Origin: Candidatus Nomurabacteria bacterium
GTDB lineage: Bacteria > Patescibacteriota > Patescibacteriia > Magasanikbacterales > UBA922
Length of the DNA stretch: 64,000 nt
Assembly (NCBI GenBank): GCA_020632445.1
Contig: JACKFN010000003.1
Span: forward strand, 81,118-145,117
Reading direction: 5' to 3'
How positions within the stretch are numbered: position 1 is the first letter of the stretch; each line of letters opens with the position of its first letter. This document shows positions 1-64,000 of this stretch, piece by piece. The position numbers and the translations under genes are program-made. The notes beneath the pieces are model-generated. The model ran no database searches. It was not told the origin of the DNA and saw nothing but the letters and a program-made list of their open reading frames with translations.

Positions 1-98
1 GTGATCATCAAGGAAACTCGTCTTAATTGCTTCGATCATGAGGGCTCCTTCCTCGCTCATCGGTCCGTTACTGAATATAATATGAAAGTAATCTACTG

Positions 99-755
99 TC
101 AAGCAACTATGTTCTCCAATTTGGCCCCAGGTCTCGCTTGTTTCCAGAGGGGGCCAGAACCTATTTTGTCATGTTTCTTGCCATTTATGCGTAATGCTGT
201 TTTTTCTCCTATTGCAATCAGTGGCCATTTAGAATTCTCCTCTGTGTTTTCAAGGGAGGTTTTTGCCCTTGCCACTGTTTCATGCTGAGCATGTACAAGC
301 GTAGTCATGGGAAGCCAAGCCCAACCTGTTTGTAGCTCATTGGGCATACTAATACTACTAAAGTAGAATCGTGATAATGCCTGTGCTCCAGCACTCATAC
401 CAATGACATGAGTACCATTCTCATATGCATACCTCAATGTTTTTTCTAATTGCCATTTAGCAAACAAGTCCATCAGTTTATCTGCATCTCCTCCTCCAAG
501 ATAAATAACTGATGCCTGTTTAATAGCAGAGTGTGCATATTTTTTACCTGACTTTAGTGTTGGAGTTAATATGGTATATCTCTGTCCGTATACTTCCCTA
601 ATAGCCTGAATATAACTCTTACTATCACTTGCAGCAGTGGCAAAGAAAGTCATAGTTGCACCTAACTCAGCCAACTGCATAATTTCAGCATCTATCAATT
701 GCGTGTCTCCCAATCTTATTTCTCCCCCCCCTATTAGATATAATTTGCCTTTCAT
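99..755 (-). CDS. S51-family peptidase (dipeptidase E / cyanophycinase-like); ORF extends to 809 but the start is probably the internal Met at 755 (MKGKLYLIGGG)
   Basis: Translation contains YLIGGGE..., GMSAGA and LGGGDADKL motifs typical of peptidase E-like S51 enzymes. Confidence 0.55.
   Translation of the reverse strand: MKGKLYLIGGGEIRLGDTQLIDAEIMQLAELGATMTFFATAASDSKSYIQAIREVYGQRYTILTPTLKSGKKYAHSAIKQASVIYLGGGDADKLMDLFAKWQLEKTLRYAYENGTHVIGMSAGAQALSRFYFSSISMPNELQTGWAWLPMTTLVHAQHETVARAKTSLENTEENSKWPLIAIGEKTALRINGKKHDKIGSGPLWKQARPGAKLENIVA
724..731. repeat. C8/G8 homopolymer tract inside the S51 peptidase coding sequence (encodes the GGG of LIGGGE)
   Basis: Run 'cccccccc' read directly; unusual length in a ~40% GC genome. 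Confidence 0.6.
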
Positions 756-1267
756 ATATTTAGCTATTAGCCTAATCCACAATGTCAAGAGTTTATAAAA
801 ATACGACATATACGTATCAAGTTATAGGATATCAAAAAAGAGCCATGAAAGCGAGTTCAATAAATCTGAATTTAATTGTATGAATATCACAAAACTATTT
901 TGAGACACCTAATCTAAATAGTAGGTTCTGTATTCAATAGCTATAGTTACGCAAAAATTAATAGAAATGTCTCTGCTATAAAAATGGCATACAACCAAGA
1001 AAAAGCTCTTAGATGTAAAAAAAATTCATTCAAAGAAGGTCAGCTTGAGTAGATTTCAAAGTATGGATTAATTCAGAAAAATTTCTAAAATTAGATCTAT
1101 TTTCCCTTTTGCTCAGGTCACTACTTTCTCTGAAAAACAATGAAAACGGAAATTTTGGGCAGAAGATGGGCAGATTTCACTACATGACAGAAGGAATGCA
1201 AAAAAAACAAAGCCGAAAAATGTCTTTGTTTAGTAGGAAATAGTCTCCGTGCCAGGAAAATATTCTT

Positions 1268-1294
1268 GCAGGACATCGTAGAGGAAGTTGGAAC
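1268..1294 (+). repeat. Copy A of an imperfect 27-bp direct repeat GCAGGACATCGTAGAGGAAGTTGGAAC
   Basis: Matches copy B at 1912-1938 at 24-25 of 27 positions; both are preceded by ttct. Confidence 0.6.
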
Positions 1295-1323
1295 TGTTAT
1301 TAAAAAAAGGAAGTATTCGATTT

Positions 1324-1803
1324 TTACCTAACAAGTAGTTCAAGCGGAACCTCTACACGCATAGTTTTTGTTGCTTCAGTGACGTGCCTCTCACTAAGAT
1401 CGTTCAACCATACTTTTACAGGAGTCATCTTGTAGAGTTTCTTTATGCTAATCCCTACAAATTCGGAAGCATCGTCCTCGCTATTTAAAAATAGTGGCAT
1501 AGTTTTTGCAATATCATCGGTGTTATCCATTTCAGCTACTGTACCTTGTATATAGACACAGGACTGGTGGTTATCTCCTAATTTTCGTGTGGAATTATAT
1601 ATTGTCACAAATACATTCTCGTTATCTATTATATTTTTTGAATGTTGACTATAGATCCAAGATCTCCAGTAAAAGTTAAAGTGAGGATCTGATACAGCAT
1701 ATACAGGAGTATTCCAAGGTTCATTTGTATTGGATACAGAGGCAATGTTCATGTATATAATTTCGTTTGTAATGTCTAAAACTTTTTGAGCAAGTTCAGT
1801 CAT
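1324..1803 (-). CDS. Pyridoxamine 5'-phosphate oxidase-like (FMN-binding split-barrel) family protein, tentative
   Basis: 159 aa; sequence pattern resembles PNPOx-like/general stress protein 26 proteins; flanked by the two direct-repeat copies. Confidence 0.35.
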   Translation of the reverse strand: MTELAQKVLDITNEIIYMNIASVSNTNEPWNTPVYAVSDPHFNFYWRSWIYSQHSKNIIDNENVFVTIYNSTRKLGDNHQSCVYIQGTVAEMDNTDDIAKTMPLFLNSEDDASEFVGISIKKLYKMTPVKVWLNDLSERHVTEATKTMRVEVPLELLVR

Positions 1804-1875
1804 ACTTATCAGTTAAAATTTACATTTGTATGATACCAAATTTGAACGCTGAGTTCTAACTTCCATTCTCCCCAT

Positions 1876-1901
1876 TAAAAAACATCGCTAAGCTTAGCGA
1901 T
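1876..1901 (-). terminator. Intrinsic terminator of the DUF2779-like gene: perfect 18-bp palindrome ATCGCTAAGCTTAGCGAT followed on the minus strand by GTTTTTT
   Basis: Palindrome at 1884-1901 and A6 run at 1877-1882 read directly. Confidence 0.5.
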
Positions 1902-1911
1902 GAATTTCTGA

Positions 1912-1938
1912 GCAGGACATCGTAGACGAAGTCGGAAC
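1912..1938 (+). repeat. Copy B of the imperfect 27-bp direct repeat GCAGGACATCGTAGACGAAGTCGGAAC
   Basis: See copy A; lies between the DUF2779 stop codon and its terminator hairpin. Confidence 0.6.
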
Positions 1939-1979
1939 CAGAATGAAGAAAGAACAGGGATACGTTACCATCCCTTGCC

Positions 1980-3482
1980 TTACTTAATTTCCACTTTAAT
2001 ACCACATACCCCTAAAAGGTGCTCGTATATTTTTACCATCGCCCACGTGTCTTGTTTACAGTACTCCAGTAGATCATGGTAGATAGCGTCTTCATCCTCA
2101 CATTCCTCAGAAAGCATGTACTCCCATCGTTCCATAGCCTGATCACCTGCTCGAACAGACAAATCATCATAGGTTAGCTCTGGCACAAGCACAGGAAGCA
2201 CTTTCTTGATACTGGTTTTTCCTTTGAAATCTTGATGAACATATAGCTGTTTTGTAAAAATGGTTTCAAGATCAAACATCCGCTCGTTCATGTCTTCAAA
2301 AAACGGTGCGTATTCGGGGTATACTCGTGCGAGTGTTTTATTTCTTCCTTCTTCGTATGATTTGTGCCAAGAGATGATTGATCCTTTTGAACCAATATCG
2401 TCAGTAAGTTGTTCTACAAGAGAGCGTGCAATATCTGACTTTCTCTTTCTTACGAGATGATCCCTGTGTTCAATTGTCCCGTCTTCGTGCAAGATGTGAA
2501 GCGAGTACTGAAAGGGCACTTGCTCGAAAGAGCTATAACCCGTGAATTCTGGAATGGCTGTACCGTATCCTTCATAGTCAAAGAAATACAGAGGAAAGGT
2601 AAGCGTGTCGAGCTCTTCTTTTATCGTGTGCGTATCGATCAACGGTTTCTGTGATCTATACACTTCCACTTGGAGAGCTTGCTTGTCATTAAGAATAGAA
2701 ACATCGGGGATATCTTCAAGAGTAAAGATACCTTCATCCACCCAGTTTTCTATTTTCTTCTTACTGAGTCCAATTCTATGCAAATCGTGAATACTATATT
2801 CGGGAACTTGTGGATTTGAATATGCAAAGGTCGTACACTGATTTGATCTACCACGATAGATGCACTCACAACCACTACCCTCTGGCATATCCATAGAACG
2901 TTTCATATCTTCCATCTCAGCCGTTACTTCTTCCACCACTTCTGCTACCTCCTCTGTAACTTCTTCCACCATAAAGACATCTCGCCAAGAAAACGAAGAA
3001 TGTCGTTTGTACTCTCCATTCAAATGGATAATCCCACATTTTCCAATAGGAATACCAGCTTGCTCACAAACTTGCTTCTGAAAGGAAATATCTTTGATAT
3101 GGTTATGGTTCTTTTTTCGTTTTACTTCGTTTGTTGCCTTCACCTCGTATAGCTCCCATGCACTGAGGGCATCATTCCATACTAAAATATCGGCTCTGAT
3201 CAAAAAAGAATCTACTGAAATTGCAGCCTGAAAGATCACTTTTTCTTTTCGATCAATGTACTGTTTTGTATCCTCAATAGCTTCTGCTTCATGTGTCGTT
3301 ACGAGAACACCTTCTGGAAACAAGTGACGTGCTGCTTCATCAGCTATGTTACCTTCCTCAATGATCTTCTTTTCAAATTCAGATAGCTCGACACCCTCAA
3401 AAAGCTCTGGCTTATGTTTTTTAAGCCAAAGGTTTTTCTTGCAGAACAAAAATTCAAGATAGTCGGTTTTGGTTAGTTGCAT
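1980..3482 (-). CDS. DUF2779-like protein (predicted nuclease-related fold); ORF track starts at TTG 3488, ATG at 3482 preferred
   Basis: 500 aa; N-terminal YLEFLFCKKNLWL and central FPLYFFDYEGY segments recalled as DUF2779 hallmarks. Confidence 0.5.
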   Translation of the reverse strand: MQLTKTDYLEFLFCKKNLWLKKHKPELFEGVELSEFEKKIIEEGNIADEAARHLFPEGVLVTTHEAEAIEDTKQYIDRKEKVIFQAAISVDSFLIRADILVWNDALSAWELYEVKATNEVKRKKNHNHIKDISFQKQVCEQAGIPIGKCGIIHLNGEYKRHSSFSWRDVFMVEEVTEEVAEVVEEVTAEMEDMKRSMDMPEGSGCECIYRGRSNQCTTFAYSNPQVPEYSIHDLHRIGLSKKKIENWVDEGIFTLEDIPDVSILNDKQALQVEVYRSQKPLIDTHTIKEELDTLTFPLYFFDYEGYGTAIPEFTGYSSFEQVPFQYSLHILHEDGTIEHRDHLVRKRKSDIARSLVEQLTDDIGSKGSIISWHKSYEEGRNKTLARVYPEYAPFFEDMNERMFDLETIFTKQLYVHQDFKGKTSIKKVLPVLVPELTYDDLSVRAGDQAMERWEYMLSEECEDEDAIYHDLLEYCKQDTWAMVKIYEHLLGVCGIKVEIK

Positions 3483-3522
3483 ATTCAAGTAATGTTCAAT
3501 CCTCTATGGAGCTCACTATTTT

Positions 3523-4440
3523 TTAAACCATTTTTTCAATACTCTCTTTCAGCTCATCCGCCTCTGGATACCACGTCAACGTATCCAGATCATGACGAAG
3601 AGCATAAAGGTCTAATCGTCTATTGAGGTTATTAAACGCAAACAATTCTGGGGCATACTCTCTAAACCAATCTATCAGATGAGCGTAATCTTCATCTTTT
3701 ACAAACTGCTCAGCATATTCAGACATATACTTGCTTGGTAATTCTTGCATTCGCTTCACAATATCAAGAACGTAGTCAATCGAAGACACTTCAATACGCT
3801 CGAAGTCTAACATTGCGACTATCTTTCCATCTTCAACCAAGACATTATCGAAATGGGTGTCCCAATGAACAAATGCCATTTTTGCTTCATCCAAGACGCT
3901 CTGATGTTTTTCCACAAAGTCTCTAACACCTAATATAACCTCATCTACGAGAGTGTTTTCTTGTTTTAATTTTTCTAGTGAAACGTTGATTTTATCTACG
4001 ACAATCTCACGCCAAGATTTAGAAATATCTACGTCAAACTTTTCAACAAAATCATTGTATGGAGTTTCGTTTATCGCTCTGAGATGGTTACACAGTTCTT
4101 TCACAATCTGCTTCCTCTCATGTTCATCCATTTTATGCCATACGTTATACAGGTTTTCACCTTTGATCCTCGGATATACAACGTAATGCTTATCGAAGAT
4201 ACTTTTTGACGTGTCGTAAATGATAACTTCTGGTACAGGAATAGATGGTGAGAACAGTTTATACAAATAGACTTCACGAGCCATTCTATATTCGTTTCCC
4301 TCATCATCACACACTTTAAGAATGTACTTATCATCTACCGAGTACACTTTGTTTGTAAAACCGACCTCTATTTTCTTTACAGAATTAGGCTCTACAAGAT
4401 CGTTTATTTCGAATATCTTTTTTACTTTTTCTATATCCAT
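3523..4440 (-). CDS. Aminoglycoside/choline-kinase-type phosphotransferase (APH family)
   Basis: 305 aa; HWDTHFDNVLV (catalytic H-x-D-x4-N) and downstream DFE motif. Confidence 0.6.
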   Translation of the reverse strand: MDIEKVKKIFEINDLVEPNSVKKIEVGFTNKVYSVDDKYILKVCDDEGNEYRMAREVYLYKLFSPSIPVPEVIIYDTSKSIFDKHYVVYPRIKGENLYNVWHKMDEHERKQIVKELCNHLRAINETPYNDFVEKFDVDISKSWREIVVDKINVSLEKLKQENTLVDEVILGVRDFVEKHQSVLDEAKMAFVHWDTHFDNVLVEDGKIVAMLDFERIEVSSIDYVLDIVKRMQELPSKYMSEYAEQFVKDEDYAHLIDWFREYAPELFAFNNLNRRLDLYALRHDLDTLTWYPEADELKESIEKMV

Positions 4441-4444
4441 ATTT

Positions 4445-4762
4445 TTATCTAACCCAGTTTGTAACTAGATAACTCGTAGCAGTTGCAACAATTAACGGCA
4501 CAAGGATATCCCACAAAATTTTTCTTTTCCAGTCATTTCTTTTATCTATCAAAAATTGTCTTTGTAAAAGTAATTGAGCTTTTTCCGTATCGAGATACTT
4601 TATTTCACCCTCCTCCATAATCCTATCTATATAATCTCCAGCAAAGGTTTCTTGTAAATTATGTATCCTTCTTGGTTTTTCTTCTTCTATTTCCAAAAGT
4701 CTAAGCTCAACTTTTTTAAGACTTTTTGGAATATCAGGTTTGTACTCTTCTTTTTTTGACAT
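4445..4762 (-). CDS. Hypothetical small protein with C-terminal transmembrane anchor; ATG at 4762 preferred over TTG 4768
   Basis: ORF with hydrophobic C-terminus WDILVPLIVATATSYLV; upstream sequence is identical to that of the DUF2779 gene. Confidence 0.35.
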   Translation of the reverse strand: MSKKEEYKPDIPKSLKKVELRLLEIEEEKPRRIHNLQETFAGDYIDRIMEEGEIKYLDTEKAQLLLQRQFLIDKRNDWKRKILWDILVPLIVATATSYLVTNWVR

Positions 4763-4909
4763 ATTCAAGTAATGTTCATTCCCCAGTACTACTCACTATT
4801 GTTTTCTTCTGGAAAATACTTATTGTTCAATTTAGTGAGCAGAACAAAGAAGTCTGTGATATTTTTCAATTCTTCCTCAGTGAAATGTTGGGGCTGTTCA
4901 ATATCCATG

Positions 4910-7198
4910 CTAGAAGCTCAATCTCTCCCAACCCTTTGCAGTCTTTTCATGCTTATAGTCTTTTCCTGTAAACACGTGTCCGCCAGTCTTATCAAAGACA
5001 ACAATACCACCGAACAATTTCTTTTTCTTGTTGTCTGCAATATAGGCTTGAAGAGCGTCGGATTTAGCCTTTGTTTCGCCACTAGAGGCGGTAAAACCAG
5101 ACTTTGTATCAAAGATGCCTATTGATCCATCTTTCATCTGTACGACGTAATCTGGATAAAATGCATGCTCCAGTTCATCGTCTGGATGGACGTAGGCAAC
5201 GGCAAAGTACATTTCTTTACTCTCACCATTTTTGTACCACCAAGACACCTTGTCACTTTCTGATAGAACCTTTTCAAATTCTTGTTCTGGATTTGATCTT
5301 GTCTTGGATAGATAGCACGGACTCATTACGTTATTTGCCACACTGACCTTTTCATAATTTTCGTTGTAGTAATCAACATTTGGGACATCCCATGTGCACT
5401 CTCGTCTTCGCTGTTTTGCTTTGAGCTCTTTTTTGCGTACCTCTCGGAAGCGTTCTTTTGCAGCCTCAATGATCTCCAAGAAAATCTTTTGATTAACATC
5501 TGAGCACACAACAACACGCTGAATTTCTGCACGACTTTTGTCCGCATAGCCGAGGTAGCTATCAAACCAATCGTAAAATGCTTGTTGTACTTTGGTATGA
5601 GAACGAACAGGGGCAAATGGCAGTGATGCTACTTTCGCAAACAGCTCAAACTTGTATTTCAAATCATCCATCGGTACAGAGAAGTCTACCAATTCACCCA
5701 CGACATCTCGAGCACCATCGACATTATCAATAACCGCATTTGAGATCACAGGCTTGGTAAGCTCCTCGAGGTATAACTCAAGGTCTTTGTCTGCTTTTTT
5801 GTAGGCTGTGTCACCGATATCTTTTGACGTAATGCCAAATCGCTTGTTAGCTTCTTCGATAAAGAGCTTACGGAAGGTAAGAGTAAGATCACCATAATCA
5901 ACACGGCTGAGGTAGACGGACGGTAGTTTAATTGGCTCGTAATTAGCCTCTCTATGAGATGGAGAAACATTGAAAAATGTCTGACTTCCTTCGTCCTGCT
6001 TGATCTTGATCTCTCCAAGATTTGTATAGACGTATGCACTGTTCAGTACATCTGACTCGTAGTGCTTTACTTCTGGCATACGGAGTATTCGACCGACTGT
6101 TTGAATTTCAAACGTCACGCTTTTGATATCTCGGAACATCACAAGAATTTGAGCACGAGGACAATCCCAACCAAGAGCAATTGCTTGCTTGAAGATGAGC
6201 ACTTCTACATGATTATCTACTCGCTCAATACCTTGCAGGTTTTCTTTTGTGTCTGAAAGCCAAATGGCAAGTCGTCCATTGTCTACGGTAATGTCATGTT
6301 TCTTCTTCAAATACTCCTGCACCATTTCGAGCTTTGACTTATCAAGAGCACTGGTCTTTTGTGCTTCACTCGGTAGCTGGATCAGTACAAGCGGATTTAC
6401 ATCGCTCTTTTCTTTTTTATAGGCTTCTTTCAGTTCGTCACGTTGTTTGATACTGGCATCTAGGATAGCCTCATCAGCCGAGTCACAAAGGTCTTTGTAC
6501 TCTCCAATCTCTTTATTGATAATTGTCTCAGACTTAATCATTCCTTCTGCTACTACGTCACCAAATGGAACAACGATAAACCCAGCATCACCAGTCGCCA
6601 TATCTTCTGCTGTAGGCAAGATAGATGGTGTAGCAGATACCTCAATGGTGAGCTTTGGAGCAATAACATCTTTCACCAATTCTTGTGACTGGTCTGACCA
6701 GTAGTGGTGGTGGCTCTCGTCTACAATGAGGATAATTTCTCGTCCCTTTTCTTTTGTATTTCGTACAAATGTAGGCAAGTTTCTATCTTGCTCGTTATCT
6801 CGCATGAGCACGTTTGACCATGCACCTTCACGGTTTTTCTTGGTGAGGCTATGCCAATTTACAAACACAATTTCGTTCTCTTCAAATGTAGAGCGTTGTA
6901 CTTCTTCAAGATACGAAAATGTATATCGACTTTCAGAAAGATAGCTCTCGAGCTTTTCTTTACTTTGTGAATGCAAATCATGTGAGCTAATCCAAATGAA
7001 GGCGAATTCTTTGCTTCCTACATATTCTCGAGAGAATTGCTGGAGAAAGTCTGCCATCATAATGGTCTTTCCTGATCCAGTCGGGGCTTTGAATACACAA
7101 ATCTTTTCTCCCTGTTTATCAAGGAGTTTTTTGGCTTGAAAGAGTAGCTTATCTACTGCTGTTTTTTGATATGTTTTTAATCTCATCATATTAGGCAA
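4910..7198 (-). CDS. res: Type III restriction enzyme Res subunit (SF2 helicase plus C-terminal PD-(D/E)xK-like nuclease)
   Basis: Walker A APTGSGKT, DEAH-like VDESHH, C-terminal PDYVVQMKDG; 8-bp overlap with the upstream mod gene. Confidence 0.75.
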   Translation of the reverse strand: MPNMMRLKTYQKTAVDKLLFQAKKLLDKQGEKICVFKAPTGSGKTIMMADFLQQFSREYVGSKEFAFIWISSHDLHSQSKEKLESYLSESRYTFSYLEEVQRSTFEENEIVFVNWHSLTKKNREGAWSNVLMRDNEQDRNLPTFVRNTKEKGREIILIVDESHHHYWSDQSQELVKDVIAPKLTIEVSATPSILPTAEDMATGDAGFIVVPFGDVVAEGMIKSETIINKEIGEYKDLCDSADEAILDASIKQRDELKEAYKKEKSDVNPLVLIQLPSEAQKTSALDKSKLEMVQEYLKKKHDITVDNGRLAIWLSDTKENLQGIERVDNHVEVLIFKQAIALGWDCPRAQILVMFRDIKSVTFEIQTVGRILRMPEVKHYESDVLNSAYVYTNLGEIKIKQDEGSQTFFNVSPSHREANYEPIKLPSVYLSRVDYGDLTLTFRKLFIEEANKRFGITSKDIGDTAYKKADKDLELYLEELTKPVISNAVIDNVDGARDVVGELVDFSVPMDDLKYKFELFAKVASLPFAPVRSHTKVQQAFYDWFDSYLGYADKSRAEIQRVVVCSDVNQKIFLEIIEAAKERFREVRKKELKAKQRRRECTWDVPNVDYYNENYEKVSVANNVMSPCYLSKTRSNPEQEFEKVLSESDKVSWWYKNGESKEMYFAVAYVHPDDELEHAFYPDYVVQMKDGSIGIFDTKSGFTASSGETKAKSDALQAYIADNKKKKLFGGIVVFDKTGGHVFTGKDYKHEKTAKGWERLSF

Positions 7199-8987
7199 AG
7201 AGTTTACGATAGACTTCTAAAATACTCTCTGGGATAGGACAAAGTGTATGATCTACCGAGAGATCAGCAAAGTCATCCTCGAACGTGTCGTGAGAGAGTG
7301 AAAAAATGTACAAGTGTGCAGGCATGTCTTTTGCATCCACCTTTTCTTTGAATTCCTTTACCGAATCAAGATCGAACAATATACCCGTAAGGTGATCATT
7401 GTTTTTATAGACTTTGTACTTTTTGTTGTCGTAGATTTTCTTGTACGTCCCTTCCTTTACACAGATCATCTCTGTAGACTTCTTCACGAGTTCTCTACGG
7501 GTATCGTCTGATACTTCCGATTGCTTTACGAATGTTGTTTTGAAATAACGTAGATTTGCAGGAATACCTTCTACATCTGCATAGCCTTCAATGACGTTTT
7601 CTACACGAGGGTATGTTACTTCCTCAGCAATACCGTTTTCGTTATTGGTACAAAGTATAAACTGACGATTGCCTCCATCTTGCTTGTTTAGTTCTAGAAC
7701 AGCGTGAGCAGTCGTTCCAGAACCTGCAAAAAAGTCTAGTATAGTAACTTTTTTATTTTTCTGTGCTTTCGAAACTTTCAACGTATCAATCACGGCGTAT
7801 AAAGACTTTGGATAATCAAAAACTTTCTCTCCACCAAACAAATTTTTTAGCATGTTCGTTCCATGAGAGGAAGCATCGTACAAAGAATCGACCCATATTG
7901 TTTTTGGTTTCCTTCCTGATTTTGTCCTATCTTTCAAATAGACTGAATATGATCCTTTTACTTTTTTCACTACAAATTCTCCCTCCGCAGCATTTCTTAA
8001 AATCTTCTCTCTATCTGACCATCTCCAGACCCTTCTTTTACCATTTGAGTCAATAGGCATGATCATGTTTATGTTCGGGTAAGACTTCCTAAAATCTTCA
8101 ATGGAACATTCTTCGATTGAGCCTTTTTTACCATACACAAACACTGTGTCCGTTTTGTATTGATCTTTGTAGCTTCCTATCCTCGATCCACCAACCCCTA
8201 CAATCTTTTTGTGCTTCGGTTCAAAAGCAATAAAAAATTCTGAATTAGGACGATCTTTTGGAACAGATAGTCCGCCACTTCGTCTAAATGGGAGTAGCCT
8301 ATAGTTCGAAGTTTCATCTTCAAGTCCAAAATTCTTTTTCTGTTCATCTGTAAGAGGTAAATCAAAAACCTTTGATTTACTACTTCTTCCGTACATCAGA
8401 ATATACTCATGAGATGTGGCAAAATTTTTGTTTGTAGTTCTACCACGTGGGTTAATTTCAATTGCCACTATACCCATTCTATTTTCTTCACCAAAAATTT
8501 CATCTAGCAATAGCCCAATTTGAAAAATTTCATAATCATCAATGGTAAGAAAAAGGACACCGTCTTCTTTAAGAAGATTTTTTGATGCCTCAATTCTTTT
8601 TGCCATCATGGATAGCCACTTCGAATGCCTATACGGATCATCACTGTCTACATAGTCGTTGTTGTATCTCCAAGAATTGTTACCAGTATTATACGGAGGA
8701 TCAATATAAATAACATCTACCTTTCCAGCGTGCGTGTAATTCAAAACAGACAACGCATGATAGTTGTCTCCCTCAATCAATAGATTGGTGACTCCATTTT
8801 CATCCTTTTCAAGGGTACGTTCAGCTACTTCTTCGAGTACAGGTAGATGTTCTTTGCATTTTTCTACTACATCCTCGGGCTTATCTTCCCAGACCAGCCC
8901 ATATTTTTTTCTGCTTTGTAATTGTTCAACGAGCTCGAGAAGCTCTTCTTTGTTCATGTTTTTGTAATTCTTCATAGTAATGTTCAT
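7191..8987 (-). CDS. mod: Type III R-M Mod subunit (beta-class N6-adenine DNA methyltransferase)
   Basis: DPPY motif IV (IYIDPPYNTGN) precedes the AdoMet motif I FFAGSGTTAHAV; mod then res order is typical of Type III systems. Confidence 0.8.
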   Translation of the reverse strand: MNITMKNYKNMNKEELLELVEQLQSRKKYGLVWEDKPEDVVEKCKEHLPVLEEVAERTLEKDENGVTNLLIEGDNYHALSVLNYTHAGKVDVIYIDPPYNTGNNSWRYNNDYVDSDDPYRHSKWLSMMAKRIEASKNLLKEDGVLFLTIDDYEIFQIGLLLDEIFGEENRMGIVAIEINPRGRTTNKNFATSHEYILMYGRSSKSKVFDLPLTDEQKKNFGLEDETSNYRLLPFRRSGGLSVPKDRPNSEFFIAFEPKHKKIVGVGGSRIGSYKDQYKTDTVFVYGKKGSIEECSIEDFRKSYPNINMIMPIDSNGKRRVWRWSDREKILRNAAEGEFVVKKVKGSYSVYLKDRTKSGRKPKTIWVDSLYDASSHGTNMLKNLFGGEKVFDYPKSLYAVIDTLKVSKAQKNKKVTILDFFAGSGTTAHAVLELNKQDGGNRQFILCTNNENGIAEEVTYPRVENVIEGYADVEGIPANLRYFKTTFVKQSEVSDDTRRELVKKSTEMICVKEGTYKKIYDNKKYKVYKNNDHLTGILFDLDSVKEFKEKVDAKDMPAHLYIFSLSHDTFEDDFADLSVDHTLCPIPESILEVYRKLFA

Positions 8988-8995
8988 TGTTTCGG

Positions 8996-9181
8996 TTACG
9001 ACTGATCTTCAATGAAAGCAAGAATGTCTTCTTTCTTGTATCTTCGATCTCCTCGAGAGCCAAACCGTATGGCTTTGAGTTTTCCCTCGTTATCCCACTT
9101 TCGTAGTGTATTGGGATGACAGTTCAATATCTCACATGCCTCCTTTAGCGTGAGCAATTGAGGCATTTTTTGCATGTCCAT
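8996..9181 (-). CDS. Excisionase/AlpA-type helix-turn-helix DNA-binding protein
   Basis: 61 aa; LTLKEACEILNCHPNTLRKWDNEGKL matches the excisionase-family HTH pattern. Confidence 0.55.
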   Translation of the reverse strand: MDMQKMPQLLTLKEACEILNCHPNTLRKWDNEGKLKAIRFGSRGDRRYKKEDILAFIEDQS

Positions 9182-9262
9182 AGCTCTTGATTTTGTACTT
9201 AATATAAGTTACCATTAGTATACACGAAATTACTATTACTCTCAAATTAGCATGACAATTAT

Positions 9263-10411
9263 ATGGACAGAATGCCAAACTTTTTGCGGAAGCTGTCGCC
9301 AGCAATGCTGAACGCCTACTGCAAACATAAAAATATAGACTTTACTGTCTCTCCCAAAGAGAAGGATACGGAAAAGATCAAACAGAGCTTCATAGAATGT
9401 TGGGAAAAGCTGGAATATACGGAACGCAATGAGGTTGAAATAGACTTTGGTGCGACCGAGGAGCTCATGTCTAACACAGGATGTGGGCTGCTCCATGATC
9501 TTGCCGTACAAAAGAAAAAAACAATCCCAAAAGAATGGGATAACATGACTACGGCTGACAAGGCTTTGTGGTTTTACCTAAACGATCCTGAAACATTTCG
9601 AGAAGGAGCACTAAGATATGTAGTAGAAAACGCACAAGGTTGGATGACATTCCGAGCTGATGCAGAGTTACCTACAGCAGATTTGGATGCCCGTGTTGGA
9701 AAACTGCAACAACAAATGCAGAAGTATCTCTATGCAAAAGAGAGACGAGGGGCACTTTGTAAAATAGACATGATACAGAAAGACAACTATGTCTGTTTTG
9801 TTGCAAATCCTCAGAATTACCCAAAACGAGAGCCCGAATATGATGAGAAAACAAAGGAGCTCAACAAGGCAACCAGCATAAAACCAATCTATCAACTTTA
9901 CTTCCTATATCGATCGGACGACCAAACATTGAGCATTAAATCTCGATATAGAAAAAACAAGAAGCAAGATTTGGCAAATATGTTTGGTAATCATGTGCTC
10001 AACGTACCCCTTCTGGGAGATAAAATCATCTCGTACAATCTTGATCTGTTGTTAGACCCAGAATTCGAAATGAAAAAGCCACTTGGTCTCGAAAAAGTAG
10101 TACTCAAAAGAGTGCGTCTCAAATCTCGCAGGAACTTCAAACATTCTATCCAGTTAGACCTTGGTACATTAGACGATGGTATAGAACCTCTACGAGAACA
10201 ATTACGTTTGTATAACATAAACCCAACATTCTTTGAGGTGGCTACAGCTACCATGACGTTTTACTTCCAACGACCGAAAGACCCCCGATACAAAAATCAG
10301 AGGTTCGACGTAACTGTTGAGCTGTCAAAACCTCACAGATGTACCTTCAAAAATCGTGATCTGGATGATAAAGCAAGAACAGTATTACATGATTGGGGTA
10401 TTGTGAATTGA
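9263..10411 (+). CDS. Hypothetical protein of unknown function (382 aa), first gene of a two-gene cassette
   Basis: Long ORF with no recognisable motifs; a 2-bp gap to the next gene suggests translational coupling. Confidence 0.5.
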   Translation: MDRMPNFLRKLSPAMLNAYCKHKNIDFTVSPKEKDTEKIKQSFIECWEKLEYTERNEVEIDFGATEELMSNTGCGLLHDLAVQKKKTIPKEWDNMTTADKALWFYLNDPETFREGALRYVVENAQGWMTFRADAELPTADLDARVGKLQQQMQKYLYAKERRGALCKIDMIQKDNYVCFVANPQNYPKREPEYDEKTKELNKATSIKPIYQLYFLYRSDDQTLSIKSRYRKNKKQDLANMFGNHVLNVPLLGDKIISYNLDLLLDPEFEMKKPLGLEKVVLKRVRLKSRRNFKHSIQLDLGTLDDGIEPLREQLRLYNINPTFFEVATATMTFYFQRPKDPRYKNQRFDVTVELSKPHRCTFKNRDLDDKARTVLHDWGIVN

Positions 10412-10412
10412 T

Positions 10413-11351
10413 ATGGTTTTTTCATCCGCAATATCTCTCTTGCACCACAATGAACGTATCCCTCGAGAAGAAATTGAAAAGTATATAAGCAAGGGCATAA
10501 TTGCACATTTGCGAAAGCAGGGTGTATTAAAAGAGAGCGACACACTGTCACACATAACTTGCCAAGAGTGCAACGAATGTCTGTGTGAGGTGGAATCTTT
10601 TGATGGTGGCGTTCGAGCATATTGTGAAACATATAACAGTTTTTACGATCTACCAGAGTCATATTCGCAACCCTCATACAAATTCGACACAAACGGCTTC
10701 CTATCTCTTCTCAAAGAACAATTCGATATCAAAGGTTCGACTGAAAAAATAAGCACCAATTTTTTTAACATCGGTTATCTCAGTACAGATCATACACACA
10801 TATTTTTTTCCTTTGATGATGACCAAAACAACCACTCGCAAGATATAGACCGAATCCTTGGATCAAACGGGAAAGCACTTATTGTTGTACCATTTTCTGC
10901 TTCGCAGTATACGTATACGGGAAACCGTGTTCGACCAGTAAGCTTGGACAGTGTTGGAAAATTTACTTCTCGTGCAATATCTTGGGATAAGGAAGAGTTT
11001 GAGTACATTGTAGAAAGTACCTTTCGTAGTGTTGAGTTTACTCTGCATGGAGAGCTCAAACACAACGGGGTAATTTTACGAGACTATGCCTCGGGGACGA
11101 ACCAATATGCTTTCCTCAAGACATTGTTTGATAGCTTCGGTAGAACGGTTACAAATGAAACGCTTTTTGATAATGCAAAAAAGACAGTACCAAACTTTAG
11201 ATATACCAGTCCGTCATCTTTCGCAGAGAAAACAAAGTCTAACATCTGCAATAAAGACAAGGAAACCAAAGATATTGTGGAAAAGATCATTGTTCCTGCG
11301 AGTGCAGCGGGATCAAAAAAAGGCTACAGAATGACAAATCCTCAAGCATAA
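10413..11351 (+). CDS. Hypothetical protein (312 aa) with an N-terminal Cys cluster (CQECNECLC...C), second gene of the cassette
   Basis: ORF; only a putative zinc-ribbon-like Cys cluster is recognisable. Confidence 0.5.
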   Translation: MVFSSAISLLHHNERIPREEIEKYISKGIIAHLRKQGVLKESDTLSHITCQECNECLCEVESFDGGVRAYCETYNSFYDLPESYSQPSYKFDTNGFLSLLKEQFDIKGSTEKISTNFFNIGYLSTDHTHIFFSFDDDQNNHSQDIDRILGSNGKALIVVPFSASQYTYTGNRVRPVSLDSVGKFTSRAISWDKEEFEYIVESTFRSVEFTLHGELKHNGVILRDYASGTNQYAFLKTLFDSFGRTVTNETLFDNAKKTVPNFRYTSPSSFAEKTKSNICNKDKETKDIVEKIIVPASAAGSKKGYRMTNPQA

Positions 11352-11352
11352 T

Positions 11353-11392
11353 GTCAGCAATCCGTCAGCGATTGTCAGCAAAATGTCCGCAA
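11353..11392 (+). promoter_or_regulatory. Iteron-like array: four direct repeats GTC(A/C)GC(A/G)A starting at 11353, 11364, 11374 and 11385 (10-11 bp phasing)
   Basis: Read directly in the sequence; begins 2 bp after the stop of the upstream gene. Confidence 0.55.
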
Positions 11393-11411
11393 CAACCTAC
11401 CTTAGAATAGA

Positions 11412-11435
11412 ATCACGGTAACCCGTGATTTTTCG
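11412..11435 (+). terminator. Hairpin ATCACGG-TAAC-CCGTGAT followed by TTTTCG; terminator-like or operator inverted repeat
   Basis: Perfect 7-bp inverted repeat plus T-run; the motif aaCCGTGAT recurs at 11455-11463. Confidence 0.4.
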
Positions 11436-11488
11436 TTGCAACGTCAAACAAAGGAAACCGTGATGTTTATCAATTAACATTACGACTT

Positions 11489-11764
11489 ATGACTAAAGAA
11501 CATTCCTACGTTCCCTTTCTTGAGGACTACCCAAATCCATTTTCAAGCTACGACATTGGCATGTGTGCGGGCTTGGTAAGCGTTGGCTACCAGCTTCTAC
11601 ACATAGACAAGTCAAAGGGAGCAAAAGCACTTTTCCTCTTTGAAAACAGCGATGAGATTGTTGAATCCGCTCAACAATACTGGCGAGGAGAATTGCAGGT
11701 CGATGCACTTGCGTACTTCAACGCACTCAAGAATATCAAGAACCAGTTGTACTCACAGCGATAG
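11489..11764 (+). CDS. Hypothetical small protein (91 aa)
   Basis: ORF only; lies within the element between the iteron array and the primase. Confidence 0.3.
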   Translation: MTKEHSYVPFLEDYPNPFSSYDIGMCAGLVSVGYQLLHIDKSKGAKALFLFENSDEIVESAQQYWRGELQVDALAYFNALKNIKNQLYSQR

Positions 11765-11933
11765 ATATGCTCTCTGACGAAATGGTCGAGAAATTTCGAG
11801 AGCTGTATCGCAAACGCTATGGCGAAGACATCTCAAAAGAAGATGCACTCATGCAAGGTACAGCTCTCCTGCGGATGATGAAAGTGATCTATCGACCACT
11901 CCCAAAAGGAGAAAAAAAACATACTCAATAAAC

Positions 11934-12170
11934 ATGAACATTATGAAATCTATTGAAAGACGGTTTAACCGAATCTCAAAAAAATACACTGGCTGGAGCT
12001 CATATCTCTGCTTTGTAGAAGCGATAACAGGACAATACTTTCGTCGTCGGACGATCCAGTATTGGTTCAATAAGCTGGTAGACAAAGACGACTACAGCAA
12101 AGGTGACAAACAACAAATCATTAACTTCCTCGAGCATCTATCAAATGAGCGTGAGGAAAGCACGAAATAA
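11934..12170 (+). CDS. Hypothetical small protein (78 aa); starts ATGAACATTATG
   Basis: ORF; carries the recurrent start-site motif. Confidence 0.3.
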   Translation: MNIMKSIERRFNRISKKYTGWSSYLCFVEAITGQYFRRRTIQYWFNKLVDKDDYSKGDKQQIINFLEHLSNEREESTK

Positions 12171-12248
12171 GGCGTAAATTGCCCTCTGCGTGCTTTTCTT
12201 GAGCCCAGAGGGCATAGATGCCATGACGATTAACATTAACCAAATACT

Positions 12249-14438
12249 ATGGAATTTCAGACAATTACCATTAGCCAATATCTCAAAGAAAAAGGGATGG
12301 AATTTGTGGAGCGAAATGGTGAGATAGTAACACGATGCGTATTCAATGACTGCGACGCTGATAGCAGAGCAAACGAGGCTCACCTATATTTTGATGCAGA
12401 GACAGGACAGTACGATTGCAAAAAATGTGGTGAACAAGGAAACATAATTACACTCGCAAGACATCTTGGTGACACACTTGAAGATGTAGCAAAAGAAAAA
12501 ACACAGCCCAGTAAAAAACGGAAGAAAAACGGTATAACCATTACGGACGTTGAAAGATGTCACAAAGCTCTTCCAGATCGAATACGAGAGTACCTGCACG
12601 ATCGAGGAATTACAGACGAGCTTATCTCGCACTTCAAACTAGGCTGGGGTGAATTTTATGGTTCACAATGGATCACCATACCTATCAAAGATATTGATGG
12701 GAATTTTTCGTTCTTCAAATTACGGCGTGACCCTGACCAAGAAACCGAAGACGGAAAATATCGGTTCTACCCTGCTGGAAGTAAAGCAACGCTCTTTGGC
12801 TGGGATATGCTCAAAGGTAACACGGACATGATCGTGATCTGTGAGGGAGAATTCGATGCAATACTTCTCACCAGCCTTGGTATCCCCACACTAACATCTA
12901 CCGCAGGGGCAGGAACATTCAAAGACGAGTGGATACCGCATTTGAAAAACTTGAAAAACATTCACATTTGCTTTGACAAAGATGACGCTGGAGCGAAAGG
13001 AGTAGAAAAGCTGGTAGCACAGCTCGATACGCATTTGAGTAAGACCGCAATACACCAGATAACATTGCCAGATCGAATGACTGACGGAAAGGACGTTACT
13101 GATTACATAACCAAGCACAACGGAAACCCAGATGAACTACTGAAAGAATGCTCAAAACAAGTTGCAGGAAGACAGCCCATTGATACGTCTAAATTCAAAC
13201 CACTCACCTCAGATGATGTTGTTCGAGTGCTCGGGCTGACAATCAAGAAAGATGAAGAGAACAAGCTCATCACGTTTCTTTGTGCATTGTCTGCATATAC
13301 TGAGCAATCCCAATTCAATCTGAGCTTCAATGCTCCGTCTTCCACGGGAAAAAGTTTTATCCCTATGGAAGTATCGACACTCTTTCCTACAGAAGACGTA
13401 ATGAAGCTCGGTGACTGCTCACCAAAGGCGTTTTTTCACGAACAAGGAGAATACGACAAAGAGAGCAACACGATGCTTGTTGATCTATCGAGAAAGATAC
13501 TTATATTCCTTGATCAGCCACACAATAGCTTGCTCGAACGTCTTCGTTCACTCTTATCTCACGATCAGAAAGAGATGATCTCAAAGATTACAGACAAGAA
13601 CAGAAAAGGTGGAAACCAGACAAAGACAGTTATCCTTCGTGGGTATCCTGCTGTTATCTTTTGTAGTGCTGGATTGAAGATAGACGAACAAGAAAGTACT
13701 CGGTTTATTCTTCTCTCCCCACAAACGAGCCAAGAGAAACTGCGGTTTTCAATCCAAGAAAAGATCAAGAAGGAGTCTGACTACGAAACGTATCGAGATG
13801 ATCTCAATGCTAATCCAGAACGAGCACTACTCAAAGAGCGAATTGAGGCAATCAAAGATGAGGCGATTGATGAAATACGCATTGAAAACCCAGAATTGAT
13901 AGAACAAGAATTTTTCTCTAAACGTGCAAAGCTGAAGCCTCGTCACCAACGTGACATTGGTCGGCTGATGGGGCTTACAAAGATATTTGCTCTCCTGAAT
14001 GTCTGGTTTCGAGAACGTGAAGGCTCAACAATCGTGGCAACAAAAGAAGACTTTGAAGAAGCACTCAAGCTCTGGAACAAGATATCCGAAAGCCAAGAAT
14101 ACAATCTTCCTCCATACGTGTATGAGCTATACAAGGATGTTATTGTCCCAGCATACGATGAAAAAAATGCGTTTGGGCTTGCTGCTGATCCTTCAGGAAT
14201 TACAAGAAAAGAGATACTGCAAAAGCACTATGAGGTATATGGACGTATGGTACAGGACTGGCAAATGAGACAGCAGATCATACCGATGCTAGAAACGGCA
14301 GGTCTCATATCACAAGACCCTGATCCTGATGACAAACGGCGTATTCTTATTACCCCTACAGACAAACTCACTACTTCCACAGACTCTGAAAAAGATATAG
14401 TGAGCGACACTGGGGACGTAGGTACAATTTCCCTGTAA
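12249..14438 (+). CDS. Phage/plasmid-type DNA primase: CHC2 zinc finger plus TOPRIM plus C-terminal P-loop domain
   Basis: CVFNDCDADSR...CKKCG zinc finger; TOPRIM MIVICEGEFDAILL; Walker-A-like APSSTGKSF. Confidence 0.75.
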   Translation: MEFQTITISQYLKEKGMEFVERNGEIVTRCVFNDCDADSRANEAHLYFDAETGQYDCKKCGEQGNIITLARHLGDTLEDVAKEKTQPSKKRKKNGITITDVERCHKALPDRIREYLHDRGITDELISHFKLGWGEFYGSQWITIPIKDIDGNFSFFKLRRDPDQETEDGKYRFYPAGSKATLFGWDMLKGNTDMIVICEGEFDAILLTSLGIPTLTSTAGAGTFKDEWIPHLKNLKNIHICFDKDDAGAKGVEKLVAQLDTHLSKTAIHQITLPDRMTDGKDVTDYITKHNGNPDELLKECSKQVAGRQPIDTSKFKPLTSDDVVRVLGLTIKKDEENKLITFLCALSAYTEQSQFNLSFNAPSSTGKSFIPMEVSTLFPTEDVMKLGDCSPKAFFHEQGEYDKESNTMLVDLSRKILIFLDQPHNSLLERLRSLLSHDQKEMISKITDKNRKGGNQTKTVILRGYPAVIFCSAGLKIDEQESTRFILLSPQTSQEKLRFSIQEKIKKESDYETYRDDLNANPERALLKERIEAIKDEAIDEIRIENPELIEQEFFSKRAKLKPRHQRDIGRLMGLTKIFALLNVWFREREGSTIVATKEDFEEALKLWNKISESQEYNLPPYVYELYKDVIVPAYDEKNAFGLAADPSGITRKEILQKHYEVYGRMVQDWQMRQQIIPMLETAGLISQDPDPDDKRRILITPTDKLTTSTDSEKDIVSDTGDVGTISL

Positions 14439-14541
14439 AAACAAGTAATTAACTGGACAAGGTTCTGTAAATACTCCCTAGGGAAAGGAGCTTATTCTCT
14501 AATGATTTCGGTAAATTCAGAACCTGATAAAACCTTACATT

Positions 14542-15171
14542 ATGGGAAGATACTACTGGAACAAAAAAGACGAAGCAGATGACTGCAAAAAAATAGAAAT
14601 ATGGACACTCAAGAAATGGGGCTATCTTGATACGTCCTTTCGTTCGGGAACAATCACATGGACGCACGGATACAGCGGAAACAAAAGTAGTGTGGGTATA
14701 CAAAGTGTTATGTGGAAGGACGAGGGGCAGTATATCCGCATACACTATACCCAGACAGACTGGCGTACCGAGGAAAAGACAGACTTCGACTACCAAATAC
14801 CGCTCACCACAACAGAATGTCACTTCGGAGGTATACGCTACTGGTTTCGCTGTCCGTGGTACAAAAATGGTGTCTATTGTGGCAGACGTGTTGGTGTGAT
14901 CTACAAAAACGGAGATTACTTTGCCTGTAGACACTGTTACGAGCTGTCATACGCCAGCAGAAACGAGAACCGAAAACATGCGTTGTCTGGACTCGGCAGA
15001 ATGCTTGATCTGGAACGAAAAATAGAAAAGCTCCAAGAAGAAATAACCACTCCATTCTACAATGGACGACCAACAAGAAAATATCGAAGGCTTATAGAGC
15101 TAAAAAGGCAATACTATGGCTTTGATGCAGAAAAAGTCTTGAGAGATATGGATAGAATGCTTGGTTCGTGA
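14542..15171 (+). CDS. Hypothetical zinc-ribbon protein (209 aa)
   Basis: Cys cluster CHFGGIRYWFRCPWYKNGVYCGRRV...CRHC; located immediately upstream of the recombinase. Confidence 0.4.
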   Translation: MGRYYWNKKDEADDCKKIEIWTLKKWGYLDTSFRSGTITWTHGYSGNKSSVGIQSVMWKDEGQYIRIHYTQTDWRTEEKTDFDYQIPLTTTECHFGGIRYWFRCPWYKNGVYCGRRVGVIYKNGDYFACRHCYELSYASRNENRKHALSGLGRMLDLERKIEKLQEEITTPFYNGRPTRKYRRLIELKRQYYGFDAEKVLRDMDRMLGS

Positions 15172-15313
15172 TATAATTACATCGCTTACCCAATGTACAA
15201 TTTTTGTCAAAAGATTTTTTATTTGTTGCCAGTAAGGGGCAGTCCTCCAACAAATATGTCTTTTGGCATGTGCGTTGGGTAAGCAGGGCTGTCCCTTTTT
15301 GTAACCAAAAAAT

Positions 15314-16918
15314 ATGGATTACCATGACAATAAACAATACAAATACTTTCTCTATGCGAGAAAATCATCGGAAAGCGAAGACCGACAAGTCCAATCAATC
15401 GATGATCAAACTGATCGGCTAAAAGAGCTGGCACAAACGCTCGGTATTACCATAAAACAGATATTTACTGAGGCAAAATCAGCGAAGAAGCCAAACAATA
15501 GACCAGTCTTCACAGAAATGATGGAACGGATCGAAGCTGGAGAAGCTGATGGGATACTATGTTGGCAGATCAATCGTCTTTCACGCAATCCAATTGATAG
15601 TGCTCAGATACAGTGGCTACTACAGAAAAAAGTGCTCAAGTCTATCCAAACCATTGATCGTGAATACAGACCAGAAGACAATGTGCTTCTCTTCAATGTT
15701 GAAAGTGGAATGGCGAATCAGTTTATCCTTGATCTCAGCAAGAATGTAAAACGTGGAAACTTGTGCAAGGTAAAAAATGGGTGGAAACCCGGTCTTGCAC
15801 CTATTGGATATTTGAATGAACTGGAAAACCATACCATAATCCCTGACCCTGAACGATTTGATCTCATACGTAGAGCATGGGACTACATGCTGACAGGAAA
15901 CTATACCGTTCCCCAAATACACAAGATGCTCAATGACGACTGGGGCTTCCGAACAAAGAAAAGAAAACGATCTGGAGGTAAACCAGTAGCACTGAGCAGT
16001 ATGTACAAGATATTCAGCAATATCTTCTATGCTGGTGTACTTCTTTACGATGGCAAGGAGTATGCAGGAAAACACAAAACAATGATCACGCTTGAAGAGT
16101 ATGACCAAGTGCAGGTTATTCTCGGAAAAAAAGGAAAACCAAGACCAAAGACGTATACCTTTGCCTTTACTGGCATGATTAGATGTGGTGAGTGTGGCTG
16201 TAGTATCACTGCGGAAAAGAAGAAAAAGTTTATCAAGAGCGAGCAAGAACTTCGCTACTACACGTACTATCACTGCACTCGTAGAAAACGAGAAGTAAAT
16301 TGCTCGCAAAGAAAATCGATCAGTGAGACAACCTTAGAAAACCTGATATTAGAAGAAGTCGGCAAGCTGACCATTCTTCCAGAGTTTTTTGATTGGGCTA
16401 TGGAAGCACTGAACCAAGATAATGATAATGAGATTGTGGATCGAACCAAGATATACGAAATGCAACACCAGTCTCTGACGAAAACACAAAAAGAGCTCGA
16501 TAATCTCACCAAAATGAGATACAGAGAGCTGATTGACGATGAAATGTTTATCAAAGAGAGCGAGGAGCTCAAAGCAAAAATCAAAAAGCTACAGCAAGAA
16601 CTTCGGGAAACTGAGAAACGTGCAGAAGATTGGCTCGAGCTCACAGAAAAGGCATTTCACTTTGCCAGATACGCACGAGAACACTTTGATGGCGGTAGTA
16701 TTGAGGAAAAAAAGGAAGTACTGAGCGGATTAGGTTCGAACTTTTTGCTAAAAGACCAAAAACTAGATATTTCCCTTCACAGTTACTTTGAACCGATAAA
16801 AAACGGGTATAAAACGCTTGAAGCTGAGTATCTAGCGTTAGAACCAAACAAATTTGCCTCAACAAAAGTAAAAACAGAGGCTTTGACCTCTGTCATTACA
16901 CGTTGGCAGGCGAGGTAG
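15314..16918 (+). CDS. Large serine recombinase (resolvase catalytic domain, recombinase domain, zinc ribbon, coiled coil); putative integrase of the element
   Basis: YARKSSESEDRQVQSIDDQ catalytic region; CGECGCS...HCTRRKREVNC zinc ribbon; 3' end overlaps the tRNA-Trp 3' end. Confidence 0.8.
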   Translation: MDYHDNKQYKYFLYARKSSESEDRQVQSIDDQTDRLKELAQTLGITIKQIFTEAKSAKKPNNRPVFTEMMERIEAGEADGILCWQINRLSRNPIDSAQIQWLLQKKVLKSIQTIDREYRPEDNVLLFNVESGMANQFILDLSKNVKRGNLCKVKNGWKPGLAPIGYLNELENHTIIPDPERFDLIRRAWDYMLTGNYTVPQIHKMLNDDWGFRTKKRKRSGGKPVALSSMYKIFSNIFYAGVLLYDGKEYAGKHKTMITLEEYDQVQVILGKKGKPRPKTYTFAFTGMIRCGECGCSITAEKKKKFIKSEQELRYYTYYHCTRRKREVNCSQRKSISETTLENLILEEVGKLTILPEFFDWAMEALNQDNDNEIVDRTKIYEMQHQSLTKTQKELDNLTKMRYRELIDDEMFIKESEELKAKIKKLQQELRETEKRAEDWLELTEKAFHFARYAREHFDGGSIEEKKEVLSGLGSNFLLKDQKLDISLHSYFEPIKNGYKTLEAEYLALEPNKFASTKVKTEALTSVITRWQAR

Positions 16919-16977
16919 GAATCGAACCCACGCAATTGGTTTTGGAGACCAATGTACTACCACTATACGACTCGCCC
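16905..16977 (-). tRNA. tRNA-Trp (anticodon CCA), 73 nt with encoded CCA
   Basis: The reverse complement folds as a cloverleaf: acceptor stem GGGCGAG/CTCGCCT, anticodon loop CTCCAAA, T-loop GGTTCGATTCC. Confidence 0.75.
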
Positions 16978-17064
16978 ATAGACTTGGACATTGTACTAAA
17001 ATTTGCACCAACTTTCAACCCCATACACCAAAAGCAGCTTTCGCTGCTTTATGGTCATCACACA

Positions 17065-17235
17065 TTATTTGGTTTCTTCGTACACCGTGTGTGCGTTGGC
17101 AATAGGGTTGTACTTTTTGAGACTCAATCTATCCTTGTGAGTTTTCTTGTTCTTCTTGGTATAGATGATGTGCCCCTTTCCCTTGCCATTGTCGTCGCCC
17201 TTTGATTTGAGCTTGATAAGATTATCTTGAGACAT
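17065..17235 (-). CDS. rpmG: 50S ribosomal protein L33 (56 aa; absent from the ORF track because it is under 60 aa)
   Basis: Hand translation gives MSQDNLIKLKSKGDDNGKGKGHIIYTKKNKKTHKDRLSLKKYNPIANAHTVYEETK, which matches the L33 pattern. Confidence 0.75.
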   Translation of the reverse strand: MSQDNLIKLKSKGDDNGKGKGHIIYTKKNKKTHKDRLSLKKYNPIANAHTVYEETK

Positions 17236-17400
17236 ACTCGTTTATTTACAAAGTAGCACCAGTATACTATACTTGCTCTGAGCTGTCAAGGGGATAAAAG
17301 ACCCTGTTTTTTCACATATTTTAGCGAAAAACATACTTTTGTAAGAGAGTCTTGAAAAACAGACAAAAATCTTGTAAAATAGCTGTATTAACCGAAACCT

Positions 17401-19473
17401 ATGAAAAAAATGGATTCTATACTCAAGGGACTGATTGCACTGGTTTTTTTCGTCCCTCTTTTGTTTACACATACCATTTCACAGAATTTTGTTTTTCCGT
17501 TTATTGTACCAAAGATTTTGGCGTTTCGAACCATAGCGCTTTTGATGCTGCTAGTATACGTGACACTTTTACTCAGTCAATCACAAAAGTACAAAATCAA
17601 AAAAAGCCCGCTTACAATAGCGGTTTTGATCTATTTTATCAGTTTTGCTCTTTCAACGTTTTTTGGGGTTGATGCATACCGCAGTTTTTGGGATGGACAC
17701 GAGCGTATGCTTGGGCTCTTTACGCTTTTACATTACGCCATATTCTATTTTGTCGTATCGAGCTCTATCAAGGGATGGAAAGACTGGAGATGGATTTTGC
17801 GCATCTTTTTGTTTGCTGGTGCGCTCGAGATGTTCATGGGAATTTTGCAAAAGGGGAATCCACACCTCTTTTTCAACCAAGGTTCAGCGCGTATCGATGG
17901 AACACTTGGAAACCCAATTTACTACGGTGGTTATGCGCTCTACATTTTTTTCTTGGGTCTGTTTATGACCATGAAAGAAGAAAAGAAGTACTATCGAGTG
18001 TTTTCGATCGTAGCAATGCTTCTCGGGTTCGTGGGAGTGTGGCTGAGTGGAACTCGTGGTACGCAGCTTGCGCTTATTGGATGTGCCGGTTTTGCTATGC
18101 TCGTCTACTTTTTTGTTCTTAAGGGGCACCAGAAAATTCGAATGCTTCTTGCGGCGTTTATGGTTTTGGGAGTGGTATTTTTTGTTGGACTTTTTGCTGC
18201 CAAAGACACTGCATTTGTACAAAACGTGAGTTTCCTTCGCCGTATTGCAAATATTTCTCTGACAGAAGGAACTGGGTATACCCGTCTGCTTGCTTGGGGA
18301 GTAGGGGTAGATGCATGGAAGGAAAATCCAATCATCGGGTGGGGGCCAAATAATTTTATGTTTGGATTTAATAAATACTATCGTGCGGAGTTTTTGCGAC
18401 ATGGGTGGGGAGAAACCTGGTTTGATAATGCGCACAATGTCGTTGTGAATACCTTAACCACACAGGGAGTAATCGGACTACTTTCGTACCTTGGTATCTA
18501 TGTGGTGGTATTTTATTTGCTTATAGTGGCCGTACAAAAAAAGAAAATCGATCCACATACGGCAGTTATATGGGCAGCATTTTTTGTTGGCCACTTGATT
18601 CACAATCTTTTTGTGTTTGAAAATCCAACCTCGTACATTTACTTTTTCTTTGCACTGGCCTTTGTTGCCAGTATGACCCGTGATGGTTTTAGTGATCATT
18701 CACAAGAGGAACAAGTCACAAAAAATCCTTCATTGCCAATAGTAGGAATCGGTGCTGTTGTTATTCTTTTTTTGATTTACAGCACAAACTATCTACCGAT
18801 GAAAGCAAACCGCGCACTCTTGATGTCTATTAATGCCGTCAACACTGGCGGACCTCAAATTCAGGCTTTTGAGAGGGTGAAGCAATATGGTACTCCTCAC
18901 ATTGATGATATTAGGCACGATTTTGCCCAAGCAGTATGGCAGGCAGCTCCAGTATATGCTGAAAATGGCAGGGGACAAGAGATTCTTGATGTCGCTAAAG
19001 TTGCTGATAGAGAACTTGAAAAAAACCATGAACTGCATCCGCTTGATGTTCGTGAAATGGTTCTCCATTATGAACTTCTCTCTGCCATGTATAATTTGTC
19101 TCAGGATTCAAGTTATATAAAGCAGGCAAAGGAACTTATGGAAAGAGCCGTTGAGCTTTCTCCAAAGCGTCAGCAGGTACTTTATAGTTTGGCGCACATT
19201 GCTTATATCGAAGAAGACTATGATACTGCGCTCATGTATTTGCAAAGATCACAGCAAGACGATCCAATTATTACAGAAACTTATTTCCGAATGGCATCTA
19301 TTTACCGTGCACGTGGTGAGTATGAAAAAATCTATGAGGTGATGGAAGACATGGAGAGAAATATTCCACAGCTCAAAGAGAATGATCAAAAAATTATTGC
19401 GCAAATTCGTGCCGATGTAACTGCGCTTATGGTGTCTTCAACAGAAGCTGATGTTCCAGCGATAAAGTATTAA
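17401..19473 (+). CDS. O-antigen ligase/polymerase family (Wzy_C) membrane protein with C-terminal TPR-like repeats
   Basis: Multi-TM protein; GTRG and WGVGVDAWKENPIIGWGPNNF are typical of the O-antigen ligase domain; helical repeat-rich C-terminus. Confidence 0.6.
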   Translation: MKKMDSILKGLIALVFFVPLLFTHTISQNFVFPFIVPKILAFRTIALLMLLVYVTLLLSQSQKYKIKKSPLTIAVLIYFISFALSTFFGVDAYRSFWDGHERMLGLFTLLHYAIFYFVVSSSIKGWKDWRWILRIFLFAGALEMFMGILQKGNPHLFFNQGSARIDGTLGNPIYYGGYALYIFFLGLFMTMKEEKKYYRVFSIVAMLLGFVGVWLSGTRGTQLALIGCAGFAMLVYFFVLKGHQKIRMLLAAFMVLGVVFFVGLFAAKDTAFVQNVSFLRRIANISLTEGTGYTRLLAWGVGVDAWKENPIIGWGPNNFMFGFNKYYRAEFLRHGWGETWFDNAHNVVVNTLTTQGVIGLLSYLGIYVVVFYLLIVAVQKKKIDPHTAVIWAAFFVGHLIHNLFVFENPTSYIYFFFALAFVASMTRDGFSDHSQEEQVTKNPSLPIVGIGAVVILFLIYSTNYLPMKANRALLMSINAVNTGGPQIQAFERVKQYGTPHIDDIRHDFAQAVWQAAPVYAENGRGQEILDVAKVADRELEKNHELHPLDVREMVLHYELLSAMYNLSQDSSYIKQAKELMERAVELSPKRQQVLYSLAHIAYIEEDYDTALMYLQRSQQDDPIITETYFRMASIYRARGEYEKIYEVMEDMERNIPQLKENDQKIIAQIRADVTALMVSSTEADVPAIKY

Positions 19474-19476
19474 TAT

Positions 19477-20454
19477 ATGTATAGCATAGAAGGATCTACT
19501 ATTTTGGTCACCGGAGGGGCGGGTTTTATTGGTTCACATCTTTGTGATGCGCTTCTTAAAAAGGGGGCCAATGTCATATGCGTAGACAATCTGATGACTG
19601 GGAAAAAGGAAAATTTAGCGCAAGCTATGGAGTCTCCAAATTTTTCTTTTGTAGATGGTGATGCGAATAACAAAGAATTTTTACATGGTATTTTTGAAAA
19701 GCAATCTATTGATTATATTTTCCATTATGCTGCCGTACTTGGTGTGCAACGTGTGATAGAGCAGCCACTTCTCGTACTTGATGATATCATCGGTACACGC
19801 GCCATCATGGAACTTGCCAAGGAATTTGGAGTAAAAAAGGTTGTTTTCTCTTCTTCATCAGAGGCCTATGGCCACATGGCAGAGCTTCCACTCAAAGAAG
19901 ATACTGGCAGAGAACTCCAAAACCAAACACACAGTACCAGTTTGTATTCACTTGTAAAAATTACAGGCGAGCAAATCATGCAGGTATATAATGACACTTA
20001 TGGTGTTCCTACCTGTTCACTTCGTTTCTTTAATGTTTTCGGCCCACGCCAGGAGTCTTCTACCTATGGATTTGTGATTGGCATTTTTATTAAACAAATT
20101 TTGGAGGGGAAGGCACCAACGATTTTCGGAGATGGTTATCAAACGCGTGACTTTATTTACGTCGATGATAACATCGAGTCAGCATTGCATGCACTCGAAT
20201 CGGAAAAAGCAGACGGACAGGTTATCAATGTAGGAATGGGGCGCCAAACCACCATAAGAGATCTTGCTGAAAGACTTATCGCTATTTCTGGAAAAGATCT
20301 TGCGCCTATTTTTAAAGAGGCACGAGAGTATGAAATTCGTTATCGGAGTCCAGATGTGACCAAGATGCAAAGTCTTTTGGGAGTTACGATTCAAGATAAT
20401 TTGAATGAAAATCTCAAAAAGACCTATCAGTGGTATGAGCAAACACAAGTTTAA
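19477..20454 (+). CDS. NAD-dependent sugar epimerase/dehydratase (UDP-glucuronate decarboxylase-like SDR)
   Basis: ILVTGGAGFIGSHLCDALLKKGANVICVDN Rossmann motif; YxxxK present. Confidence 0.65.
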   Translation: MYSIEGSTILVTGGAGFIGSHLCDALLKKGANVICVDNLMTGKKENLAQAMESPNFSFVDGDANNKEFLHGIFEKQSIDYIFHYAAVLGVQRVIEQPLLVLDDIIGTRAIMELAKEFGVKKVVFSSSSEAYGHMAELPLKEDTGRELQNQTHSTSLYSLVKITGEQIMQVYNDTYGVPTCSLRFFNVFGPRQESSTYGFVIGIFIKQILEGKAPTIFGDGYQTRDFIYVDDNIESALHALESEKADGQVINVGMGRQTTIRDLAERLIAISGKDLAPIFKEAREYEIRYRSPDVTKMQSLLGVTIQDNLNENLKKTYQWYEQTQV

Positions 20455-21529
20455 AGTTGTTATTTTTTCTGCCTTCTACGATCCGTTCATGAGTGGTGCA
20501 GAACAAATGGTCAAAGAAATCCTTGAGCGCATTGGAGAAAAGTATTCAATGACCCTCGTCACTGCGCGTATCCGTAGAGATTTGCCGAAAAGAGAACAGC
20601 GCGATGGCTATGATATCATTCGCGTCGGTACAGGTACAAAGATCGACAAATTTTTGTATCCTCTGCTTGCTCCATTTGCGGCTCGGCGACTTCAGCCGAG
20701 AATCGTCCATGCCATTTTAGAAAGTTACGCAGGAATTGCATTGTATTTTTTGAAATTTGTATACCCGCGCGCAAAAAGGATATTAACATTGCAAAGTGGT
20801 GGGCTGGATCATGAAGATAAACAAAAAGAGTTTTTTCTCAAACTCTTTTGGAGAAAAATGCATAGTACCCCTCATAAAGTAACGGCGATTAGTCGTTTTT
20901 TGGCTCAAAGAGGTCAGAAATTTCGTGCAGAAACTGTTGATCTCACACCAAATGGTTTGGATTTTTCTCATGTTCCTAAGGGTGTCCCACAAAAAGAGGG
21001 AAGGGTAATATGTGTTGGAAGATTGTCGTGGGTAAAGGGGCATAAATATCTTTTGGAGGCATGGCCACTTGTCCTCAAAGAGGTTCCTGGGGCGCGACTG
21101 GTACTTGTTGGTGATGGGGATGAGCGTAAGAATATTGAGAAACAGACTCGGGAGTTATCCATTCAAGATTCGGTAAAGTTGCTCGGGAATTTGCCGCATG
21201 ATGAGGTACTTAGAGAAATGAGTCAGTCAGAAGTTTTTGTGTGTCCTTCGCTTGCCGAGGGGCTTGGGATTGTTTTTATTGAAGCGCAGGCCTGTGGTAT
21301 TCCGGTAATCGGTACCAATGTGGGGGGGATCCCAGATATCATCGAAGATAACCAAACCGGATACCTTATTGAAACAAAAAATCCAGATCAAATTGCTGAA
21401 AAACTCATTGTACTGCTAAAAGACAAAGAACTACGAAAACGATTTGTAGAAAGTTCTCAGCACACGGTAAAAAAATTTGAATGGAATACGATCATTGCAA
21501 AAATTGATGAGATATATACATCATTATGA
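20435..21529 (+). CDS. Glycosyltransferase family 4
   Basis: C-terminal EGLGIVFIEAQACGIPVIGTNVGG (E-x7-E motif). Confidence 0.7.
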   Translation: MSKHKFKVVIFSAFYDPFMSGAEQMVKEILERIGEKYSMTLVTARIRRDLPKREQRDGYDIIRVGTGTKIDKFLYPLLAPFAARRLQPRIVHAILESYAGIALYFLKFVYPRAKRILTLQSGGLDHEDKQKEFFLKLFWRKMHSTPHKVTAISRFLAQRGQKFRAETVDLTPNGLDFSHVPKGVPQKEGRVICVGRLSWVKGHKYLLEAWPLVLKEVPGARLVLVGDGDERKNIEKQTRELSIQDSVKLLGNLPHDEVLREMSQSEVFVCPSLAEGLGIVFIEAQACGIPVIGTNVGGIPDIIEDNQTGYLIETKNPDQIAEKLIVLLKDKELRKRFVESSQHTVKKFEWNTIIAKIDEIYTSL

Positions 21530-22599
21530 GTGAGCAGCGCAGGAAAATTCTTTTGGTAACAAGTATTTTTCCACCAGAAATTGGTGGGCCTGCTTTATAT
21601 GTAGAAAATTTACAAAAACAGCTCATCAAAAGAGGTTTTGAGGTGCAGGTGGTTACCTATACCATGGGAAGTGGAGACATTGAGGTTGGCGGAGGATCCA
21701 TACTGCGCATGTGGAAATTGTTTGTGTTTTTACTCCGCCAGAAAGAATCATATGATACCGTGGTTACTTTTAATACTTTGAGTACAGGCTTACCGTGCGC
21801 ACTGGCCGCGCGCCTTTTGAGGAAAAAGAAATTTTTGATTCGCGTTGGTGGTGATTATCTTTGGGAACGAAAGGGATCGGGTAAAACTTTGAAGGAATAT
21901 TATACAGATGGACTTCCATTTTCGCAGCGTCTGGTAAAATCTATGATTCGTTTTGTTCTTGGGTCATTTGAGAAGATTATTGTTACGACCGATTGGTATA
22001 AAGAAGTGCTGAAAAAAGAATATGGAGTGAAGGCCAAAGATACAATTTTGATTCAGAATCCTTTTGCCGAGCAGGCAAAGCAGAGAGAAGAGAGAGATGA
22101 TTTTTACTTTTTTGCTGGAAGGCTCGTGCCACTGAAGAACCCTCAAGTCATTATCGAAGCTATGACGAGCGTTCCAGATATGAAACTGAGTATTGCAGGA
22201 GAAGGACCATTGGAGTCAAACCTGCGCATTCTGGTAGATACATTGGGTCTGGGCGAGAGGGTTACCTTTTTGGGAAAGCTCTCTCACGAAAAAATGCTTG
22301 AAACCATGGCGCGCGCAAAAGCAACAGTCATTCCTTCATTGTCTGAAATCAGTCCAAACACACTTCTTGAAAGTATTGCAGCAGGGACTCCCGTGATATG
22401 TACTGACGAGTGTGGTTATAGAGAAAATTTTGATGAAGTTGTTTCTTTTTTTAACCCTCGAAGTGTGGAGGAACTCGTAGCGCAAATTCGTCGTCATCAA
22501 GACGATGCGCAGTATAAAGAGATTGAGCAAAAGGTACAGAGTTTTCGTATCGAGCAGACATGGGACACTCTTGTAGAGGCCTATCAGCAGATTCTATGA
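21526..22599 (+). CDS. Glycosyltransferase family 4
   Basis: GT-B fold signature (RLVPLKNPQVIIEAM...); 4-bp overlaps with both neighbours. Confidence 0.6.
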   Translation: MSEQRRKILLVTSIFPPEIGGPALYVENLQKQLIKRGFEVQVVTYTMGSGDIEVGGGSILRMWKLFVFLLRQKESYDTVVTFNTLSTGLPCALAARLLRKKKFLIRVGGDYLWERKGSGKTLKEYYTDGLPFSQRLVKSMIRFVLGSFEKIIVTTDWYKEVLKKEYGVKAKDTILIQNPFAEQAKQREERDDFYFFAGRLVPLKNPQVIIEAMTSVPDMKLSIAGEGPLESNLRILVDTLGLGERVTFLGKLSHEKMLETMARAKATVIPSLSEISPNTLLESIAAGTPVICTDECGYRENFDEVVSFFNPRSVEELVAQIRRHQDDAQYKEIEQKVQSFRIEQTWDTLVEAYQQIL

Positions 22600-23687
22600 A
22601 TATACTGACACTTGGATCAGATACAAAGATTTTTTCAGTTCATTCAAGCACGCATGAGCGGTCTTTGCAGTATGCAAAATTGGTGGATACCTATGCTGTT
22701 TTGGTACCAGGTCAAGCGGATAAAGAGCAAACTTTTGAAAATGATTTGAAAGCCTATAGTGTGGCAAAAGGTATTGGGCCAATTACGCTGTATCGTTTGT
22801 ATAGACGTGCAAAGCAGATTGTTCATGATGAAAAGATACATGTCATATCTGCTCAGAATCCATTTGAATATGCGCTCGTTGGGTATCTCCTCAAGAAAAA
22901 ATGTGGAGTAAGGTTGCATATCCAAGAACATGGTGATTTTTTTTCACAAACGTATTGGAGAAATGAGCGTATACTGCACTTCTTTAGGTATTACCTAGGA
23001 AAGTTTTTACTGAAAAAAGCAGACAGTATTCGCGTGGTAAGCAAAAAGATACAAAAAACACTTGTTGGCATGGGTATTCCACAAGAGAAAATAGTTTCTA
23101 TTCCAGTTTTTGTTCCACTGGAAAATGCTACATTGAAAAGCCGGGATATTGCTCGCGTGTGCGTCTGCATGATTCGGCTTGTAATGCAAAAGAATCCATT
23201 GATGCTTTTGCGTGCTTGGAAAGGTGTGGTAGAAGAAAAGCCTGATGCAAAGCTTTTGCTTGTCGGAAGCGGACCACTCAAAAAGCAGATACAACATGCC
23301 GTCAAGGGGCTTGGAATTGAAAGTAGCGTTGAGATGCATGATTGGACCGACTCACCAGAGGCATTTTATCAAAAAGCTGATATGAATCTTTTGAGTTCAA
23401 ATTATGAGGGGTGGGGACGAGTAGTCATTGAGGCTGCAGCTCAAGGGATTCCAACGGTGATGACTGATGTGGGATGTGCCGGAGAATTTGTGCAAAATGG
23501 TGTTAACGGAGTCGTTACACCCATCGGGGATGATGCGGCCTTTTCGCGGGCCATTATAGCTCTCATGGAGGATAAAAGTCTTTACCAAATCATGAAAAAT
23601 AATCTTGCCGAGTCATTGAAAACTTTACCTTCACAGGATCAAACTGCGGAAAAGTATATGGAGTCTTGGAAAAAAGCACTCGTATGA
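22596..23687 (+). CDS. Glycosyltransferase family 4
   Basis: EGWGRVVIEAAAQGIPTVMTDVGCAGEFV. Confidence 0.7.
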   Translation: MNILTLGSDTKIFSVHSSTHERSLQYAKLVDTYAVLVPGQADKEQTFENDLKAYSVAKGIGPITLYRLYRRAKQIVHDEKIHVISAQNPFEYALVGYLLKKKCGVRLHIQEHGDFFSQTYWRNERILHFFRYYLGKFLLKKADSIRVVSKKIQKTLVGMGIPQEKIVSIPVFVPLENATLKSRDIARVCVCMIRLVMQKNPLMLLRAWKGVVEEKPDAKLLLVGSGPLKKQIQHAVKGLGIESSVEMHDWTDSPEAFYQKADMNLLSSNYEGWGRVVIEAAAQGIPTVMTDVGCAGEFVQNGVNGVVTPIGDDAAFSRAIIALMEDKSLYQIMKNNLAESLKTLPSQDQTAEKYMESWKKALV

Positions 23688-24727
23688 AACTCTTAGTAAT
23701 TACACAAATAATGGACAAACAGGACGACCTGCTAGGATTCATGCAGGACTGGGTCAGTGCTTTGGCTTCTCAAACGGAGAAGGTAACAGTCATATGTTTG
23801 AAAAAAGGCGATAACAATCTTCCTGGGGGTGTTGAGGTTTTAAGCCTTGAAAAGGAAACGGGAAGTGGGAGACTCAAACGACTTTGGCTCTTTTACAAGT
23901 ACATTTTTACGTACAGAAGACAATACGATGCAGTATTTGTGCACATGAATCCTATTTATGTCGTACTCGCAGGGCTATTTTGGAGAACCATGGGGAAAAA
24001 AATAAGTCTTTGGTACGCTCATTATCGAGTGGGTTTACAGCTTCGTTTCGCCGCTGCGTTTGCGCATGTCATATATACGTCTACCCCATATGCGTGCAGT
24101 TTGAAGTCAAAGAAAGTGCATGTTATAGGACAGGGGATTAATACGGATAGTTTTGTCCCACTAAGCAGAAATTTTTTGGCGCCAACTCGTGTGTTATTTT
24201 TGGGGAGAATCACGCCTGTCAAGGAGCTCGAAGTTCTTATCGAAGCACTCGGCTCACTCAGGGAAGAAGCATGGACCTTGGATGTCGTAGGGGCACCATT
24301 GGAAAGTTCCATGAGCTATTACGAGGGTATTGTCACCCGAGTTGCAGAACTTGGCATATCAGATAGGGTCCTATTTCATGGAAAAGTGGCAAATGCAGAT
24401 ACTGTGAAATTTTATCAAAAGGCAGATATTTTTGTAAACCTCACTCGAAGCGGAAGCTTTGATAAAACAACTCTAGAAGCTATGAGCTGTGGCTGTGTTG
24501 CATTGGCTTCTAATACGGTATTTCAAGAAATTTTTCCACAGAAGTATCATTCAATATTACTTTTTAAGCAGTCAGATGTAAACAGTCTTGCTGATACTTT
24601 GCACAAAATTTTTTCTTTAGAAAGAGAAAAAAAACAGGTACTTTCGCAAGAGATGAGAGATATTATCGAGCAACATCATAGCGTCGGGAGCTTGGCAAAG
24701 AAAATAGTGGATAATTTGAATATATGA
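23684..24727 (+). CDS. Glycosyltransferase family 4-like
   Basis: FLGRITPVKELEVLIEAL...TLEAMSCGCVALASN. Confidence 0.6.
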   Translation: MKLLVITQIMDKQDDLLGFMQDWVSALASQTEKVTVICLKKGDNNLPGGVEVLSLEKETGSGRLKRLWLFYKYIFTYRRQYDAVFVHMNPIYVVLAGLFWRTMGKKISLWYAHYRVGLQLRFAAAFAHVIYTSTPYACSLKSKKVHVIGQGINTDSFVPLSRNFLAPTRVLFLGRITPVKELEVLIEALGSLREEAWTLDVVGAPLESSMSYYEGIVTRVAELGISDRVLFHGKVANADTVKFYQKADIFVNLTRSGSFDKTTLEAMSCGCVALASNTVFQEIFPQKYHSILLFKQSDVNSLADTLHKIFSLEREKKQVLSQEMRDIIEQHHSVGSLAKKIVDNLNI

Positions 24728-25494
24728 AAGCAAGAGTAAAGGAATACATTTTTCGATTTTTGAACTTGTTTTTTCGTAGACTCACAAATGGATCTATACT
24801 CATGTACCACTCTGTGGGAGATAATGGTTCCCATATCACCGTGAGTGAGCATAACTTTTTGAAACAAATGCAGTATTTGAAGGCTCGTAGGTTCAATGTT
24901 GTTTCGCTTGAAGAGCTTGCTTGTGCACTGCGAGAAAATAGAGATATCAGTAATATGGTTGTTTTGACTTTTGATGATGGTTATGAAGATAATTACACAG
25001 TAGCGTATCCCATCCTCAAAAAATTTGGTTTCCCTGCGACGATTTTTGTGGCAACGGGACTTATTGGGAAGTCACTCAAGACATCTGCCGGAGTTGAAAT
25101 ACCCATGATGAGTGAAAAGCAAGTGAAACTGCTTGCGCGGGATCAAAACATCTCGCTTATGCCACACGGCCAAACACATCGTGTTTTGACACAAATAGAT
25201 TTTGATAGCGCAAAAAAAGAGATCGTTGATTCGAAAAAAGATATGGAGGAGATTACTGGACAAGTTATACAGAGCTTTGCTCCTCCAAAGGGAAAGTATA
25301 ATAATGAGATTCTTTCGATTATCAAAGAAGCTGGTTTTCAGATCAATGTGGGGGTCAGGGAAGGACTTACTCGGAAGGACGACAGTGTCATGGAGTTGAA
25401 AAGAAATTCTATTGACCGTACGACAACCATGGCACAGTTTCGTGGTAAGCTTAGCCGTACGATAGATGTCTATCATAGCTTGAAAATATGGTAA
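24724..25494 (+). CDS. Polysaccharide deacetylase (NodB homology domain)
   Basis: VVLTFDDGYEDNYTVAYPILKKFGFPATIFV. Confidence 0.7.
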   Translation: MKARVKEYIFRFLNLFFRRLTNGSILMYHSVGDNGSHITVSEHNFLKQMQYLKARRFNVVSLEELACALRENRDISNMVVLTFDDGYEDNYTVAYPILKKFGFPATIFVATGLIGKSLKTSAGVEIPMMSEKQVKLLARDQNISLMPHGQTHRVLTQIDFDSAKKEIVDSKKDMEEITGQVIQSFAPPKGKYNNEILSIIKEAGFQINVGVREGLTRKDDSVMELKRNSIDRTTTMAQFRGKLSRTIDVYHSLKIW

Positions 25495-26126
25495 AGATTA
25501 TTGATTTTTGTAAAGAGGCACTGCGGGGACGTACACTGTACCGGATTCTTTTTTCATGGGAAATAGAAAAACATTGCTACAAGATTGAAGGTCCTATTTT
25601 GGACATTGGTGGTGGAAGGAATCCCACCTATCAAAAGTATCTTGGGAAAGATGCGCAGCTTGTTCGCTCCGAGCCATTTGCTAGCAAAGATCCTGATGTA
25701 TTGCTCGATATGAATGAAGAGAAGTGGGATATAGAACCGGAATCCTATCAGACGATTTTTTGTCATAATACGCTCTATATTGCCAAAGAGCCTCGTCAAG
25801 TGCTGAGAAATATCTATGCGGTCCTCAAGCCAAGAGGACAACTATTTTTGACGACGCCATTTGTGTTTCGTGAATCACCGGAGCCTACTGACTATGATCG
25901 ATATACCTCTGCTCGTCTAGAAGAAATGCTGAAAAGTGCAGGTTTTCAAGAAATACAAATTATTCCATTTGGAAAAAGTTTTTCCACCTGTGCGTATGTT
26001 CTTTACCCGTTTATGTACTTTCGAGTCATAAAGTTAGTTCTTTTTGGTTTGGCTTTGCTCCTCGATAAGGGAGTGCCAAAAAGATTTTCTGTTCCGCTTG
26101 GATTTTTTACCATAGCCAAAAAGTGA
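25488..26126 (+). CDS. Class I SAM-dependent methyltransferase
   Basis: ILDIGGGRNP glycine-rich SAM-binding motif. Confidence 0.5.
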   Translation: MVKIIDFCKEALRGRTLYRILFSWEIEKHCYKIEGPILDIGGGRNPTYQKYLGKDAQLVRSEPFASKDPDVLLDMNEEKWDIEPESYQTIFCHNTLYIAKEPRQVLRNIYAVLKPRGQLFLTTPFVFRESPEPTDYDRYTSARLEEMLKSAGFQEIQIIPFGKSFSTCAYVLYPFMYFRVIKLVLFGLALLLDKGVPKRFSVPLGFFTIAKK

Positions 26127-26127
26127 T

Positions 26128-27258
26128 ATGAAGCGTAAAGTATGCATTGTTGCCTATGACTGGAGAAACATGTTTGAAAACGAATATGAAGTTTTGATTG
26201 ACCGACTCAAAAGAGATCGATTGGATCCAGAAAACACAGAAATTTTACTCATTGATTGGTCTACAAAAACGTATTATCAAGAGAAAAAGAATATCCATAC
26301 GCAACATATCAAAGGACATTTTGGAAAAACTCGTTGGTGCTACGATATGCTTTCGGTGTTTGTGGTCCCGTACTATCTGATCAAGCACCGATTTAGGCCT
26401 GATTTTTTCTATACCCTCAATTTTCCTTTTGTTTTTTCTGCTTGGTACGCCAAATGGGTTCACGGTGCAAAGGTTCTGTTGTATCTGTCTGCAAGACCAC
26501 AAGAGATTGCAAAGACGCGTGGTGTGAAGCTTTTGAGAGTGTGGTATCATCGAGTAGCTGAATTTTTGGCAAAGCCCTTGGTCGATGCCTACTTTGCAAA
26601 TGGTGAGGGGACAAAGGATTATCTTTTGCGGATCGGCGTAAAAGAAAAACACATTCGAGTTATGTACAAGGATGTAATTTCACGAGATATGGTGCATATC
26701 AAATCGGCAAAAGCTGGCGTGATTACAAAGCAGTACCATCTTGGTGAAGAGAAAAAAAACGTTCTTACCGTTGGGAGACTTGTCGCCGAAAAAAATCATG
26801 CTGTACTTTTTGAGCGTATAGCCGAAGACGACAATCTGGTGCTCATAGTGGTTGGTAGTGGAGAGCTTGAACAAGAGCTCAAGAAAAAAGTTAGAGATTT
26901 GGGTATACAAAAGAGAGTTATTTTTGTCGGTCAAATGAGCAGGGAAGAGATTTGGAATTTCTATAAAGATGCCGATGTATTTGTTCTCGCTTCGGTGTCG
27001 GAGGGGAATCCAAATGTTATACGTGAGGCTATGTATATGGAAGTTCCGGTGATTGCCAATAAGATTCCCGCTGTCGAAGCCATGGCTAATCGTTCGGATC
27101 AAAAGCTTCTTGAGATAATTGATATTGAGGATCCACAGCAGTTTGCTGCTGCACTTGAGTTTTGTTTTTCTGCAAAAAAAGATAGCATGATCAGTCACGC
27201 CAAACAGCATATAGTGCGAGAAATCTCTGTTGACTCGTCGATATTTGAGTTGATATAA
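26128..27258 (+). CDS. Glycosyltransferase family 4
   Basis: LTVGRLVAEKNHAVLFE...SVSEGNPNVIREAMYMEVPVIAN. Confidence 0.7.
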   Translation: MKRKVCIVAYDWRNMFENEYEVLIDRLKRDRLDPENTEILLIDWSTKTYYQEKKNIHTQHIKGHFGKTRWCYDMLSVFVVPYYLIKHRFRPDFFYTLNFPFVFSAWYAKWVHGAKVLLYLSARPQEIAKTRGVKLLRVWYHRVAEFLAKPLVDAYFANGEGTKDYLLRIGVKEKHIRVMYKDVISRDMVHIKSAKAGVITKQYHLGEEKKNVLTVGRLVAEKNHAVLFERIAEDDNLVLIVVGSGELEQELKKKVRDLGIQKRVIFVGQMSREEIWNFYKDADVFVLASVSEGNPNVIREAMYMEVPVIANKIPAVEAMANRSDQKLLEIIDIEDPQQFAAALEFCFSAKKDSMISHAKQHIVREISVDSSIFELI

Positions 27259-27273
27259 TACAAAAATATTTCT

Positions 27274-28053
27274 ATGTTGAGCGAAAAAATTACATTGATG
27301 AAAATGTGTTATACACTCGGATCAAACCCATATATGTGGGGAAAACTTTTGTTGTTTTCGATTTGGGTTCGGGCTTTTAAACATTGGCAGGCTTCTGGGT
27401 ATGGGTGGAAGTTTTCAGTCAAAAAGTTTGGAAAAGTGGTCCAGCTGTATCTTAAGGATTTGTCGGACTATTTTGTCTTCAAAGAACTTTTTTTTGAAGA
27501 CGATTATGGTCATGATTTTGAGGTTGGTGACGAGTGTATCATCGATATCGGTGCGAACAATGGGCTTAGTGCTTTGTATTTTTCATTGAAATACCCAAAG
27601 AGTAAAATCTATGCATGCGAGCCAGATCCACGGACTTTCATGCGTCTAGTGGCCAATGCGCTTGGCAGTGAGCACATCATACCGCTCCAGCTTGCTGTCA
27701 GTGATCAGAATGGTTTTTTGACGTTTTATAGCACACCAAGGGCTATATCATCTTCGCAGGTCAAACGAAATGATCAGGCTCGTGAAGTATCTGTTCCGTC
27801 ACAAACACTTGATACACTTTTGGAAAGCATAGGAGAAAGGGTCGGTTTGTTGAAGATCGATGTGGAAGGGGCTGAACAGCCAATTGTGGAGGCATGGATA
27901 AACAAAGACAGGGTAAACAATATAGTGGGGGAGTTCCACCAGGACTTGGTGAACGTAGACAAGGAGACCTTTTTCAGCTGGCTTGACACCTTTGAGCTTG
28001 AGACTTTTGAAAGAGGGCCTAAACGAACCGTATTTTATGGAAAAACAAGATAA
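27274..28053 (+). CDS. FkbM-family methyltransferase
   Basis: IIDIGANNGLSALYF motif typical of the FkbM family. Confidence 0.65.
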   Translation: MLSEKITLMKMCYTLGSNPYMWGKLLLFSIWVRAFKHWQASGYGWKFSVKKFGKVVQLYLKDLSDYFVFKELFFEDDYGHDFEVGDECIIDIGANNGLSALYFSLKYPKSKIYACEPDPRTFMRLVANALGSEHIIPLQLAVSDQNGFLTFYSTPRAISSSQVKRNDQAREVSVPSQTLDTLLESIGERVGLLKIDVEGAEQPIVEAWINKDRVNNIVGEFHQDLVNVDKETFFSWLDTFELETFERGPKRTVFYGKTR

Positions 28054-28879
28054 AAAAATGAAGATTCTTTTCATCCTTGGGCTGAGTCACAGTGGTTCGA
28101 CTTTTTTGGACATGCTGCTTAGTCACTATACTGGCGCTATTGGTCTTGGGGAGCTTCATGCTGTTGCTGATGAAAAGACAACAAATACCGAACATACGTT
28201 TGATATCTGTTCTTGTGGAGAAAAGATGAAGGCGTGTTCATTTTGGAAGAAATTGGATGGATTCCACGCCTCTGGGAGTGACGAAGATAGATATAAGGCT
28301 TATTATCAAAAGTTTATTGAAATGGCATCTTTAGAAGGAAAAGACATCATCATTGATTCTTCAAAGAAGACCTCCACGTTAAATGAGGTATTAAAGCTTC
28401 AAGACGCTGGGATAGCTGAGGTTAAGGTCATTTACATTGTAAAGGATCTTCGTTCATATTTGCAGTCCATGCATAGTTACTATAAAAGACAAAGCAGAAG
28501 ATGGCGACCGTATTGGCACACGGCATGGAGATGGAACAAGAAACTTACACGCATGGAAAAAAATCTCTTAGATAAGAAAATTCCACATATACAAATAAGT
28601 TATGAAAAGTTGTGTTTTGAAACTTCTGCGGTGTTAGGTGAAATTTTTGAGTTTTCAGGATTAGATAATTCGCAATTCTCATTTGAAAATGGTATGTGTT
28701 CGCATGTTGCCTACGGAAATAGAACAAAGAAGAGTTTTCAGGGTGTGCAAGATATTCGCTACTCGAGTGAGTGGATGTACAATTTTTGGCTTAATGTGTG
28801 TGCACTTTTGGCATTTCCGCTGTACAAAAAAAGCCAGGATAGGTTTGCTACAAAAATAATGTATAGAGAAGATGAATAG
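28037..28879 (+). CDS. Sulfotransferase-family protein (PAPS-dependent), apparently intact; ORF track start 27983, ATG 28037 or 28058 more likely
   Basis: N-terminal P-loop-like 5'-PSB motif ILFILGLSHSGSTFL; located in the PAPS-synthesis neighbourhood. Confidence 0.5.
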   Translation: MEKQDKKMKILFILGLSHSGSTFLDMLLSHYTGAIGLGELHAVADEKTTNTEHTFDICSCGEKMKACSFWKKLDGFHASGSDEDRYKAYYQKFIEMASLEGKDIIIDSSKKTSTLNEVLKLQDAGIAEVKVIYIVKDLRSYLQSMHSYYKRQSRRWRPYWHTAWRWNKKLTRMEKNLLDKKIPHIQISYEKLCFETSAVLGEIFEFSGLDNSQFSFENGMCSHVAYGNRTKKSFQGVQDIRYSSEWMYNFWLNVCALLAFPLYKKSQDRFATKIMYREDE

Positions 28880-29675
28880 CCGCATTGAGTATTTTGATGT
28901 TGTTTCGCAGGCGCTCCAAGATGCTGGAAATGCCGTTTTGCATTTTTATGAAAAAGAATATCAGGTACACACCAAGGACGATGGATCCCCTGTAACGCTG
29001 GCGGACAAAGCCTCACATAATATATTGATTGAGCAGTTGTGCGGTACGCAGATACCTGTATATACTGAAGAAAGCGATTCAGTCTATCCACCAGCAGAAA
29101 CGTTTTGGTGTGTTGATCCACTCGATGGTACCAAGGATTTCATACATGCGACGGGTGATTTTAGTATTCTTGTTTCGCTTATTGATAGGAGGCAGCCGAG
29201 TATTGGATTTGTCTATCAGCCAACGACGGGAGATCTTTTTTTTGCTCAACGGGGAAAAGGAGCCTTTGCGCGCAGCGCCAATGGGAATACTGTTTCCATA
29301 CACGCTGATTCACAAGCAACTTTTGCTCAGCAAAAGTTGCTTGTGAGCCGTTTTCATTTGCAAGAATCAGAGACAAAGCTCAAGGATCAGTTGGCCCTTT
29401 TGGGATTTGAACAAAAGGGGAGTTGCGGACTCAAAATGGTCGCGGTAGCACAGGGGAGTGCTCATATATATGTCAATTCCAGTGATAAGACAAGCGAATG
29501 GGATACTGCTGCCGGACAGGTGATATTGCAAGAAGCAGGGGCCGCGCTTACTGATATTGATGGCAATCAATTGATATATGCTAAAGATCAAACAAATAAC
29601 CCGAATGGTATCGTCGCAACAAGTAATTTTGATCACCAAAAAGTACTTGAAAGTTTACAAATTTGTCTAAATTGA
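28872..29675 (+). CDS. cysQ: 3'(2'),5'-bisphosphate nucleotidase (PAP phosphatase, inositol monophosphatase family)
   Basis: WCVDPLDGTKDF and EWDTAAGQVIL motifs. Confidence 0.75.
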   Translation: MNSRIEYFDVVSQALQDAGNAVLHFYEKEYQVHTKDDGSPVTLADKASHNILIEQLCGTQIPVYTEESDSVYPPAETFWCVDPLDGTKDFIHATGDFSILVSLIDRRQPSIGFVYQPTTGDLFFAQRGKGAFARSANGNTVSIHADSQATFAQQKLLVSRFHLQESETKLKDQLALLGFEQKGSCGLKMVAVAQGSAHIYVNSSDKTSEWDTAAGQVILQEAGAALTDIDGNQLIYAKDQTNNPNGIVATSNFDHQKVLESLQICLN

Positions 29676-29708
29676 CATGAGATAAAATGGTTGGTACAAT
29701 AGCCACAC

Positions 29709-30635
29709 TTGCAAAGTGTAGATATGGATGTCTCAAAGTACAATTTAGATTATCTCGATCAGCTTGAGGCTGAGAGTATGCATATTTTTCGTGAATCCGC
29801 AGCGACTTTTCAAAAGCCGGTGCTTTTGTATTCTATTGGAAAAGACTCATCGGTTTTGCTCCATCTGGCGCTTAAGGCTTTTGCTCCTGGGAAGTTGCCT
29901 TTTCCCTTGCTTCATGTGAACACCGGATTTAAGTTTGATGAAATGATTGAATTTCGTGATAAGATCGCTGACCAGTATGGTTTGCAGTTATTCGAGGAGC
30001 AAAACACGGAACCAAAGGCAATGGAATTCACCGCAGAAGATGCCAATTCTGAGCAGTATATCTACTATAAAAAAACAAAGCCACTCGTAGAGGGGCTCAA
30101 AAAACATGGTTTTGATGCTGCATTTGGGGGTGCAAGAAGAGATGAGGAAAAAGCGCGCGCCAAAGAGCGAATATTTTCGCATCGTGATAAAGACAATGTC
30201 TGGAAACCTCGAGCACAAAGGCCGGAGCTATGGCATCTCTACAACCCACTTTTGAAAAGTGGTGAATCTATGCGTGTGTTTCCACTTTCCAACTGGACGG
30301 AACTTGATATCTGGATGTACATCAAGCGAGAGAACATTGATATTGTGCCACTCTATTTTGCGAAAAAACGCGATGTTGTGGTTCGAAACGGCGTCATACT
30401 GCGAGTTGATGAGTTTGTGAAGCCAAAAGAAGGAGAAGAGGTTATTCAGATGGATTGTCGATACCGTACACTTGGATGTTCTCCTTCGACAGGAGCCGTA
30501 CCTTCTACTGCTACAACACTTGACGAGGTGATTGATGAAGTATTCAATGCTGCATGTAGTGAGCGTGAAAATCGCATGATTGATAAAAACTCTGATAGTT
30601 CTATGGAGCAAAAGAAAAAAGAAGGATACTTTTAG
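29709..30635 (+). CDS. cysD: Sulfate adenylyltransferase subunit 2 (PAPS-reductase-like fold)
   Basis: [21 protein letters not shown]-loop; followed by cysN at a 1-bp gap. Confidence 0.8.
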
Positions 30636-30636
30636 T

Positions 30637-32445
30637 ATGAAAGAAATTTTGGAAAGCAAAAAAGAACTCGTTCGTCTGACAACCGCAGGGAGCGTTGATG
30701 ACGGAAAGTCTACACTCATCGGAAGACTTTTGTTTGATTGTGACGCGGTCTACCAAGATCAGCTTGAATCGATAAAAAAGAGCAATGATGGTGAAATTGA
30801 TTTTGCCCTTATTACCGACGGCCTTTCTAGTGAGCGTGAACAAGGGATTACTATTGACGTTGCATATAGATATTTTTCAACAAGAAATAGAAGATTTATT
30901 ATTTCAGATGTTCCCGGACATGAGCAGTACACCAAAAACATGGTTACGGGTGCATCGAATGCTGACATCGCTATTATTTTGATCGATGCCAGAAGAGGAG
31001 TAATGCGCCAGTCAAGACGTCATCTGTGTATCGCTTCACTTTTGCAGATTCCACATGTTTTGGTACTCGTGAACAAAATGGATGCGATTGATTATGATCG
31101 AAAGGCTTTTGAAGATATCCAGAGTGAGCTTTCAGAATTTGCAGCTAAACTTTCTATTAAGGATTTGCAGTTTATTCCAATTTCTGCCCTGAAAGGTGAT
31201 TTTGTAACAAAAAAAAGCGACAACATGTCATGGTATCAAGGGCGTACGCTTCTTGACTATCTTGAAAATGTTCAGATAAATGTCGATAGGAATCTTATCG
31301 ATTTTCGATTTCCTGTTCAGTATGTCCTGCGTCCACATCAGGACTTCCGTGGATATGCAGGTGTCGTAGAAGGTGGAGCGATAAAAACAGGAGAAACCGT
31401 CATGGTGCTCCCAAGTAAAAAGATATCAAAAATAAAGGAGATCTATGTTGGAGATAGAGTCGTTAATGAGTGTTTTTCACCACAATCTGCATTACTCACA
31501 CTCGAAGATGAAATAGATATTGCACGTGGTGACATGTTGGTGAGACCAAACAATGTTCCGCAGAGCAAGAGTGCGTTTGAAGCATATTTGTGTTGGATGG
31601 GAGACGAAAAAATGGAGTTAGGGCATAGGTACTTGGTGAAACAGACAACAAACATGGCAAGTAGCAGGGTTACTGAGCTTAATTACCGTTTGAATGTGGA
31701 AACGTTGCATCGTGAAACCGCAGAGTGCTTTGAGCTCAATGATATCGGAAAGGTGGTTATTCGCACCCAAAAGCCATTATACTTTGATCCCTATAAGCAA
31801 AATCGAAATACTGGTGGGTTTATCTTGATTGATGAAGCCACCAATCAGACAGTTGCTGCAGGCATGATAATCGCGGCGATAAATGAAGACGATGCTGAAG
31901 ACTCAGATTTTCGAGACGTTTCGATGAGGGTACAAAAACCGGCTCCTGTGCTTTGGTTTGAAGGGCTGTCTGGTTCTGGAAAATCGACACTCGCAGACGC
32001 TGTTTATGAGCGGCTGGTTCAAAAAGGAATAGAGTGTAGGAGGCTTGATGGTGACCTTTTGCGTGAACATATTACCGGTGATCTTGGTTTTGGAAAAGAG
32101 GGAAGAGCGAAAAATCTTGAGATTGCCGGGTATCTTGCACAAATGCTTTCGCAGCATGGTGTAGTAGTGCTCTCAACATTTATTACCCCTTATGAAAGTG
32201 TCAGAAGAAGACTCCGTGAGCAAATTGAAAATTTTCAGGAAATTTATGTGAGCACCTCACTTGAGGTATGCGAGCAGCGTGATGTTAAGGGTCTTTACCA
32301 AAAAGCGAGAAAGGGAGAGATTGAGAACTTTACGGGTATTTCTGACGACTTTGAGGTACCAAAAAATCCAGCACTTGTAATTGATACACACAATCAAAAC
32401 CTGGAAGATTGTGCTCAACAGATTGTAAAACATTTTTCTTTATAA
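30637..32445 (+). CDS. cysNC: Bifunctional sulfate adenylyltransferase subunit 1 (GTPase) fused to adenylylsulfate kinase
   Basis: GTPase G1 GSVDDGKSTLIGRLL; C-terminal APS-kinase P-loop FEGLSGSGKSTLADAV; ATG at 30637 with GAAGGA RBS (ORF track starts at 30580). Confidence 0.85.
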   Translation: MKEILESKKELVRLTTAGSVDDGKSTLIGRLLFDCDAVYQDQLESIKKSNDGEIDFALITDGLSSEREQGITIDVAYRYFSTRNRRFIISDVPGHEQYTKNMVTGASNADIAIILIDARRGVMRQSRRHLCIASLLQIPHVLVLVNKMDAIDYDRKAFEDIQSELSEFAAKLSIKDLQFIPISALKGDFVTKKSDNMSWYQGRTLLDYLENVQINVDRNLIDFRFPVQYVLRPHQDFRGYAGVVEGGAIKTGETVMVLPSKKISKIKEIYVGDRVVNECFSPQSALLTLEDEIDIARGDMLVRPNNVPQSKSAFEAYLCWMGDEKMELGHRYLVKQTTNMASSRVTELNYRLNVETLHRETAECFELNDIGKVVIRTQKPLYFDPYKQNRNTGGFILIDEATNQTVAAGMIIAAINEDDAEDSDFRDVSMRVQKPAPVLWFEGLSGSGKSTLADAVYERLVQKGIECRRLDGDLLREHITGDLGFGKEGRAKNLEIAGYLAQMLSQHGVVVLSTFITPYESVRRRLREQIENFQEIYVSTSLEVCEQRDVKGLYQKARKGEIENFTGISDDFEVPKNPALVIDTHNQNLEDCAQQIVKHFSL

Positions 32446-32456
32446 AGTTAGTTTTC

Positions 32457-33265
32457 ATGTTTTTTAAAAAAGTGTACCGTTTCTTTCGAAGAAATAAAAA
32501 TCAATTTCTTACTGATGTTGTTGTTTTTTCATTTCCAAAATCAGGAAGAACGTGGCTTCGAGTAATACTTGCAAAATATTTCTCTCTTTATTATGATGCT
32601 GAATTCCGTTTGAACCTCTATACATTAAAAAATACGCAGGTAAAAAACTTCCTTACATTTTTTTTGACCATGTTATTTCTTCTGAGGATGGTTCTCTTAA
32701 CAAAAAGCTTTTGCGTAAGCGTGCCCGGAAGAAAAGTATTCTTTTGGTAAGAGATCCTCGAGATGTGGTGGTTTCTTACTATTTCCAAATTACTCAGCGA
32801 GAACCCGATGTTAAAAAACTTTATTTCCAGGATAAAGATGTAACCATGAGCGAGTTTATACGGCATGACAAACTCGGTATTGCAAACATTGTGTCATATA
32901 TGAATGTGCTCTATGAAGTGGTTCAAGAAGTAAGAGGAAATGATTTTTTGATAATTTCCTATAGGGACTTAAAGAATAAGCCCTTTGTCACGCTCAAAAA
33001 GCTGTTTGAATACGCCGGTATAACTAATGTCGACAATACGCTTTTACAGTAAGCATACCAATTTTCTACTTTCAATAATATGAAAAAGATGGAGGAAGAA
33101 GGAGAATTTTCTGCCACGATTTTACAGCCACAGGATAAGGATAATCCTGAGACATATAAAGTTCGAAAAGGAAAAGTGGGGGGATATGTTGAGTACTTCA
33201 CGAAGAAAGATCAAGAATTTGCTGCAAGAGAAATTAAAAAGCTCAATCCCACATTTGGTTTTTAG
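32457..33265 (+). pseudogene. Disrupted PAPS-dependent sulfotransferase, split across three ORFs: a -1 frameshift in a T8 tract (32658-32665) and an in-frame TAA (33050-33052)
   Basis: Frame 0 encodes the canonical 5'-PSB FPKSGRTWL; frame 2 continues FDHVISSEDG...LLVRDPRDVVVSYYFQ; after the TAA the same frame continues ...KVRKGKVGGYVEYFT (SULT RKGxxGxW region); a T9 tract would restore the frame. Confidence 0.6.
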
Positions 33266-34500
33266 CGTTTTTTGAGAATATACCAAAAAGCAAAGTATAA
33301 GAATCCATCAGCAATAATTTGCGTTGCCACGATTCCCCAGATTCCGTAATAGTATCCAAGAATAAAGTATAAAAGAATCCGCAGCAAATGTACGGCAGTG
33401 CGTGAGACATAGAGTTCTTTGATGTATTGCTGCGCCTCGAGTGCCTGAGAGAAAAGTGCGCGAAGTTGAAAAACATATCCAAGCGCAAGAATCTGAGTAA
33501 TTTTGATGGCTTCTGGATAGAGTGGATAGATCAGTCGAAAGGCATACGGTATGAGCAAGATGTATCCAAGGATTACAAGGAGGCTGATCATCGATGCCAT
33601 GAAAACTTTTTTAGGAAGAGTCTTTTTGAGAGACTCTTTTGAGTTGGTGCTAAATTTAGGAAGTGCAAGTACTCCAAGCTGGCTAATCGGTGCACCGAGA
33701 ATATTCAATGGGGCATAGGCAATGGAGTAGATGGCAACTTGGATAGGGCCAAGGTAGTGCCAGATCACCAGTTTATCGAGTTCTTGAGCTGCTGAGCCAA
33801 GCAACCTCATCAGGCTCAGATGTTTTCCATAACCAATCATTGATGCTTCGGTTTTGTCATTTTCTACGTAGTGTCTAAGCGTATAGCGATAGGCTATGTA
33901 TTGAGTAACAGCGTTGAGTAACATAAAACCGGCAACCAGCACCACTACGTTATTAGTCATCAAAAGGAGTGCTACAAATCCAATGCAGATGGCAATTTTT
34001 ACCAGTATTTGTAATCGAGTAGAAGCACCAAAGGCTTTTTTTCCTTGAAGAAAATTCTGATAGACACGGAAATTCCGAAAAAAAGGAATGAGAAGGGATC
34101 CAACAACAAAAGCGCTTCCAAGTCGCAGATCTCCTTGCATGAAGTAGTAGGTCGAGATTCCAAGCCCAATAAGTGATCCTACGGTTCCCCATTGCATCAT
34201 GGCACGCAGAGCTGCTCTGACACCTCCTTCATATCCACGTGCAACACTGCGCGCTACTGCAACTGACATGCCTGGAAGAGTTGTGAGATGTAAAAGTGTA
34301 ATGAAAGAAAGGATGTATTTGTAGGTACCAAATGTCTCTCTGGGGAGGAGGTTTGATAGGGCAATGGAAGTAACAAGCGAAGTGAGCGCACCGACAATTC
34401 CATTTGCCATGAGAACACTTCCACCTTTGGCAAGATACACCATATTGGTTTGGGTGTATTTTTCCGTTTTTTTGAGAAGCTCTAAAAGTTTTTGTTTCAT
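33262..34500 (-). CDS. wzx: Polysaccharide flippase (Wzx/MOP superfamily)
   Basis: 412 aa, about 12 predicted TM helices, typical polysaccharide biosynthesis protein profile. Confidence 0.6.
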   Translation of the reverse strand: MKQKLLELLKKTEKYTQTNMVYLAKGGSVLMANGIVGALTSLVTSIALSNLLPRETFGTYKYILSFITLLHLTTLPGMSVAVARSVARGYEGGVRAALRAMMQWGTVGSLIGLGISTYYFMQGDLRLGSAFVVGSLLIPFFRNFRVYQNFLQGKKAFGASTRLQILVKIAICIGFVALLLMTNNVVVLVAGFMLLNAVTQYIAYRYTLRHYVENDKTEASMIGYGKHLSLMRLLGSAAQELDKLVIWHYLGPIQVAIYSIAYAPLNILGAPISQLGVLALPKFSTNSKESLKKTLPKKVFMASMISLLVILGYILLIPYAFRLIYPLYPEAIKITQILALGYVFQLRALFSQALEAQQYIKELYVSRTAVHLLRILLYFILGYYYGIWGIVATQIIADGFLYFAFWYILKKR

Positions 34501-34584
34501 AAAAAATTTACCTTATTATAGCAAGTTTTCTATAAAACGAAAAGTCTTGAAATAAAAAAAACCACTGTTTGTGGAGTTGTGGCG

Positions 34585-34611
34585 GCCGACCTGTGGTAGG
34601 TACAGGTCGGC
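34585..34611 (-). terminator. GC-rich hairpin GCCGACCTGT-ggtaggt-ACAGGTCGGC immediately 3' of the island gene (T-run about 20 nt further on)
   Basis: Perfect 10-bp inverted repeat read directly; non-canonical spacing to the U-tract. Confidence 0.4.
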
Positions 34612-34648
34612 GCCGTTGGTGGGGTAGCTCGCCGTGACGAGTGGCGGA

Positions 34649-37669
<3,021 letters not shown>

Positions 37670-37943
37670 CCGATCTGAACACCATCAACACTTCAAACTT
37701 CATCCCCGACACTCAAAGTGGTGCGTGTAGGGTGATTTCGTATCTGACCTGATTGCCAGAGTAAACGAAACACGCTTGGGGTCCCAGCCCTGCAACCGCC
37801 CTTTTCGCTATGAGCGGAAGGAGCTGGGCAGGCACCAACTGACATTTGATCAGCTTATGCCTGCCTGCAGGGTGGAAAAGTTCAAAGAATTTTGAAATTT
37901 TTTGTAAAGATCCTGTATTGCACGTATTGTACAATAACAGGTA

Positions 37944-37972
37944 ATTATAGCAAAAAATGACGCTTTTGTCAA
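37944..37972 (-). promoter_or_regulatory. Perfect sigma70-consensus promoter on the minus strand (TTGACA-17 bp-TATAAT) reading into the high-GC island
   Basis: Reverse complement of 37967-37972 is TTGACA and of 37944-37949 is TATAAT, with a 17-nt spacer. Confidence 0.5.
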
Positions 37973-37980
37973 GTCCTAAA

Positions 37981-38000
37981 AAGGGCCTTGCAAGGCCCTT
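37981..38000 (-). terminator. Palindromic hairpin AAGGGCCTTG/CAAGGCCCTT 3' of the glycosyltransferase gene, followed on the minus strand by TTTTT and then the -35 box
   Basis: 20-bp perfect palindrome read directly. Confidence 0.45.
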
Positions 38001-38039
38001 CAAAACAACGTTATTTTTTTGCTAAAATGAGGTAATATT

Positions 38040-39170
38040 TCAGCTATATACCTTAAAATACTCTTCGACCATGGTTTGCGAAGAAAAGTGAGTTGAAAAG
38101 GAGAGGTTGGACTGTACAGTGGCACTATACAGGTGCTCATCGTCCAAAAAAGCCTCCAATTTGGTCTTGAAATCCTCAAAATTCTGGCTCGTGTAGAGCT
38201 GGAACAGGTCGTCATTTACTACCTCATGGCTTCCTCCTACATTGCTGGTGAGAATCGGTACACCAGCCTTGAGGGCCTCGACAAGAGTGATAGACAGACC
38301 CTCATAGAGTGATGGAAGTACAAACACATCAAACCCAGGGATGTACTTTGCAGCATCATCAATGTTTTCAATGATGAACACGTGGTCTTCAAGTTTATGA
38401 GCTGCAATGATTTTTTGGTACTTGACTTTCTCTGGACCCGATCCAATCATGACAAAAATCAGACCAGGATTTTTTATTAAAAGTTTTTGAAAGTTATCAA
38501 GAATGAATTCATAATTTTTTGGGTATGCGAGCCTTCCAATGGATCCGAGTATTTTGGCGCGTTCAAAAAAAGCTTTGTCTTTTTTTGTCCACATAGCAAA
38601 GGTTTCCCTTGACTGCAATTTTTTTAAAAAGGTTACCTCTGGCGCATTGTAGATAACATGCTGGCTTTTTGAGAGTCCAATGGAGTGTGCATAGTCTCTG
38701 TTGGTTTTGCTGACAAAGACAGGGGCGTCAACATACGGGAGATAATGTCCAAAAAAGATTTTGAAAAGGATACGTAGCAGTGGTTTTTTGCTGCCTGGGT
38801 CGAGATAGGACAATCCACGAAAGGTAAAAACGGTTTTGATTTTTGGAAAATGCTGTTTGATCACTTTTGCAGCCGGGAGTGTATTGGAGCTATTGAGGTG
38901 AACAACATCAAATGACTCCTTTGCCAAAAAGTTTTTGAATTCTTGGGTGAATGACCGAAGAGAAAGGGGATTGAGGCTTCGCTCAAGGTGCTCAAAAGCA
39001 TGCGCAGCAATACGATTCTTTGCACAGACTTCAGGCAAAAAGTTTCCAGTATTTTTCCCAAAGCCAACAACAACTTCATGGCCCATTGCCTGAAGCCCTT
39101 TGGCAAGGGTAAGCGTCATAGTCTGTGCGCCACCAATTTCTGCTTTGGTGATCAGGAGGAGGATTCTCAT
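38040..39170 (-). CDS. Glycosyltransferase family 4
   Basis: VLPSLYEGLSITLVEALKAGVPILTSNVGG. Confidence 0.7.
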   Translation of the reverse strand: MRILLLITKAEIGGAQTMTLTLAKGLQAMGHEVVVGFGKNTGNFLPEVCAKNRIAAHAFEHLERSLNPLSLRSFTQEFKNFLAKESFDVVHLNSSNTLPAAKVIKQHFPKIKTVFTFRGLSYLDPGSKKPLLRILFKIFFGHYLPYVDAPVFVSKTNRDYAHSIGLSKSQHVIYNAPEVTFLKKLQSRETFAMWTKKDKAFFERAKILGSIGRLAYPKNYEFILDNFQKLLIKNPGLIFVMIGSGPEKVKYQKIIAAHKLEDHVFIIENIDDAAKYIPGFDVFVLPSLYEGLSITLVEALKAGVPILTSNVGGSHEVVNDDLFQLYTSQNFEDFKTKLEAFLDDEHLYSATVQSNLSFSTHFSSQTMVEEYFKVYS

Positions 39171-39314
39171 ATGACTCCATGGTACTCGATTTTCCGGTAT
39201 TTGTGAAGTTTTTGTTGTTTTGTGAAAGAATGACTCTATCTGTGCGTACTACCCAAGTAGGGGGTTGAATTAATCAGGCATTTTCGGTATAATGTACCCA
39301 TTAAAATTCATACT

Positions 39315-40619
39315 ATGGTGACTTTAGCGCAGCTTTGTAATCGTGAGGAAAAACTCTGTGTCGTTGGACTTGGCTATGTTGGGTTACCACTTGCCGTGCT
39401 CTTGTCAAAGCATTTTGAGACGATTGGATTTGATATTCACCGCGAAAAGATAGAAGAACTCAAGACAGGCTACGATCGTATGAATGAAGTCTCAGATAAT
39501 GAGCTCAAGCAATCAGCGCTTGACTATACCAGTGACGCTGGGCGCATAAACGAGGCACAGTACATTATAGTGGCGGTGCCAACTCCTGTAGATAACAATA
39601 ACATTCCAGATTTGGGCATTGTCAAAAAGGCAAGTGAAATGGTGGGGAAAAACATGGCGAAGGGAAGCATCGTAGTATTCGAGTCAACCGTATACCCTGG
39701 AGTTACTGAGGACATTTGTGTTCCTATCTTAGAGCAGGCATCTGGTATGAAACACTTGCAGGATTTTTGGGTAGGATATTCACCAGAGCGTGTGAATCCT
39801 GGCGACAAGGAGCACACAATTGATAAAATTACCAAAGTGGTTTCTGGATCAGACGAGGCAAGCGCGCAGGTGATTGCCGGAGTATATGGAAAAATTACCA
39901 ACACGTATAGCGCAGCATCTATTCGAGTAGCAGAAGCAGCAAAAGTTATTGAGAACACTCAGCGTGATATTAATATCGCGCTCATGAATGAGCTTGCGAT
40001 GCTTTTTTCTAAAATGGATATTTCGGTGTATGATGTACTCGAAGCAGCCGGAACCAAGTGGAACTTTTTGAAATTCCGTCCTGGGCTCGTTGGTGGGCAT
40101 TGTATTGGTGTTGATCCATACTATCTTACCTTTAAAGCGCAAGAGGTTGGTCACCGTCCAGAGATGATTTTGGCTGGACGTGGCATCAACGACGGTATGC
40201 ACAAGTTTATTGCCAGCGAAATCATCAAAGAAATGGTGAGTGTAGGGAAAGATGTGAGCAAATCAAAATTTGTAGTACTTGGACTTACCTTTAAAGAAAA
40301 TGTCAAAGACATACGCAATTCAAAAGTTGCGGAGCTCGTTTTGGAGTTAAAAAAGTTTGGCGTCGAGCCACTCGTGTACGATCCAATCGCTGATCCCAAA
40401 GAAGTTGAGCATGAATATGGAATACAGCTTGCCAAAAAAGAAGATCTCCCCAAAGCAGATACGCTTATTGTGGCTGTTGCCCATAGTGAATTTAAAGACA
40501 TGACACCGCAGCATCTTCGAGAAATGATGAACCATGAAAATCTTTTGCTTGTTGATGTGCAGCATTTGTATGACAAAACTGCCATTGAAGAGGCCGGGAT
40601 TCGTTACTGGAGTTTGTAA
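39315..40619 (+). CDS. Nucleotide-sugar dehydrogenase (UDP-glucose/UDP-N-acetylhexosamine 6-dehydrogenase family)
   Basis: N-terminal VVGLGYVGLPLAVLL Rossmann motif; GGHCIGVDPYYL catalytic Cys region. Confidence 0.8.
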   Translation: MVTLAQLCNREEKLCVVGLGYVGLPLAVLLSKHFETIGFDIHREKIEELKTGYDRMNEVSDNELKQSALDYTSDAGRINEAQYIIVAVPTPVDNNNIPDLGIVKKASEMVGKNMAKGSIVVFESTVYPGVTEDICVPILEQASGMKHLQDFWVGYSPERVNPGDKEHTIDKITKVVSGSDEASAQVIAGVYGKITNTYSAASIRVAEAAKVIENTQRDINIALMNELAMLFSKMDISVYDVLEAAGTKWNFLKFRPGLVGGHCIGVDPYYLTFKAQEVGHRPEMILAGRGINDGMHKFIASEIIKEMVSVGKDVSKSKFVVLGLTFKENVKDIRNSKVAELVLELKKFGVEPLVYDPIADPKEVEHEYGIQLAKKEDLPKADTLIVAVAHSEFKDMTPQHLREMMNHENLLLVDVQHLYDKTAIEEAGIRYWSL

Positions 40620-40705
40620 ATTGTAAACAGGAAAACATATAAACATGGGTGGGGTGTAAATGTCTCTGCAAAAGTGTTTATATGTTTACATGTTTAAATG
40701 ACTCT

Positions 40706-41617
40706 ATGAGATATCTAATTACCGGAGGAGCGGGTTTTGTTGGAACCAACTTGGCTATTGAACTTCTTGCGCAGGGACATGAAGTTGTTGTTATTGACAA
40801 CTATGCTGGAGGGCGCATGGAAAGTCGTGTGGTTGAAGGTGTTACCTATGTAGAAGGAGATATCCGTAATCGAGCTGACCTCGATAAGGCCATGGTGGGC
40901 GTTGACGGCGTTTTTCACATGGCCGCGCTTCCACGTGTAACGTTTTCTGTTGAAAATCCGGAGCTTACCCATGATGTGAATGTAAATGGTACGCTTCAGG
41001 TACTTCTCGCTGCGCGCGATAATGGCGTGAAGCGTATTGTATTTTCATCATCCTCTTCAGCGTATGGTGATCAAGAAGTCTTTCCACTTCAGGAAGATTC
41101 AATGGTGAAACGTCCGATTGCACCGTATGCACTCCATAAACTCATCGGTGAACACTATTGTCGTTTGTTTGCTTTGCACTATGGACTTGAGGCGGTTTCG
41201 CTTATTTATTTCAATGTGTACGGTCCGTACTGCGATCCAAATGGAGCGTATGCACTTGTGATTGGAAAATTTCTCAAACAAGTCAGTGAAGGAAAACCCA
41301 TGACGGTGTGTGGTGATGGAGAATTTTACCGAGATTATACGTACGTGAGTGACGTCGTGAATGCGAATATTCTTGCCATGACCAAAGAAACGGTAGGAAA
41401 AGGGGAGACGATCAATGTTGGAAACAACGATCCAAAGTCCGTCAATGACATTGTTAAACTCATCGGTGGTGAATTTGAAAGTATTCCAGAGCGTCCAGGT
41501 GATGTGCGTTATACCAAAGCTGACATTACCAAAGCGCAAGAGCTTTTGGGATGGAACCCAACCGTATCATTGGAGCAGGGAATTGGGATACTGAAAAAAG
41601 AATGGGGATTGGAGTAA
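40706..41617 (+). CDS. NAD-dependent UDP-sugar 4-epimerase (GalE/WbpP-like); ATG at 40706 preferred over ORF start 40649
   Basis: YLITGGAGFVGTNLAIELL; SSSSAYG...YxxxK. Confidence 0.7.
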   Translation: MRYLITGGAGFVGTNLAIELLAQGHEVVVIDNYAGGRMESRVVEGVTYVEGDIRNRADLDKAMVGVDGVFHMAALPRVTFSVENPELTHDVNVNGTLQVLLAARDNGVKRIVFSSSSSAYGDQEVFPLQEDSMVKRPIAPYALHKLIGEHYCRLFALHYGLEAVSLIYFNVYGPYCDPNGAYALVIGKFLKQVSEGKPMTVCGDGEFYRDYTYVSDVVNANILAMTKETVGKGETINVGNNDPKSVNDIVKLIGGEFESIPERPGDVRYTKADITKAQELLGWNPTVSLEQGIGILKKEWGLE

Positions 41618-41682
41618 AAGCGTTTGAGTACAATGTGAACTTTCGAATACCAGGACAGAAAAATGGTAAAGAAAAAATACAT

Positions 41683-41712
41683 AAAACAGCCCTTCAGAGG
41701 GCTGTTTCTGTT
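41683..41712. terminator. Bidirectional intrinsic terminator ACAGCCCT-tcag-AGGGCTGT flanked by A/T runs, between convergent epimerase and WbaP-like genes
   Basis: 8-bp perfect stem, then TTCTGTT on the plus strand and TTTTATGTATTTTTT on the minus strand. Confidence 0.55.
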
Positions 41713-41832
41713 GCAACGGTAGCCCGTAGGGCATTTGCAACAGGTATTTTTTCTTTGGTATTTTTCTGCCTGGTGTGAGACGTTCACTGAGTTTTTTGTT
41801 ACTTTTTTGGTCTGTCAAAAAAGTAGATTAAC

Positions 41833-43284
41833 TCACTGTCCCTTAAACCGCAATACGACATTAATCGTTTTCAAAATAATAGAAAAGTTGAGCATCACGC
41901 TTCTATTTTTGATGTAGTAGAGATCATACTGAAGCTTTACCAGTGAACTTTCTAATGTATCGGTATAGTGTTGGTTGATGGCAGCCCATCCGGTGATTCC
42001 TGGAGTGACCGTGTGACGCAAAGAATAGTATGGCATCTGCTCTTCGAGTTTTTCGACGATTTCTGGTCGCTCTGGTCGTGGTCCTATCAGCGTAAGATCC
42101 CCTTTGAGGAGATTAATAATTTGTGGAAACTCATCTAATCGGGTTTTGCGTAATATCTTTCCAACTTTGGTGATACGTTTGTCGCCCTTTTTGGCAAATT
42201 GGGCGCCACTGGTTTCTGCGCTGCCGTCGGCACTGAGCGCATACATAGATCGGAATTTGTAGATGGTAAAAACTTTTCCATATTTTCCGACACGTTTTTG
42301 GGTAAAAAAGATTGGTCCATTGGATTCGAGTCGGATTGCCAGTGCAACAAATGGCAAAAGGAGTAAACCAATAACAGCAATAATTATCCCAAAGAACAAG
42401 TCAAATATTTTTTGGATACGGATACTAAAGCTTTGGTTTCTCTGACCGAGCTGCTGGAGAAAAAAATCTTCTGAAAACGAGCTTGGTGGGACTCTTCCTA
42501 GGGCTGATTCATAAAAGGTTGCCTGATCAAGTATCTGAACGTCCCAAAATAATAGTTGGTAGAGCTCTTTAAGTGCTTTTTCTTGTTTTTGCAGATGAGG
42601 TGCAACAATGATGGTATTGATACTGCGAGTTGTAATAATCGGTCGCATTTTTGAAAGATCTTTGTACGTATCAAATTTTCCTTTGAGAGTATCGAGGTTG
42701 GGATTTTCTTCATCAACAATAGCGCAGACTTGGTATCCCAGGTGAGGTCTCTTGTCGATAATTTCGACAAGCTCTTTGGTGTCAGGAGTAAAACCGACAA
42801 AAAGAAGGCGGTTTTTGAGCTTGTCACTTTTGCTCATGCTACTAAAGATCATTCTCCAAGCATGCAAAAGGGTATAAGAAACTAAACCATAAATAACGAG
42901 GGTCGTTTTTGGGCTGATACCTTGATTGTCAAAAAAATAGAAGTAGATGGTACCTACGACAATGGCCATGAGCATGGTTTGGATGGTTCCAAGCAGTAGA
43001 CGACGCTTATCGGATGGCAATGAGAGATCGTAATATCCATTGATGTATCCGAGGATGAGCCAAAGAAATCCTATCTGTATAAAGGGAAGAAAGTGGAGGG
43101 AGAGCAGTGTTGACGACGCCGGTTCAAGATGTCGCAGTGAAATGCTCAGGTAAAGTCCAAAGACAAGCAGGATAGTATCACCGAACAAAAGGACAAGTTT
43201 TTTAAAGCGTATTCGAGAGATCATATGGGGATGAGGTTGAATCGATTGTAAGTCCCTGGATTTTTTTGTATAATAAACGTACAT
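41833..43284 (-). CDS. Polyprenyl-phosphate hexose-1-phosphate transferase (WbaP/exopolysaccharide 'bacterial sugar transferase' family), initiating enzyme
   Basis: N-terminal TM helices; C-terminal VGKYGKVFTIYKFRSM...DEFPQIINLLKGDLTLIGPRPE. Confidence 0.75.
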   Translation of the reverse strand: MYVYYTKKSRDLQSIQPHPHMISRIRFKKLVLLFGDTILLVFGLYLSISLRHLEPASSTLLSLHFLPFIQIGFLWLILGYINGYYDLSLPSDKRRLLLGTIQTMLMAIVVGTIYFYFFDNQGISPKTTLVIYGLVSYTLLHAWRMIFSSMSKSDKLKNRLLFVGFTPDTKELVEIIDKRPHLGYQVCAIVDEENPNLDTLKGKFDTYKDLSKMRPIITTRSINTIIVAPHLQKQEKALKELYQLLFWDVQILDQATFYESALGRVPPSSFSEDFFLQQLGQRNQSFSIRIQKIFDLFFGIIIAVIGLLLLPFVALAIRLESNGPIFFTQKRVGKYGKVFTIYKFRSMYALSADGSAETSGAQFAKKGDKRITKVGKILRKTRLDEFPQIINLLKGDLTLIGPRPERPEIVEKLEEQMPYYSLRHTVTPGITGWAAINQHYTDTLESSLVKLQYDLYYIKNRSVMLNFSIILKTINVVLRFKGQ

Positions 43285-43298
43285 AGTAAAGCATATTT

Positions 43299-45047
43299 AT
43301 GAGAAAAAATCAAGTTTGGAAGATTGGTGGGTTTGTGGCAGCATTCTTTTTTGTAATTTTGTTTGTAGGATCGAGCGCCCATCCAGCAAGCGCCCTCTAT
43401 GAGCGAAAAAAGTACCTTTCTATAAACAGTGGTGCGAGTGACACTATCAGTCAGTACGTGACCTTATCTATTGGTCGACCATTTAGTGCTACCCATATGC
43501 GACTCGGAAATGATATGGAGTCACTTTCATCGGCATCTTGGATACCTTATAAATCAAAAGTAAGTTGGACCCTGCCATTTCAGTATGGTGAGCGAACTGT
43601 CTATGTACAGTTTCAAAAAGATGACAGGCATAGTTACATTTATGAGGACTCGATTTTTTTTAGAGAACCAAAGGAAAGTGAAAAGAACAAAAAGTACATC
43701 AAGATCAATGGAAATGATAAAACTACAAAGTATCTACGTGTCCGACTCAGTATTACCGTGCCACCCGGCTTTACGCGTATGCGAGTATCCAACAAAGCGG
43801 AAGACTTGTTGCGTATGGGGTGGAGAAACATCAAACGTTCTATGGATTGGGATTTGGCGTATGGTGGTGGCAATACCAAGACGGTGTATTTGCAATTTCA
43901 AGATCAGTTTGGTGTCGAGGGGCCTGTCTATAGCGACAGTATTGATGTGAAGTTTACCTCAAATGTAGATTTGGATTTTCAAATAAATGAGGGGGCCGTT
44001 CAAACTGATTCGCGAGCCGTGACTCTAACATTTACTGATCCGGGTGGAGTTGTTGGTGTAAAAGTCAATAACAGCAATGATTTCAAGGATTTGGAGTTTG
44101 TGCCTATACAGCAAGACATGCCATGGATTTTGAGTGAAAAAAGTGGTACAAAAACAGTATATGTGCGTTATCAAGACTTTCAAGGTGGTGAGAAAACCAC
44201 TAAGGCACAGATTCGTTACGAAGAACCGGAGGCATACATAGAAGCACGGTCACTTATCAAAAGCCCAAATTCACATGTGTACTTTGTTGGTTTTGACGGT
44301 AAGGTGCATCCATTTTTGAGTCCGGCTATTTATCATTCGTGGTATAGTACCTTTGAAAAAGTGCGTTTTGTCTCTGATGCAAAACTTGCAGAGTATCCAG
44401 TGGGTGAGCCAATGTGTGCTCGTCCAGGTTCGTGGCTTTTGCAATTTGGATCTGACCCAAAAATTTATGCCATAGAACCAGCTTGCCGTTTGAGACCATT
44501 GTTTTCTGAAGTCGAGGCTGTGTTGCTTTATGGTGAAAATTGGGGAAAACGAATTTTGAAATTATCACCGGATGAAAGGGTTTTTTATACCATTATTACC
44601 CAGAGCGTACACGAGGCAGAGGCAGGAGTGTATGATACGGATCATGACGGCGTTGATGATGAGATGGAAAAGAATTATGGGTCAAATCCAAATCTTAAAG
44701 ATACTGACGGTGATAAACTCACAGACTACGAGGAGATTTTTATTTGGTTTACCGATCCAGTGCAAAAGGATACTGATTTTGATGGGGTTGGGGATGCTGA
44801 TGAGATTTTGAGTGGTCGCTTGCCAACGGGGCCAACTAATTTTGATACACTTCCTGACAACGCTGTTGAGTATCCAGAAGGGTCACTGGTAAACAAAGTA
44901 AATGCGAGCACGAGTATCTCGGGTGTCAGAAAACAGTTTTTGATTTTGCCAAAGTATTATCTTCCTAAGAGTATAAAAGATAGTATTGGAAAGAAGAACA
45001 CAGCGCATCCGCTTAAGGAATACAATGGTTTGCTTATTCGATTGTAA
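43299..45047 (+). CDS. Secreted protein with C-terminal thrombospondin-type-3-like Ca-binding Asp repeats
   Basis: Signal peptide MRKNQVWKIGGFVAAFFFVILFVGSSAHPASA; DTDHDGVDDE...DTDGDKLTD...DTDFDGVGDADE. Confidence 0.45.
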   Translation: MRKNQVWKIGGFVAAFFFVILFVGSSAHPASALYERKKYLSINSGASDTISQYVTLSIGRPFSATHMRLGNDMESLSSASWIPYKSKVSWTLPFQYGERTVYVQFQKDDRHSYIYEDSIFFREPKESEKNKKYIKINGNDKTTKYLRVRLSITVPPGFTRMRVSNKAEDLLRMGWRNIKRSMDWDLAYGGGNTKTVYLQFQDQFGVEGPVYSDSIDVKFTSNVDLDFQINEGAVQTDSRAVTLTFTDPGGVVGVKVNNSNDFKDLEFVPIQQDMPWILSEKSGTKTVYVRYQDFQGGEKTTKAQIRYEEPEAYIEARSLIKSPNSHVYFVGFDGKVHPFLSPAIYHSWYSTFEKVRFVSDAKLAEYPVGEPMCARPGSWLLQFGSDPKIYAIEPACRLRPLFSEVEAVLLYGENWGKRILKLSPDERVFYTIITQSVHEAEAGVYDTDHDGVDDEMEKNYGSNPNLKDTDGDKLTDYEEIFIWFTDPVQKDTDFDGVGDADEILSGRLPTGPTNFDTLPDNAVEYPEGSLVNKVNASTSISGVRKQFLILPKYYLPKSIKDSIGKKNTAHPLKEYNGLLIRL

Positions 45048-45050
45048 GGT

Positions 45051-47072
45051 ATGAAGAAAAAATTACTGATGATAGGGCTTATAACGGCAATGACAAGTGT
45101 ACCAAGTGTGAGTTTGGCAAAAATGCCGAATGATCCATACGGACAGCAATGGGGTTACAAAACGGTCAATCTTTATGATGCTTGGGATTACACCACCGGC
45201 TCACAAAATGTGGTGGTGGCGGTTATTGACAATGGGTTTGATCGCTTTCATCCAGATCTTCGGGATAATGTATGGATAAATTCTGACGAGATAGAAGGAA
45301 ATGGTGTTGACGATGACAATAATGGGTATATTGATGATGTGTATGGTTGGAACTTTGTTGCCAAAGATTACGATGGGAATGGCATGATTGATGGTCGTGA
45401 AGGGTTTGGAAATAATGATCCGGTTCCCGATGTGAGTCAGGTGGATGCCAAACTCCGCAACGAGGAATCCTCTATCCATCACGGGACAACCATTGCTGGT
45501 ATTATTGGAGCTCGTGGAGACAATGGAAGAGATGGTGCTGGAATTAATTGGCAGGTAAAGCTCATGAATCTTAAGGCACTGGATGAAAAGGGGATTGGAG
45601 AAATGGAAACGATTGTAAGAGCTCTTTACTATGCCGTGGATAATGGAGCGGACATTGTAAATATTTCTCTTGTCGGACCTGAATCAAGTGATAGTTTGCA
45701 GCAGGCTATTGAACATGCGTATCGTCATGACGTGCTCGTTGTGGCAGCAGCGGGAAATAATAGGATAAATCTCAATGGTTCTAGACAATATCCTATTTGT
45801 GTTGATGTAGGCAAAGATCATCAGAGCGTTTTGGGAGTTACGGCGATAGGACGGGAACGTTATCTGGCCTCTTTTTCTAACCGTGGTTCGGATTGTGTAA
45901 ACTTGACGGCACCTGGAGTAGAGGTTGGTGGACCATTGCGCTATGATCCAAACCAGGGATTTGATCGTAGCTATTATGAGCCTGGGTACTCAGGTACTTC
46001 GCTTGCCGCACCATTTGTGAGTGGGGCTGCCGCTTTGGTAAAGGCACTACAGCCACGGTGGGGAGTAGACGAGATTACTCATGCGCTTACGTCGCAGGTG
46101 CACAAAACGCCACCTGATGATGAGGCACTCTACGCGAATTTGTATGGATCAGGGCTTTTGCAGATAGATAAGGCCGTGAGGTTTGCCTATGAACAAAGAT
46201 CAGTTATTGAACAACAAGTCGGCGATCCAGCAGTCGCTATTGCAGGATTTGATATTACAAGAGATTACTTTGCGCTCAAACGACTGGATGATTCTGAAAG
46301 AAAGTTTGATATCATGTCCAACTGGAAAGATGCGAAACAGTTTAAACTCATACAAAATTTTGGACAGGAACAATTGGTAACATTGTATCCAGAGGGCGAA
46401 GAAACTTTTACCATATATTTTCACTATGCGCTCAATCCATTTGCGTACAAGGCAACTTTGCACGCAAATAGCGTGCTCGATTTTACCGTGCGATATAGTG
46501 CTCAGCAAGAGCAGTATATCATGGTGGCATTGCTCCAAAAGAACGCATCAGTCGTTGTTGAGGAGTACGATCTGTTTGGGACATTGCTTGAACAGATTCC
46601 GGTAACCTCTGGAGTATTTGATGAAGGAAAGATCGAGGTATTTTCTGATGAAGTGTACGGTATTACGGTTGTTGGAGAGAAAATTGTCTACGGACAGGTT
46701 TCACCAGGAGGTGAGGCATTTGTTCTTCAGGAGACTCCTAACATCGGCATACAGTCTGTGTATCCGGTGCAACTTGACGGCGATGATCAAAAAGAATTTT
46801 TTGGCGTATTGATGACAGGTGATCACGGTGAACTGGTGGTGATTGATGATAATGGAGCCGTGTTGCAGCAGAAGCTGGTATTTCCCAATGTGTATACGGG
46901 AACGGTGTATGCAAAGCCTTTTGTAGGAAAAAATGGTATACTACAAATGCTGGTATACATGGACAGTGGCCTACAGGAGATAAAGATATATGATTTTGAT
47001 CTCGTAGAGCAAGAATCGTTTTGGTTTTTTTCGCGAGCAAAGCGAAATCTTCAACTTTTTCCTTTGTATTAA
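45051..47072 (+). CDS. Secreted subtilisin-like serine protease (S8)
   Basis: Signal peptide; catalytic triad contexts VVVAVIDNGFD, HGTTIAGII, GTSLAAPFVSGAAAL. Confidence 0.75.
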   Translation: MKKKLLMIGLITAMTSVPSVSLAKMPNDPYGQQWGYKTVNLYDAWDYTTGSQNVVVAVIDNGFDRFHPDLRDNVWINSDEIEGNGVDDDNNGYIDDVYGWNFVAKDYDGNGMIDGREGFGNNDPVPDVSQVDAKLRNEESSIHHGTTIAGIIGARGDNGRDGAGINWQVKLMNLKALDEKGIGEMETIVRALYYAVDNGADIVNISLVGPESSDSLQQAIEHAYRHDVLVVAAAGNNRINLNGSRQYPICVDVGKDHQSVLGVTAIGRERYLASFSNRGSDCVNLTAPGVEVGGPLRYDPNQGFDRSYYEPGYSGTSLAAPFVSGAAALVKALQPRWGVDEITHALTSQVHKTPPDDEALYANLYGSGLLQIDKAVRFAYEQRSVIEQQVGDPAVAIAGFDITRDYFALKRLDDSERKFDIMSNWKDAKQFKLIQNFGQEQLVTLYPEGEETFTIYFHYALNPFAYKATLHANSVLDFTVRYSAQQEQYIMVALLQKNASVVVEEYDLFGTLLEQIPVTSGVFDEGKIEVFSDEVYGITVVGEKIVYGQVSPGGEAFVLQETPNIGIQSVYPVQLDGDDQKEFFGVLMTGDHGELVVIDDNGAVLQQKLVFPNVYTGTVYAKPFVGKNGILQMLVYMDSGLQEIKIYDFDLVEQESFWFFSRAKRNLQLFPLY

Positions 47073-47078
47073 AAATGT

Positions 47079-48107
47079 ATGATGAATGATAATCCCATTT
47101 TTGAGAAAAAGAATGTACTCGTGACAGGAGGGGCTGGTTTTTTGGGTTCACACCTGTGCGAGAGGCTTCTTGCAGATGCCAATGTTATTTGTATAGATGA
47201 TTTTTCAAATTCAAGCATGCAAAACATTGACCATCTTTTGCAATACCCAAATTTTGAATTTATTCGTTATGATGTCGCACAGCCTATTGATCTGGATGCT
47301 TTTGAAGAGCTTGACAAGTTTAAGGTAAAGTTCCAGGGGGTACAGGAAATCTATCATTTGGCTTGTCCAACGAGCCCGAAACACTTTGAGCATCTGAAAA
47401 TCCATTCATTATGGGCAAACTCAAAAGCCATGCTCAACACGTTGGATCTGGCAGTAAAGTACCGGTCCAAATATGTTTTTGCGTCGAGCTCGGTGGTGTA
47501 TGGTTCTGTTACCGAGGATCACGTAATGTTTTCCGAAGAAGATGAAGGAAAAGTAAATCATCTTTCTCCACGTGCTTGTTATGACGAAGGGAAGAGGTTT
47601 GCAGAAACGTGTGTAGAAACCTATCGGCAGGTGTATAGTATTGATGCCAAGATTGCCCGTGTCTTTTCGAGTTATGGGCCGAGGATGCAACTTGACGATG
47701 GACTTTTGGTCCCTGATTTTATTATTAGTGCTATCGAGGGTAAACCGCTCGTTATTTATGGCGATGAGACACTCGAACAATCATTGTGTTATGTATCAGA
47801 TATGGTAGATGGTTTGGTGCGGCTCATGCGTAGTGGTCCCAATCTTTCCTTGGTGAATCTGGGAAGTGACCAAAAGCTCAAGATGGTAGATGTGGCAAAC
47901 AGGATCGTGCAACTTACCAATTCGGTGTCACAGGTAACCTTTGAAAAACCATTGGTATTTCTTACCAAAAAAGGAATGCCAGATTTACGCAGAGCCAAGG
48001 AAAATTTAGGTTGGATACCACTTGTCAGACTTGACGATGGTCTTCAAAAGACGATAGATTACACCATAGCAAGTAGGGAGATGCTTCGTTTTGGACGAGA
48101 CTATTAA
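47079..48107 (+). CDS. UDP-glucuronate decarboxylase-like SDR (UDP-xylose synthase family)
   Basis: VLVTGGAGFLGSHLCERLL...NVICIDDF; YDEGKRFAETCVETY. Confidence 0.65.
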   Translation: MMNDNPIFEKKNVLVTGGAGFLGSHLCERLLADANVICIDDFSNSSMQNIDHLLQYPNFEFIRYDVAQPIDLDAFEELDKFKVKFQGVQEIYHLACPTSPKHFEHLKIHSLWANSKAMLNTLDLAVKYRSKYVFASSSVVYGSVTEDHVMFSEEDEGKVNHLSPRACYDEGKRFAETCVETYRQVYSIDAKIARVFSSYGPRMQLDDGLLVPDFIISAIEGKPLVIYGDETLEQSLCYVSDMVDGLVRLMRSGPNLSLVNLGSDQKLKMVDVANRIVQLTNSVSQVTFEKPLVFLTKKGMPDLRRAKENLGWIPLVRLDDGLQKTIDYTIASREMLRFGRDY

Positions 48108-48130
48108 TTTTCCCTGCAAGATAAAAGTCT

Positions 48131-48793
48131 ATGGTGATGGCGATTGTTCCGGCATATAATGAAGGAAAAAAAATTGAGCAGGTGGTAAAAGATCTCCTTT
48201 TGCAGGTGGATAGTGTTGTTGTTATAGATGATGCATCCACAGACAAAACAGGAGTGCATGCAAAAAGGGCCGGAGCGCATGTTCTCTCTCATCGGATCAA
48301 TAGGGGGCAAGGAGCCGCGCTTGAAACTGGGCATATATACGCGCGTATGATGGGGGCAGACTATGTTGTCCATTTTGATGGGGATGGTCAAATGAGCGCG
48401 CAAGACATTCCACCGGCACTCGAGCATCTTAAGGAGAACAATGCTGATATGCTTGTTGGGTCAAGATATTTGGGACAGGCTACCAATATGCCTTGGAGTA
48501 AAAGAAATATACTGGCACCACTGGCGCGTCTGGTAGATAGAATTTTTTCTGGGGTAAAGCTGACGGATTCACACTGTGGATTTCGTGTGCTTGGACAAAA
48601 AGCACTTGGATTAATACACATTACTCAAGATGGAATGGCACATGCGACTCAGATTATCGCACTTTCAAAGCAGCAAGGACTACGACTTGTCGAGTTTCCC
48701 GTCCATATCACGTATGAGCATTACGGTCAGGGGGCACTCGGCGGATTAAAAATTATCAAGGAGCTTATTCTTGGAAAAATAATGAAGCTATGA
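48131..48793 (+). CDS. Glycosyltransferase family 2 (polyprenol-phosphate glycosyltransferase, DPM1-like)
   Basis: IVPAYNEGKKI...VIDDASTDKT DxD region. Confidence 0.7.
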   Translation: MVMAIVPAYNEGKKIEQVVKDLLLQVDSVVVIDDASTDKTGVHAKRAGAHVLSHRINRGQGAALETGHIYARMMGADYVVHFDGDGQMSAQDIPPALEHLKENNADMLVGSRYLGQATNMPWSKRNILAPLARLVDRIFSGVKLTDSHCGFRVLGQKALGLIHITQDGMAHATQIIALSKQQGLRLVEFPVHITYEHYGQGALGGLKIIKELILGKIMKL

Positions 48794-49119
48794 TCAACGT
48801 CTTTCAAATTTTATTTAGCTTATTTGCACTCGCTGCGCTTTACAAAACATACAAGAGAAAAAAGGTTCAACAAATCAGTATGCGAGAGGCTTGGTTTTGG
48901 GGAATATTTTGGTTTGCGGTACTTTTGGTTGTACTTTGGCCAAACAGTGTTCAAATGGTTGCAGATACCCTTGGAATTGGACGTGGAAGTGATCTTGTGC
49001 TCTACGTTGCGGTGGCGCTTCTTTTTTATCTCCTTTTTTCACTACAAATATCATTTCAAAAACTGAATCGCGACATCACCAAGCTCGTACAAAAGGATGC
49101 TGTAGAGGAGAAAAAGTAG
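48790..49119 (+). CDS. Small 3-TM membrane protein (DUF2304-like) commonly paired with GT2 enzymes
   Basis: 109 aa, three hydrophobic segments, 4-bp overlap with the upstream GT2. Confidence 0.4.
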   Translation: MINVFQILFSLFALAALYKTYKRKKVQQISMREAWFWGIFWFAVLLVVLWPNSVQMVADTLGIGRGSDLVLYVAVALLFYLLFSLQISFQKLNRDITKLVQKDAVEEKK

Positions 49120-49120
49120 T

Positions 49121-50308
49121 ATGAAGATAGCGCAGATCGTCTGTAAGTATCGACCATATTTTAGCGGCATGAGTAACGCCGTATTTGAGATTTCACGTCA
49201 GCTTATAGATAGAGGACATGAGGTAACGGTTTTTACTCCAAATTTTGACAGAGAGGAAAAACACGAAGAAGATCATCAGGTTGAGCGCCTTGATCCTTAT
49301 TTTTCGTATGGAAATGCTGCATTTTTGCCAACCCTAGGAAAAAAGCTCAAGAATTTTGATCTGGTGCATCTGCACTACCCTTTTTTTGGGACGGCTGGTG
49401 TGGTAAAACGATTCAAAAGGAAGTATCCGCACATCCCACTTGTGGTAACGTACCATATGGACAATCGTGCGGGTGGTGTCAAGGGTCTCATTTTTGCTTT
49501 CTATGCAAAGTATTTTTTGAAAGATATACTGCGCTGCGCAGATGCCCTTATTGGTTCAACATTTGATTTCATCAAGAGCAGTGACGCCAAGCTCGTGTAT
49601 AACGAAGCACCACATAAGTGGCATGAGATTGCCTTTGGAGTAGACACTGAACGTTTTGTCCCAGGCAAAAAATCATTGTCGCTTATCAGAAGTCTTGATT
49701 TGAATGACAGTGTTCCAACTGTGCTCTTTGTGGGCGGTATGGATAGTGCGCATCATTTTAAGGGCGTAAAGGTGCTTTTGCGCGCCCTTCGAATACTTTC
49801 CAAGGAAAAAATTCCTTTTCAGGCGGTGTTCGTGGGAGATGGTGAATTGAAGCAAGAATATGAGCGTGTTGTTCAAGCATTTTTTTTGAAAACAACGACG
49901 CGATTTGTTGGGCGGGTTTCTGATGAAGAACTTCCTGAGTATTATAGACTGGCTGACGTTTTTGTCCTTCCATCGACATCATCGGCAGAGGCTTTTGGTA
50001 TGGTTCTCCTTGAGGCTATGTCATCCGGATGCGCGACAATTGGTTCGGATTTGCCTGGTGTCCGAGAGATCACTGCAAAAGGAGGGGTTGTTGTTCCGGG
50101 AGGGGATGAAGTGGAGCTCGCTCATGCGTTGGCGGACTTTTTTGCGCTTTCAGAAAAAAAACGGGAGAATATTGCTCGTAAGAATCGTGAAATTATTTTG
50201 CAGGAGTATAGTTGGGAGCGTATTGGCAAGCAGCACGAACAGCTCTATCATAGCGTGGTGGAACATAAATCGAATACTTCGGTTTCTACCGAGCTTGTGA
50301 ACAACTAA
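49121..50308 (+). CDS. Glycosyltransferase family 4
   Basis: VLPSTSSAEAFGMVLLEAMSSGCATIGSDLPG. Confidence 0.7.
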   Translation: MKIAQIVCKYRPYFSGMSNAVFEISRQLIDRGHEVTVFTPNFDREEKHEEDHQVERLDPYFSYGNAAFLPTLGKKLKNFDLVHLHYPFFGTAGVVKRFKRKYPHIPLVVTYHMDNRAGGVKGLIFAFYAKYFLKDILRCADALIGSTFDFIKSSDAKLVYNEAPHKWHEIAFGVDTERFVPGKKSLSLIRSLDLNDSVPTVLFVGGMDSAHHFKGVKVLLRALRILSKEKIPFQAVFVGDGELKQEYERVVQAFFLKTTTRFVGRVSDEELPEYYRLADVFVLPSTSSAEAFGMVLLEAMSSGCATIGSDLPGVREITAKGGVVVPGGDEVELAHALADFFALSEKKRENIARKNREIILQEYSWERIGKQHEQLYHSVVEHKSNTSVSTELVNN

Positions 50309-50428
50309 TGTATTTTGGTATACTGAAATTGAGGATCGATCCGCCTTGGGTGCGACGGTCATAAAAACACAAGCAGGCCTTTGGTGCTTGATTTGGAGTT
50401 ATAATTTAGCAAAGCTAACTCGTATTCT

Positions 50429-50752
50429 ATGGGAAAGTTTAAAAAAGGTTTCCTGTTTGGGGCTCTTATGGGAGCTGGCATGATGTGGATGGGAGCCACA
50501 AAAAAAGGACGTGAGTCTCGTGATCGGCTCTTGGAAGCTGCATCTGATGTGTATGTTGACGTAAGTGAAAAGCTGCGAAATTCTGATGCATATAAAAATC
50601 TTTCAAAACAAAAATTTGTGAAACTTGTTTCAGAGACTGTTGATAGGTATGCCAAGGACCACCCATCACTTGAGCATGGAAAGGACATGATTGTTAAGCT
50701 TGTTTCTACTCAGTGGAAGAACATACGACAAGAACTTAAAAAGAGAAAGTAA
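50429..50752 (+). CDS. YtxH-like small protein (tentative)
   Basis: N-terminal GFLFGALMGAGMMWMGATKKGRESRDRL Gly-zipper pattern. Confidence 0.35.
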   Translation: MGKFKKGFLFGALMGAGMMWMGATKKGRESRDRLLEAASDVYVDVSEKLRNSDAYKNLSKQKFVKLVSETVDRYAKDHPSLEHGKDMIVKLVSTQWKNIRQELKKRK

Positions 50753-50755
50753 TCT

Positions 50756-51790
50756 ATGAAACAGCTCAAATCATATTTTAAGGCCGCCATAGACAACAGT
50801 GCATCTGATTTGCACATGGTTGCAGGTGAAGTTCCTATGCTTCGTATTGAGGGGAAGCTCGTCGAGCTACAAGACGATGAGCTTTCTGACAAAGAGCTTG
50901 AGACGGCACTTATGGCACTACTGTCCGCTGACCAAAAAAGGCGTTTTGATGAAGAAAAGGAGCTTGACATGGGGTATGAGCAAGGTGATGCTCGATTTCG
51001 TATTAATTTGCATCGACAGCGTGGAAAAATTGCTATGGCAGCGCGTTTGATTCCAAAAGACATTCCTACGCCGGAGCAACTTCGTTTTGAGCCTGCCTTG
51101 CATGATTTCACTCAGCTCTTGGACGGTTTGGTGCTGGTGGTCGGTCCTACGGGAAACGGTAAATCAACAACGCTTGCATCGATGATCGAGCAGATTAATC
51201 AGACCCGTAAGTCACATATCATAACTGTCGAAGACCCGGTTGAGTTTGTTTTTGAAAATAAAGAAAGCCTCATTGAGCAAAGAGAAATCGGAGAAGACAC
51301 TCCTTCATTTGCGTCGGCGCTCAAGCATGTCTTACGTCAGGATCCTAATGTGATTTTGGTCGGTGAGATGCGCGATCCAGAGACGATTGCTACAGTGCTC
51401 ACGGCCGCGGAAACTGGACATTTGGTGTTTTCTACCTTGCACACGTCGTCGGCAGCAGAGGCTGTTGAGCGTATTGTCGATGTTTTTGATGGTGCCAAGC
51501 AAAAGCAAATACTTATTCAGCTTGGAGCTGTACTTCGTGGAGTTGTGGCACAGCAACTTTTAACTACAACAGACGGCAAGCGTGTTGCGGCGCGTGAAAT
51601 ATTGGTCAACTCTCCAGCAGTTTCTAATTTAGTTCGTGAAAATAATATTGCGCAAATTCAAAGCGCTATTCAAACTGGAGCTAAAGAAAACATGGTTACT
51701 ATGGAGAACTCGGTAAAAGCACTCCTGTCTGAAGGACTCATTAGTGAAGAAACTGCACAAAAGCGTATTGGAAGACAGCGAAAGGTATAA
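50756..51790 (+). CDS. pilT: Type IV pilus retraction ATPase (twitching motility protein)
   Basis: 344 aa; Walker A GPTGNGKST; ITVEDPVEF; size fits PilT rather than PilB. Confidence 0.8.
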   Translation: MKQLKSYFKAAIDNSASDLHMVAGEVPMLRIEGKLVELQDDELSDKELETALMALLSADQKRRFDEEKELDMGYEQGDARFRINLHRQRGKIAMAARLIPKDIPTPEQLRFEPALHDFTQLLDGLVLVVGPTGNGKSTTLASMIEQINQTRKSHIITVEDPVEFVFENKESLIEQREIGEDTPSFASALKHVLRQDPNVILVGEMRDPETIATVLTAAETGHLVFSTLHTSSAAEAVERIVDVFDGAKQKQILIQLGAVLRGVVAQQLLTTTDGKRVAAREILVNSPAVSNLVRENNIAQIQSAIQTGAKENMVTMENSVKALLSEGLISEETAQKRIGRQRKV

Positions 51791-51796
51791 CCGGTT

Positions 51797-53593
51797 TTGC
51801 GATTGAGTATGTCCGCATATTACGCCGCGTATACAAATAAAACTAAGCGAGAAGGTCGCGTCGATAGCGACCTTCGTCTTCGTGTACTGGCACTTGCCAG
51901 TCTTTTTGTTGCTATACTCATGATTGTAAGGCTTTTGGTGGTCATGGTGTTCCAGCATGATTTCTACACAAAGCTTGCACAAGGCTCACATGAAATGTAT
52001 GCGCAACTTTTTCCACTTCGTGGTCAAATATTTGTGCAGGATTCGCGTAGCAAAGAGACATTTGCTGTTGCTGTCAATAAGTACTTTTATTCTCTCTTTG
52101 CCGACTCGAGGCAAATTTCTTCGGAAGAAGAGGCTGACGATATCGCCACTCGGCTTGGTAATATTTTGCAATACGATGATGAGAAAAAGCTACAATTGTT
52201 TTTGGAGCTGAGTAAGCGAGATGACCCGTATGTGCCAATAGAGGCAAAGGTAACGGAGCAGGTAAAGGCACAGGTTGAATCACTTGCCCTTTCAGGTATC
52301 CACTTTGTAAAAAAGCCCTACCGTATTTATCCAGAACATGGCTTTGCCGCTCAGACAATTGGTTTTCTGGGAAAAGATGAACAGGGACATGATGTAGGAA
52401 GGTATGGTATAGAGGGGTATCATCAAGATATCCTCGATGGTGAAGGGGGGTTTGTGTCTGGGGCACGCGCTGCGGGTGGGGGTTTTATTTCTTTTGCTGG
52501 TTTAGATTTTCAGCCGGCGCAAAATGGATCTGATATTACCCTTACTATAGACAGAGGTGTGCAAGATGCATCGTGTACCTTTTTGCGTGAAGCTATGGAG
52601 TATTATGAGTCACAGTCAGCATCTCTGGTGATTATGGAGCCGCAGACTGGTGCGATCCGGGCCATGTGTTCGCTTCCTGATTTTGATTTGAATGAGTATT
52701 CTCAGGTAGATGACATTTCTGTGTACAACAATTCAACCATTTTTACCCCCTACGAGCCTGGTTCTGTGTTTAAGCCTATTCCAATTGCCTCGGCAGTAAA
52801 TGAAGGGCTCATTGGTCCTGAAACGTATTTTTATGACACTGGTAAGGTGGAGGGGGTGTGTGAAAAGCCAATACAAAATGCCGATCAGCACGTGTATGAA
52901 GATACGGATATGACCGGAGTATTGATCGATTCTATAAATACTGGTATGGTACACACGGCCGACTTACTCGGAAAAAAACGCTTTTTGCGCTATATTGAGG
53001 ATTTTGGCTTTGGCGTAAAAACCGGAGTCGGACTTGATACTGAGGCTGCGGGAAATATTCAGACACTCAGCATCAATAGTGGTGATGATCTGGATTGTTA
53101 TGGCGCGACGGCCTCATTTGGTCAGGGAATTACGGTGACACCGCTGCAGCTCGCCGCCGCCTACTCTGCTATTGCCAATGGTGGATACCTTCCAAGACCG
53201 TATGTGGTTGAGTCTGTCAAATTTGCAGATGGAAAGCAGGAAAGAACAAAACCAGAAATGATTCGCCAAGTACTTGAAAGCCAATCTGCATCACTGACAT
53301 CTGCAATGCTTGTGAGTGTGATAGATGGTGGTCATGGAAAGGCAGCGGGTGTACCTGGATATTATGTTGCTGGTAAAACTGGTACCGCGCAGATACCAGG
53401 AAAAGGTGGGTACACAAGTGAAACCATCCATTCGTTTGTTGGATTTGCTCCAATAGAAAATCCAAGGTTCGTTCTTGTCGTGAAACTTGAAAAGCCACAA
53501 CGTGGTGGGTATTCATCAAGTACGGCTGCGCCAACATTTGGAAAAATTGTTAAATTTTTGCTTCAATATTATAGAGTACCACCAACACGATAG
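51797..53593 (+). CDS. Class B penicillin-binding protein (peptidoglycan D,D-transpeptidase, PBP2/FtsI-like)
   Basis: N-terminal TM; SVFKP (SxxK), SINTG (SxN), KTGTAQ (KTG). Confidence 0.75.
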   Translation: MRLSMSAYYAAYTNKTKREGRVDSDLRLRVLALASLFVAILMIVRLLVVMVFQHDFYTKLAQGSHEMYAQLFPLRGQIFVQDSRSKETFAVAVNKYFYSLFADSRQISSEEEADDIATRLGNILQYDDEKKLQLFLELSKRDDPYVPIEAKVTEQVKAQVESLALSGIHFVKKPYRIYPEHGFAAQTIGFLGKDEQGHDVGRYGIEGYHQDILDGEGGFVSGARAAGGGFISFAGLDFQPAQNGSDITLTIDRGVQDASCTFLREAMEYYESQSASLVIMEPQTGAIRAMCSLPDFDLNEYSQVDDISVYNNSTIFTPYEPGSVFKPIPIASAVNEGLIGPETYFYDTGKVEGVCEKPIQNADQHVYEDTDMTGVLIDSINTGMVHTADLLGKKRFLRYIEDFGFGVKTGVGLDTEAAGNIQTLSINSGDDLDCYGATASFGQGITVTPLQLAAAYSAIANGGYLPRPYVVESVKFADGKQERTKPEMIRQVLESQSASLTSAMLVSVIDGGHGKAAGVPGYYVAGKTGTAQIPGKGGYTSETIHSFVGFAPIENPRFVLVVKLEKPQRGGYSSSTAAPTFGKIVKFLLQYYRVPPTR

Positions 53594-53603
53594 CATTTTA
53601 TTT

Positions 53604-54893
53604 ATGAAACGAATTCTTCAAATAGTATTGCGAATACTTGCCCGTCGGATTGTCGGGAAATATCAACCCGAAATTGTAGGTATTACTGGGTCGGTGGGAA
53701 AGACAAGTGCCAAAGAAGTTGCCACAAAGATTTTGGCATATCGTTTTGCGGTACGAGGAAGTGCTGGAAATTATAACAATGAAATCGGTTTGCCACTTAC
53801 CGTTATTGGAAAGGAAAATCCTGGGAAGTCGGTGATTGGATGGCTTGCTGTTATTTTTCGTGCAGTGTCTTTGTTGTTGGTAAAACATGATGATTATCCT
53901 GAGATACTGGTGCTCGAAATGGGCGCTGATCATCCTGGTGATATTGCGTATCTCACAAGTATTGCAAGACCAACCATTGGAGTGGTAACAGCCATTGCCC
54001 CAGCGCATATGGAGTTTTTCAAAACTATTCGCAAACTGGTACGCGAAAAGCAAAAAATTGTGAGCTGCCTTGATAAAACCGGTGTAGCGGTTCTCAATAT
54101 CGATGATGATAATGTATGGGGGATGAATACCAAGACCGATGCGGAGGTTGTTACCTATGGAAAAAGTGAGGATGCCCAGGTTCGTGCAACTGATATAGGT
54201 ATTACCACGGACCATCAAACGCGTTGGCCAAAAGGAATGACTTTCAAGCTTCATTACAAAGGAAGTATTGTGCCGGTGCATATTGATGGAGTAATTGGTG
54301 ATCATTTTGTATATTCTGTGCTCGTAGGGGCAACGGTTGGTTTGTCACTTGGTATGAATTTGGTGGAGATTAGTGAGTCACTTTCAAGTATGGAAATGAT
54401 GCCAGGACGAATGAGACTTCTCCCTGGTATTAAGGAAACCTTTTTGATAGACGATACGTATAATTCTTCGCCGAAGGCAGTGAAAAAGGCGATAGATGCC
54501 CTTAAGTCATGCCAGGTGAGTCACCAAACACGAAAAATTATCGTACTTGGTGATATGCTCGAACTTGGCAAGCAATCTGGGCTTGAACATGCACAAGTGG
54601 GAGTACACATTGCTAAAGCACAATTTGATTATTTTTTTGCTGTGGGTTCTATGATGAAGAAGGCTGCAAAGTCGGCACAGGCAGAAGGAATGCCAGAGGA
54701 CAAGATTCGAATATTTGACAATGCCGTCGATGCAGGAAGGCATTTGCAGGAACTATTGCATCCAGGAGACATGGTTTTGATCAAAGGGTCTCAAGGAGTT
54801 CGCTGTGAAAAGATCGTCAAAGAAGTAATGGCAGAGCCACTTCGGTCTAAAGAACTTTTGGTCAGACAGAGTGAGAAGTGGCTTGAAGAATAA
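53604..54893 (+). CDS. murF: UDP-N-acetylmuramoyl-tripeptide--D-alanyl-D-alanine ligase
   Basis: IVGITGSVGKTSAKE P-loop; Mur ligase domain order; ATG at 53604 preferred (ORF track starts 53487). Confidence 0.75.
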   Translation: MKRILQIVLRILARRIVGKYQPEIVGITGSVGKTSAKEVATKILAYRFAVRGSAGNYNNEIGLPLTVIGKENPGKSVIGWLAVIFRAVSLLLVKHDDYPEILVLEMGADHPGDIAYLTSIARPTIGVVTAIAPAHMEFFKTIRKLVREKQKIVSCLDKTGVAVLNIDDDNVWGMNTKTDAEVVTYGKSEDAQVRATDIGITTDHQTRWPKGMTFKLHYKGSIVPVHIDGVIGDHFVYSVLVGATVGLSLGMNLVEISESLSSMEMMPGRMRLLPGIKETFLIDDTYNSSPKAVKKAIDALKSCQVSHQTRKIIVLGDMLELGKQSGLEHAQVGVHIAKAQFDYFFAVGSMMKKAAKSAQAEGMPEDKIRIFDNAVDAGRHLQELLHPGDMVLIKGSQGVRCEKIVKEVMAEPLRSKELLVRQSEKWLEE

Positions 54894-55061
54894 CCTTAGA
54901 GTCTACTTGAGATCTCTCCTCTCGACTCCATATTGGTCAATTTCGGCTGCAAATCGCATCAACTTCGTCAAAATAATACCATTATTCTTCCTTAGTCGCT
55001 GCGATTTTCGCTCAAAATTGACTCAAGATGGCTCTGGAAGAGAGATATCAAATAGGCTCTT

Positions 55062-55511
55062 ATGGATAAACTTTTTGCATTTTTACAAACACAGAGGCTT
55101 ATGGCCATTGCAACCATGGGCAGCGTCCCGTGGATTGCCAATGTATATTTTGGCGTTGATGATGCTGGTAAAATCTATTTTGTGACCAATAAAAAAACAA
55201 AGCATGCACAGCATTTGCTTGAGAATCCTGCAATAGCATTTAATACGGCGTGGTATGATCCAAACAATCATCAGGATCGAAAAGCTATACAGGGGACAGG
55301 AACATGTCGTATGGCGCAGACAGCAGATGAGGTGCAAAAGGGGATTGAGCTGCATAATGCGTATTTCCCAGAGTTTGCGAAGCGGATCACGGTAGAGTGG
55401 GCGACCGATGAAAGCCATGAGTCACGGGTGTGGGTGATAGAACCAAAATATATTAAGTTTTGGAATGATAAGCTCTATGGTGGCGATGAGTTTGAGGAGT
55501 TTGAGTTTTAG
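55062..55511 (+). CDS. Pyridoxamine 5'-phosphate oxidase-like FMN-binding family protein
   Basis: MAIATMGSVPWIANVYFGVDDAGKIYFVTNKKTKHAQHLLENPAIAF. Confidence 0.55.
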   Translation: MDKLFAFLQTQRLMAIATMGSVPWIANVYFGVDDAGKIYFVTNKKTKHAQHLLENPAIAFNTAWYDPNNHQDRKAIQGTGTCRMAQTADEVQKGIELHNAYFPEFAKRITVEWATDESHESRVWVIEPKYIKFWNDKLYGGDEFEEFEF

Positions 55512-55552
55512 GAGGTGGGTGGAACATTTGTGTCACTCTAGCATCTAAACAA

Positions 55553-55576
55553 AAACAGGGTAACAGCCCTGTTTTT
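55553..55576 (+). terminator. Intrinsic terminator AACAGGG-taaca-CCCTGTT followed by TTTTTT
   Basis: Read directly, 40 bp after the upstream stop codon. Confidence 0.6.
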
Positions 55577-55617
55577 TAGTATTTCTCAAAAAAAATGGCG
55601 CGTGTGGATAAATAGGG

Positions 55618-55646
55618 TTGCCACGGGTAGATTGGTGGGATATAAT
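55618..55646 (+). promoter_or_regulatory. Near-consensus sigma70 promoter TTGCCA-17 bp-TATAAT for the mraZ operon; two GTGGG repeats follow at 55655 and 55665 (10-bp spacing), candidate MraZ boxes
   Basis: Read directly in the sequence. Confidence 0.5.
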
Positions 55647-55722
55647 GGAGTCAAGTGGGGAAAAGTGGGAAATTTGAAAAGGGAGGTAGCGATTTGCTAA
55701 CGTGCTTGTCTAGCAAATAGAC

Positions 55723-55769
55723 AGAGCGCATCTTACAAGAATGGTATCCATTTTTGTAAGATGCGCTCT
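55723..55769 (+). promoter_or_regulatory. Perfect 16-bp inverted repeat AGAGCGCATCTTACAA-15 nt-TTGTAAGATGCGCTCT in the mraZ leader
   Basis: Read directly; lies about 30 nt upstream of the mraZ ATG. Confidence 0.55.
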
Positions 55770-55798
55770 ATCTCTCTTTTCTTCAAATCGTCCCCATT

Positions 55799-56230
55799 AT
55801 GTTTATTGGTGAATATTCACACAACCTAGACGAAAAAGGCAGACTGGCTGTCCCAAAAAAATTTCGGACAGCGCTTCTCAAAGGTGCTGTAGTGACTCGT
55901 GGTCTTGATAACTGCTTGTTTCTCTACACCAAAAAAGAGTGGGAAGTCCTCGCCAGCAAGCTTGCGAGTTTGCCCTTTTCACAAAAGAATGCACGGGCCT
56001 TTGCTCGTCTTATGCTCGCAGGGGCTATGGACGTCAGCCTTGATAAGCAGGGAAGAATTATCTTGCCTGATTATTTGAGACAGTTTGCGTCCCTTGGTAA
56101 GGAGATCATCGTGGCAGGTCTTTATAACCGCCTCGAACTTTGGGACAGTGCGAGTTGGGATAAGTACAAGAAGGCTGCTGAGCAGAAAAGCAACGACATT
56201 GCTGAGCAAATGTTCGAGCTGGGAATTTAG
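55799..56230 (+). CDS. mraZ: Transcriptional regulator MraZ
   Basis: MFIGEYSHNLDEKGRLAVPKKFR; duplicated MraZ domain. Confidence 0.8.
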   Translation: MFIGEYSHNLDEKGRLAVPKKFRTALLKGAVVTRGLDNCLFLYTKKEWEVLASKLASLPFSQKNARAFARLMLAGAMDVSLDKQGRIILPDYLRQFASLGKEIIVAGLYNRLELWDSASWDKYKKAAEQKSNDIAEQMFELGI

Positions 56231-56232
56231 GT

Positions 56233-57123
56233 ATGAGACATGTACCAGTACTGGCAAACGAACTCGTAGACGGACTTGAACTCAAACCAGGTGAAGTAGT
56301 GGTTGACTGCACTCTTGGTGATGCCGGTCACGCAGCTCTGGTGCTGCCGCGTATTATCCCGGGAGGAAAGCTGATTGGCATTGACGCTGACCCAGAAGCC
56401 ATTTTGCGAGCTAAGGACTTTCTTTATGAAGTATCTGAAAATGTTATCTTTGAGAGATCATATTTTCAGGAACTTGCAGAAATTCTCGACAGAAATGAAC
56501 TTGAACAGGTAGACGTTATCTATGCAGACCTTGGATGGTCAACTCCTCAGTTTGAGGAGCGAAAGCGGGGATTTTCATTTCAAAAGATCGATGAAAAGCT
56601 TGATATGCGATTTTGCGGGGCTTCCTGTGGTAAAGCGCTTACAGCAAGCGAGATCGTTAATACTTGGGATGAAGATGAGATTGCAAAAATCCTTCGGCTC
56701 TATGGAGAAGAAAAGTTTGCAAGCAAGATAGCACAGGCCATAGTCCAAAAGCGCGAAGAGTATGATCTTGAAACCGTAGGAGACCTGGTAGATGTCGTTG
56801 TTTCAGTCTACAAACGTATGCGGGCATCAAGAGAAAAGATCCATCCAGCCACGAGAACCTTCCAAGCATTGCGCATAGCCGTCAATCAAGAGCTTGATCA
56901 ATTAAAATCCCTTTTGAACATCGCGACTGAGCGTCTCAAACCTGGTGGAAGACTTGCAATTATTACCTTTCATTCTCTGGAGGATCGCATGGTGAAGCAT
57001 TTTTTTCAGGCGCAATCGCAGCTTGAAGTGGTCAACAAAAAACCAATTATCCCATCTGATGACGAACTCTCACAAAACAACCGTGCGCGAAGTGCTAAAC
57101 TTCGCATAGCAAGGAAACTATGA
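56233..57123 (+). CDS. rsmH: 16S rRNA (cytosine1402-N4)-methyltransferase
   Basis: HVPVLANELVDGL...VVDCTLGDAGHA. Confidence 0.8.
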   Translation: MRHVPVLANELVDGLELKPGEVVVDCTLGDAGHAALVLPRIIPGGKLIGIDADPEAILRAKDFLYEVSENVIFERSYFQELAEILDRNELEQVDVIYADLGWSTPQFEERKRGFSFQKIDEKLDMRFCGASCGKALTASEIVNTWDEDEIAKILRLYGEEKFASKIAQAIVQKREEYDLETVGDLVDVVVSVYKRMRASREKIHPATRTFQALRIAVNQELDQLKSLLNIATERLKPGGRLAIITFHSLEDRMVKHFFQAQSQLEVVNKKPIIPSDDELSQNNRARSAKLRIARKL

Positions 57124-57464
57124 GAAAGTTTAATGCAAAATCAACGATGAAGGAAAAGCGTGAGCGCGCTATGAAGTTTCTTCTTGGGTGCACATTTCGA
57201 GTGTGCCTTTTGGTGTTTGTACTCGTGCTTGGAGTATGTCACATTCGGCAAATGAGTGAAAACGCGACTGAGGGATATGCTGTAGGAAATCTTCAGTCTG
57301 AGCTTGAGATGCTTTCACAAGAAGTAGAAACCGTAGAATCGGAAATTGCACTCAATCAGTCAATGACCAGTGTAAAAGAGCGTCTTGCAGGAATGAACTT
57401 TGTTTCTGCTGATCAGATTTCTTATTTGGATGGTTCTGGCTCACTGGCAGTGCTTGACAGATAG
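57120..57464 (+). CDS. ftsL: Cell division protein FtsL-like (small bitopic membrane protein)
   Basis: Position after rsmH with ATGA overlap; single TM plus coiled-coil region. Confidence 0.5.
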   Translation: MRKFNAKSTMKEKRERAMKFLLGCTFRVCLLVFVLVLGVCHIRQMSENATEGYAVGNLQSELEMLSQEVETVESEIALNQSMTSVKERLAGMNFVSADQISYLDGSGSLAVLDR

Positions 57465-57487
57465 GAAACAGTGGAGAAAAAAGACAG

Positions 57488-57508
57488 AAACCCCTTTGGG
57501 GTTTTTTG
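57488..57508 (+). terminator. Intrinsic terminator AAACCCC-ttt-GGGGTTTTTT
   Basis: Read directly, after ftsL. Confidence 0.6.
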
Positions 57509-57530
57509 AGTTTGTGATAAAATAGCTTAT

Positions 57531-57890
57531 ATGGGAATTCTTATTTTTCAAAAACTTGTTGTAGAATTTTTTCTTGATTTTGTGTACTTTCCGTTGTGGT
57601 GGTACACCAAAGGAGCGCTTAAGGCGTTTTGCGCGTACAAAAACGCGCTTGTGGCGGTAAACTTTCGTCTGGCGCCAGGGCTTTGGCTCAAAAACATTTT
57701 CACGCCGATGTATGGGCAACGTGATTGGGAAGGTCGTCTTGTAAGTGTCTTTATCCGGTTTTGGAATGTAATATTTCGTGGGGTACTCTTGGTTATTGCA
57801 TGGACGGTGTATACCATCATTATTATGGCCTATTTCTTGCTTTTTCCTCTGATATTTTTTCTGCTTATTTCAAGTAGTATTACCCTATGA
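57531..57890 (+). CDS. Hypothetical polytopic membrane protein, translationally coupled (ATGA) to the Clp ATPase
   Basis: ORF with several hydrophobic segments. Confidence 0.4.
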   Translation: MGILIFQKLVVEFFLDFVYFPLWWYTKGALKAFCAYKNALVAVNFRLAPGLWLKNIFTPMYGQRDWEGRLVSVFIRFWNVIFRGVLLVIAWTVYTIIIMAYFLLFPLIFFLLISSSITL

Positions 57891-60640
57891 ATTTTACGCT
57901 TTATCCAAAGTTGCGTAAAAGCACTTGCAGTCACTGCAAAGGTGCCGGTGCCGTGCACAATCGTAAATGTCCATCGTGTCATGGCTATTCTGTTGCCATA
58001 GGTTGGAAAAAACATATTTTGTACTACGGTCAGCCACTTTCTCGCTACATGATTGCCGTAAAAAAGGGGAGAAGAATCATGCACACGGTACAGTTTCTGA
58101 TTGGACTGCTTTTCTTTTTGACATTTTTGGGAATGTTTTTTTACATTTTTACCCAAAGCCCGGTGCGGGCACAACTGTTTACGCTGAGCTACTGGGTAGA
58201 TTTTGGTGGATATGCTAAGTGGATGGTGGGAATTGCGTTGTTTTTTTTGTTGTATTTCGTATACAAGATGATTGCTTGGCATCGTAAAGTTACTCCCATT
58301 GCGCAAGTTGAGCTTGCAGATGTTTCCTTGGTAGGGCAGGAGTTTGAATCAATACCAGACGACTGGCATGATATTCTCGCGCATAAGAAAAGGGAGTTTG
58401 TTGATATTTCTCAGAGTTTTACTGATGAGGTGGTGAAAATTGTTGAGGATGCGTATTTTTACGCAGATAAGTACAACGCAAAGGAAGTAACACCGGTGCA
58501 CATGTTCTATAGTCTGCTGCATTCCTACAAGGTTAGAAGTGTCTTTATTCGAATTGGTTTCCCTGCCGATGCTCTCTACAAGGCGCTAGAGCGATCTTTT
58601 GTAAAGGAAACCGTAGAGTGTGTTCCTGTGGTTTCAGACGATGTCCAAGATATCCTCTACTATGCGTATTTTGAGGCTGTACATTCAAGACAAAAATTTA
58701 TTCACGTCACAGAGCTTTTATTGGCTACCATCTACAAATCAGAGAGTCTGCAAAGTTTTTTGTATGAACTTGGAGTTGGTGATGCTAAACTCAAAAACGT
58801 CGTCGAATGGGTGCGTATACAAGAATATATTTCACAGGAACGCATGGACCTAGTCAAAATGGCAAGCACCAGAAACAAATATGGACTTGATAGGGCTATG
58901 ACGGCAGTAGCTACGCCATATCTCAATTCTTTTAGTCAGGATTTGACCATGCAAGCACGATATGGGAATCTTCCTCCATGTGTTGCACGTAGCAAAGAAA
59001 TCGACGAGATTTTTCGAGTCGTTGAGGGCGGAAGAAGCAATGTTATTTTGGTCGGTGAAACAGGAGTTGGGAAGATGAGTATCATAGAAGGAATTGCGCA
59101 GCGGATGGTTGAAGAGAAAGTACCGGGGCGTCTTGGAGATAAGCGGCTTGTGCAGCTGTCGGTTTCTTCACTTTTGGCCGGAACCACGATTTCTGGTGCG
59201 CAAGAAAGATTGATTCGTATTATGCATGAGGTGAGCCGCGCAGGTAATATCATTCTTTTTATTAATCATTTGCATGATTTGATTCATCATAGTGGCGCGG
59301 AAAATGGAATGGATGTTTCCAAAACTCTCGCAGAGTATTTGCAGGCAGGAAATTTTTTTGTATTTTCTACCTCTACAACACAGGGGTACAACAAACATAT
59401 CATGAATAGCGCGGTAAGCAAGGTATTTACCCGTGTTTTGGTAGAAGAGGTAGACGAAAACCAAGCCATTCAGATTCTTGAATCCAAAGTACCGTATTTG
59501 GAATACAAGCTCAAAGCATATTTTTCTTACAATGCCCTTGAAAATTCCGTGAAATTGGCAAGAAGATTTTTGCATGACCAGTATCTTCCTGAAAATGCTA
59601 TCGAACTTCTGACCGAGGCGGGAAGTCTGTGTAAGGCAGAAAATGGGCCAAATAGTTTTGTTTCCGCTGAACATGTTGCGCGTGTTGTCAGTGACAAGAC
59701 CGGTGTTCCGGCAACGAGCATCACGCAAGAAGAGTCCGAAAAACTCCTCACACTTGAATCAGAACTGCATAAACGAGTTATCGGGCAGGAAAGAGCTGTG
59801 GAACTTGTTTCCAGTGCATTGCGGCGCGCACGCGCCGAGGTTCGTTCACTCAAACGTCCAATCGCCAATTTTCTTTTTTTGGGACCAACGGGTGTTGGAA
59901 AAACCGAACTCGCCAAAACCATTGCTGAGGTGTACTTTGGTCAGGAAGAGCGGATGATTCGTATTGATATGAGTGAATTCCAAGACAAGAGTGCTATTCA
60001 TCGACTGATTGGAAGCCCGGGTCAGCAGGGGACGGGACTTTTAACCGAGGCGGTCCGTTTGCAGCCGTTTTCACTCGTGCTTTTTGATGAGCTTGAAAAG
60101 GCAGATCCTGATATTTTGAATCTCTTCCTGCAAGTATTTGATGATGGTCACCTGACCGATAGTGTTGGGCGGAAAATTGATTTTACCAATGCGATTATCA
60201 TTGCAACCTCCAATGCTGGTACTTCCTATGTGCAACAGGCTCTCGGTCAGGGCAGAGACATTGACACGGTGCTCAATGAAATTATTCATGGAGAGTTGCA
60301 AAAATACTACCGTCCAGAGTTTCTGAATCGTTTTGATGGTATAGTGTTATTTAAACCACTTGATAGGAAGCAGATCAAGCAAATTGCTGGTTTGATGATT
60401 GCTGGTATTGCCAAGAATCTCGACGAGCAACGTGGTATTGCCTTGAAGGTGAACGATGAAACATTGGAAATGCTTTGCGAGACCGGATACAATCCTGAGT
60501 TTGGGGCAAGACCGATGCGACGAGCGGTGCAGGATATGATAGAAAACAAGATTGCTGATTTGCTTTTGAAAAACGAAGTGCAAAGGAATGATGCCATTGT
60601 GTTTTGTGGAAAAAGTGGGGTGAGAGTTGAGCATACATAA
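57887..60640 (+). CDS. Clp/Hsp100 double-AAA+ ATPase (ClpA/ClpC-like) with N-terminal CxxC-CxxC zinc ribbon, two TM helices, Clp_N repeats, degenerate D1 and canonical D2
   Basis: CSHCKG...CPSCHG; hydrophobic 70-130; D1 Walker A GETGVGKMS and Walker B ILFINHLH (consensus GVGKT and DELH); D2 GPTGVGKTELAK and LFDELEKA. Confidence 0.75.
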   Translation: MNFTLYPKLRKSTCSHCKGAGAVHNRKCPSCHGYSVAIGWKKHILYYGQPLSRYMIAVKKGRRIMHTVQFLIGLLFFLTFLGMFFYIFTQSPVRAQLFTLSYWVDFGGYAKWMVGIALFFLLYFVYKMIAWHRKVTPIAQVELADVSLVGQEFESIPDDWHDILAHKKREFVDISQSFTDEVVKIVEDAYFYADKYNAKEVTPVHMFYSLLHSYKVRSVFIRIGFPADALYKALERSFVKETVECVPVVSDDVQDILYYAYFEAVHSRQKFIHVTELLLATIYKSESLQSFLYELGVGDAKLKNVVEWVRIQEYISQERMDLVKMASTRNKYGLDRAMTAVATPYLNSFSQDLTMQARYGNLPPCVARSKEIDEIFRVVEGGRSNVILVGETGVGKMSIIEGIAQRMVEEKVPGRLGDKRLVQLSVSSLLAGTTISGAQERLIRIMHEVSRAGNIILFINHLHDLIHHSGAENGMDVSKTLAEYLQAGNFFVFSTSTTQGYNKHIMNSAVSKVFTRVLVEEVDENQAIQILESKVPYLEYKLKAYFSYNALENSVKLARRFLHDQYLPENAIELLTEAGSLCKAENGPNSFVSAEHVARVVSDKTGVPATSITQEESEKLLTLESELHKRVIGQERAVELVSSALRRARAEVRSLKRPIANFLFLGPTGVGKTELAKTIAEVYFGQEERMIRIDMSEFQDKSAIHRLIGSPGQQGTGLLTEAVRLQPFSLVLFDELEKADPDILNLFLQVFDDGHLTDSVGRKIDFTNAIIIATSNAGTSYVQQALGQGRDIDTVLNEIIHGELQKYYRPEFLNRFDGIVLFKPLDRKQIKQIAGLMIAGIAKNLDEQRGIALKVNDETLEMLCETGYNPEFGARPMRRAVQDMIENKIADLLLKNEVQRNDAIVFCGKSGVRVEHT

Positions 60641-60663
60641 CAGACTTTTCAAAAAACAAAAAG

Positions 60664-60686
60664 AGCCTTGAAGAAGGCTTTTTTTG
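60664..60686. terminator. Bidirectional terminator AGCCTT-gaag-AAGGCT flanked by A/T runs
   Basis: Read directly, between convergent clp and the small higher-GC ORF. Confidence 0.55.
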
Positions 60687-60708
60687 GATTGGGAAGGTGG
60701 GTGTGTAC

Positions 60709-61041
60709 CTAGGAGGCCGTACGAAGGGTCCGTTCATCGTCGTAGATGAGCGTCATGGTTTTCAGGCCAGGGCAGCGATTACCGCCATCGAACTCAAGAG
60801 CGAGATTCACCAGCATGGCTGCATCAACGCGGTTGCTGAGTTTGCGCATCTCATCGTTGCTGAGGCTCAGTTCAGACCAACCCAGCCCTACGCAGGTCAC
60901 AGGTCCTCGCTGAGCGATCGTGATCACATCGGGCATCGGCGTGATGCCCGCCCGCTGCAAACTGGACAATATGAGATCTCGCATTTTTGCCCCCCGGTTG
61001 TTGCCTGATATACATATATCATAAAAGGCCTTGAAAGTCAA
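60709..61041 (-). CDS. Hypothetical protein in a ~57% GC patch (start possibly the internal Met at 60984)
   Basis: ORF only; local GC is clearly above its surroundings. Confidence 0.3.
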   Translation of the reverse strand: MTFKAFYDICISGNNRGAKMRDLILSSLQRAGITPMPDVITIAQRGPVTCVGLGWSELSLSNDEMRKLSNRVDAAMLVNLALEFDGGNRCPGLKTMTLIYDDERTLRTAS

Positions 61042-61116
61042 AGCGCTTTAAGATTGGGAGTTGATTTCTGCCGAATTTTTTGCTACGCTACAGGGACTAA
61101 AAGCCTTCAATGAATT

Positions 61117-62196
61117 TTGTTTCCTATGAGTGATTATCTCGGATTCGGAATATTTGCCTTTACACTTTCCTTTTTTTGCACTTTCTGCACGATTTGGATC
61201 ATGCAAAAATTCCAGATTGTCGACAAACCAAAGACAGACGAACGCAAAAGACACAAAAAAACAACTCCGCTTGGAGGTGGAATTGCGATATTTGTGTCTT
61301 TTTTTGTGATGATGCTGCTGGCCACAAAGGATGGGTTTTTGGGACAGGAGATTGGGATACGGAGCATGTGGGGGATGTTTCTTGGGGGCTGTATCTTGAT
61401 GCTTGGGGGTATAGTTGATGACAAGTACAACCTACCAGCAAAGTACCAAATCATAGCACCCATTTTTGCGGCTCTTACCATTTTGTGGTTTGGAATTGGT
61501 CCACATCAAATTACCAATCCCTGGGGGGGAGTTGTCGATCTATCTGGAATAACGATATCAGTGGGTGCCCTTGGTAACATTGTTTTATTTGCTGACATCT
61601 TGGTATTTGCCTGGCTCATGGGGATGATGTTTACGACCAAGTTTCTTGATGGGCTGGATGGATTGGTCTCAGGGGTGGTTATCATTGGAGCCGGAGTACT
61701 TTTTTTTCTTTCGCGTCAGCCAGAGTGGTACCAAAGTGAAATGGCCATGATTTCTATTATTTTTGCTGGTGCGGTTCTTGGATTCCTAGTATTTAATTTT
61801 CATCCAGCAAAGATATTCCTTGGAGAAGGGGGGAGCCTCTTTTTGGGGTTTGTGCTTGGGTGTCTGGCAATTCTTTCCGGAGGGAAAATCGCTACCACTC
61901 TCCTGGTGGTTGGTGTTCCAGCCCTTGATGTACTTCGTGTGATCATCAGGCGGTTTCAAAAGCAGAAGTCCATCTTTGTGGGGGATAGAGAACATCTGCA
62001 TTATTTGCTGGTGGATATGGGGTTTGGGCATCGTCAGACCGTGTACTTGCTCTACGGGATATCGCTTCTTTTGGGAATGAGCGCACTTTTTCTGCAGTCT
62101 CGCCAGAAGCTTTTGGCATTGGTGCTCATATTTGTACTTATGCTCCTGATTGGGGTGTGGTTTTCCGCTAAAGATAAAGAAAAAACAAATCTCTAG
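61117..62196 (+). CDS. WecA/TagO-type polyprenyl-phosphate N-acetylhexosamine-1-phosphate transferase (MraY/WecA GT4 family)
   Basis: DKPKTDERKRHKKTTPLGGG; FLDGLDGLVSG; C-terminal VLDVLRVIIRRF...GDREHLHYLL resembles WecA rather than MraY. Confidence 0.65.
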   Translation: MFPMSDYLGFGIFAFTLSFFCTFCTIWIMQKFQIVDKPKTDERKRHKKTTPLGGGIAIFVSFFVMMLLATKDGFLGQEIGIRSMWGMFLGGCILMLGGIVDDKYNLPAKYQIIAPIFAALTILWFGIGPHQITNPWGGVVDLSGITISVGALGNIVLFADILVFAWLMGMMFTTKFLDGLDGLVSGVVIIGAGVLFFLSRQPEWYQSEMAMISIIFAGAVLGFLVFNFHPAKIFLGEGGSLFLGFVLGCLAILSGGKIATTLLVVGVPALDVLRVIIRRFQKQKSIFVGDREHLHYLLVDMGFGHRQTVYLLYGISLLLGMSALFLQSRQKLLALVLIFVLMLLIGVWFSAKDKEKTNL

Positions 62197-62203
62197 GGGA
62201 GAC

Positions 62204-62232
62204 TTGACAGAAATAGGGTATTGGTGTATAAT
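62204..62232 (+). promoter_or_regulatory. Perfect-consensus sigma70 promoter TTGACA-17 bp-TATAAT upstream of rplU (about 80-nt leader)
   Basis: Read directly in the sequence. Confidence 0.55.
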
Positions 62233-62312
62233 ATCGCCACTTAAGTAACATCCATGGGGTTTGCAAAGCCTTTCCAAGAAGGGCTACCGTATGGATATAA
62301 AATGACACCGCT

Positions 62313-62627
62313 ATGCTCGCAGTTATTGAAACTGGGGGAAAGCAGTACATCGTCAAAGACGGTCAAGCACTCAAGATCGAAAAGCTTGAGGCAGCCGAAG
62401 GTGACAAGATCACCTTTGACAAGGTACTTCTCCTCGCAGCAGAAGATGGAAGTGACGTTCAAATCGGAACTCCATATCTCGACGGTGTGACTATTGATGC
62501 CCAAGTAGAAATGCAAGGGCGCAGCAAAAAGGTTCGCGTGGTAAAGTACAAGCGAAAAGTACGTTACAAGAGAACCCGTGGTCACCGTCAACACTTTACT
62601 AAGGTAAAGGTAGAAAAAGTAAAGTAG
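62313..62627 (+). CDS. rplU: 50S ribosomal protein L21
   Basis: MLAVIETGGKQYIVKDGQ... Confidence 0.85.
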   Translation: MLAVIETGGKQYIVKDGQALKIEKLEAAEGDKITFDKVLLLAAEDGSDVQIGTPYLDGVTIDAQVEMQGRSKKVRVVKYKRKVRYKRTRGHRQHFTKVKVEKVK

Positions 62628-62654
62628 ATACTTTACACAGCAAAAAAATGAGTA

Positions 62655-62692
62655 AAAACCTCGTAGCTTATCACTACGAGGTTTTGTTTTTT
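62655..62692. terminator. Bidirectional terminator CCTCGTAG-cttatca-CTACGAGG followed by TTTTGTTTTTT
   Basis: Read directly, between convergent rplU and recR. Confidence 0.6.
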
Positions 62693-62705
62693 GATGTGTG
62701 TAACA

Positions 62706-63299
62706 CTATCTTCTATTTTCAAGTGCACTTGAGAGGGTAACCTCATCGGCATATTGCAGATCAGAACCCATCGGAAGTCCACGCGCAAGTCGTGTGACTT
62801 TGAGTTCGGGTTTTAACTTTTTAATCTTGTTTTGCAAAAACATCATGGTCAGTTCTCCTTGCATGTTGTGATTGAGCGCAAGCAGAACTTCTTCAAAATT
62901 CTCAGATTCAATGCGTTTCAAGAGCTCTGGGATTTTGGTGAAGCGTAAACTTTCGGGGTCTTCTGAGCGGATGTTCCCACGAATGATGTGGTACAAACCA
63001 CCAAAAGATTTGGTGACTTCTATAGCCTCAAAGTCTTGCGGCTCACTGACCACACACAAGAGTTTGGGATTTCTTTTTTCATCACGGCAAATGGGACAAG
63101 GAGAAACTTCGGTGAAGTTCCAGCACATCTCACAGCTTTTGACATTTTCGATGAGTTTTTTGAGAGCAACCGTCAGTTCTCCAGCATCGCGTTTTCCAGA
63201 TTTAAGTAGGTGAAAAACGAACCTTTCTGCGGTTCGTTTTCCTACTGTCGGCAGTTTTGAAAACGCCTCGATAAGTTGCGCAATAGCTGGAGAGTACAT
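62706..63299 (-). CDS. recR: Recombination protein RecR
   Basis: N-terminal HhH region; C4 zinc finger CEMCWNFTEVSPCPIC; Toprim. Confidence 0.85.
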   Translation of the reverse strand: MYSPAIAQLIEAFSKLPTVGKRTAERFVFHLLKSGKRDAGELTVALKKLIENVKSCEMCWNFTEVSPCPICRDEKRNPKLLCVVSEPQDFEAIEVTKSFGGLYHIIRGNIRSEDPESLRFTKIPELLKRIESENFEEVLLALNHNMQGELTMMFLQNKIKKLKPELKVTRLARGLPMGSDLQYADEVTLSSALENRR

Positions 63300-63305
63300 G
63301 AAAGT

Positions 63306-63608
63306 TTAGCTAAGTCCTGGAATATTTGGAAGCCCACCCATTTCCTTCATCTTCATTGCCATAACGCGTTGCATTTGCTTGATGGCATCTTTGTGAGCAT
63401 CTTTGATAGCTTCTTGGAGCTTGTCTTTTTTGGAAGCATCCAGGAGCTCATCATCGATAGCAATACCGGTCATCTGGAGATTTCCATTCATGGTCATGGT
63501 AACCTTTCCTCCTGCCGCTGAGGCCGTGATAGATTCTTTCTCGAGCTCATTTTGCATGGATTTTGCTTGATCTCGCAGGTCTTTGAACTGTTTGAGTTTG
63601 TTTAGCAT
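63306..63608 (-). CDS. ybaB: Nucleoid-associated protein YbaB/EbfC
   Basis: 100 aa, MLNKLKQFKDLRDQAKSMQNELE..., conserved position upstream of recR. Confidence 0.8.
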   Translation of the reverse strand: MLNKLKQFKDLRDQAKSMQNELEKESITASAAGGKVTMTMNGNLQMTGIAIDDELLDASKKDKLQEAIKDAHKDAIKQMQRVMAMKMKEMGGLPNIPGLS

Positions 63609-63625
63609 AGTGTAGAGATTAGTAA

Positions 63626-64000
63626 TTAAAATTGTGGTGTAGCCGTAACCTCACTTGGAGGTGGTGGCGTCGCACCCATGTGTTTGACATCCAGATCCTT
63701 GTAGCTTGCAGTGTCGGTATCAAAGAAGACTTTAACGACACCCGTAGGACCGTTTCTGTGCTTAGCAACATGGATTTCACCAATATTTCGCTCATCTGGG
63801 GGAATATCTTCAAGACGGTAGTTTCGATCGGCCGCCTTACGATAGATAAACATGACCACATCAGCATCCTGCTCAATACTACCAGATTCACGTAAATGTG
63901 ACAACTTTGGGACCGCTGGCTTTGTTTGCTCTACAGCACGTGAGAGCTGTGAGAGACAAATGATTGGGATGTTGAGGTCTTTGGCAATGAGCTTGAGCTG
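63626..64000 (-). CDS. dnaB: Replicative DNA helicase DnaB, C-terminal part only (gene continues past the window end)
   Basis: LRESGSIEQDADVVMFIYR...AKHRNGPTG; the frame stays open to base 64000. Confidence 0.7.
   Translation of the reverse strand, partial: QLKLIAKDLNIPIICLSQLSRAVEQTKPAVPKLSHLRESGSIEQDADVVMFIYRKAADRNYRLEDIPPDERNIGEIHVAKHRNGPTGVVKVFFDTDTASYKDLDVKHMGATPPPPSEVTATPQF

What the first reader, a model, noticed from the sequence alone, without database searches (positions are those of the whole stretch)
15314..17235. Integrase-tRNA junction: large serine recombinase gene overlaps the 3' end of tRNA-Trp, breaking the usual rpmG-tRNATrp-secE-nusG neighbourhood
tRNA-Trp (16905-16977, minus strand) and rpmG (17065-17235, minus strand, missing from the ORF track) are normally followed by secE-nusG. 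Here a large serine recombinase ends 14 bp inside the tRNA 3' end and is followed by about 15 kb of element-type cargo (primase, zinc-ribbon protein, excisionase-like HTH, Type III R-M, APH). This is the signature of a tRNA-targeting integrative element with attR at the tRNA.
Basis: partly seen in the sequence, partly recalled or inferred. Interest (0 to 1): 0.7.

Follow-up and report, generated by a model that had tools for sequence, protein, structure and literature searches.

The report
Serine-integrase element inserted in tRNA-Trp
A 15-kb mobile element sits in the end of the tRNA-Trp gene, put there by a serine-type integrase whose own gene runs across the insertion point; over 500 species of ultra-small (CPR) bacteria carry relatives, and serine integrases were not thought to target tRNA genes.

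Summary
A 534-aa large serine recombinase (LSR, 15314-16918 +) ends 15 nt inside an antisense tRNA-Trp (16904-16977), next to rpmG.

It is the right end (attR) of a 14,994-bp integrated element. The left end (attL, 1914/1915) is not a tRNA repeat. It is the orphaned last 24 codons of the LSR gene. Only GCAGG is shared between the two ends.

A relative with an 80% identical LSR exists as a free 13,308-bp circle carrying the uninterrupted gene.

In 76 species-level genomes, 63 homologues end in an antisense tRNA of nine amino-acid types. In 60 of them the near-invariant Trp codon TGG is the antisense of the tRNA's CCA.

Inferred mechanism:
- attP lies inside the integrase ORF, with crossover at tRNA nt 72-71.
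- The element re-supplies G73-CCA and a covarying terminator hairpin.
- The element arm carries a T-loop look-alike 5 bp further out than the real T-loop. This is the known attP/attB zinc-domain offset, and would explain switching between tRNAs.

An outer, degenerate second attL (1270/1271) marks a remnant of an earlier insertion.

I found no published description. No same-species empty site, no reads and no biochemistry were available.

The parts
15314..16918 (+). Large serine recombinase gene in its integrated form (534 aa). The last 5 codons (W-Q-A-R-stop) are read from the antisense of the tRNA-Trp 3' end.
   Evidence: Pfam Resolvase, Recombinase and Zn_ribbon_recom. Invariant R16, S18, R88 and R91 in 42 homologues. 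Closest solved structure is the SPbeta integrase, E=7.6e-11.
16904..16977 (-). tRNA-Trp(CCA). Nt 73-76 (G73 and CCA, 16904-16907) are inferred to be element-derived; the rest is host-derived.
   Evidence: junction analysis.
16867..16932 (.). attR. It comprises the P arm (16867-16907, inside the LSR ORF), the predicted crossover dinucleotide AG (16908-16909 = tRNA nt 72-71) and the B' arm (16910-16932 = tRNA acceptor 3' strand and T arm, with antisense T-loop TCGAAC at 16922-16927).
   Evidence: Comparison with attP of the circular relative and with attL. Dyad-symmetry peak at position 5.5 from the T of TGG. T-loop geometry.
16864..16894 (-). Terminator-like hairpin (16873-16894) followed by a T-run, 10 nt downstream of the tRNA CCA end in the tRNA's sense. 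It is encoded antisense within LSR codons K-T-E-A-L-T-S-V.
   Evidence: Terminator scan hit with 9 pairs. Family covariation: 80.7% paired against 27-51% in slid controls, score 0.471, 0/500 shuffles. G-U pairs are enriched on the minus strand, 12% against 3%.
1883..1940 (.). attL (inner, attL1). The left arm is 1883-1913 and contains the minus-strand terminator-like hairpin 1883-1902. The crossover AG is at 1914-1915. The P' arm is 1916-1940, with the T-loop look-alike TCGGAAC at 1932-1938.
   Evidence: the repeat finder family D2, motif scan, junction sequences, terminator scan.
1913..1987 (+). Orphaned 3' tail of the LSR ORF (QDIVDEVGTRMKKEQGYVTIPCLT*). Excision would rejoin it to codon 532 and give a 556-aa protein.
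   Evidence: Same motif ([IV]V.DV[GR]T...GY.YIP.L) as the uninterrupted tails of the circular relative and of other attP-form copies.
1914..16909 (.). The integrated element. The predicted circle is 14,994 bp, measured between the two central dinucleotides.
   Evidence: attL and attR as above. Gene order is colinear with the 13,308-bp circular relative L002/L003.
1268..1913 (.). A 644-bp integrase-less remnant bounded on the left by a second, degenerate attL-like copy. Its core CAGG is at 1269-1272, its central AG at 1270-1271, and its tail QDIVEEVGTVIKKRKYSIFT* at 1269-1331. It carries a PNPOx-like ORF (1324-1803, minus). Read as a relic of an earlier insertion at the same tRNA (tandem accretion).
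   Evidence: 40-nt repeat, 80% identical to attL1. Parallel cases: two attLs in L028, and a second LSR 3' end abutting attL in L020.
1980..8987 (-). Cargo: DUF2779/Cas4-like nuclease (1980-3488), APH-family kinase (3523-4440), a 107-aa ORF (4445-4768), type III restriction Res (4910-7198) and Mod (7191-8987).
   Evidence: Pfam, PADLOC MTase_III 2.2e-87 and REase_III 6.6e-20.
8996..9181 (-). HTH_17 / MerR-like 61-aa protein. It is a candidate regulator or directionality factor; this was not tested.
   Evidence: Pfam 4.2e-15, PHROG excisionase families. Conserved in L002 and L018 at 87-92%.
9263..15171 (+). Conserved core module upstream of the LSR: 382-aa and 312-aa unknowns, DUF5659 (11489-11764), p54 (11767-11931), p78 (11934-12170), DnaG/Toprim-type primase (12249-14438) and p209 (14542-15171).
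   Evidence: Pfam and PHROGs. tblastn over the 82 sequences searched (80 loci, the window and L002): p54 in 62, DUF5659 in 54, primase in 44, p209 in 38.
17065..17235 (-). rpmG (L33), host gene upstream of the tRNA. A promoter-like site for the tRNA lies at 17018-16990 on the minus strand.

Best explanation
Window 1914-16909 is a 15-kb integrative, plasmid-like element with a primase, small conserved proteins and a type III restriction-modification cargo. It has no virion or conjugation genes. It is inserted into the 3' end of tRNA-Trp by its own large serine recombinase.

The element's attachment site (attP) lies inside the 3' end of the recombinase ORF. Recombination at a 2-bp crossover (AG, tRNA nt 72-71) has three consequences:
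(a) The last 24 codons of the ORF are left behind at attL, and the gene now finishes by reading the tRNA antisense (W-Q-A-R-stop).
(b) tRNA nt 73-76 are replaced by element DNA. The near-invariant Trp codon TGG is the antisense of CCA.
(c) A hairpin plus T-run encoded antisense in codons KTEALTSV is placed 10 nt downstream of the tRNA as a replacement terminator.

The arm on the far side of attP carries a T-loop look-alike (TCGGAAC) 5 bp further from the crossover than the true T-loop (TCGAAC) in the tRNA arm. This is the offset that distinguishes attP from attB for the zinc-ribbon domain of serine integrases. The enzyme therefore probably reads the universal T-loop, and a few bases around the crossover set which tRNA is used.

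An outer, degenerate attL at 1270 marks the remnant of an earlier element; newcomers appear to insert at the tRNA-proximal junction.

Shown: the anatomy, the circular relative, the family-wide tRNA association, hairpin covariation and attP dyad symmetry. Inferred: the exact crossover, T-loop recognition, terminator function, the functional difference between the two integrase isoforms, and the accretion order.
For: Domains and the tRNA overlap.

Ends of the element:
- No long repeat of the tRNA exists.
- Two copies of the ORF-tail motif lie at 1913 and 1269.

Free circular relative:
- P0004 (80% identical LSR) lies on a 13,308-bp circle. It was recovered as exact rotations with 30-nt terminal overlaps in 4 sequencing runs.
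- It has the same gene order and an uninterrupted ORF reading ...RWQA-IVMDVGT....

Spread:
- The LSR of a Magasanikbacteria genome is 83% identical and sits at the same tRNA-Trp, yet the flanking Wzy_C proteins are only 44% identical. This indicates horizontal spread.
- At least 524 species genomes encode relatives.
- 63 of 76 loci have an antisense tRNA at the ORF end (Trp 8, His 27, Asn 11, Gln 8, Ser 3, Ile 2, Asp 2, Lys 1, Glu 1). In 60 of them A76 is the first base of codon 531, which is TGG in 73 of 78 sequences.
- 7 further loci show a T-arm motif in register.
- By regex, 94 of the 120 best protein homologues have tRNA-type tails and 5 have attP-type tails. Reading the other 21 by eye brings this to about 111 and 8.

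Attachment sites:
- attP dyad symmetry peaks sharply at position 5.5: 81 matches against a background of 22-54.
- The P' motif sits at half-site bp 18-24 and the B' T-loop at bp 13-19. This fits the published zinc-domain windows of 16-24 (attP) and 11-19 (attB), a 5-bp shift (PMC3783163; sequences).
- attL was found by the same rule in 6 other loci, giving element sizes of 5.9-11 kb.

Hairpin.

Tandem structures.
Against: - No empty site from the same or a closely related strain was found. The 93%-L33 relative is also occupied. The unoccupied relative L103 is too distant for its flank to align.
- No read data were available, so current excision is unproven.
- The circle belongs to a related element, not to this one.
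- The crossover position rests on symmetry and on shared bases (GCAGG) only.
- With that centre, the central dinucleotide would be palindromic (GC or TA) in 5 of 63 loci, including both tRNA-Ile loci. This is unorthodox for serine integrases.
- Only the right-hand arms (P', B') show the T-loop-like motif. The left arms do not.
- The P' motif is also constrained by coding (V-G/R-T).
- Five attP-form copies sit in long chromosomal contigs with no tRNA within 10 kb.
- Canonical serine integrases do not use attR as a target, so the accretion route is unorthodox.
Confidence: 0.8

Rival explanations
1. Chance read-through. The recombinase is a resolvase or invertase acting locally, and its ORF merely happens to run into the neighbouring tRNA before meeting a stop codon.
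For: The overlap is only 15 nt, and no long direct repeat flanks the region.
Against: The protein has the full LSR architecture. The same register occurs in 60 of 76 independent species loci on nine tRNA types. The displaced ORF tail lies 15 kb away. A circular relative carries the joined ORF.
Confidence: 0.02
2. The element is a prophage or a phage satellite (P4- or PICI-like: integrase, primase, AlpA-type HTH and defence cargo) that depends on a helper phage. It is not a plasmid-like integrative element.
For: The size is 6-15 kb. The primase matches PHROG primase families, and an HTH_17/excisionase-like gene is present. Defence cargo sits in a variable slot. These resemble satellite layouts (own knowledge).
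Against: No capsid, terminase, portal or packaging-redirection hits in PHROGs or Pfam for any ORF tested. The integrase type and att logic do not depend on this question.
Confidence: 0.2
3. The hairpin and the T-loop look-alike are by-products of protein-coding constraint on a conserved C-terminal peptide. The integrase would recognise other bases, and the tRNA would terminate by other means.
For: Both motifs lie in conserved codons (KTEALTSV; V-G/R-T). The left half-sites lack the motif. Some tRNA-His-type members have a poor hairpin.
Against: The hairpin arms covary with many double changes (111 cells, 0/500 shuffles). The wobble pairs are strand-specific to the tRNA sense, which a peptide constraint does not predict. 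The 5-bp offset and the half-site windows match the published LSR rule exactly.
Confidence: 0.25
4. The true host junction is the inner attL (1914), and the 1268-1913 segment is ordinary host DNA that happens to carry an old att-like scar from an unrelated event. Alternatively, the whole of 1270-16909 moves as one composite unit.
For: The left arm of attL1 looks like a native tRNA 3' flank, with a terminator hairpin and T-run on the tRNA strand. The outer tail is degenerate and lacks the GY.YIP motif.
Against: Double attLs recur in L028. In L020 the sequence left of attL is the 3' end of another LSR gene. This pattern fits serial insertion at the tRNA-proximal junction.
Confidence: 0.3

Closest known systems
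Phage-type large serine integrases (phiC31, Bxb1, A118/LI, TP901-1, SPbeta SprA)
   Same: Same three-domain architecture. Short non-repeated core with a 2-bp crossover. Quasi-palindromic attP. Zinc-domain motif 5 bp closer to the centre in attB than in attP (PMC3783163). The closest solved structure is the SPbeta integrase.
   Different: - Only distant sequence similarity (E=7.6e-11).
- The target is the 3' end of tRNA genes rather than protein-coding or intergenic sites.
- attP lies inside the integrase ORF.
- The tRNA T-loop appears to serve as the zinc-domain motif.
- The carrier is a small primase-encoding element, not a phage.
Tyrosine-integrase genomic islands in tRNA/tmRNA genes (P4-type; the Islander class)
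   Same: They integrate in the 3' part of a tRNA gene and regenerate it from element sequence. The integrase gene lies next to the tRNA. Tandem arrays occur.
   Different: - The enzyme family and chemistry are different.
- Those islands leave a displaced tRNA fragment as a direct repeat of tens of bp; here only 5 bp are shared.
[quoted passage not shown]
Dehalococcoides ssrA genomic islands (DsiB, a CcrB-like serine recombinase)
   Same: A serine recombinase of about 540 aa is associated with integration at the 3' end of a small structured-RNA gene (tmRNA) (PMC3146451).
   Different: - The target is tmRNA, not tRNA, and is described with ssrA direct repeats at both ends.
- It needs a second small recombinase (DsiA).
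- It is confined to one genus.
- No ORF-embedded attP was reported.
Myxophage Mx8 intP/attP, and SSV1-type integrases whose attP lies within the int gene
   Same: Integration changes or splits the integrase coding sequence, so the free and integrated forms encode different proteins (own knowledge; the Mx8 papers are not in the searchable library and appear only as a reference).
   Different: Those are tyrosine recombinases. Here the same trick occurs in a serine integrase, and the new C-terminus is read from an antisense tRNA.
CIME/ICE accretion in streptococci (integrase-less cis-mobilisable remnants in tandem with an active element)
   Same: An integrase-less remnant bounded by an att site lies in tandem with an intact element at the same target (window 1268-1913; L028; L020).
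   Different: That system uses tyrosine integrases with long repeats (own knowledge). A mechanism by which a serine integrase could reuse an occupied site has not been shown.

Membership tests
Large serine recombinase (serine integrase) | N-terminal resolvase-type catalytic domain with the conserved Ser/Arg pocket | tested here: met
   PF00239 E=8.7e-20. R16, S18, R88 and R91 are invariant in 42 homologues.
Large serine recombinase (serine integrase) | C-terminal Recombinase domain and zinc-ribbon domain | tested here: met
   PF07508 E=4e-6 and PF13408 E=6.4e-12. Aligns to the SPbeta integrase over residues 14-438.
Large serine recombinase (serine integrase) | Coiled-coil motif inserted in the zinc domain | not tested
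   Residues ~360-450 are the likely region; no structure was predicted.
Large serine recombinase (serine integrase) | att sites share only a short core around a 2-bp crossover, with no long flanking direct repeats | tested here: met
   attL and attR share GCAGG only. In other loci the identity likewise ends at position 7-8.
Large serine recombinase (serine integrase) | attP is an imperfect inverted repeat about the crossover | tested here: met
   Symmetry scan over 13 natural or reconstructed attP sites peaks at a single centre.
Large serine recombinase (serine integrase) | Zinc-domain motif 5 bp closer to the centre in attB than in attP | tested here: inconclusive
   Met for the right-hand arms (TT[ACG]GAAC at bp 18-24 in P' against the T-loop at bp 13-19 in B'). 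No such motif is visible in the left-hand arms.
Large serine recombinase (serine integrase) | Non-palindromic central dinucleotide | tested here: inconclusive
   AG here, and non-palindromic in 58 of 63 loci. GC or TA in 5, including both tRNA-Ile loci.
Large serine recombinase (serine integrase) | Catalyses attP x attB integration, and excision with a directionality factor | not testable with these tools
   Indirect evidence only: a circular relative with an intact attP. The directionality factor is unidentified (candidates: p54, HTH_17, p209).
tRNA-integrating genomic island (Islander definition) | Intact tRNA gene at one end and a displaced tRNA fragment at the other | tested here: not met
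   No k-mer of 14 nt or more, or extended repeat, from 16840-17010 occurs elsewhere in the window.
tRNA-integrating genomic island (Islander definition) | Tyrosine-family integrase | tested here: not met
   The only recombinase is of the serine family. No Phage_integrase hit in any ORF scanned.
tRNA-integrating genomic island (Islander definition) | Element sequence regenerates a functional tRNA | tested here: met
   The tRNA scores 63.9 bits over its full length. Nt 73-76 come from the element side of the junction.
Prophage | Virion structural and packaging genes | tested here: not met
   The only PHROG hits are to primase and excisionase/HTH families, apart from a weak small-terminase-subunit match of the 61-aa HTH protein. 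Pfam shows none.
Integrative conjugative element | Relaxase, coupling protein and type IV secretion genes | tested here: not met
   None among the ORFs of 1268-16918 in Pfam or PHROGs. The 382-, 312- and 209-aa proteins remain unassigned.

The most novel reading that the evidence does not exclude
A phylum-wide family of serine integrases has turned the universal tRNA T-loop into its zinc-domain recognition motif and carries a decoy T-loop in attP. Which tRNA is hit would be set by a handful of bases around the crossover, which are also codons 532-534 of the enzyme. Because attP is inside the ORF, integration itself would switch the enzyme from a 556-aa 'free' isoform to a truncated 'resident' isoform. 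That would be a built-in directionality or copy-control device, and a natural template for retargetable integrases that land in tRNA genes of any organism.
Probability: 0.4. Interest if true: 0.85.

Novelty: new variant of a known kind. Interest (0 to 1): 0.74.

Why it matters
Targeting of tRNA genes has been treated as the preserve of tyrosine integrases. Tools that find tRNA islands (Islander) look for tyrosine integrases and for a duplicated tRNA fragment, so they would miss this class.

Here a serine integrase family does the same job in a different way:
- a 2-bp crossover in the acceptor stem;
- CCA and a terminator supplied from within its own coding sequence;
- an apparent T-loop decoy in attP.

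The family is abundant. At least 524 species genomes carry it, and thousands of proteins match. It occurs mainly in Patescibacteria (CPR), whose mobile elements are poorly known, and it carries restriction-modification and other defence cargo between hosts as distant as 44% identity in a flanking gene.

Serine integrases are the enzymes of choice for large-cargo genome engineering. A clade that recognises a universally conserved tRNA feature, and has switched among nine tRNA types, would be an attractive starting point for retargeting.

Tried and rejected
- Direct and inverted repeat searches for a second tRNA-Trp 3' segment found none. A 30-nt, 70% inverted match at 696-725 was judged to be chance.
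- Exact-protein look-ups of the LSR, L33 and Wzy_C returned only the same strain, or nothing.
- Wzy_C relatives are at most 45% identical, and the two examined are not syntenic with rpmG-tRNA-Trp, so they gave no empty site.
- L33 relatives: the 93% relative is also occupied, and one of its contigs stops exactly at the tRNA 3' end, a weak hint of a branch in the assembly. The 73% relative L103/L104 has an unoccupied tRNA-Trp with encoded CCA, followed by DUF6941 and a cation ATPase rather than secE-nusG. The other L33 relatives have a different rpmG context.
- I suspected that the left arm of the outer attL (AAATATTC...TTG) matched L103's native flank. Local alignment scored at shuffle level, so I dropped the idea.
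- I looked for a second LSR or a tRNA downstream of the five attP-form chromosomal copies, to explain them as distal members of tandem arrays. None lies within 10 kb.
- Nine literature searches found no description of tRNA-targeting large serine integrases or of this CPR element family. The library lacks most subscription journals.
Full report
OBSERVATION

ARAGORN finds one tRNA in the window, tRNA-Trp(CCA), at 16904-16977 on the minus strand. Rfam agrees with 63.9 bits. rpmG (L33) lies at 17065-17235 on the minus strand.

ORF 15314-16918 (+) encodes a 534-aa protein with Resolvase, Recombinase and Zn_ribbon_recom domains, which makes it a large serine recombinase (LSR). Its stop codon TAG is at 16916-16918. 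Its last codons, CGT TGG CAG GCG AGG TAG, are the reverse complement of the tRNA's ...CCUCGCCUG-CCA end. The overlap is 15 nt.

To the left lie the following genes:
- a DnaG/Toprim primase and several small conserved ORFs;
- an HTH_17 protein;
- a type III restriction-modification pair;
- an APH-family kinase;
- a DUF2779/Cas4-like nuclease.

The source is a 147,920-bp contig labelled Candidatus Nomurabacteria.

FINDING THE OTHER END

No copy of the tRNA 3' segment exists anywhere in the window. This is what a serine integrase predicts, because these enzymes need only a 2-bp crossover.

The clue came from the protein family. The 120 best homologues (62-100% identity) have C-termini that read like antisense tRNA...RW(Q/L/H/G).. 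followed by (E/D)SN(P/L/Q), which is the translation of the antisense T arm GGATTCGAACC. A minority share a different tail...RWQA-IVMDVGT....GY.YIP.L.

One of this minority, P0004 (80% identical), lies on a 13,338-nt contig recovered in four sequencing runs. Where two full-length copies are held they are exact rotations with a 30-nt terminal overlap. This is a free 13,308-bp circle with the same gene order as window 9-17 kb. It therefore shows the uninterrupted attP.

Scanning the window for that tail motif gave two hits. They coincide with the 40-nt repeat family D2 reported by the repeat finder:
- 1913-1987, QDIVDEVGTRMKKEQGYVTIPCLT*
- 1269-1331, QDIVEEVGTVIKKRKYSIFT*

The junction sequences line up as follows:

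| Site | Sequence |
|---|---|
| attR | ACACGT TGG CAGG CGAGGTAGGAATCGAACCC |
| attL1 | TTTCTGAG CAGG ACATCGTAGACGAAGTCGGAACC |
| attP of the circle | ACACGG TGG CAGG CCATCGTAATGGACGTCGGAACT |

Only GCAGG is common to attL1 and attR. The element is therefore 1914-16909, giving a 14,994-bp circle. Excision would rebuild a 556-aa integrase.

FAMILY-WIDE TEST

A scan of one genome per species with an alignment of 42 homologues (A1) found at least 524 genomes encoding relatives, and 80 loci were fetched.

Of the 76 loci in which codon 531 is on the contig:
- 63 have an ARAGORN-called antisense tRNA at the ORF end. The types are His 27, Asn 11, Trp 8, Gln 8, Ser 3, Ile 2, Asp 2, Lys 1 and Glu 1.
- In 60 of these the tRNA's A76 is exactly the first base of codon 531. 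That codon is TGG in 73 of 78 sequences (the 76 loci plus the window and L002).
- Seven more have a T-arm motif in register but no called tRNA. Patescibacterial tRNA-Asn and tRNA-Asp genes often carry group I introns that hide them from standard tools (PMC13011429, listed).
- Five have attP-type tails.

The near-invariant tryptophan is thus the antisense of CCA.

The LSR in a Magasanikbacteria genome is 83% identical and sits at the same tRNA-Trp next to rpmG and Wzy_C. Yet the Wzy_C proteins are only 44% identical. The element has therefore moved between distant hosts to the same site.

WHERE THE CROSSOVER IS

Thirteen attP sequences were used: six natural, and seven rebuilt from attR and attL pairs. 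They show a single sharp dyad-symmetry peak between positions 5 and 6, counted from the T of TGG. The peak is 81 matches against 22-54 elsewhere.

In the window this is AG at 16908-16909 and at 1914-1915, corresponding to tRNA nt 72-71. Identity between attL and attR always stops at position 7-8.

This means the element supplies G73 and CCA, and everything downstream of them.

T-LOOP LOOK-ALIKE

With that centre, the tRNA's antisense T-loop ((A/T)T(C/T)GAAC) occupies half-site bp 13-19 of the host arm B'.

All 15 element arms P' carry TT(A/C/G)GAAC (TCGGAAC in this element and in the circle L002), apart from one GCAC variant in L063, at bp 18-24. These bases are codons V-(G/R)-T.

The LI integrase work places the zinc-ribbon-domain motif at bp 16-24 in attP and at bp 11-19 in attB, a 5-bp inward shift (PMC3783163). 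The fit is exact.

I infer that the enzyme reads the T-loop. That would explain how the family has moved among nine tRNA types.

Two caveats apply. The left arms show no such motif. With this centre, the central dinucleotide is palindromic in 5 of 63 loci.

REPLACEMENT TERMINATOR

Ten nt downstream of the CCA, in the tRNA's sense, lies a hairpin (16873-16894) followed by a T-run. The terminator scan picks it up independently. It is encoded antisense in the conserved codons K-T-E-A-L-T-S-V.

Across 74 homologues:
- the 8 pairs are formed in 80.7% of cells, against 27-51% with slid partners;
- the covariation score is 0.471, against at most 0.135;
- 111 cells show double changes;
- 0 of 500 shuffles reach these values.

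Non-Watson-Crick pairs are G-U on the tRNA strand (12%) rather than on the integrase strand (3%). This points to an RNA hairpin in the tRNA transcript. Terminator function itself is inferred.

SECOND attL AND TANDEM INSERTIONS

The outer copy at 1269 bounds a 644-bp integrase-less segment carrying one PNPOx-like ORF. Its tail has lost the GY.YIP motif.

The same pattern recurs elsewhere. L028 has two attLs 2.6 kb apart. In L020 the sequence left of attL is the 3' end of another, divergent LSR gene reading across the junction.

I read these as serial insertions at the tRNA-proximal junction, with decay of the older element. The route is unorthodox for serine integrases and is not shown.

WHAT KIND OF ELEMENT

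There are no virion or conjugation genes.

The conserved core is DUF5659-p54-(p78)-(primase)-(p209)-LSR. Variable defence cargo sits on the other strand: type III restriction-modification here, type I/IIG in the circle, and MmeI with ResIII in the Magasanikbacteria copy.

A plasmid-like integrative element is the best fit. A phage satellite cannot be excluded.

secE and nusG are not in the window.

The closest rpmG relative (93% identical) is also occupied. A more distant relative, L103/L104, has tRNA-Thr-Tyr-Thr-rpmG-tRNA-Trp with an unoccupied site (...AAAAACT TGG CAGG GGCGGTAGG...). It is followed by DUF6941 and a cation ATPase, not by secE-nusG. Its flank does not align with the window.

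KNOWN OR NEW

The nearest precedent is the CcrB-like DsiB of the Dehalococcoides ssrA islands, which targets a tmRNA gene and leaves direct repeats (PMC3146451). An attP embedded in the int gene is known for tyrosine integrases such as Mx8 and SSV1 (own knowledge).

Nine literature searches found no description of this family.

I rate it a new variant of a known kind. The anatomy and the family-wide association are solid. The recognition and isoform-switch mechanisms are inferences awaiting the assays listed under next steps.

Noticed in passing
window 34649-37669 (minus strand): A 1006-aa gene with eight MopE-type Cu-binding repeats and an FGE-sulfatase domain has 68-70% GC in a ~41% GC genome. 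A related Magasanikbacteria locus (L017 5685-8876) has a MopE protein at 51-56% GC in a 35-41% background. The GC excess therefore seems to travel with the gene family, but it is extreme here. Possible causes are recent transfer from a high-GC donor or an assembly chimera.
   Followed up: partly
L063, L077, L091, L092, L093 (LSR at ~10001-11600 in each): Five homologues with uninterrupted attP-type tails sit inside long contigs (64-759 kb). Each has at least 10 kb on both sides, and no tRNA or second LSR lies within 10 kb downstream. How an element with an intact attP comes to be chromosomal is unexplained; a very long tandem array or another integration route are possibilities.
   Followed up: partly
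L042, L050 (tRNA-Ile loci) and L092 attP (around 11555-11575): For the tRNA-Ile clade the predicted central dinucleotide is the palindrome GC. The L092 attP is a perfect 16-bp palindrome, CGGTGGTG|CACCACCG. Serine integrases normally rely on a non-palindromic dinucleotide for orientation.
   Followed up: no
L026, L034, L046, L086 (just right of the LSR stop): A T-arm and acceptor sequence sits in the right register next to the LSR, but ARAGORN calls no tRNA. These may be intron-containing tRNA genes of the kind recently reported for Patescibacteria.
   Followed up: no
window 3480-3524 and 4760-4804: A 45-nt direct repeat (80% identical) covers the start codon and upstream region of two cargo genes on the minus strand: DUF2779 (1980-3488) and the 107-aa ORF (4445-4768). 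Both proteins begin MNM. It may be a shared promoter/RBS cassette or a cargo-module boundary.
   Followed up: no
L099 (1141-nt contig, SRR29965071): In a close relative (L33 93% identical) one assembly contig ends exactly at the 3' end of tRNA-Trp, while sister contigs continue into the LSR. This is a possible assembly-graph branch caused by occupied and unoccupied (or differently occupied) sites in the population.
   Followed up: no
window 1-64000: From 17.4 kb to 64 kb nearly all long ORFs are on the plus strand and GC skew is positive. Skew is negative over 1-9 kb, where the element's cargo is on the minus strand, and the cumulative-skew minimum falls near 11-12 kb inside the element. The skew switch reflects gene orientation in the insert and is not evidence of an origin.
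   Followed up: no
window 1956-1975 (minus strand): A second terminator-like hairpin (AGGGATGGTAACGTATCCCT followed by a T-rich tail) lies within the orphaned LSR tail, at codons QGYVTIP. It sits about 5 nt downstream of the stop codon (1980-1982) of the convergent DUF2779 gene. The hairpin is not conserved in the circular relative.
   Followed up: partly

Follow-up and report, generated by a model that had tools for sequence, protein, structure and literature searches.

The window, a 64 kb stretch of DNA from a contig labeled Candidatus Nomurabacteria at NCBI (CPR, a group with tiny genomes), contains what is probably the Wzx/Wzy-type surface-glycan locus of a CPR (Patescibacteria) bacterium that has acquired a five-gene sulfation cassette. 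Searches with Pfam and NCBIfam profiles identified 27 genes between positions 17401 and 50308, and backed a glycan pathway of Wzx/Wzy type as well as a full PAPS module of CysD, a fused CysN/CysC, and CysQ. A first-pass annotation had described about 30 genes, including nine GT4 glycosyltransferases; its account of the content largely held, while the total was 27 and the profile search found seven GT4 genes. Its O-antigen-ligase-like protein, NodB deacetylase, SAM and FkbM methyltransferases, UDP-sugar dehydrogenase, WbaP-like transferase, Wzx flippase, and single GT2 were reproduced by the Pfam and NCBIfam models. The genome background of the contig was 41% GC.

The left part of the locus, on the forward strand, encoded a Wzy_C (O-antigen ligase/polymerase-like) membrane protein with C-terminal TPR repeats (17401–19473; Pfam Wzy_C E = 1e-17) and a NAD-dependent sugar epimerase/dehydratase (19477–20454; Pfam Epimerase E = 4e-62, top NCBIfam models under their cut-offs), followed by four GT4 genes in a row with overlapping ends (20405–21529, 21526–22599, 22560–23687, and 23666–24727; Pfam Glycos_transf_1 E = 1e-20 to 4e-50). 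A NodB-type polysaccharide deacetylase (24724–25494; Pfam Polysacc_deac_1 E = 4e-24), a SAM-dependent methyltransferase (25488–26126; Pfam Methyltransf_23 and Methyltransf_11), and a fifth GT4 (26128–27258; Glycos_transf_1 E = 4e-29) preceded an FkbM-family methyltransferase (27274–28053; Pfam Methyltransf_21 E = 1e-17), which forms the left border of the cassette and whose ortholog borders the same slot in Magasanikbacteria. The right border was a Wzx-type flippase on the reverse strand (33262–34500; Pfam Polysacc_synt E = 2e-18). Beyond it lay a GC-rich lipoprotein gene and, immediately upstream of that gene, the sixth GT4 (38040–39170, reverse strand; Glycos_transf_1 E = 1e-31). Further right were a nucleotide-sugar 6-dehydrogenase (39315–40619, forward strand; TIGR03026 391 bits vs. 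190), for which the best model was TviB (UDP-GlcNAc C6 dehydrogenase; 450 bits, below its cut-off of 592), an SDR epimerase (40706–41617, forward strand; Pfam Epimerase E = 8e-63) whose best NCBIfam model, TviC (UDP-GlcNAcA 4-epimerase), scored far below its cut-off, and a WbaP-like, initiating polyprenyl-phosphate glycosyl-phosphotransferase (41833–43284, reverse strand; Pfam Bac_transf E = 2e-60, TIGR03025 349 bits vs. 296).

On the forward strand, an uncharacterized, secreted-type protein of 582 aa whose TSP3-like repeats are weak (43299–45047; TSP3_bac E = 0.002) and an S8 subtilase (45051–47072; Pfam Peptidase_S8 E = 6e-43) formed a pair that is kept in Magasanikbacteria. The four genes closing the locus (47079–50308), an SDR epimerase/dehydratase (47079–48107), the GT2 (48131–48793), a DUF2304 membrane protein (48790–49119), and the seventh GT4 (49121–50308), all forward and assigned with Pfam, were also all syntenic there. 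The first-pass annotation had left out the S8 protease, the conserved 582-aa protein of unknown type, and the 3 kb gene of 69% GC. Pfam assigned three SDR epimerase/dehydratase-type genes, one GT2, and two methyltransferases (SAM, FkbM) to the locus; its genes included no recognizable chain-length regulator or export component, and no sulfatase gene was found within the 64 kb window.

Between FkbM and Wzx, the five sulfation genes lay on the forward strand in the order ST1, CysQ, CysD, CysNC, ST2. ST1 encodes an intact PAPS-dependent sulfotransferase of 280 aa (28037–28879; Pfam Sulfotransfer_3 36 bits vs. a gathering score of 27). Its end shares 8 bp with the start of a gene for a CysQ-like 3'(2'),5'-bisphosphate nucleotidase, the enzyme of PAP removal (28872–29675; Pfam Inositol_P E = 6e-47), whose best NCBIfam match, TIGR01331 CysQ, reached 202 bits, just under the cut-off of 229. 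CysD, the small subunit of sulfate adenylyltransferase (29724–30635; NF009214 434 bits vs. 413), was followed by a fused CysN/CysC combining the large subunit with APS kinase (30637–32445; NF004035 802 bits vs. 715; Pfam GTP_EFTU and APS_kinase). All three had been called in the first pass and were borne out. These enzymes could instead feed cysteine and methionine synthesis through ordinary assimilatory sulfate reduction, their place in a glycan locus being due to chance, and CysD and CysNC are indeed standard assimilatory enzymes. We consider this very unlikely, as profile searches found no cysH, cysIJ/sir, or cysK in the 64 kb of genome on which the comparison rests, two sulfotransferase genes bracket the block, ST1 and CysQ overlap, and the block fills the slot of an acyltransferase module in a syntenic relative. 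That CPR bacteria generally do without pathways for making amino acids also counts against it. With no assimilatory gene adjoining cysD and cysNC in the 64 kb, the gene context supports the cysDNC block as a putative PAPS supply for glycan sulfation, the acceptor being read from that context. The same use of PAPS had been proposed in the first pass; failure of the sulfotransferase profiles and an assimilatory operon were both looked for, and neither was found in the 64 kb.

A sulfotransferase fold was confirmed for ST1 in its predicted structure (AF2 model, pLDDT 87.5). The top Foldseek matches of the model were TPST1/2, CurM-ST, Stf0, and 3-OST, all solved PAPS-dependent sulfotransferases, and the PAPS-binding motifs were kept across the ST1 family, with the HSGST loop invariant in the family alignment. 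TM-scores to the nearest solved structures, tyrosylprotein sulfotransferases and PKS sulfotransferase domains, were modest (0.45–0.50), and therefore the structure does not fix the acceptor. The sequence tools used detected no relation of ST1 to NodH. Given these matches, PAPS might be used on another acceptor, such as protein tyrosine (cf. Xanthomonas RaxST/RaxPQ), a lipid, or a small molecule. The best structural matches being tyrosylprotein sulfotransferases and CurM/OLS sulfotransferase domains agrees with this, as does the neighboring lipoprotein, which is very acidic and holds tyrosines in acidic contexts, among them DPDYE, a motif kept in both orthologs. This alternative is nevertheless rather unlikely. 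The scores against TPSTs are only ~0.5, the lipoprotein is kept in a relative without sulfation genes, and the cassette stands in place of a glycan O-acylation and GT2 module. The ST1 family is also small (21 detectable members), and every context of a relative that was examined was a glycan locus, with the gene among glycosyltransferase and flippase genes. One such neighborhood repeats the GT4, FkbM, ST1, CysQ order, and in L070 the ST1–CysQ pair recurs at 73% identity, directly adjoining Wzx.

The second sulfotransferase, ST2 (32458–33265, forward strand; three-frame translation), is disrupted by a frameshift in an A-run (32627–32632 or 32642–47) and an in-frame TAA (33050–33052). After repair of both lesions it matched Sulfotransfer_1 at E = 9e-21 over profile positions 2–245 of 255, nearly the full length. 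Of the two sulfotransferase genes originally reported, ST1 was intact and confirmed by its profile, while the second was damaged and is inactivated in this assembly. A broken ST2 could mean that the module is decaying, and a cassette that is a remnant, with no sulfated product made, would also fit the slightly sub-threshold CysQ score. Such decay is quite unlikely, however, for a cassette in which ST1, CysQ, CysD, and CysNC are all full-length, host-typical in composition, and strong in their HMM scores. Furthermore, Logan contigs, assembled independently from the same run, break off at 32630 and resume at 33051, at the ST2 lesion sites; this coincidence suggests polymorphism rather than fixed decay.

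Comparison with Magasanikbacteria placed the cassette in a defined slot. On both sides of the slot, gene content matched and gene order was almost unchanged (the ortholog of the sixth GT4 was 57% identical and in the same position), whereas the slot itself held a GT2, an MBOAT acyltransferase, and an unknown gene instead of the five sulfation genes. By this comparison of gene order, the cassette was shown to be modular, standing where the relative carries a glycan O-acylation and GT2 module. The slot and the glycan-locus contexts of the ST1 relatives agree with sulfation as the role of the cassette.

Dedicated PAPS supply is known from rhizobia (NodP/NodQ with NodH) and Xanthomonas (RaxP/RaxQ with RaxST), where CysN and CysC are likewise fused, in NodQ and RaxQ, but the acceptors are a lipo-chitooligosaccharide and a peptide tyrosine, respectively, and not a Wzx/Wzy glycan. 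In the capsule cluster of Vibrio sp. KMM 8419, extra cysN, cysD, and cysC genes together with sulfotransferases were described as a hallmark of sulfated polysaccharide synthesis (PMC11641403). That cluster likewise holds PAPS genes and sulfotransferases inside a polysaccharide cluster, and a sister strain without one sulfotransferase region indicates that sulfation genes are modular there too; it differs in being an ABC-transporter (Kps) capsule of a diderm gammaproteobacterium for which cysQ was not reported (PMC11641403). The present locus is of Wzx/Wzy type and from CPR, its CysN and CysC are fused, its CysQ is coupled to ST1, and its ST1 is of another, very small family. Synechan, the sulfated exopolysaccharide of Synechocystis PCC 6803, is made by the xss cluster with eight glycosyltransferases and two sulfotransferases (PMC8205485). 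It is similarly Wzx/Wzy-dependent, its sulfotransferases being of different subfamilies (Sulfotransfer_1 and Sulfotransfer_3 types), but no PAPS synthesis genes were reported in xss, and it has PCP/OPX export parts and dedicated regulators (PMC8205485). None of these export parts or regulators were found at the present locus. The early reading of the locus as one for glycan sulfation was supported, while the arrangement is less unusual than implied given the published hallmark (PMC11641403). A PAPS and sulfotransferase module in a glycan cluster is a type of system already published (Vibrio, cyanobacteria), and it looks new for CPR.

Taking the individual steps from knowledge of the gene families, we infer the following acceptor and chemistry. 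The WbaP-like enzyme would prime polyprenyl phosphate, on which seven GT4 and one GT2 would assemble a repeat unit, probably with an N-acetyl-hexosaminuronic acid from the TviB/TviC-like pair. The NodB deacetylase and two methyltransferases may then modify this unit. CysD and CysN/CysC would convert sulfate to PAPS, from which ST1 would move sulfate to the lipid-linked glycan in the cytoplasm, and CysQ would clear the inhibitory product PAP. Wzx would carry the unit over the membrane, and the Wzy_C protein would ligate or polymerize it.

The GC-rich gene beside the cassette (34649–37624, reverse strand) encodes a 991-aa lipoprotein with matches to Pfam Cu-binding_MopE (E = 3e-38, eight stretches) and FGE-sulfatase (E = 6e-36), here called MopE-FGE. 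The protein carries a signal peptide with a lipobox (LLGAC) and ~10 Cys-rich repeats of MopE/TSP3-like type; its C-terminal domain, of FGE/C-type-lectin fold, lacks the catalytic cysteine pair that appears in the FGE alignments. Its PDB matches were TvpA, FGE, and PorK. By sequence, the C-terminal domain matches TvpA of Treponema denticola (2Y3C; E = 9e-16), PvdO, and PorK/GldK; it resembles these FGE-fold relatives in lacking the cysteine pair and lying at the end of a lipoprotein, and differs in being joined to the MopE/TSP3-like repeats and in a composition foreign to the genome. The product is predicted to be a surface lipoprotein, rich in Cys and of calcium-binding type, whose lectin-like domain is non-enzymatic; its most likely role is to bind a ligand or glycan at the surface. 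Upstream, a sigma-70-type promoter with an extended −10 (37944–37972, reverse strand; TTGACA-17-TATAAT, 12/12 consensus matches) drives the gene and a structured 5' leader RNA with a core of ~160 nt (37721–37880, reverse strand), defined by alignment with the Magasanikbacteria leader. The core folded in RNAalifold with 49 pairs, 12 of them compensatory, and a z-score of −2.9, and matched no Rfam family; the predicted structure is undescribed. At the 3' end (34553–34612, reverse strand), the sequence shows a GC-rich hairpin (34583–34612), after which a small hairpin and a T-run lie in AT-rich DNA that resembles the host's. As judged from these elements, the gene is apparently strongly promoted, and it belongs to the part of the locus that forms its conserved core. 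Neither a DGR template repeat nor a reverse transcriptase was found near the gene.

The gene had 69% GC (GC3 0.92), and the step from 41% to 69% GC was abrupt, with the left edge of the segment at ~34578; its relatives came mostly from GC-rich genomes. An assembly chimera or Myxococcota-like contamination, which these features would fit, was effectively refuted and is scarcely credible: host sequence lies on either side, the left junction is spanned by Logan contig L001 with 100% identity, and Magasanikbacteria, a different CPR genome, has a GC-rich ortholog (51% identity, GC3 0.84) in this slot in three assemblies, with homologous promoter and leader. An NCBI contig of 147.9 kb encodes an identical protein. 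A Falkowbacteria genome carries a GC-rich island of its own, 9 kb long, that includes a MopE protein.

For the origin of the gene, sequence comparison most likely indicates a single acquisition from a GC-rich, Myxococcota-type donor before the two CPR lineages split. Possible, though not favored, are recent and independent gains or regains by each CPR lineage, with related GC-rich bacteria as donors; environmental DNA could have entered by patch-wise recombination at conserved repeat motifs, leaving no time to ameliorate. The window copy is essentially unameliorated (AAT 0 vs. AAC 59; R far commoner than K), and the Falkowbacteria island would also fit such gains. So would the C-terminal domain, in which the two copies are not orthologs and which, with the breakpoint at the last repeat, was demonstrably swapped for other GC-rich DNA after the split. 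Against recent gain, no full-length relative above 37% identity was found in 5.8 billion proteins, and relatives of the C-terminal domain did not exceed 47% among 1.84 billion cluster representatives or 50% in a word-indexed search. In every segment of residues 1–720, the other CPR copy was the closest relative. Slot, promoter, and leader are common to both copies, and the leader was not found beside GC-rich relatives. A single ancient acquisition predicts amelioration, but GC3 is 0.92 and 0.84, so the best-supported history carries an anomaly. Synonymous (neutral) sites of the flanking genes are saturated, which makes the retained high GC anomalous. Under a single acquisition, this gene would have kept its foreign composition for a very long period.

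The glycan locus (17401-50308) comprised 27 genes, as counted by ORF listing and HMM scans, within a window of ~41% GC. A tRNA-Trp and a small L33-like gene formed its left border, and pilT and the dcw cluster its right border. The gene inventory of the first-pass annotation was mostly confirmed; missing from it was a GC-rich gene at 34649-37624, and its nine GT4 glycosyltransferases were an overcount, with HMM scans returning seven GT4 genes and one GT2. Three parts of a Wzx/Wzy-type pathway were present: a WbaP-like initiating polyprenyl-phosphate glycosyl-phosphotransferase (Bac_transf E 2e-60; TIGR03025, 349 bits vs. a cut-off of 296), a Wzx flippase (Polysacc_synt E 2e-18) and a Wzy_C protein with TPR repeats (Wzy_C E 1e-17), for which polymerase and ligase are inseparable by sequence. 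HMM scans also confirmed a NodB deacetylase, a SAM methyltransferase and an FkbM methyltransferase. The locus further encoded three SDR epimerases/dehydratases, a TviB-like nucleotide-sugar dehydrogenase adjoining a TviC-like epimerase, a DUF2304 protein, an S8 subtilase and a conserved 582-aa protein. No Pfam family of a chain-length regulator (PCP/Wzz) or outer export component (OPX) was found among the locus proteins, and these parts may be inapplicable to the CPR cell envelope. The 582-aa protein, which contains weak bacterial TSP3-like (calcium-binding) repeats, was paired with the S8 subtilase (43299-47072), and the same pair occurred in the corresponding Magasanikbacteria locus (918-4712 of contig L003).

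The stretch at 9263-16977, which abuts the tRNA-Trp and has a distinct AT skew, contained unknown genes alongside those for a large serine integrase of phage type (phrog_95, E 9e-73) and a phage-type primase. It probably represents a mobile element that integrated here, or what is left of one; att-like repeats were not detected. A type III restriction-modification pair (4910-8987; a ResIII helicase-like subunit and an N6/N4 DNA methylase) lay upstream of this region.

The ATP sulfurylase and APS kinase of the PAPS module were both present in the sulfation cassette, as CysD (NF009214, 434 bits vs. 413) and a CysN/CysC fusion (NF004035, 802 bits vs. 715). The best model for the CysQ-like phosphatase was TIGR01331, at 202 bits vs. 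a cut-off of 229, with a Pfam Inositol_P match at E 6e-47; its gene overlapped by 8 bp that of a sulfotransferase, ST1 (28037-28879). Two sulfotransferases had been proposed initially, of which ST1 was upheld (36 bits on Pfam Sulfotransfer_3, threshold 27), while the second, ST2 (32458-33265), proved to be disrupted and matched over its length only after repair. The ST1 family is tiny, with 21 proteins at E <= 0.001 among 5.8 billion, and an 18-member alignment showed an invariant HSGST loop and a conserved VRDGR..S-type motif. Likeness of ST1 to solved structures was weak by sequence (CurM sulfotransferase, E 0.003). The top PDB matches of its confident AlphaFold model (pLDDT 87.5, pTM 0.88) were sulfotransferases, namely TPST1/2, CurM-ST, OLS-ST, Stf0 and heparan-sulfate 3-OST. 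Given the Pfam match, the conserved motifs and the fold, the ST1 call withstood validation.

Three-frame translation of ST2 revealed two lesions, a frameshift inside an A-run and a TAA stop in frame at 33050. With these repaired, the gene aligned to almost all of the Sulfotransfer_1 profile (E 9e-21). An independent assembly of the single run SRR12358676 (Logan) had one contig (L073) ending at 32630 within the A-run and another (L001) starting at 33051, one base past the T of the TAA. This coincidence of contig ends with the lesion sites (32627-32647 and 33050-33052) suggests that both sites vary within the population, and ST2 is possibly a gene with on and off states.

HMM scans of the 64-kb window detected no cysH, cysIJ/sir or sulfatase genes, as had been anticipated for the assimilatory genes, and the sole protein with a PAPS_reduct domain was CysD. 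The strongest support for the use of PAPS in sulfation was comparative. A 147.9 kb NCBI contig under the name Candidatus Nomurabacteria bacterium encoded proteins identical to those of the window, and the same locus was present in Candidatus Magasanikbacteria GCA_002787355.1 and assembled in two JGI metagenomes. A GT4-anchored scan of genome contigs identified only the Magasanikbacteria locus as truly syntenic; five other candidates (L006-L010) were set aside, as their GT4 relatives were 39-43% identical, in other contexts and without the GC island. One of these, the small contig L006 (CAZNAQ010000053.1, region 2053-4674), linked glycan and sulfation genes, with an APS-kinase-like segment beside a relative of GT4f, the GT4 gene at 38040-39170 in the window.

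Gene order in Magasanikbacteria followed the window through GT4g (the last of the seven GT4 genes), DUF2304, GT2, epimerase, S8, unknown, WbaP, epimerase, dehydrogenase, GT4f, GC-rich gene and Wzx. On the other side were FkbM, a GT4e-like GT4, NodB, SAM methyltransferase, GT4d and GT4c, in nearly the window order except that NodB and the methyltransferase had traded places. The slot that separates FkbM from Wzx contained ST1-CysQ-CysD-CysNC-ST2 in the window and, in Magasanikbacteria, an unknown gene together with a GT2 and an MBOAT acyltransferase. Hence the sulfation genes act like an interchangeable cassette for glycan decoration, and the swap between sulfation and acylation shows how glycan loci vary their decoration. 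The closest relative of ST1 (73% identity; contig L070) lay in the order GT4, FkbM, ST1, CysQ and then Wzx directly, without cysDNC, and two more distant relatives had GT4 genes on one side and a flippase or a further sulfotransferase on the other. Another small contig (L072, 2758-6424) encoded two different sulfotransferases in a GT9/GT4/methyltransferase cluster.

The proposal that PAPS serves as a donor for glycan sulfation is thus supported in silico, both by the lack of assimilatory genes in the 64 kb and by the comparative cassette evidence, as is the interpretation of the locus as one for a sulfated glycan. The pattern in the window is what a study of Vibrio KMM 8419 terms a hallmark of sulfated polysaccharide synthesis (PMC11641403), and the locus resembles the synechan cluster (PMC8205485). 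It belongs to an already-known kind and is notable mainly for its CPR host and its cassette-like modularity. No paper on sulfation in CPR bacteria was found in the searched literature; should the glycan be sulfated, it would, as far as that literature goes, be the first sign of such carbohydrates on cell surfaces of the Candidate Phyla Radiation. CPR organisms live attached to other cells and, to our knowledge, very little has been learned about the chemistry of their surfaces.

The more surprising content of the region is the GC-rich lipoprotein gene and its leader RNA. The segment ~34578-37880 had 65-73% GC and contained a single gene, on the minus strand at 34649-37624, with a strong Shine-Dalgarno sequence and a lipoprotein signal peptide. 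It is not an artefact: the left junction was crossed by a Logan contig at 100% identity, and a 51% identical ortholog occupied the same slot between GT4f and Wzx in Magasanikbacteria, identical in three assemblies. An exact-protein look-up returned no record of the protein, and the exact junction pattern of the segment had no match in species-representative genomes, among which the window genome is therefore not included.

The protein is rich in cysteine (81) and aspartate (118), with 3 lysines, and contained eight Pfam-detected MopE metal-binding motifs (~ten repeats by DNA) followed by a C-terminal FGE-sulfatase domain (PF03781, E 6e-36, profile positions 3-255 of 255). Assignment as a formylglycine-generating enzyme (FGE) was considered and rejected: the fold was present, with PDB FGE matches at E 2e-10, but the catalytic cysteine pair (LCH..YC) was absent ('ggsflch-es---ycnryr' in FGE vs. 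'ggsaadfgrnpangvlnyr' here), and no partner sulfatase gene was found in the window. The gene was also retained in Magasanikbacteria, a relative without sulfation genes. The domain was closest to TvpA, the variable protein of a diversity-generating retroelement (DGR; best PDB match, E 9e-16), PvdO, FGEs and PorK/GldK lipoproteins. Because the catalytic cysteines are missing and these are the nearest structures, we predict a lectin-fold binding domain and not a sulfatase activator. The likeness to TvpA raised the possibility of a DGR target. The 3' 222 nt had no further copy in the 64-kb window or in 22 kb of the Magasanikbacteria contig L022, and no RVT domain was detected among the scanned proteins. 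With neither template repeat nor reverse transcriptase, a nearby DGR was set aside, which does not disprove one genome-wide.

Upstream regions of the window and Magasanikbacteria copies were homologous, each with a consensus sigma-70 promoter (12/12 in the window). This perfect promoter was followed by a ~160-nt structured leader core, the two together spanning 37721-37972 (minus strand) in the window and 9685-9900 in L022. The core (37721-37880 in the window) had a shared multi-stem fold of 49 pairs, 12 of them kept by two-sided (compensatory) changes between the two sequences compared, and a fold z-score of -2.9. Rfam 15 gave no match at the gathering threshold and only noise at E > 1. A covariance model, of limited reach as it was built from two sequences, did not recover the leader anywhere else in 663 kb of related loci, those of GC-rich relatives included. 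The leader is a candidate new cis-regulatory RNA.

Transferred genes are expected to drift toward host composition, and this gene contradicts that textbook expectation. GC3 was 0.92 in the window copy vs. 0.34-0.44 in neighbouring genes, and 0.84 vs. 0.25-0.33 in Magasanikbacteria. Flanking orthologs were 32-82% identical between the two genomes, and at conserved amino acids their four-fold sites differed as much as their composition permits in six of seven pairs (0.27-0.34 observed vs. 0.27-0.28 expected); GT4f was higher (0.43 vs. 0.27). The GC-rich pair was also near saturation (0.52 observed vs. 0.42 expected), with 83-89% of its four-fold sites still G or C. Extreme composition, as here, is one sign of a recently acquired genomic island; the segment contains one gene only, with a host-type promoter and without flanking repeats or mobility genes, and it is syntenic in Magasanikbacteria, whose synonymous sites are saturated relative to the window genome.

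Gene conversion among the repeats might also raise GC3. The window copy, however, had a GC3 of 88-96% in all 60-codon bins, the non-repetitive lectin-like domain included. A long antisense ORF (34634-37678, plus strand) was a by-product of missing TTA, CTA and TCA codons. Together with a nearby DGR, none of these accounts for the persistent donor-like composition. Lysine avoidance was likewise dismissed as a special feature, being a family-wide trait; family members from lower-GC genomes have Lys where the window and Magasanikbacteria copies keep Arg.

Almost all relatives were in contigs of 60-73% GC. The nearest non-CPR relatives were 30-37% identical over the full length, and those of the C-terminal domain did not exceed 47% identity when 1.84 billion representatives were searched exhaustively, or 50% in a word-indexed search. 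In a segment scan, the Magasanikbacteria copy was always closest over residues 1-720; from ~residue 720 it gave no match, and foreign FGE-domain proteins matched at 45-54%. This switch shows that the C-terminal domain was exchanged after the lineages split, the incoming DNA again being GC-rich. The best reading is one old acquisition with later patch-wise replacement.

Other contigs showed GC-rich segments with MopE-related genes. In Ca. Falkowbacteria (L004; GCA_043798985.1, JAZDOE010000023.1; genome ~40% GC), a separate 9 kb island of ~57% GC (6001-15000, GC3 0.70-0.83) encoded a MopE-related protein of 1550 aa and four others that matched no Pfam family, adjoining radical-SAM, Wzy_C and GT4 genes. 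Contig L028 (PVBE012134217.1, 1-6976) was 36-39% GC in its first 1 kb and then ~72%, with a MopE-family gene in the GC-rich part; this may represent a second junction of the kind or a chimera, but there is too little low-GC sequence to judge. The searched literature held nothing relevant on GC-deviant MopE genes in CPR.

We suggest, only tentatively and as a rather doubtful proposal, that this surface-lipoprotein gene, which lies behind a conserved host promoter and an undescribed structured leader, has been kept at a Myxococcota-like composition (GC3 0.84-0.92) in two AT-rich CPR genomes while all neutral sites of the neighbouring genes turned over. Amelioration would then be actively opposed at this gene alone. 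A candidate would be patch-wise recombination, occurring repeatedly, with GC-rich DNA from the environment that belongs to the same repeat family, and we regard the swapped C-terminal domain as direct evidence for it; an alternative would be strong selection on the whole mRNA or DNA. The gene could point to a partner or donor lineage of these symbionts, or to some mechanism, so far unrecognised, by which an adhesin gene stays exchangeable. If the proposal is true, by either process, the gene would be a recombination sink diversifying a ligand-binding adhesin.

Follow-up and report, generated by a model that had tools for sequence, protein, structure and literature searches.

Does the consensus promoter that faces a GC-rich, foreign-looking gene in this Candidatus Nomurabacteria genome belong to that gene, or was it captured from a neighbour when the gene was inserted? 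A sequence-only reading of the 64,000-nucleotide stretch of DNA analysed here (hereafter the window) had proposed the second: a GC-rich island would have landed between a strong host promoter and the wzx flippase gene that this promoter drove in an island-free ancestor, leaving wzx expression dependent on read-through of the island gene. The answer depends on the promoter itself, on the gene that it faces, on the arrangement of the locus in relatives, and on the two intervals that join the island to its neighbours.

A promoter scan confirmed that a textbook TTGACA-17-TATAAT promoter stands on the minus strand directly after the terminator of the upstream glycosyltransferase (GT4) gene. The site at 37972..37944 matches the sigma-70-type hexamers in 12 of 12 positions, is TG-extended and was the top site between 30 and 44 kb of the window. 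Its -35 element (TTGACA, 37972-37967) is separated by a 17-nt spacer from the -10 element (TATAAT, 37949-37944), and a TG lies one base upstream of the latter, at 37952-37951, giving the element TGCTATAAT. Read on the minus strand, the region runs GAAGGGCCTTGCAAGGCCCTTTTTAGGAC TTGACA AAAGCGTCATTTTTTGC TATAAT TACCTG, and transcription is predicted to start at about 37938-37937. The hexamers, the 17-nt spacer and the TG at -15/-14 are those of the E. coli-type sigma-70 extended -10 consensus (TGnTATAAT) and the site is intergenic, follows a terminator and faces a gene, although its role as a promoter in a CPR bacterium is a predicted one.

Perfect matches are rare in the window, where only one other was found within the 64 kb, at 62204-62232, upstream of rplU (ribosomal protein L21). 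Sites with at most one mismatch number six against 0.56 expected, a count that was equalled in 0 of 100 shuffles, and other near-consensus sites stand upstream of rplU and cysD. Since the second perfect site precedes the gene for L21, it is reasonable to suppose that this organism uses consensus sigma-70 promoters for strongly expressed genes.

Orthologous promoters were found at the same place in two other genomes, namely Candidatus Magasanikbacteria CG11 (locus L003; TTGACA-17-TACAAT at 9740-9768) and the Logan contig L073 (TTGACA-17-TATAGT at 1353-1381), each with 11 of 12 matching positions and the TG. Common to the three promoters are an A-rich stretch after the -35 element (TTGACAAAAG) and a T-run before the TG. 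Matches to the motif TAnAATnnCCnGTT in two further loci (L024 and L026) were discarded as chance occurrences inside coding region, as checked in the sequence of L026. Taken by itself the promoter is an ordinary element of a known kind. Its motifs suggest that 37972..37944 is a genuine and strong promoter of the housekeeping type, and the island gene is very probably driven by it, as the sequence-only reading had supposed; the same promoter is conserved in the same position in the two other genomes.

On its upstream side the promoter is preceded by the GT4-family glycosyltransferase gene (38040..39170, minus strand; Pfam Glycos_transf_1 and Glyco_transf_4), whose orthologues are 57% identical in L003 and 59% identical in L073. 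Folding of the intergenic region places an intrinsic terminator of this gene at 37978..38001 on the minus strand, whose 9-bp hairpin has a 4-nt loop and is followed by a U5 tail. The hairpin is kept in L003 and L073 despite changed stem sequences, and it would shield the downstream unit of promoter, leader and lipoprotein gene from upstream transcription. According to Pfam the neighbouring 17-48 kb form an envelope-polysaccharide cluster, with genes for Wzy_C, several GT4 enzymes, a deacetylase, methyltransferases and a sulfotransferase, together with CysQ, CysD, CysNC, UDP-glucose dehydrogenase, an epimerase and Bac_transf.

On its downstream side the promoter does face a GC-rich island, as had been noted from the letters: GC content is 64-72% from about 37875 to 34563, compared with about 0.38-0.41 in the flanks, and the segment holds a single gene, on the minus strand. 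This gene (34649..37624) encodes a 991-aa lipoprotein with MopE-type Cys-rich repeats (PF11617, 130.5 bits against a cutoff of 27) and a C-terminal FGE-sulfatase/C-type-lectin-like domain (PF03781, 125 bits against a cutoff of 23.3). Its GC content is 0.69 and its GC3 0.92, whereas the values for the genome are about 0.41 and 0.40, and the high GC also accounts for an open reading frame that mirrors it on the plus strand. The earlier estimate that the start codon lies about 270 nt downstream of the promoter fits the most upstream in-frame GTG, at 37669; the more likely start, however, is the ATG at 37624, 320 nt beyond the -10 element. This ATG is preceded at 6 nt by the Shine-Dalgarno sequence GGAGG (37631..37635, minus strand), the same GGAGGAAACC-ATG is present in L073, and the protein would then begin with MGRKMMAAAVLMVGLLGAC, a lipoprotein signal peptide ending in LLGAC.

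The island protein is identical to MCB9798597.1, which NCBI labels Candidatus Nomurabacteria bacterium. Most of its homologues are 30-37% identical and carry the names of Myxococcota, Planctomycetota or Bradymonadia, and the two non-CPR homologues that were fetched both reside in genomes of 68-71% GC, which makes a GC-rich donor lineage plausible. At 50% identity or more the subfamily contains only two proteins among 5.8 billion, both with CPR labels, the second being P0010 of Candidatus Magasanikbacteria CG11 (50% identical). With the MopE-related/SUMF1-EgtB-PvdO surface proteins of Myxococcota the island protein shares the PF11617 repeats and the C-terminal PF03781 domain, and with DGR variable proteins it shares a C-type-lectin/FGE-like C-terminal domain, for which the best PDB match was TvpA of T. 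denticola, a DGR variable protein (E = 8e-16). No alignment is possible between the C-terminal domain of the window protein and that of its L003 counterpart. A role as a DGR target was not supported within the window, as the 64 kb contain no second, template-repeat-like copy of 34649-35000, the 3' end of the gene, and no reverse transcriptase domain was detected in the larger ORFs scanned with Pfam. A literature search for MopE genes or GC-rich genes in CPR found nothing, and PMC12455944 gives only general background, on HGT in Patescibacteria. A gene for a secreted Cys-rich lipoprotein within a cluster for sulfated envelope polysaccharide is a plausible player in host attachment by putative episymbionts.

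The comparison with relatives decides against a recent insertion. Three CPR genomes, those of the window, of Candidatus Magasanikbacteria CG11 (L003) and of the organism represented by L073, share the order GT4, terminator, near-identical promoter, leader and GC-rich MopE/FGE-like lipoprotein gene. In L003 the order over the wider locus is also that of the window (S8 peptidase, a gene of unknown function, Bac_transf, epimerase, ugd, GT4, the GC-rich gene and wzx), and the locus is identical in L004, L020 and L021 and the same in three assemblies. Its GT4 gene is followed by a terminator, the promoter with its TG, a leader of about 285 nt, a Shine-Dalgarno sequence and an ATG at 10055, and its GC-rich gene has a GC3 of 0.84 compared with 0.25-0.33 in the flanks. 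L073, which was found by a protein search with GT4, carries a terminator, the promoter with its TG, a leader, GGAGG-ATG and a GC-rich gene with a GC3 of 0.91, compared with 0.34 for its GT4 gene, before the contig stops inside the gene. Pairwise the three lineages are about equidistant, with GT4 proteins 55-59% identical and island N-termini about 45% identical.

Every relative whose GT4 is more than 50% identical thus has the GC-rich gene behind the promoter, and GT4 scans of GTDB genomes, JGI metagenomes and a set of 5.8 billion proteins returned no island-free relative above that identity. GT4 relatives at 47% identity or less show different gene orders, and relatives of wzx (at most 40% identical) lie in unrelated contexts; in one of them, L074, wzx directly abuts an epimerase gene. 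Because the same arrangement is found in three deep lineages, the unit is old and shared rather than a recent insertion, and in this respect the proposal of the sequence-only reading is not supported. The segment resembles genomic islands that have captured a promoter in its sharp composition anomaly, its single foreign-looking gene, the host-type promoter upstream and, with the reservation that both copies are -10 elements, a 10-bp direct repeat at its edges. Unlike such islands, it is not variable among its known relatives, being present in all those with GT4 more than 50% identical, and no mobility gene or adjacent tRNA accompanies it; the only tRNA and a serine recombinase lie some 18-20 kb away.

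We favour, with a probability of about 0.68, a reading in which the promoter heads a dedicated and evolutionarily old transcription unit while wzx is expressed mainly from a -10 element of its own. The unit would begin with the promoter and continue with a folded leader of about 313 nt that is not translated, the Shine-Dalgarno sequence and ATG at 37624, the gene for the 991-aa lipoprotein, and 3' hairpins followed by a U8 tract, and all of it would have occupied its place between GT4 and wzx before at least three CPR lineages diverged from their common ancestor. Since the unit is ancestral with its promoter and leader included, the promoter would now work as the lipoprotein gene's own. More generally, it appears that in CPR bacteria individual genes for surface proteins are set off as insulated cassettes by textbook sigma-70 promoters and intrinsic terminators.

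At the other end of the island the stable 3' hairpin that had been placed at 34585-34611 was recovered, as a 13-bp stem at 34614-34581 on the minus strand with a folding z-score of -6.2. No U-run adjoins it. The U8 tract comes 20 nt later, at 34561-34554, and is preceded by a 4-bp hairpin only (CCAC/GUGG; 34554..34574 in all, minus strand), a weak terminator-like structure that falls under the 5-pair threshold of the terminator scan. With a long hairpin that lacks U's and a short one that has them, termination at this point may be leaky, and since nothing in the window that lies between the island gene and wzx qualifies as a strong canonical terminator, wzx may be co-transcribed with the former.

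The wzx-type flippase gene (33262..34500, minus strand; Pfam Polysacc_synt) is 33% identical to the gene in the same position in L003. Upstream of it lies a second copy of the 10-mer TTGCTATAAT, at 34515..34524 on the minus strand, which ends 14 nt before the wzx ATG and contains a perfect TG-extended -10 element, again TGCTATAAT, with a weak -35 element (TTTTCG). The AAGG that follows this TATAAT may, instead of belonging to a promoter, serve as a ribosome-binding site. In L003 the interval from the island gene to wzx contains a hairpin, a bidirectional terminator with a 20-bp stem and then a promoter-like site with 9 of 12 matches (TGTACA-18-TATACT). A wzx gene that lies behind such a terminator makes the dependence of wzx on read-through doubtful, and with a TG-extended -10 element before the window's own wzx the earlier claim that wzx relies on read-through is weak. 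Judging from these motifs, wzx probably has its own transcription start, with possible additional read-through; on the reading that we favour, its TG-extended -10 would serve it for the most part and read-through would contribute at most part of its expression.

The 10-mer repeat is also an argument for the strongest of the alternatives, an ancient insertion in which a GC-rich, Myxococcota-like donor gene with part of its leader entered an ancestral wzx promoter, at its -10 region or in the 5' UTR, in a CPR common ancestor, with wzx still largely dependent on read-through. The window contains just two copies of TTGCTATAAT, at 37953-37944 and 34524-34515, on the same strand and at the two edges of the island, where 0.12 occurrences would be expected in 64 kb. 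The copy near wzx aligns in register with the strong promoter (GACTT..C..-17-TATAAT), its -35 element lost, and if the two copies were joined, wzx would have the consensus promoter immediately in front of it. The base composition changes at two points, some 70 nt beyond the predicted transcription start and exactly at the U8 tract, the genes all share one strand, the nearest homologues outside CPR come from the 68-71% GC genomes mentioned above, and the window lacks a canonical terminator ahead of wzx. Against this, both copies of TTGCTATAAT are TG-extended -10 elements, so that 8 of their 10 bases are functionally constrained and the identity of the 10-mers becomes a coincidence of about 1 in 16, and the repeat is degenerate in L003, where wzx has the 20-bp-stem terminator and separate promoter-like site before it. 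Furthermore, in Falkowbacteria (L070) a related promoter (TTGACAAAA...GCTAAAATTACCTGTT), which has 15 of 16 nt in common with that of the window over GCTAnAATTACCTGTT, precedes another GC-rich MopE gene with no wzx-type flippase downstream, and the searches recovered no relative that is free of the island. We regard an ancient insertion of this kind as rather unlikely, although it is the alternative with most in its favour.

A view of the stretch between the promoter and the gene as mere junction DNA is not supported, because the 37625..37937 interval on the minus strand was found to be a conserved, structured and non-coding 5' leader of about 313 nt, as judged from folding and covariation in three genomes; its length in the two other genomes is about 285-310 nt. 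The first leader hairpin (UUAUUGUAC / GUGCAAUA; 37916..37936, minus strand; helix 1, 8 pairs) is 100% paired in the three genomes, with one-sided changes only, and could alternatively be an operator-like inverted repeat just after the start site. The core of the leader (37715..37885, minus strand) consists of a long hairpin, a branched domain and a strongly covarying helix, and the covariance model built on it (R1) scored 190.8 bits at the window leader core and 186 bits in L003.

The leaders of the window and L003 are more stable than their shuffled versions, with MFE z-scores of -5.3 and -6.3, respectively. RNAalifold on the three leaders gave 83 consensus pairs with 92.7% of cells paired and 22 pairs with compensatory double changes, counts that are inflated by the derivation of the structure from the same three sequences; in slid controls, with the 3' partners moved by 1-3 columns, only 3-5 compensatory pairs remained as against the 22. 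One helix of 6 pairs covaries at 5 positions. Pairwise nucleotide identity of the leader across the three genomes is 58-65%, rising to about 75% between the window and L003 in the promoter and leader core, and the leader is better conserved than the synonymous sites of the protein. A coding function was rejected, as a 1-nt indel between the window and L003 breaks any common frame while nucleotide conservation continues past it. Neither BLAST nor model R1 detected further copies in the window and 46 related loci (520 kb in total), from which it follows that the leader travels with the lipoprotein gene and not with polysaccharide loci in general.

These features make the leader a candidate for a new structured RNA. 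Most probably it has a cis effect on the mRNA, either on how stable the message is or on how it is translated, and its 5' and 3' ends are predicted to pair immediately before the ribosome-binding site. Long structured leaders of polysaccharide operons reportedly bring about processive antitermination, and antitermination leaders are exemplified by the EAR RNA of Bacillales eps operons, the LoaP-dependent leader hairpins and RfaH with its ops/JUMPstart element. Like these, the present leader is several hundred nucleotides long and forms part of an envelope-polysaccharide cluster in which the genes downstream of it are set apart by hairpins or terminators. It differs from them in having no Rfam match to EAR and in being tied to a lipoprotein gene. 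In Rfam 15 the window gave no match at the gathering threshold except a tRNA-Trp, and a permissive scan of 37450-38100 returned only noise (E >= 2.9). An RfaH ops/JUMPstart leader was likewise dismissed, the best match in the leader to the ops element GGCGGTAGnnTG being GGCGGTTGCAGG, with two mismatches, which is no better than chance (22 such matches in the window compared with 25.8 expected). No NusG paralogue was present among the ORFs scanned with Pfam. If the leader did work by processive antitermination, read-through to wzx would be explained. To our knowledge almost no regulatory RNAs have been described from CPR, and the present one would be a candidate structured leader with covariation support from such organisms.

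It might also be supposed that the promoter makes a stand-alone structured small RNA of about 250-300 nt, in which case only read-through, or a start elsewhere, would give expression of the lipoprotein gene. Abundant stable RNAs typically have consensus promoters, and a very stable fold with covariation, together with conservation that exceeds that of the protein's synonymous sites, would suit such a product. This possibility is nevertheless improbable, given that no terminator or U-tract separates the structure from the ATG, that the structure reaches the conserved Shine-Dalgarno sequence and ATG in all three genomes, that no other promoter-like site is available to the lipoprotein gene, and that the structure, which matches no Rfam family, is found only before this gene. 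An assembly chimera of CPR DNA with DNA of a GC-rich organism, which would reduce the relation of promoter and island to an artefact and could be suspected from the abrupt GC jump of 28 percentage points, the metagenome-assembled source and a Logan contig (L001, SRR12358676; covering GT4, the terminator, the promoter and the start of the leader) that ends near the GC transition, is barely conceivable and was rejected, since the same arrangement recurs with diverged sequences in three genomes and samples, the conserved leader bridges the composition switch, and a second, independent Logan contig of the same run (L002, which takes in the terminal 260 nt of the island gene together with the 3' hairpins and wzx) crosses the junction of island and wzx with a sequence identical to the window, so that Logan contigs span the junctions.

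If the promoter belongs to an old unit, the persistence of a GC-rich gene within it is the most surprising feature of the locus. The island gene has a GC3 of 0.92 in the window, 0.84 in L003 and 0.91 in L073, compared with 0.25-0.44 in the flanking genes and 0.25-0.45 in the genomes. At identical four-fold codons of the window and L003 the third positions agree in 0.51 of cases versus 0.43 expected from composition, which is near saturation, as in the flanking genes. According to Lawrence and Ochman (1997), as cited in PMC12455944, a long-resident gene should drift towards the composition of its host by amelioration. The observation is the opposite of what is expected for acquired genes, as a GC3 of 0.84-0.92 was held in three lineages despite near-saturated synonymous sites.

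We put forward tentatively, and as something that may well prove wrong, that a foreign-looking gene kept a GC3 of about 0.85-0.92 throughout the divergence of three AT-rich lineages, with expression via a conserved promoter and an undescribed structured leader of about 300 nt. The high GC3 might be due to selection that acts on synonymous sites, to GC-biased conversion at the locus or to repeated replacement of the gene from donors. If the proposal were true, GC-rich codon usage would be actively maintained, through selection on mRNA structure or translation rate for a Cys-rich protein or through biased conversion; alternatively, the locus would be a repeatedly refreshed landing site for donor DNA. 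The leader would then belong to a regulatory RNA class not described before, and it might act as a sensor or an antiterminator that governs read-through into wzx as well. The locus itself is a clear counter-example to compositional amelioration, with a bearing on the dating of horizontal transfers and on the recency attributed to islands called from composition.

The Falkowbacteria locus hints that GC3-rich secreted genes are a wider pattern in CPR. L070 contains five consecutive genes for secreted proteins or lipoproteins with a GC3 of 0.70-0.83, in a genome whose GC3 is about 0.43, and this block is interrupted by several terminators and near-consensus promoters.

The GC-rich MopE/FGE-like lipoprotein gene that forms the island (34649-37624 in the window) has a GC3 of 0.84-0.92 across three CPR lineages, including its orthologues in L003, a Candidatus Magasanikbacteria locus (10055-12712), and in the Logan contig L073 (1670-2149), while its flanking genes reach only 0.25-0.44. 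Synonymous sites are near saturation between the orthologues and, because the high GC3 has been retained even so, the gene has not been ameliorated.

The N-terminal 730 residues of the window and L003 proteins are about 50% identical, whereas their C-terminal FGE/lectin-like domains (window 34649-35470 versus L003 11900-12712) are unalignable (E = 0.04), which looks like domain replacement. Among solved structures, the C-terminal domain of the window protein most resembles the DGR variable protein TvpA; a template repeat for this domain is absent from the window.

At the edges of the island, the 10-mer TTGCTATAAT occurs in just two copies in the 64 kb, one per edge and both on the same strand, at 34515-34524 before wzx and at 37944-37953, where it forms the TG-extended -10 of the island-gene promoter. 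The second perfect match to TTGACA-17-TATAAT in the window (within 62204-62312) precedes rplU (L21) by about 80 nt, with a short leader in between. In the structured leader of the island gene, the final 17 nt of L001 (3969-3985), a Logan contig from SRR12358676, differ from window positions 37853-37837 at three sites within the long hairpin, one converting a U-A pair to U-G and two falling in the loop. These sequence differences suggest a second strain in the sample, which may be the reason why the L001 contig breaks at the hairpin.

On the 3' side of wzx, both the window (32446-33261) and L003 (14192-15078) carry some 800-890 nt of AT-rich DNA (GC 0.27-0.36) without a sizeable ORF, at which the synteny between them stops. 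The genes at 27983-32445, beside the glycosyltransferases, encode a sulfotransferase, a CysQ-like phosphatase, CysD and a fused CysN/CysC. This gene set implies that PAPS is made for sulfation of an envelope polysaccharide.

In the Falkowbacteria locus L070 (JAZDOE010000023.1), five secreted or lipoprotein genes in a row (2145-10653), including one for a MopE-related protein of 1550 aa, have a GC3 of 0.70-0.83, versus a genome-wide value of about 0.43. Terminators and near-consensus promoters are interspersed through this block, and Wzy and GT4 genes adjoin it.

Elsewhere in the window, a plus-strand block at 9263-16977, possibly an integrated mobile element, encodes unknown proteins, a Toprim-domain protein (12249-14438, plus strand) and a large serine recombinase (15314-16918, plus strand), the gene end of which overlaps tRNA-Trp (16904-16977, minus strand). 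About 280 nt upstream of this tRNA, on the same strand, there is an 11/12 promoter, TTGACA-17-TATACT (17261-17289, minus strand). A Type III restriction-modification pair, consisting of a ResIII helicase-like subunit and an N6/N4 DNA methylase, is found at 4910-8987.

What the first reader, a model, noticed from the sequence alone, without database searches (positions are those of the whole stretch)
57887..60640. Membrane-anchored Clp/Hsp100 ATPase with an N-terminal zinc ribbon and a catalytically degenerate first AAA+ domain
The N-terminus has CxxC-x13-CxxC, then two hydrophobic helices (about residues 70-130), then Clp_N repeats. D1 has Walker A GETGVGKMS (Met where Thr/Ser is invariant) and Walker B ILFINHLH (Asn-His in place of Asp-Glu), which predicts no ATP hydrolysis in D1. 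D2 is canonical (GPTGVGKTELAK, LFDELEKA). The small membrane protein at 57531-57890 is translationally coupled upstream. A membrane-tethered Clp unfoldase with only one active ring is not a standard ClpA/B/C architecture.
Basis: seen in the sequence. Interest (0 to 1): 0.6.

Follow-up and report, generated by a model that had tools for sequence, protein, structure and literature searches.

The report
Membrane-anchored Clp ATPase, one live ring
This gene encodes an undescribed membrane-tethered member of the Clp/Hsp100 protein-remodelling ATPases, found only in the tiny Patescibacteria, in which the first ATPase ring is dead, the usual substrate-gripping tyrosines are gone, and a small membrane protein is always encoded just upstream.

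Summary
ORF 57887-60640 (+) encodes a 917-aa class-I Clp/Hsp100 protein. It has an N-terminal CxxC-x10-CxxC zinc ribbon of the DnaJ CxxCxGxG type, a two-helix membrane hairpin, a divergent Clp N-domain, a degenerate D1 and a canonical D2.

These features belong to a family, not to one sequence. At least 547 species-level genomes carry relatives, and every named one is Patescibacteria.

- D1 has also lost its arginine finger and its pore-loop tyrosine.
- The D2 pore loop GYVG is replaced by a shortened GQQG.
- There is no M-domain.
- The ClpP-docking loop is absent, so this is not a Clp protease subunit.

The 119-aa membrane protein upstream overlaps the Clp start (ATGA). It is adjacent in 81 of 83 related loci and also accompanies the more distant relatives. 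In this clade the pair sits in the operon mraZ-rsmH-ftsL-small protein-Clp-WecA-like transferase.

Best reading: a ClpP-independent hexamer working at the membrane face, driven by D2 alone, with D1 as an assembly ring and the small protein as partner. It probably remodels envelope or division membrane proteins. The architecture is well supported. The function is inferred. I found no publication on the family.

The parts
57531..57890 (+). Small partner membrane protein, 119 aa. It has a conserved N-terminal region (D..YFPLWWY..G and W.KNIF.PMYGQ.D..G...S...R) and a hydrophobic C-terminal anchor at about residues 82-117.
   Evidence: ORF. ATGA overlap with the Clp start. Adjacent to the Clp gene in 81 of 83 loci, with a median gap of 3 nt and 67 of 81 at 15 nt or less. 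Also present in the distant loci L084-L088. AlphaFold2 pLDDT 90, two long helices at 2-47 and 66-118. Invariant residues. No Pfam, NCBIfam, PHROG or PADLOC hit.
57887..60640 (+). Membrane-anchored Clp/Hsp100 ATPase, 917 aa.
   Evidence: AlphaFold2 mean pLDDT 84. Foldseek top hits are ClpC, ClpB and Hsp104.
57920..57988 (+). Zinc ribbon, residues 12-34, CxxCxGxG-x6-CxxCxG (DnaJ-type single zinc centre).
   Evidence: Cysteines at 14, 17, 28 and 31. Cys is present in 86-91 of 120 sequences, and most of the rest are N-terminal gaps. Pfam DnaJ_CXXCXGXG E=9e-5, below the gathering score. Beta-hairpins in the model.
57989..58072 (+). Conserved juxtamembrane segment, residues 35-62 (family consensus FLYWGEPLTRYHI..R.ARR).
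   Evidence: Mean column identity 0.63, higher than the zinc ribbon itself at 0.45. Retained in the Falkowbacteria relative that lacks the zinc ribbon.
58073..58159 (+). Transmembrane helix 1, residues 63-91.
   Evidence: Kyte-Doolittle maximum 2.46. Model helix at 53-90.
58217..58282 (+). Transmembrane helix 2, residues 111-132. Basic residues flank the cytoplasmic ends of both helices.
   Evidence: Kyte-Doolittle maximum 1.94. Model helix at 109-131.
58283..58396 (+). Flexible tether, residues 133-170.
   Evidence: pLDDT about 51 around residues 141-150. Lowest family conservation, 0.33.
58397..58870 (+). Divergent Clp N-domain, residues 171-328, eight helices.
   Evidence: A family profile hits only Clp/Hsp100 N-domains in the PDB. 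Helices in the model. The ClpA model TIGR02639 aligns from residue 180.
58922..59656 (+). D1 AAA+ module, residues 346-590, a pseudo-ATPase. Walker A GETGVGKMS (59054-59080), pore loop AGTTISGAQER (59177-59209), Walker B ILFINHLH (59252-59275), lost Arg finger AVSKVFTRV (59411-59437).
   Evidence: Alignment to ClpC. Family census. Coordinates checked.
59762..60601 (+). D2 AAA+ module, residues 626-905, catalytically intact. Walker A GPTGVGKTELAK (59882-59917), Walker B VLFDELEKA (60077-60103), Arg finger PEFLNRFD (60314-60337), sensor 2 GARPMRR (60503-60523).
   Evidence: These positions are invariant or nearly so across 120 sequences. Mean column identity 0.87.
60011..60049 (+). Non-canonical D2 pore loop GSPGQQGTGLLTE. 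Canonical is GAPPGYVGxxxGGQLTE. It is four residues shorter and has no aromatic residue.
   Evidence: alignments. (Q at the second position 97 of 120, flanking Gly 120 of 120). (65 of 81 wider-family members lack the aromatic).
60212..60277 (+). Position of the ClpP-docking loop. It is ClpB-like, with no [LIV]-G-[FL] tripeptide.
   Evidence: Seven residues are deleted relative to the S. aureus ClpC 'AGFGG' loop. The best and nearly gapless alignment is to T. thermophilus ClpB D2.
55799..57464 (+). Upstream operon genes: mraZ (55799-56230), rsmH (56233-57123), ftsL-like (57120-57464).
   Evidence: Pfam families of the orthologues in L001 and L003. FtsL_Actino weak hit. Synteny in 72-74 of 83 loci. 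Promoter-like site at 55618-55646, 11 of 12 matches.
61117..62196 (+). Downstream WecA/MraY-family (GT4) polyprenyl-phosphate sugar-phosphate transferase.
   Evidence: Pfam Glycos_transf_4 E=6e-28. Closer to WecA (117 bits) than to MraY (64 bits), and below both cut-offs. Downstream of the Clp gene in 71 of 83 loci and in Buchanan- and Falkowbacteria.

Best explanation
The gene encodes a ClpP-independent, membrane-tethered Clp/Hsp100 double-ring ATPase specific to Patescibacteria.

Shown or directly predicted:
- Each subunit is held in the cytoplasmic membrane by an N-terminal helical hairpin.
- A DnaJ-type zinc ribbon and the whole N-domain/D1/D2 body lie on the cytoplasmic side, joined to the hairpin by a tether of about 40 residues.
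- D1 keeps its fold and, in this clade, the P-loop lysine. It lacks every residue needed for hydrolysis and for gripping substrate.
- D2 has every catalytic residue.

Inferred:
- D1 acts as a nucleotide-binding or purely structural assembly ring.
- D2 is the only motor.
- The protein works as a two-component unit with the co-translated small membrane protein. That protein's conserved cytoplasmic region would be an adaptor, regulator or dedicated client.
- The job is remodelling or extraction of membrane-embedded envelope or division proteins at the membrane surface, topologically like FtsH or Pex1/Pex6-Pex15 but without a protease.
- Because the pore-loop Tyr-Val is replaced by Gln-Gln, the action on the client is probably not processive aromatic-paddle threading.
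For: Architecture and motifs.

D1 is degenerate but conserved: mean column identity 0.75 against 0.87 for D2.

D2 Walker A, Walker B, Arg finger and sensor 2 are invariant in 120 of 120 sequences.

No ClpP loop: the region is seven residues shorter than in ClpC and nearly gapless against ClpB D2.

No M-domain: about 124 residues are missing relative to a canonical paralogue.

Partner gene: ATGA overlap, adjacent in 81 of 83 loci, median gap 3 nt, and present beside distant family members in Buchanan-, Falkow- and Kerfeld-type lineages.

Operon context mraZ-rsmH-ftsL-X-Clp-GT4.

The family is large and under purifying selection: at least 547 species genomes and 219 clusters at 50% identity carrying the N-terminal module.

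Role of the canonical pore-loop residues (ClpB K250/Y251/R252 and Y653/V654): PMC6546751.
Against: There is no experimental evidence for any family member, and I found no paper.

The link to the division and cell-wall cluster holds only in the Magasanikbacteria-type clade. In the other lineages mraZ, rsmH and ftsL are not adjacent, and GT4 is missing in L086 and L087. These genomes are broadly syntenic (rplU, recR, ybaB and dnaB are also conserved nearby), so neighbourhood is weak functional evidence.

Loss of the gripping residues in both rings argues against extraction by threading.

Nucleotide binding by D1 is untested. Some relatives have lost even the Walker A lysine.

The membrane topology and the hexameric state are predictions.
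Confidence: 0.5

Rival explanations
1. It is a nucleotide-dependent scaffold or switch rather than a translocase. The D2 ATPase cycle would drive assembly and disassembly, or conformational signalling, of a membrane complex containing the small partner, and nothing would pass through the central channel.
For: Both rings lack the canonical substrate-gripping residues. 65 of 81 wider-family members lack an aromatic in a shortened D2 pore loop. D1 is a pseudo-ATPase. The ClpB structure shows that the Tyr residues contact substrate, and Y653A has a more severe in vivo phenotype than Y251A (PMC6546751).
Against: Some family members keep PPGY[AS]G in D2 together with the same partner gene (Buchananbacteria L084; P0237, whose close relatives are Kerfeldbacteria). 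The ancestral function therefore probably involved threading. The D2' loop and channel-lining segments remain conserved, and a conserved aliphatic residue (L/I at position 718) sits in the loop.
Confidence: 0.25
2. It is the motor of a membrane translocon. This would resemble Plasmodium HSP101 in PTEX or chloroplast Hsp93/ClpC at the Tic complex. The twelve hairpin helices of the hexamer, together with the small protein's helices, would form or gate a channel for export or insertion of proteins.
For: It is an Hsp100 permanently at the membrane with a strictly co-encoded small membrane protein. HSP101 is among the sequence relatives in the PDB (6e10 and 6e11).
Against: The anchor is N-terminal, which would put the D1 entry side, not the D2 exit, next to the membrane. 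The external loop between the helices is short and poorly conserved (0.35). The pore-loop aromatics are lost in this clade. No secretion-related genes are consistently adjacent.
Confidence: 0.1
3. It is an ordinary ClpA/ClpC-type unfoldase that feeds ClpP for regulated proteolysis at the membrane.
For: Databases annotate relatives as 'ATP-dependent Clp protease ATP-binding subunit ClpC/ClpA'. Like ClpA, it has no M-domain.
Against: The ClpP-docking tripeptide loop is absent and the region is ClpB-like. Scores are far below the ClpA and ClpC-type thresholds. No clpP lies in the window or in about 1 Mb of related loci, although this says little about the whole genome.
Confidence: 0.05
4. It is a ClpB-like disaggregase that cooperates with DnaK and is merely anchored to the membrane.
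For: The best NCBIfam hit is ClpB, and D2 is most similar to T. thermophilus ClpB D2. The DnaJ-type zinc motif hints at binding of non-native proteins.
Against: It lacks the M-domain through which DnaK engages ClpB (established knowledge; absence shown). Both pore-loop tyrosines are lost, and D1 is inactive. A Falkowbacteria genome keeps a separate, fully canonical Hsp100 next to it.
Confidence: 0.05

Closest known systems
ClpB / Hsp104 (class-I Hsp100 disaggregases)
   Same: N-domain plus two AAA+ modules. The D2 sequence is closest to ClpB D2. No ClpP-docking loop. D2 carries a full catalytic set.
   Different: No M-domain coiled coil. D1 is catalytically dead. Both pore-loop tyrosines are replaced. 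It has an N-terminal zinc ribbon and a membrane hairpin. It scores 563 bits against the 1232 cut-off of TIGR03346.
ClpA
   Same: N-domain, D1 and D2 are linked directly without an M-domain. TIGR02639 aligns end to end from residue 180.
   Different: No IGL ClpP-docking loop. D1 is inactive, whereas ClpA D1 binds and hydrolyses ATP. It is membrane anchored. It scores 501 bits against the 993 cut-off.
ClpE / ClpX (zinc-binding N-termini)
   Same: An N-terminal four-cysteine zinc module precedes the AAA+ part.
   Different: Here the motif is of the DnaJ CxxCxGxG type and is followed by two transmembrane helices. ClpE and ClpX are soluble ClpP partners with docking loops (the ClpE and ClpX properties are from established knowledge).
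FtsH
   Same: Two N-terminal transmembrane helices tether a hexameric AAA+ ring to the cytoplasmic face of the membrane. This is similarity of topology only.
   Different: FtsH has one AAA+ module, an aromatic pore loop and a fused metalloprotease. It belongs to a different AAA+ clade.
Pex1/Pex6 with Pex15/PEX26 (and, more loosely, Msp1/ATAD1)
   Same: A double-ring AAA+ with an inactive D1 assembly ring and an active D2, working at a membrane together with a small tail-anchored partner. This is an analogy from established knowledge.
   Different: No homology beyond the AAA+ fold. Pex1/Pex6 keeps aromatic D2 pore loops and is recruited to the membrane rather than integral to it.
Plasmodium HSP101 (PTEX) and chloroplast Hsp93/ClpC at the Tic complex
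   Same: Hsp100 proteins that act at a membrane without ClpP, or in addition to it. HSP101 is among the sequence hits.
   Different: Those proteins are peripheral, keep canonical pore loops and have two active rings.

Membership tests
Clp/Hsp100 class I (two AAA+ modules) | Tandem AAA+ modules (AAA, AAA_lid_9, AAA_2, ClpB_D2-small) following a Clp N-domain | tested here: met
   Pfam AAA_2 2e-50, ClpB_D2-small 3e-22, AAA_lid_9 2e-9. PDB ClpC 3e-139. Foldseek probability 1.0 to ClpC and ClpB. N-domain profile against the PDB.
ClpB (TIGR03346) | Whole-protein score above the curated cut-off | tested here: not met
   562.7 bits against 1232.1.
ClpB (TIGR03346) | Long coiled-coil M-domain inserted in the D1 small subdomain | tested here: not met
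   A gap of about 124 residues relative to a canonical paralogue. The D1 and D2 alignments to ClpC abut at residues 583-605. The model shows a direct D1-D2 connection.
ClpB (TIGR03346) | Pore-loop tyrosines (KYR in D1, GYVG in D2) | tested here: not met
   T-I-S and G-Q-Q-G. Reference residues from PMC6546751.
ClpB (TIGR03346) | Absence of a ClpP-docking loop | tested here: met
   Nearly gapless alignment to T. thermophilus ClpB D2 in this region.
ClpA (TIGR02639) | Whole-protein score above the cut-off, and an IGL ClpP-docking loop | tested here: not met
   501.2 bits against 993.15. The loop reads QQALGQGRD with no [LIV]-G-[FL].
ClpC | Short M-domain (MecA-binding) and a VGF-type ClpP loop | tested here: not met
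   Residues 428-462 of S. aureus ClpC have no counterpart, and seven residues are deleted at its 'AGFGG' loop.
Active AAA+ module (applied to D1) | Walker A GK[ST], Walker B hhhhDE, and a trans-acting Arg finger | tested here: not met
   GKM, INH and SKVF in this protein. In the family: Met 107 of 120, Glu 0 of 120, Arg finger absent.
Active AAA+ module (applied to D2) | Walker A GK[ST], Walker B hhhhDE, Arg finger and sensor 2 | tested here: met
   GPTGVGKT, LFDELEK, PEFLNRFD and GARPMRR, invariant in 120 of 120.
DnaJ-type zinc finger (PF00684) | CxxCxGxG repeats forming a zinc centre, scoring above the gathering threshold | tested here: inconclusive
   One pair of repeats only: CSHCKGAG...CPSCHG. 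E=9e-5, 23 bits against 32.7. Zinc binding is not testable here.
Known anti-phage defence systems (PADLOC) | Full-length match to a defence protein model, and a defence-island context | tested here: not met
   Only partial matches of the D2 module to DolB and PDC-M37B. No hit for the partner. The context is a division and cell-wall operon.

The most novel reading that the evidence does not exclude
The small membrane protein and the membrane-anchored Hsp100 together form a previously unknown envelope machine specific to Patescibacteria. In this reading, a wide-bore, tyrosine-less D2 motor under a ring of 12 or more transmembrane helices handles a non-canonical client at the membrane. The client could be a folded or membrane-embedded division or cell-wall protein, or something that is not an unfolded polypeptide. 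The work would be coupled to cell-envelope biogenesis. This would be a new mode of action for an Hsp100, not a variant disaggregase.
Probability: 0.15. Interest if true: 0.85.

Novelty: new variant of a known kind. Interest (0 to 1): 0.6.

Why it matters
Hsp100/Clp proteins are textbook soluble threading machines. Their two ATPase rings and pore-loop tyrosines are regarded as essential.

This family is large, strongly conserved and confined to Patescibacteria. It keeps the scaffold but is integral to the membrane, runs on one ring, has replaced the gripping residues in both rings, and is locked to a dedicated small membrane partner. In many genomes it sits inside the division and cell-wall operon.

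It offers a natural experiment on what a double-ring AAA+ can do without canonical pore loops. It is also a candidate for a lineage-specific envelope or division factor in organisms whose cell biology is almost unknown. The predictions are directly testable with recombinant protein.

Tried and rejected
- Pfam, NCBIfam, PHROGs and PADLOC gave nothing for the small partner protein. PADLOC hits for the ATPase are generic matches to ClpB-D2-like modules and were rejected as evidence of defence.
- Seven literature searches found no paper on this family. They covered Patescibacteria or CPR with ClpC or ClpB, membrane-anchored Hsp100, the dcw cluster in CPR, and degenerate NBD1.
- A tblastn for ClpP, using the E. 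coli sequence written from memory, found nothing in the window or the fetched loci. This covers only a small part of each genome and does not show that ClpP is absent.
- I considered that an aromatic just before LTE (GYLTE in many relatives) might be a shifted pore-loop tyrosine. I rejected this because canonical E. coli ClpB also has GGYLTE there (from memory), and the window clade has Leu or Ile at that position.
- I considered that neighbourhood alone proves a division role. I down-weighted it because the whole region is syntenic and the link to mraZ and ftsL is specific to this clade.
- Rfam found no RNA family in the region.
Full report
**1. Observation**

The window has about 42% G+C. 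The open reading frame 57887-60640 on the + strand encodes 917 residues. It is identical to an NCBI protein named 'AAA family ATPase [Candidatus Nomurabacteria bacterium]' from a 148-kb contig.

- Cysteines at 14, 17, 28 and 31. The spacing is CxxC-x10-CxxC, not x13.
- Two strongly hydrophobic segments at 63-91 and 111-132.
- D1 Walker A GETGVGKMS (390-398) and Walker B ILFINHLH (456-463).
- D2 Walker A GPTGVGKTELAK and Walker B LFDELEKA.

The assignment is not an alignment artefact. phmmer against solved structures pairs GETGVGKMS with GEPGVGKTA and ILFINHLH with ILFIDELH of S. aureus ClpC.

**2. Domain anatomy**

Pfam finds AAA_2, ClpB_D2-small, AAA and AAA_lid_9. It also gives a sub-threshold DnaJ_CXXCXGXG match on residues 11-33.

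An AlphaFold2 model built on 90 homologues has mean pLDDT 84. It shows the following:
- small beta-hairpins for the zinc ribbon;
- a long helix at 53-90 and a second helix at 109-131;
- a low-confidence tether at about 132-160;
- an eight-helix bundle at 180-328;
- two AAA+ modules joined directly.

Foldseek returns ClpC, ClpB and Hsp104.

The N-domain is too divergent for Pfam's Clp_N model in this sequence. A profile of the family's residues 165-335, however, hits only Clp/Hsp100 N-domains in the PDB: Hsp104 at 5e-9, and ClpC 3fes at 1.6e-7 over both repeats.

Basic residues flank the cytoplasmic ends of both hydrophobic helices. This places the zinc ribbon and the ATPase body on the same side, which must be the cytoplasm. 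That topology is inferred.

**3. The oddities are family traits, and there are more of them**

A search of 5.8 billion proteins found several hundred full-length relatives of about 915 aa at 50-60% identity. Their names are Magasanikbacteria, Parcubacteria or Patescibacteria. A scan of one genome per GTDB species confirmed 547 relatives.

In a 120-sequence alignment, D1 shows:
- Met after the Walker A Lys in 107 of 120 sequences.
- Asn at the Walker B Glu position in 107 of 120, and never Glu.
- Asp kept at the Walker B Asp position in only 12 of 120.
- G-[ST]-V-[LF] in place of the arginine-finger motif ERRF.
- DQxLP in place of the sensor-2 motif DRFLP.
- AGTT[VI]SGAQER in place of the D1 pore loop AGxKYRGEFEER.

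In ClpB, K250, Y251 and R252 of that D1 loop clamp the substrate (PMC6546751).

D2 is the opposite. Walker A, Walker B, the Arg finger (PEFLNRFD) and sensor 2 (GARPMRR) are invariant in 120 of 120 sequences. The D2 pore loop is the exception. The canonical GAPPGYVGxxxGGQLTE is four residues shorter and reads GxPGQQGTG[LI]LTE. In ClpB, Y653 and V654 of that loop grip the polypeptide.

D1 is still conserved, with mean column identity 0.75 against 0.87 for D2. It is therefore a maintained pseudo-ATPase and not a decaying domain.

**4. Not a ClpP partner and not ClpB**

At the position of the ClpP-docking loop the protein is seven residues shorter than S. aureus ClpC and lacks its AGFGG motif. That region aligns best, and almost without gaps, to T. 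thermophilus ClpB D2.

There is no M-domain. A canonical Hsp100 encoded next to a Falkowbacteria family member has about 124 extra residues between D1 and D2.

NCBIfam scores are about half the cut-offs for ClpB, ClpA, ClpV, ClpG and ClpK. By those criteria the protein belongs to none of the named subfamilies.

**5. A conserved two-gene module**

The 119-aa ORF at 57531-57890 ends in ATGA, which overlaps the Clp start. In 83 related loci its homologue lies immediately upstream in 81. The two exceptions are cut by contig ends. The median gap is 3 nt, and 67 of 81 gaps are 15 nt or less.

The small protein has no match in Pfam, NCBIfam, PHROGs or PADLOC. It has invariant residues in two motifs, YFPLWWY..G and W.KNIF.PMYGQ.D..G...S...R. 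Its predicted structure has pLDDT 90 and consists of two long helices, the second ending in a hydrophobic stretch of about 35 residues. I read it as a cytoplasmic domain with a C-terminal membrane anchor. That reading is inferred.

Homologues of the small protein led to more distant lineages: Buchananbacteria, Falkowbacteria, a clade whose named relatives are Kerfeldbacteria, and unnamed clades. In each, a membrane-anchored Clp of 861-927 aa follows. In one case two genes are inserted between the pair.

**6. The wider family**

A full HMMER scan with residues 1-345 found 219 clusters at 50% identity that carry this N-terminal module. Among 77 full-length representatives plus three relatives from fetched loci:
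- D2 Walker A and B are canonical in nearly all (a few read GKTQ or GKTA, and one outlier, P0332, has a degenerate D2).
- None has an M-domain or a ClpP loop.
- D1 ranges from nearly canonical (GEPGVGKTA, ILFIDD, RRFQ) to completely degenerate. Some have lost even the P-loop lysine.
- The D2 pore loop ranges from PPGY[AS]G to short glycine-rich loops without an aromatic; including the window's own protein, 65 of 81 lack it.

The window's clade is therefore a derived state of a family that has repeatedly relaxed D1 catalysis and the canonical pore loop, while keeping the D2 engine, the membrane anchor and the partner.

**7. Genomic context**

In the window the gene order is:
- pilT-like, ftsI-like PBP, murF;
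- a promoter-like site at 55618-55646;
- mraZ, rsmH, ftsL-like, small protein, Clp;
- a 477-nt gap;
- a GT4 transferase;
- a perfect promoter-like site, rplU and a terminator.

The GT4 enzyme scores better against WecA (117 bits) than against MraY (64 bits). It is below both cut-offs.

The order from mraZ to GT4 is kept in most Magasanikbacteria-type loci (gene calls). Outside that clade, mraZ, rsmH and ftsL are not adjacent and GT4 is sometimes absent. Downstream housekeeping genes are also syntenic. I therefore treat the envelope and division association as suggestive only.

**8. Mechanism**

Shown:
- the architecture;
- the catalytic competence pattern, with D1 off and D2 on;
- the absence of the ClpP and DnaK coupling elements;
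- the obligatory partner gene.

Inferred:
- A hexamer is tethered by twelve helices.
- D1 serves as the assembly ring, as in other double-ring AAA+ proteins with one inactive tier, such as Pex1/Pex6 and NSF (established knowledge).
- D2 is the sole motor.
- The zinc ribbon and N-domain face the membrane, where clients or the partner's cytoplasmic domain are engaged.

I favour remodelling or extraction of envelope or division membrane proteins without degradation (confidence about 0.5 overall, and lower for the specific client class). The main rival is a non-threading switch or scaffold (0.25), motivated by the lost pore-loop aromatics. A PTEX-like translocon motor (0.1), a ClpP-coupled unfoldase (0.05) and a DnaK-coupled disaggregase (0.05) fit the evidence less well.

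**9. Novelty and score**

The protein class is known, and the sequences are in databases under generic Clp names. I found no description of this combination in seven literature searches. The combination is an integral membrane anchor, a DnaJ-type zinc ribbon, a pseudo-ATPase D1, tyrosine-less pore loops, no M-domain, no ClpP loop and a dedicated small membrane partner. I rate it a new variant of a known kind, with interest 0.6.

Noticed in passing
window 34600-37700: The G+C content jumps to 0.60-0.66 against about 0.42 elsewhere. ORF 34649-37669 (-), 1006 aa, carries Cu-binding MopE repeats and a C-terminal FGE-sulfatase domain. The mirror ORF on the + strand has no hits. It looks like a horizontally acquired gene, or an assembly chimera, inside a polysaccharide-biosynthesis island.
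   Followed up: partly
window 55724-55768: A perfect 20-bp stem-loop lies in the mraZ leader, between the promoter-like site (55618-55646) and the mraZ start (55799). The scan flagged it as terminator-like. It could be an attenuator or an operator.
   Followed up: no
L085 3757-6408 (-): The Falkowbacteria genome encodes, next to the membrane-anchored Clp, a second Hsp100 of 883 aa. It has fully canonical motifs, a long ClpB-like M-domain and also an 'AIGF' ClpP-type loop, which is an unusual combination.
   Followed up: no
window 59999-60001 (residue 705) and the family alignment: Position 705, two residues before the LIG that precedes the D2 pore loop, is Tyr in 112 of 120 close relatives (His in this protein). 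In the wider family it is Tyr or Phe only in members that lack the pore-loop aromatic (16 of 65 against 0 of 16). It may be a compensatory aromatic.
   Followed up: partly
window 60641-61116: A 477-nt gap separates the Clp gene from the GT4 gene. It holds overlapping ORFs on both strands (60697-61008 +, 60709-61041 -) and weak terminator-like sites. Relatives have 60-1000 nt here, and sometimes a small reverse-strand gene.
   Followed up: no
window as a whole; loci L004-L083: NCBI labels the source as Nomurabacteria, but all close relatives of this gene and its synteny block are Magasanikbacteria. Many third-party MAG records in the species set carry the title 'uncultured Gammaproteobacteria' although they hold this Patescibacteria-specific operon. 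Both look like labelling problems.
   Followed up: no
window 50756-54893: A PilT-family type IV pilus retraction ATPase (TIGR01420, 413 bits) lies directly upstream of the ftsI-like PBP and murF. All three precede mraZ rather than following ftsL, so the division and cell-wall cluster is rearranged.
   Followed up: no
L085 10370-11926; L088 10209-12119: In Falkowbacteria the downstream GT4 transferase is fused to a QueH (epoxyqueuosine reductase) domain. In L088, GT4 and QueH are neighbouring genes. TGT (queuosine insertion) lies upstream of the pair in L084, L086 and L087. This is a recurring but unexplained queuosine-related neighbourhood.
   Followed up: no
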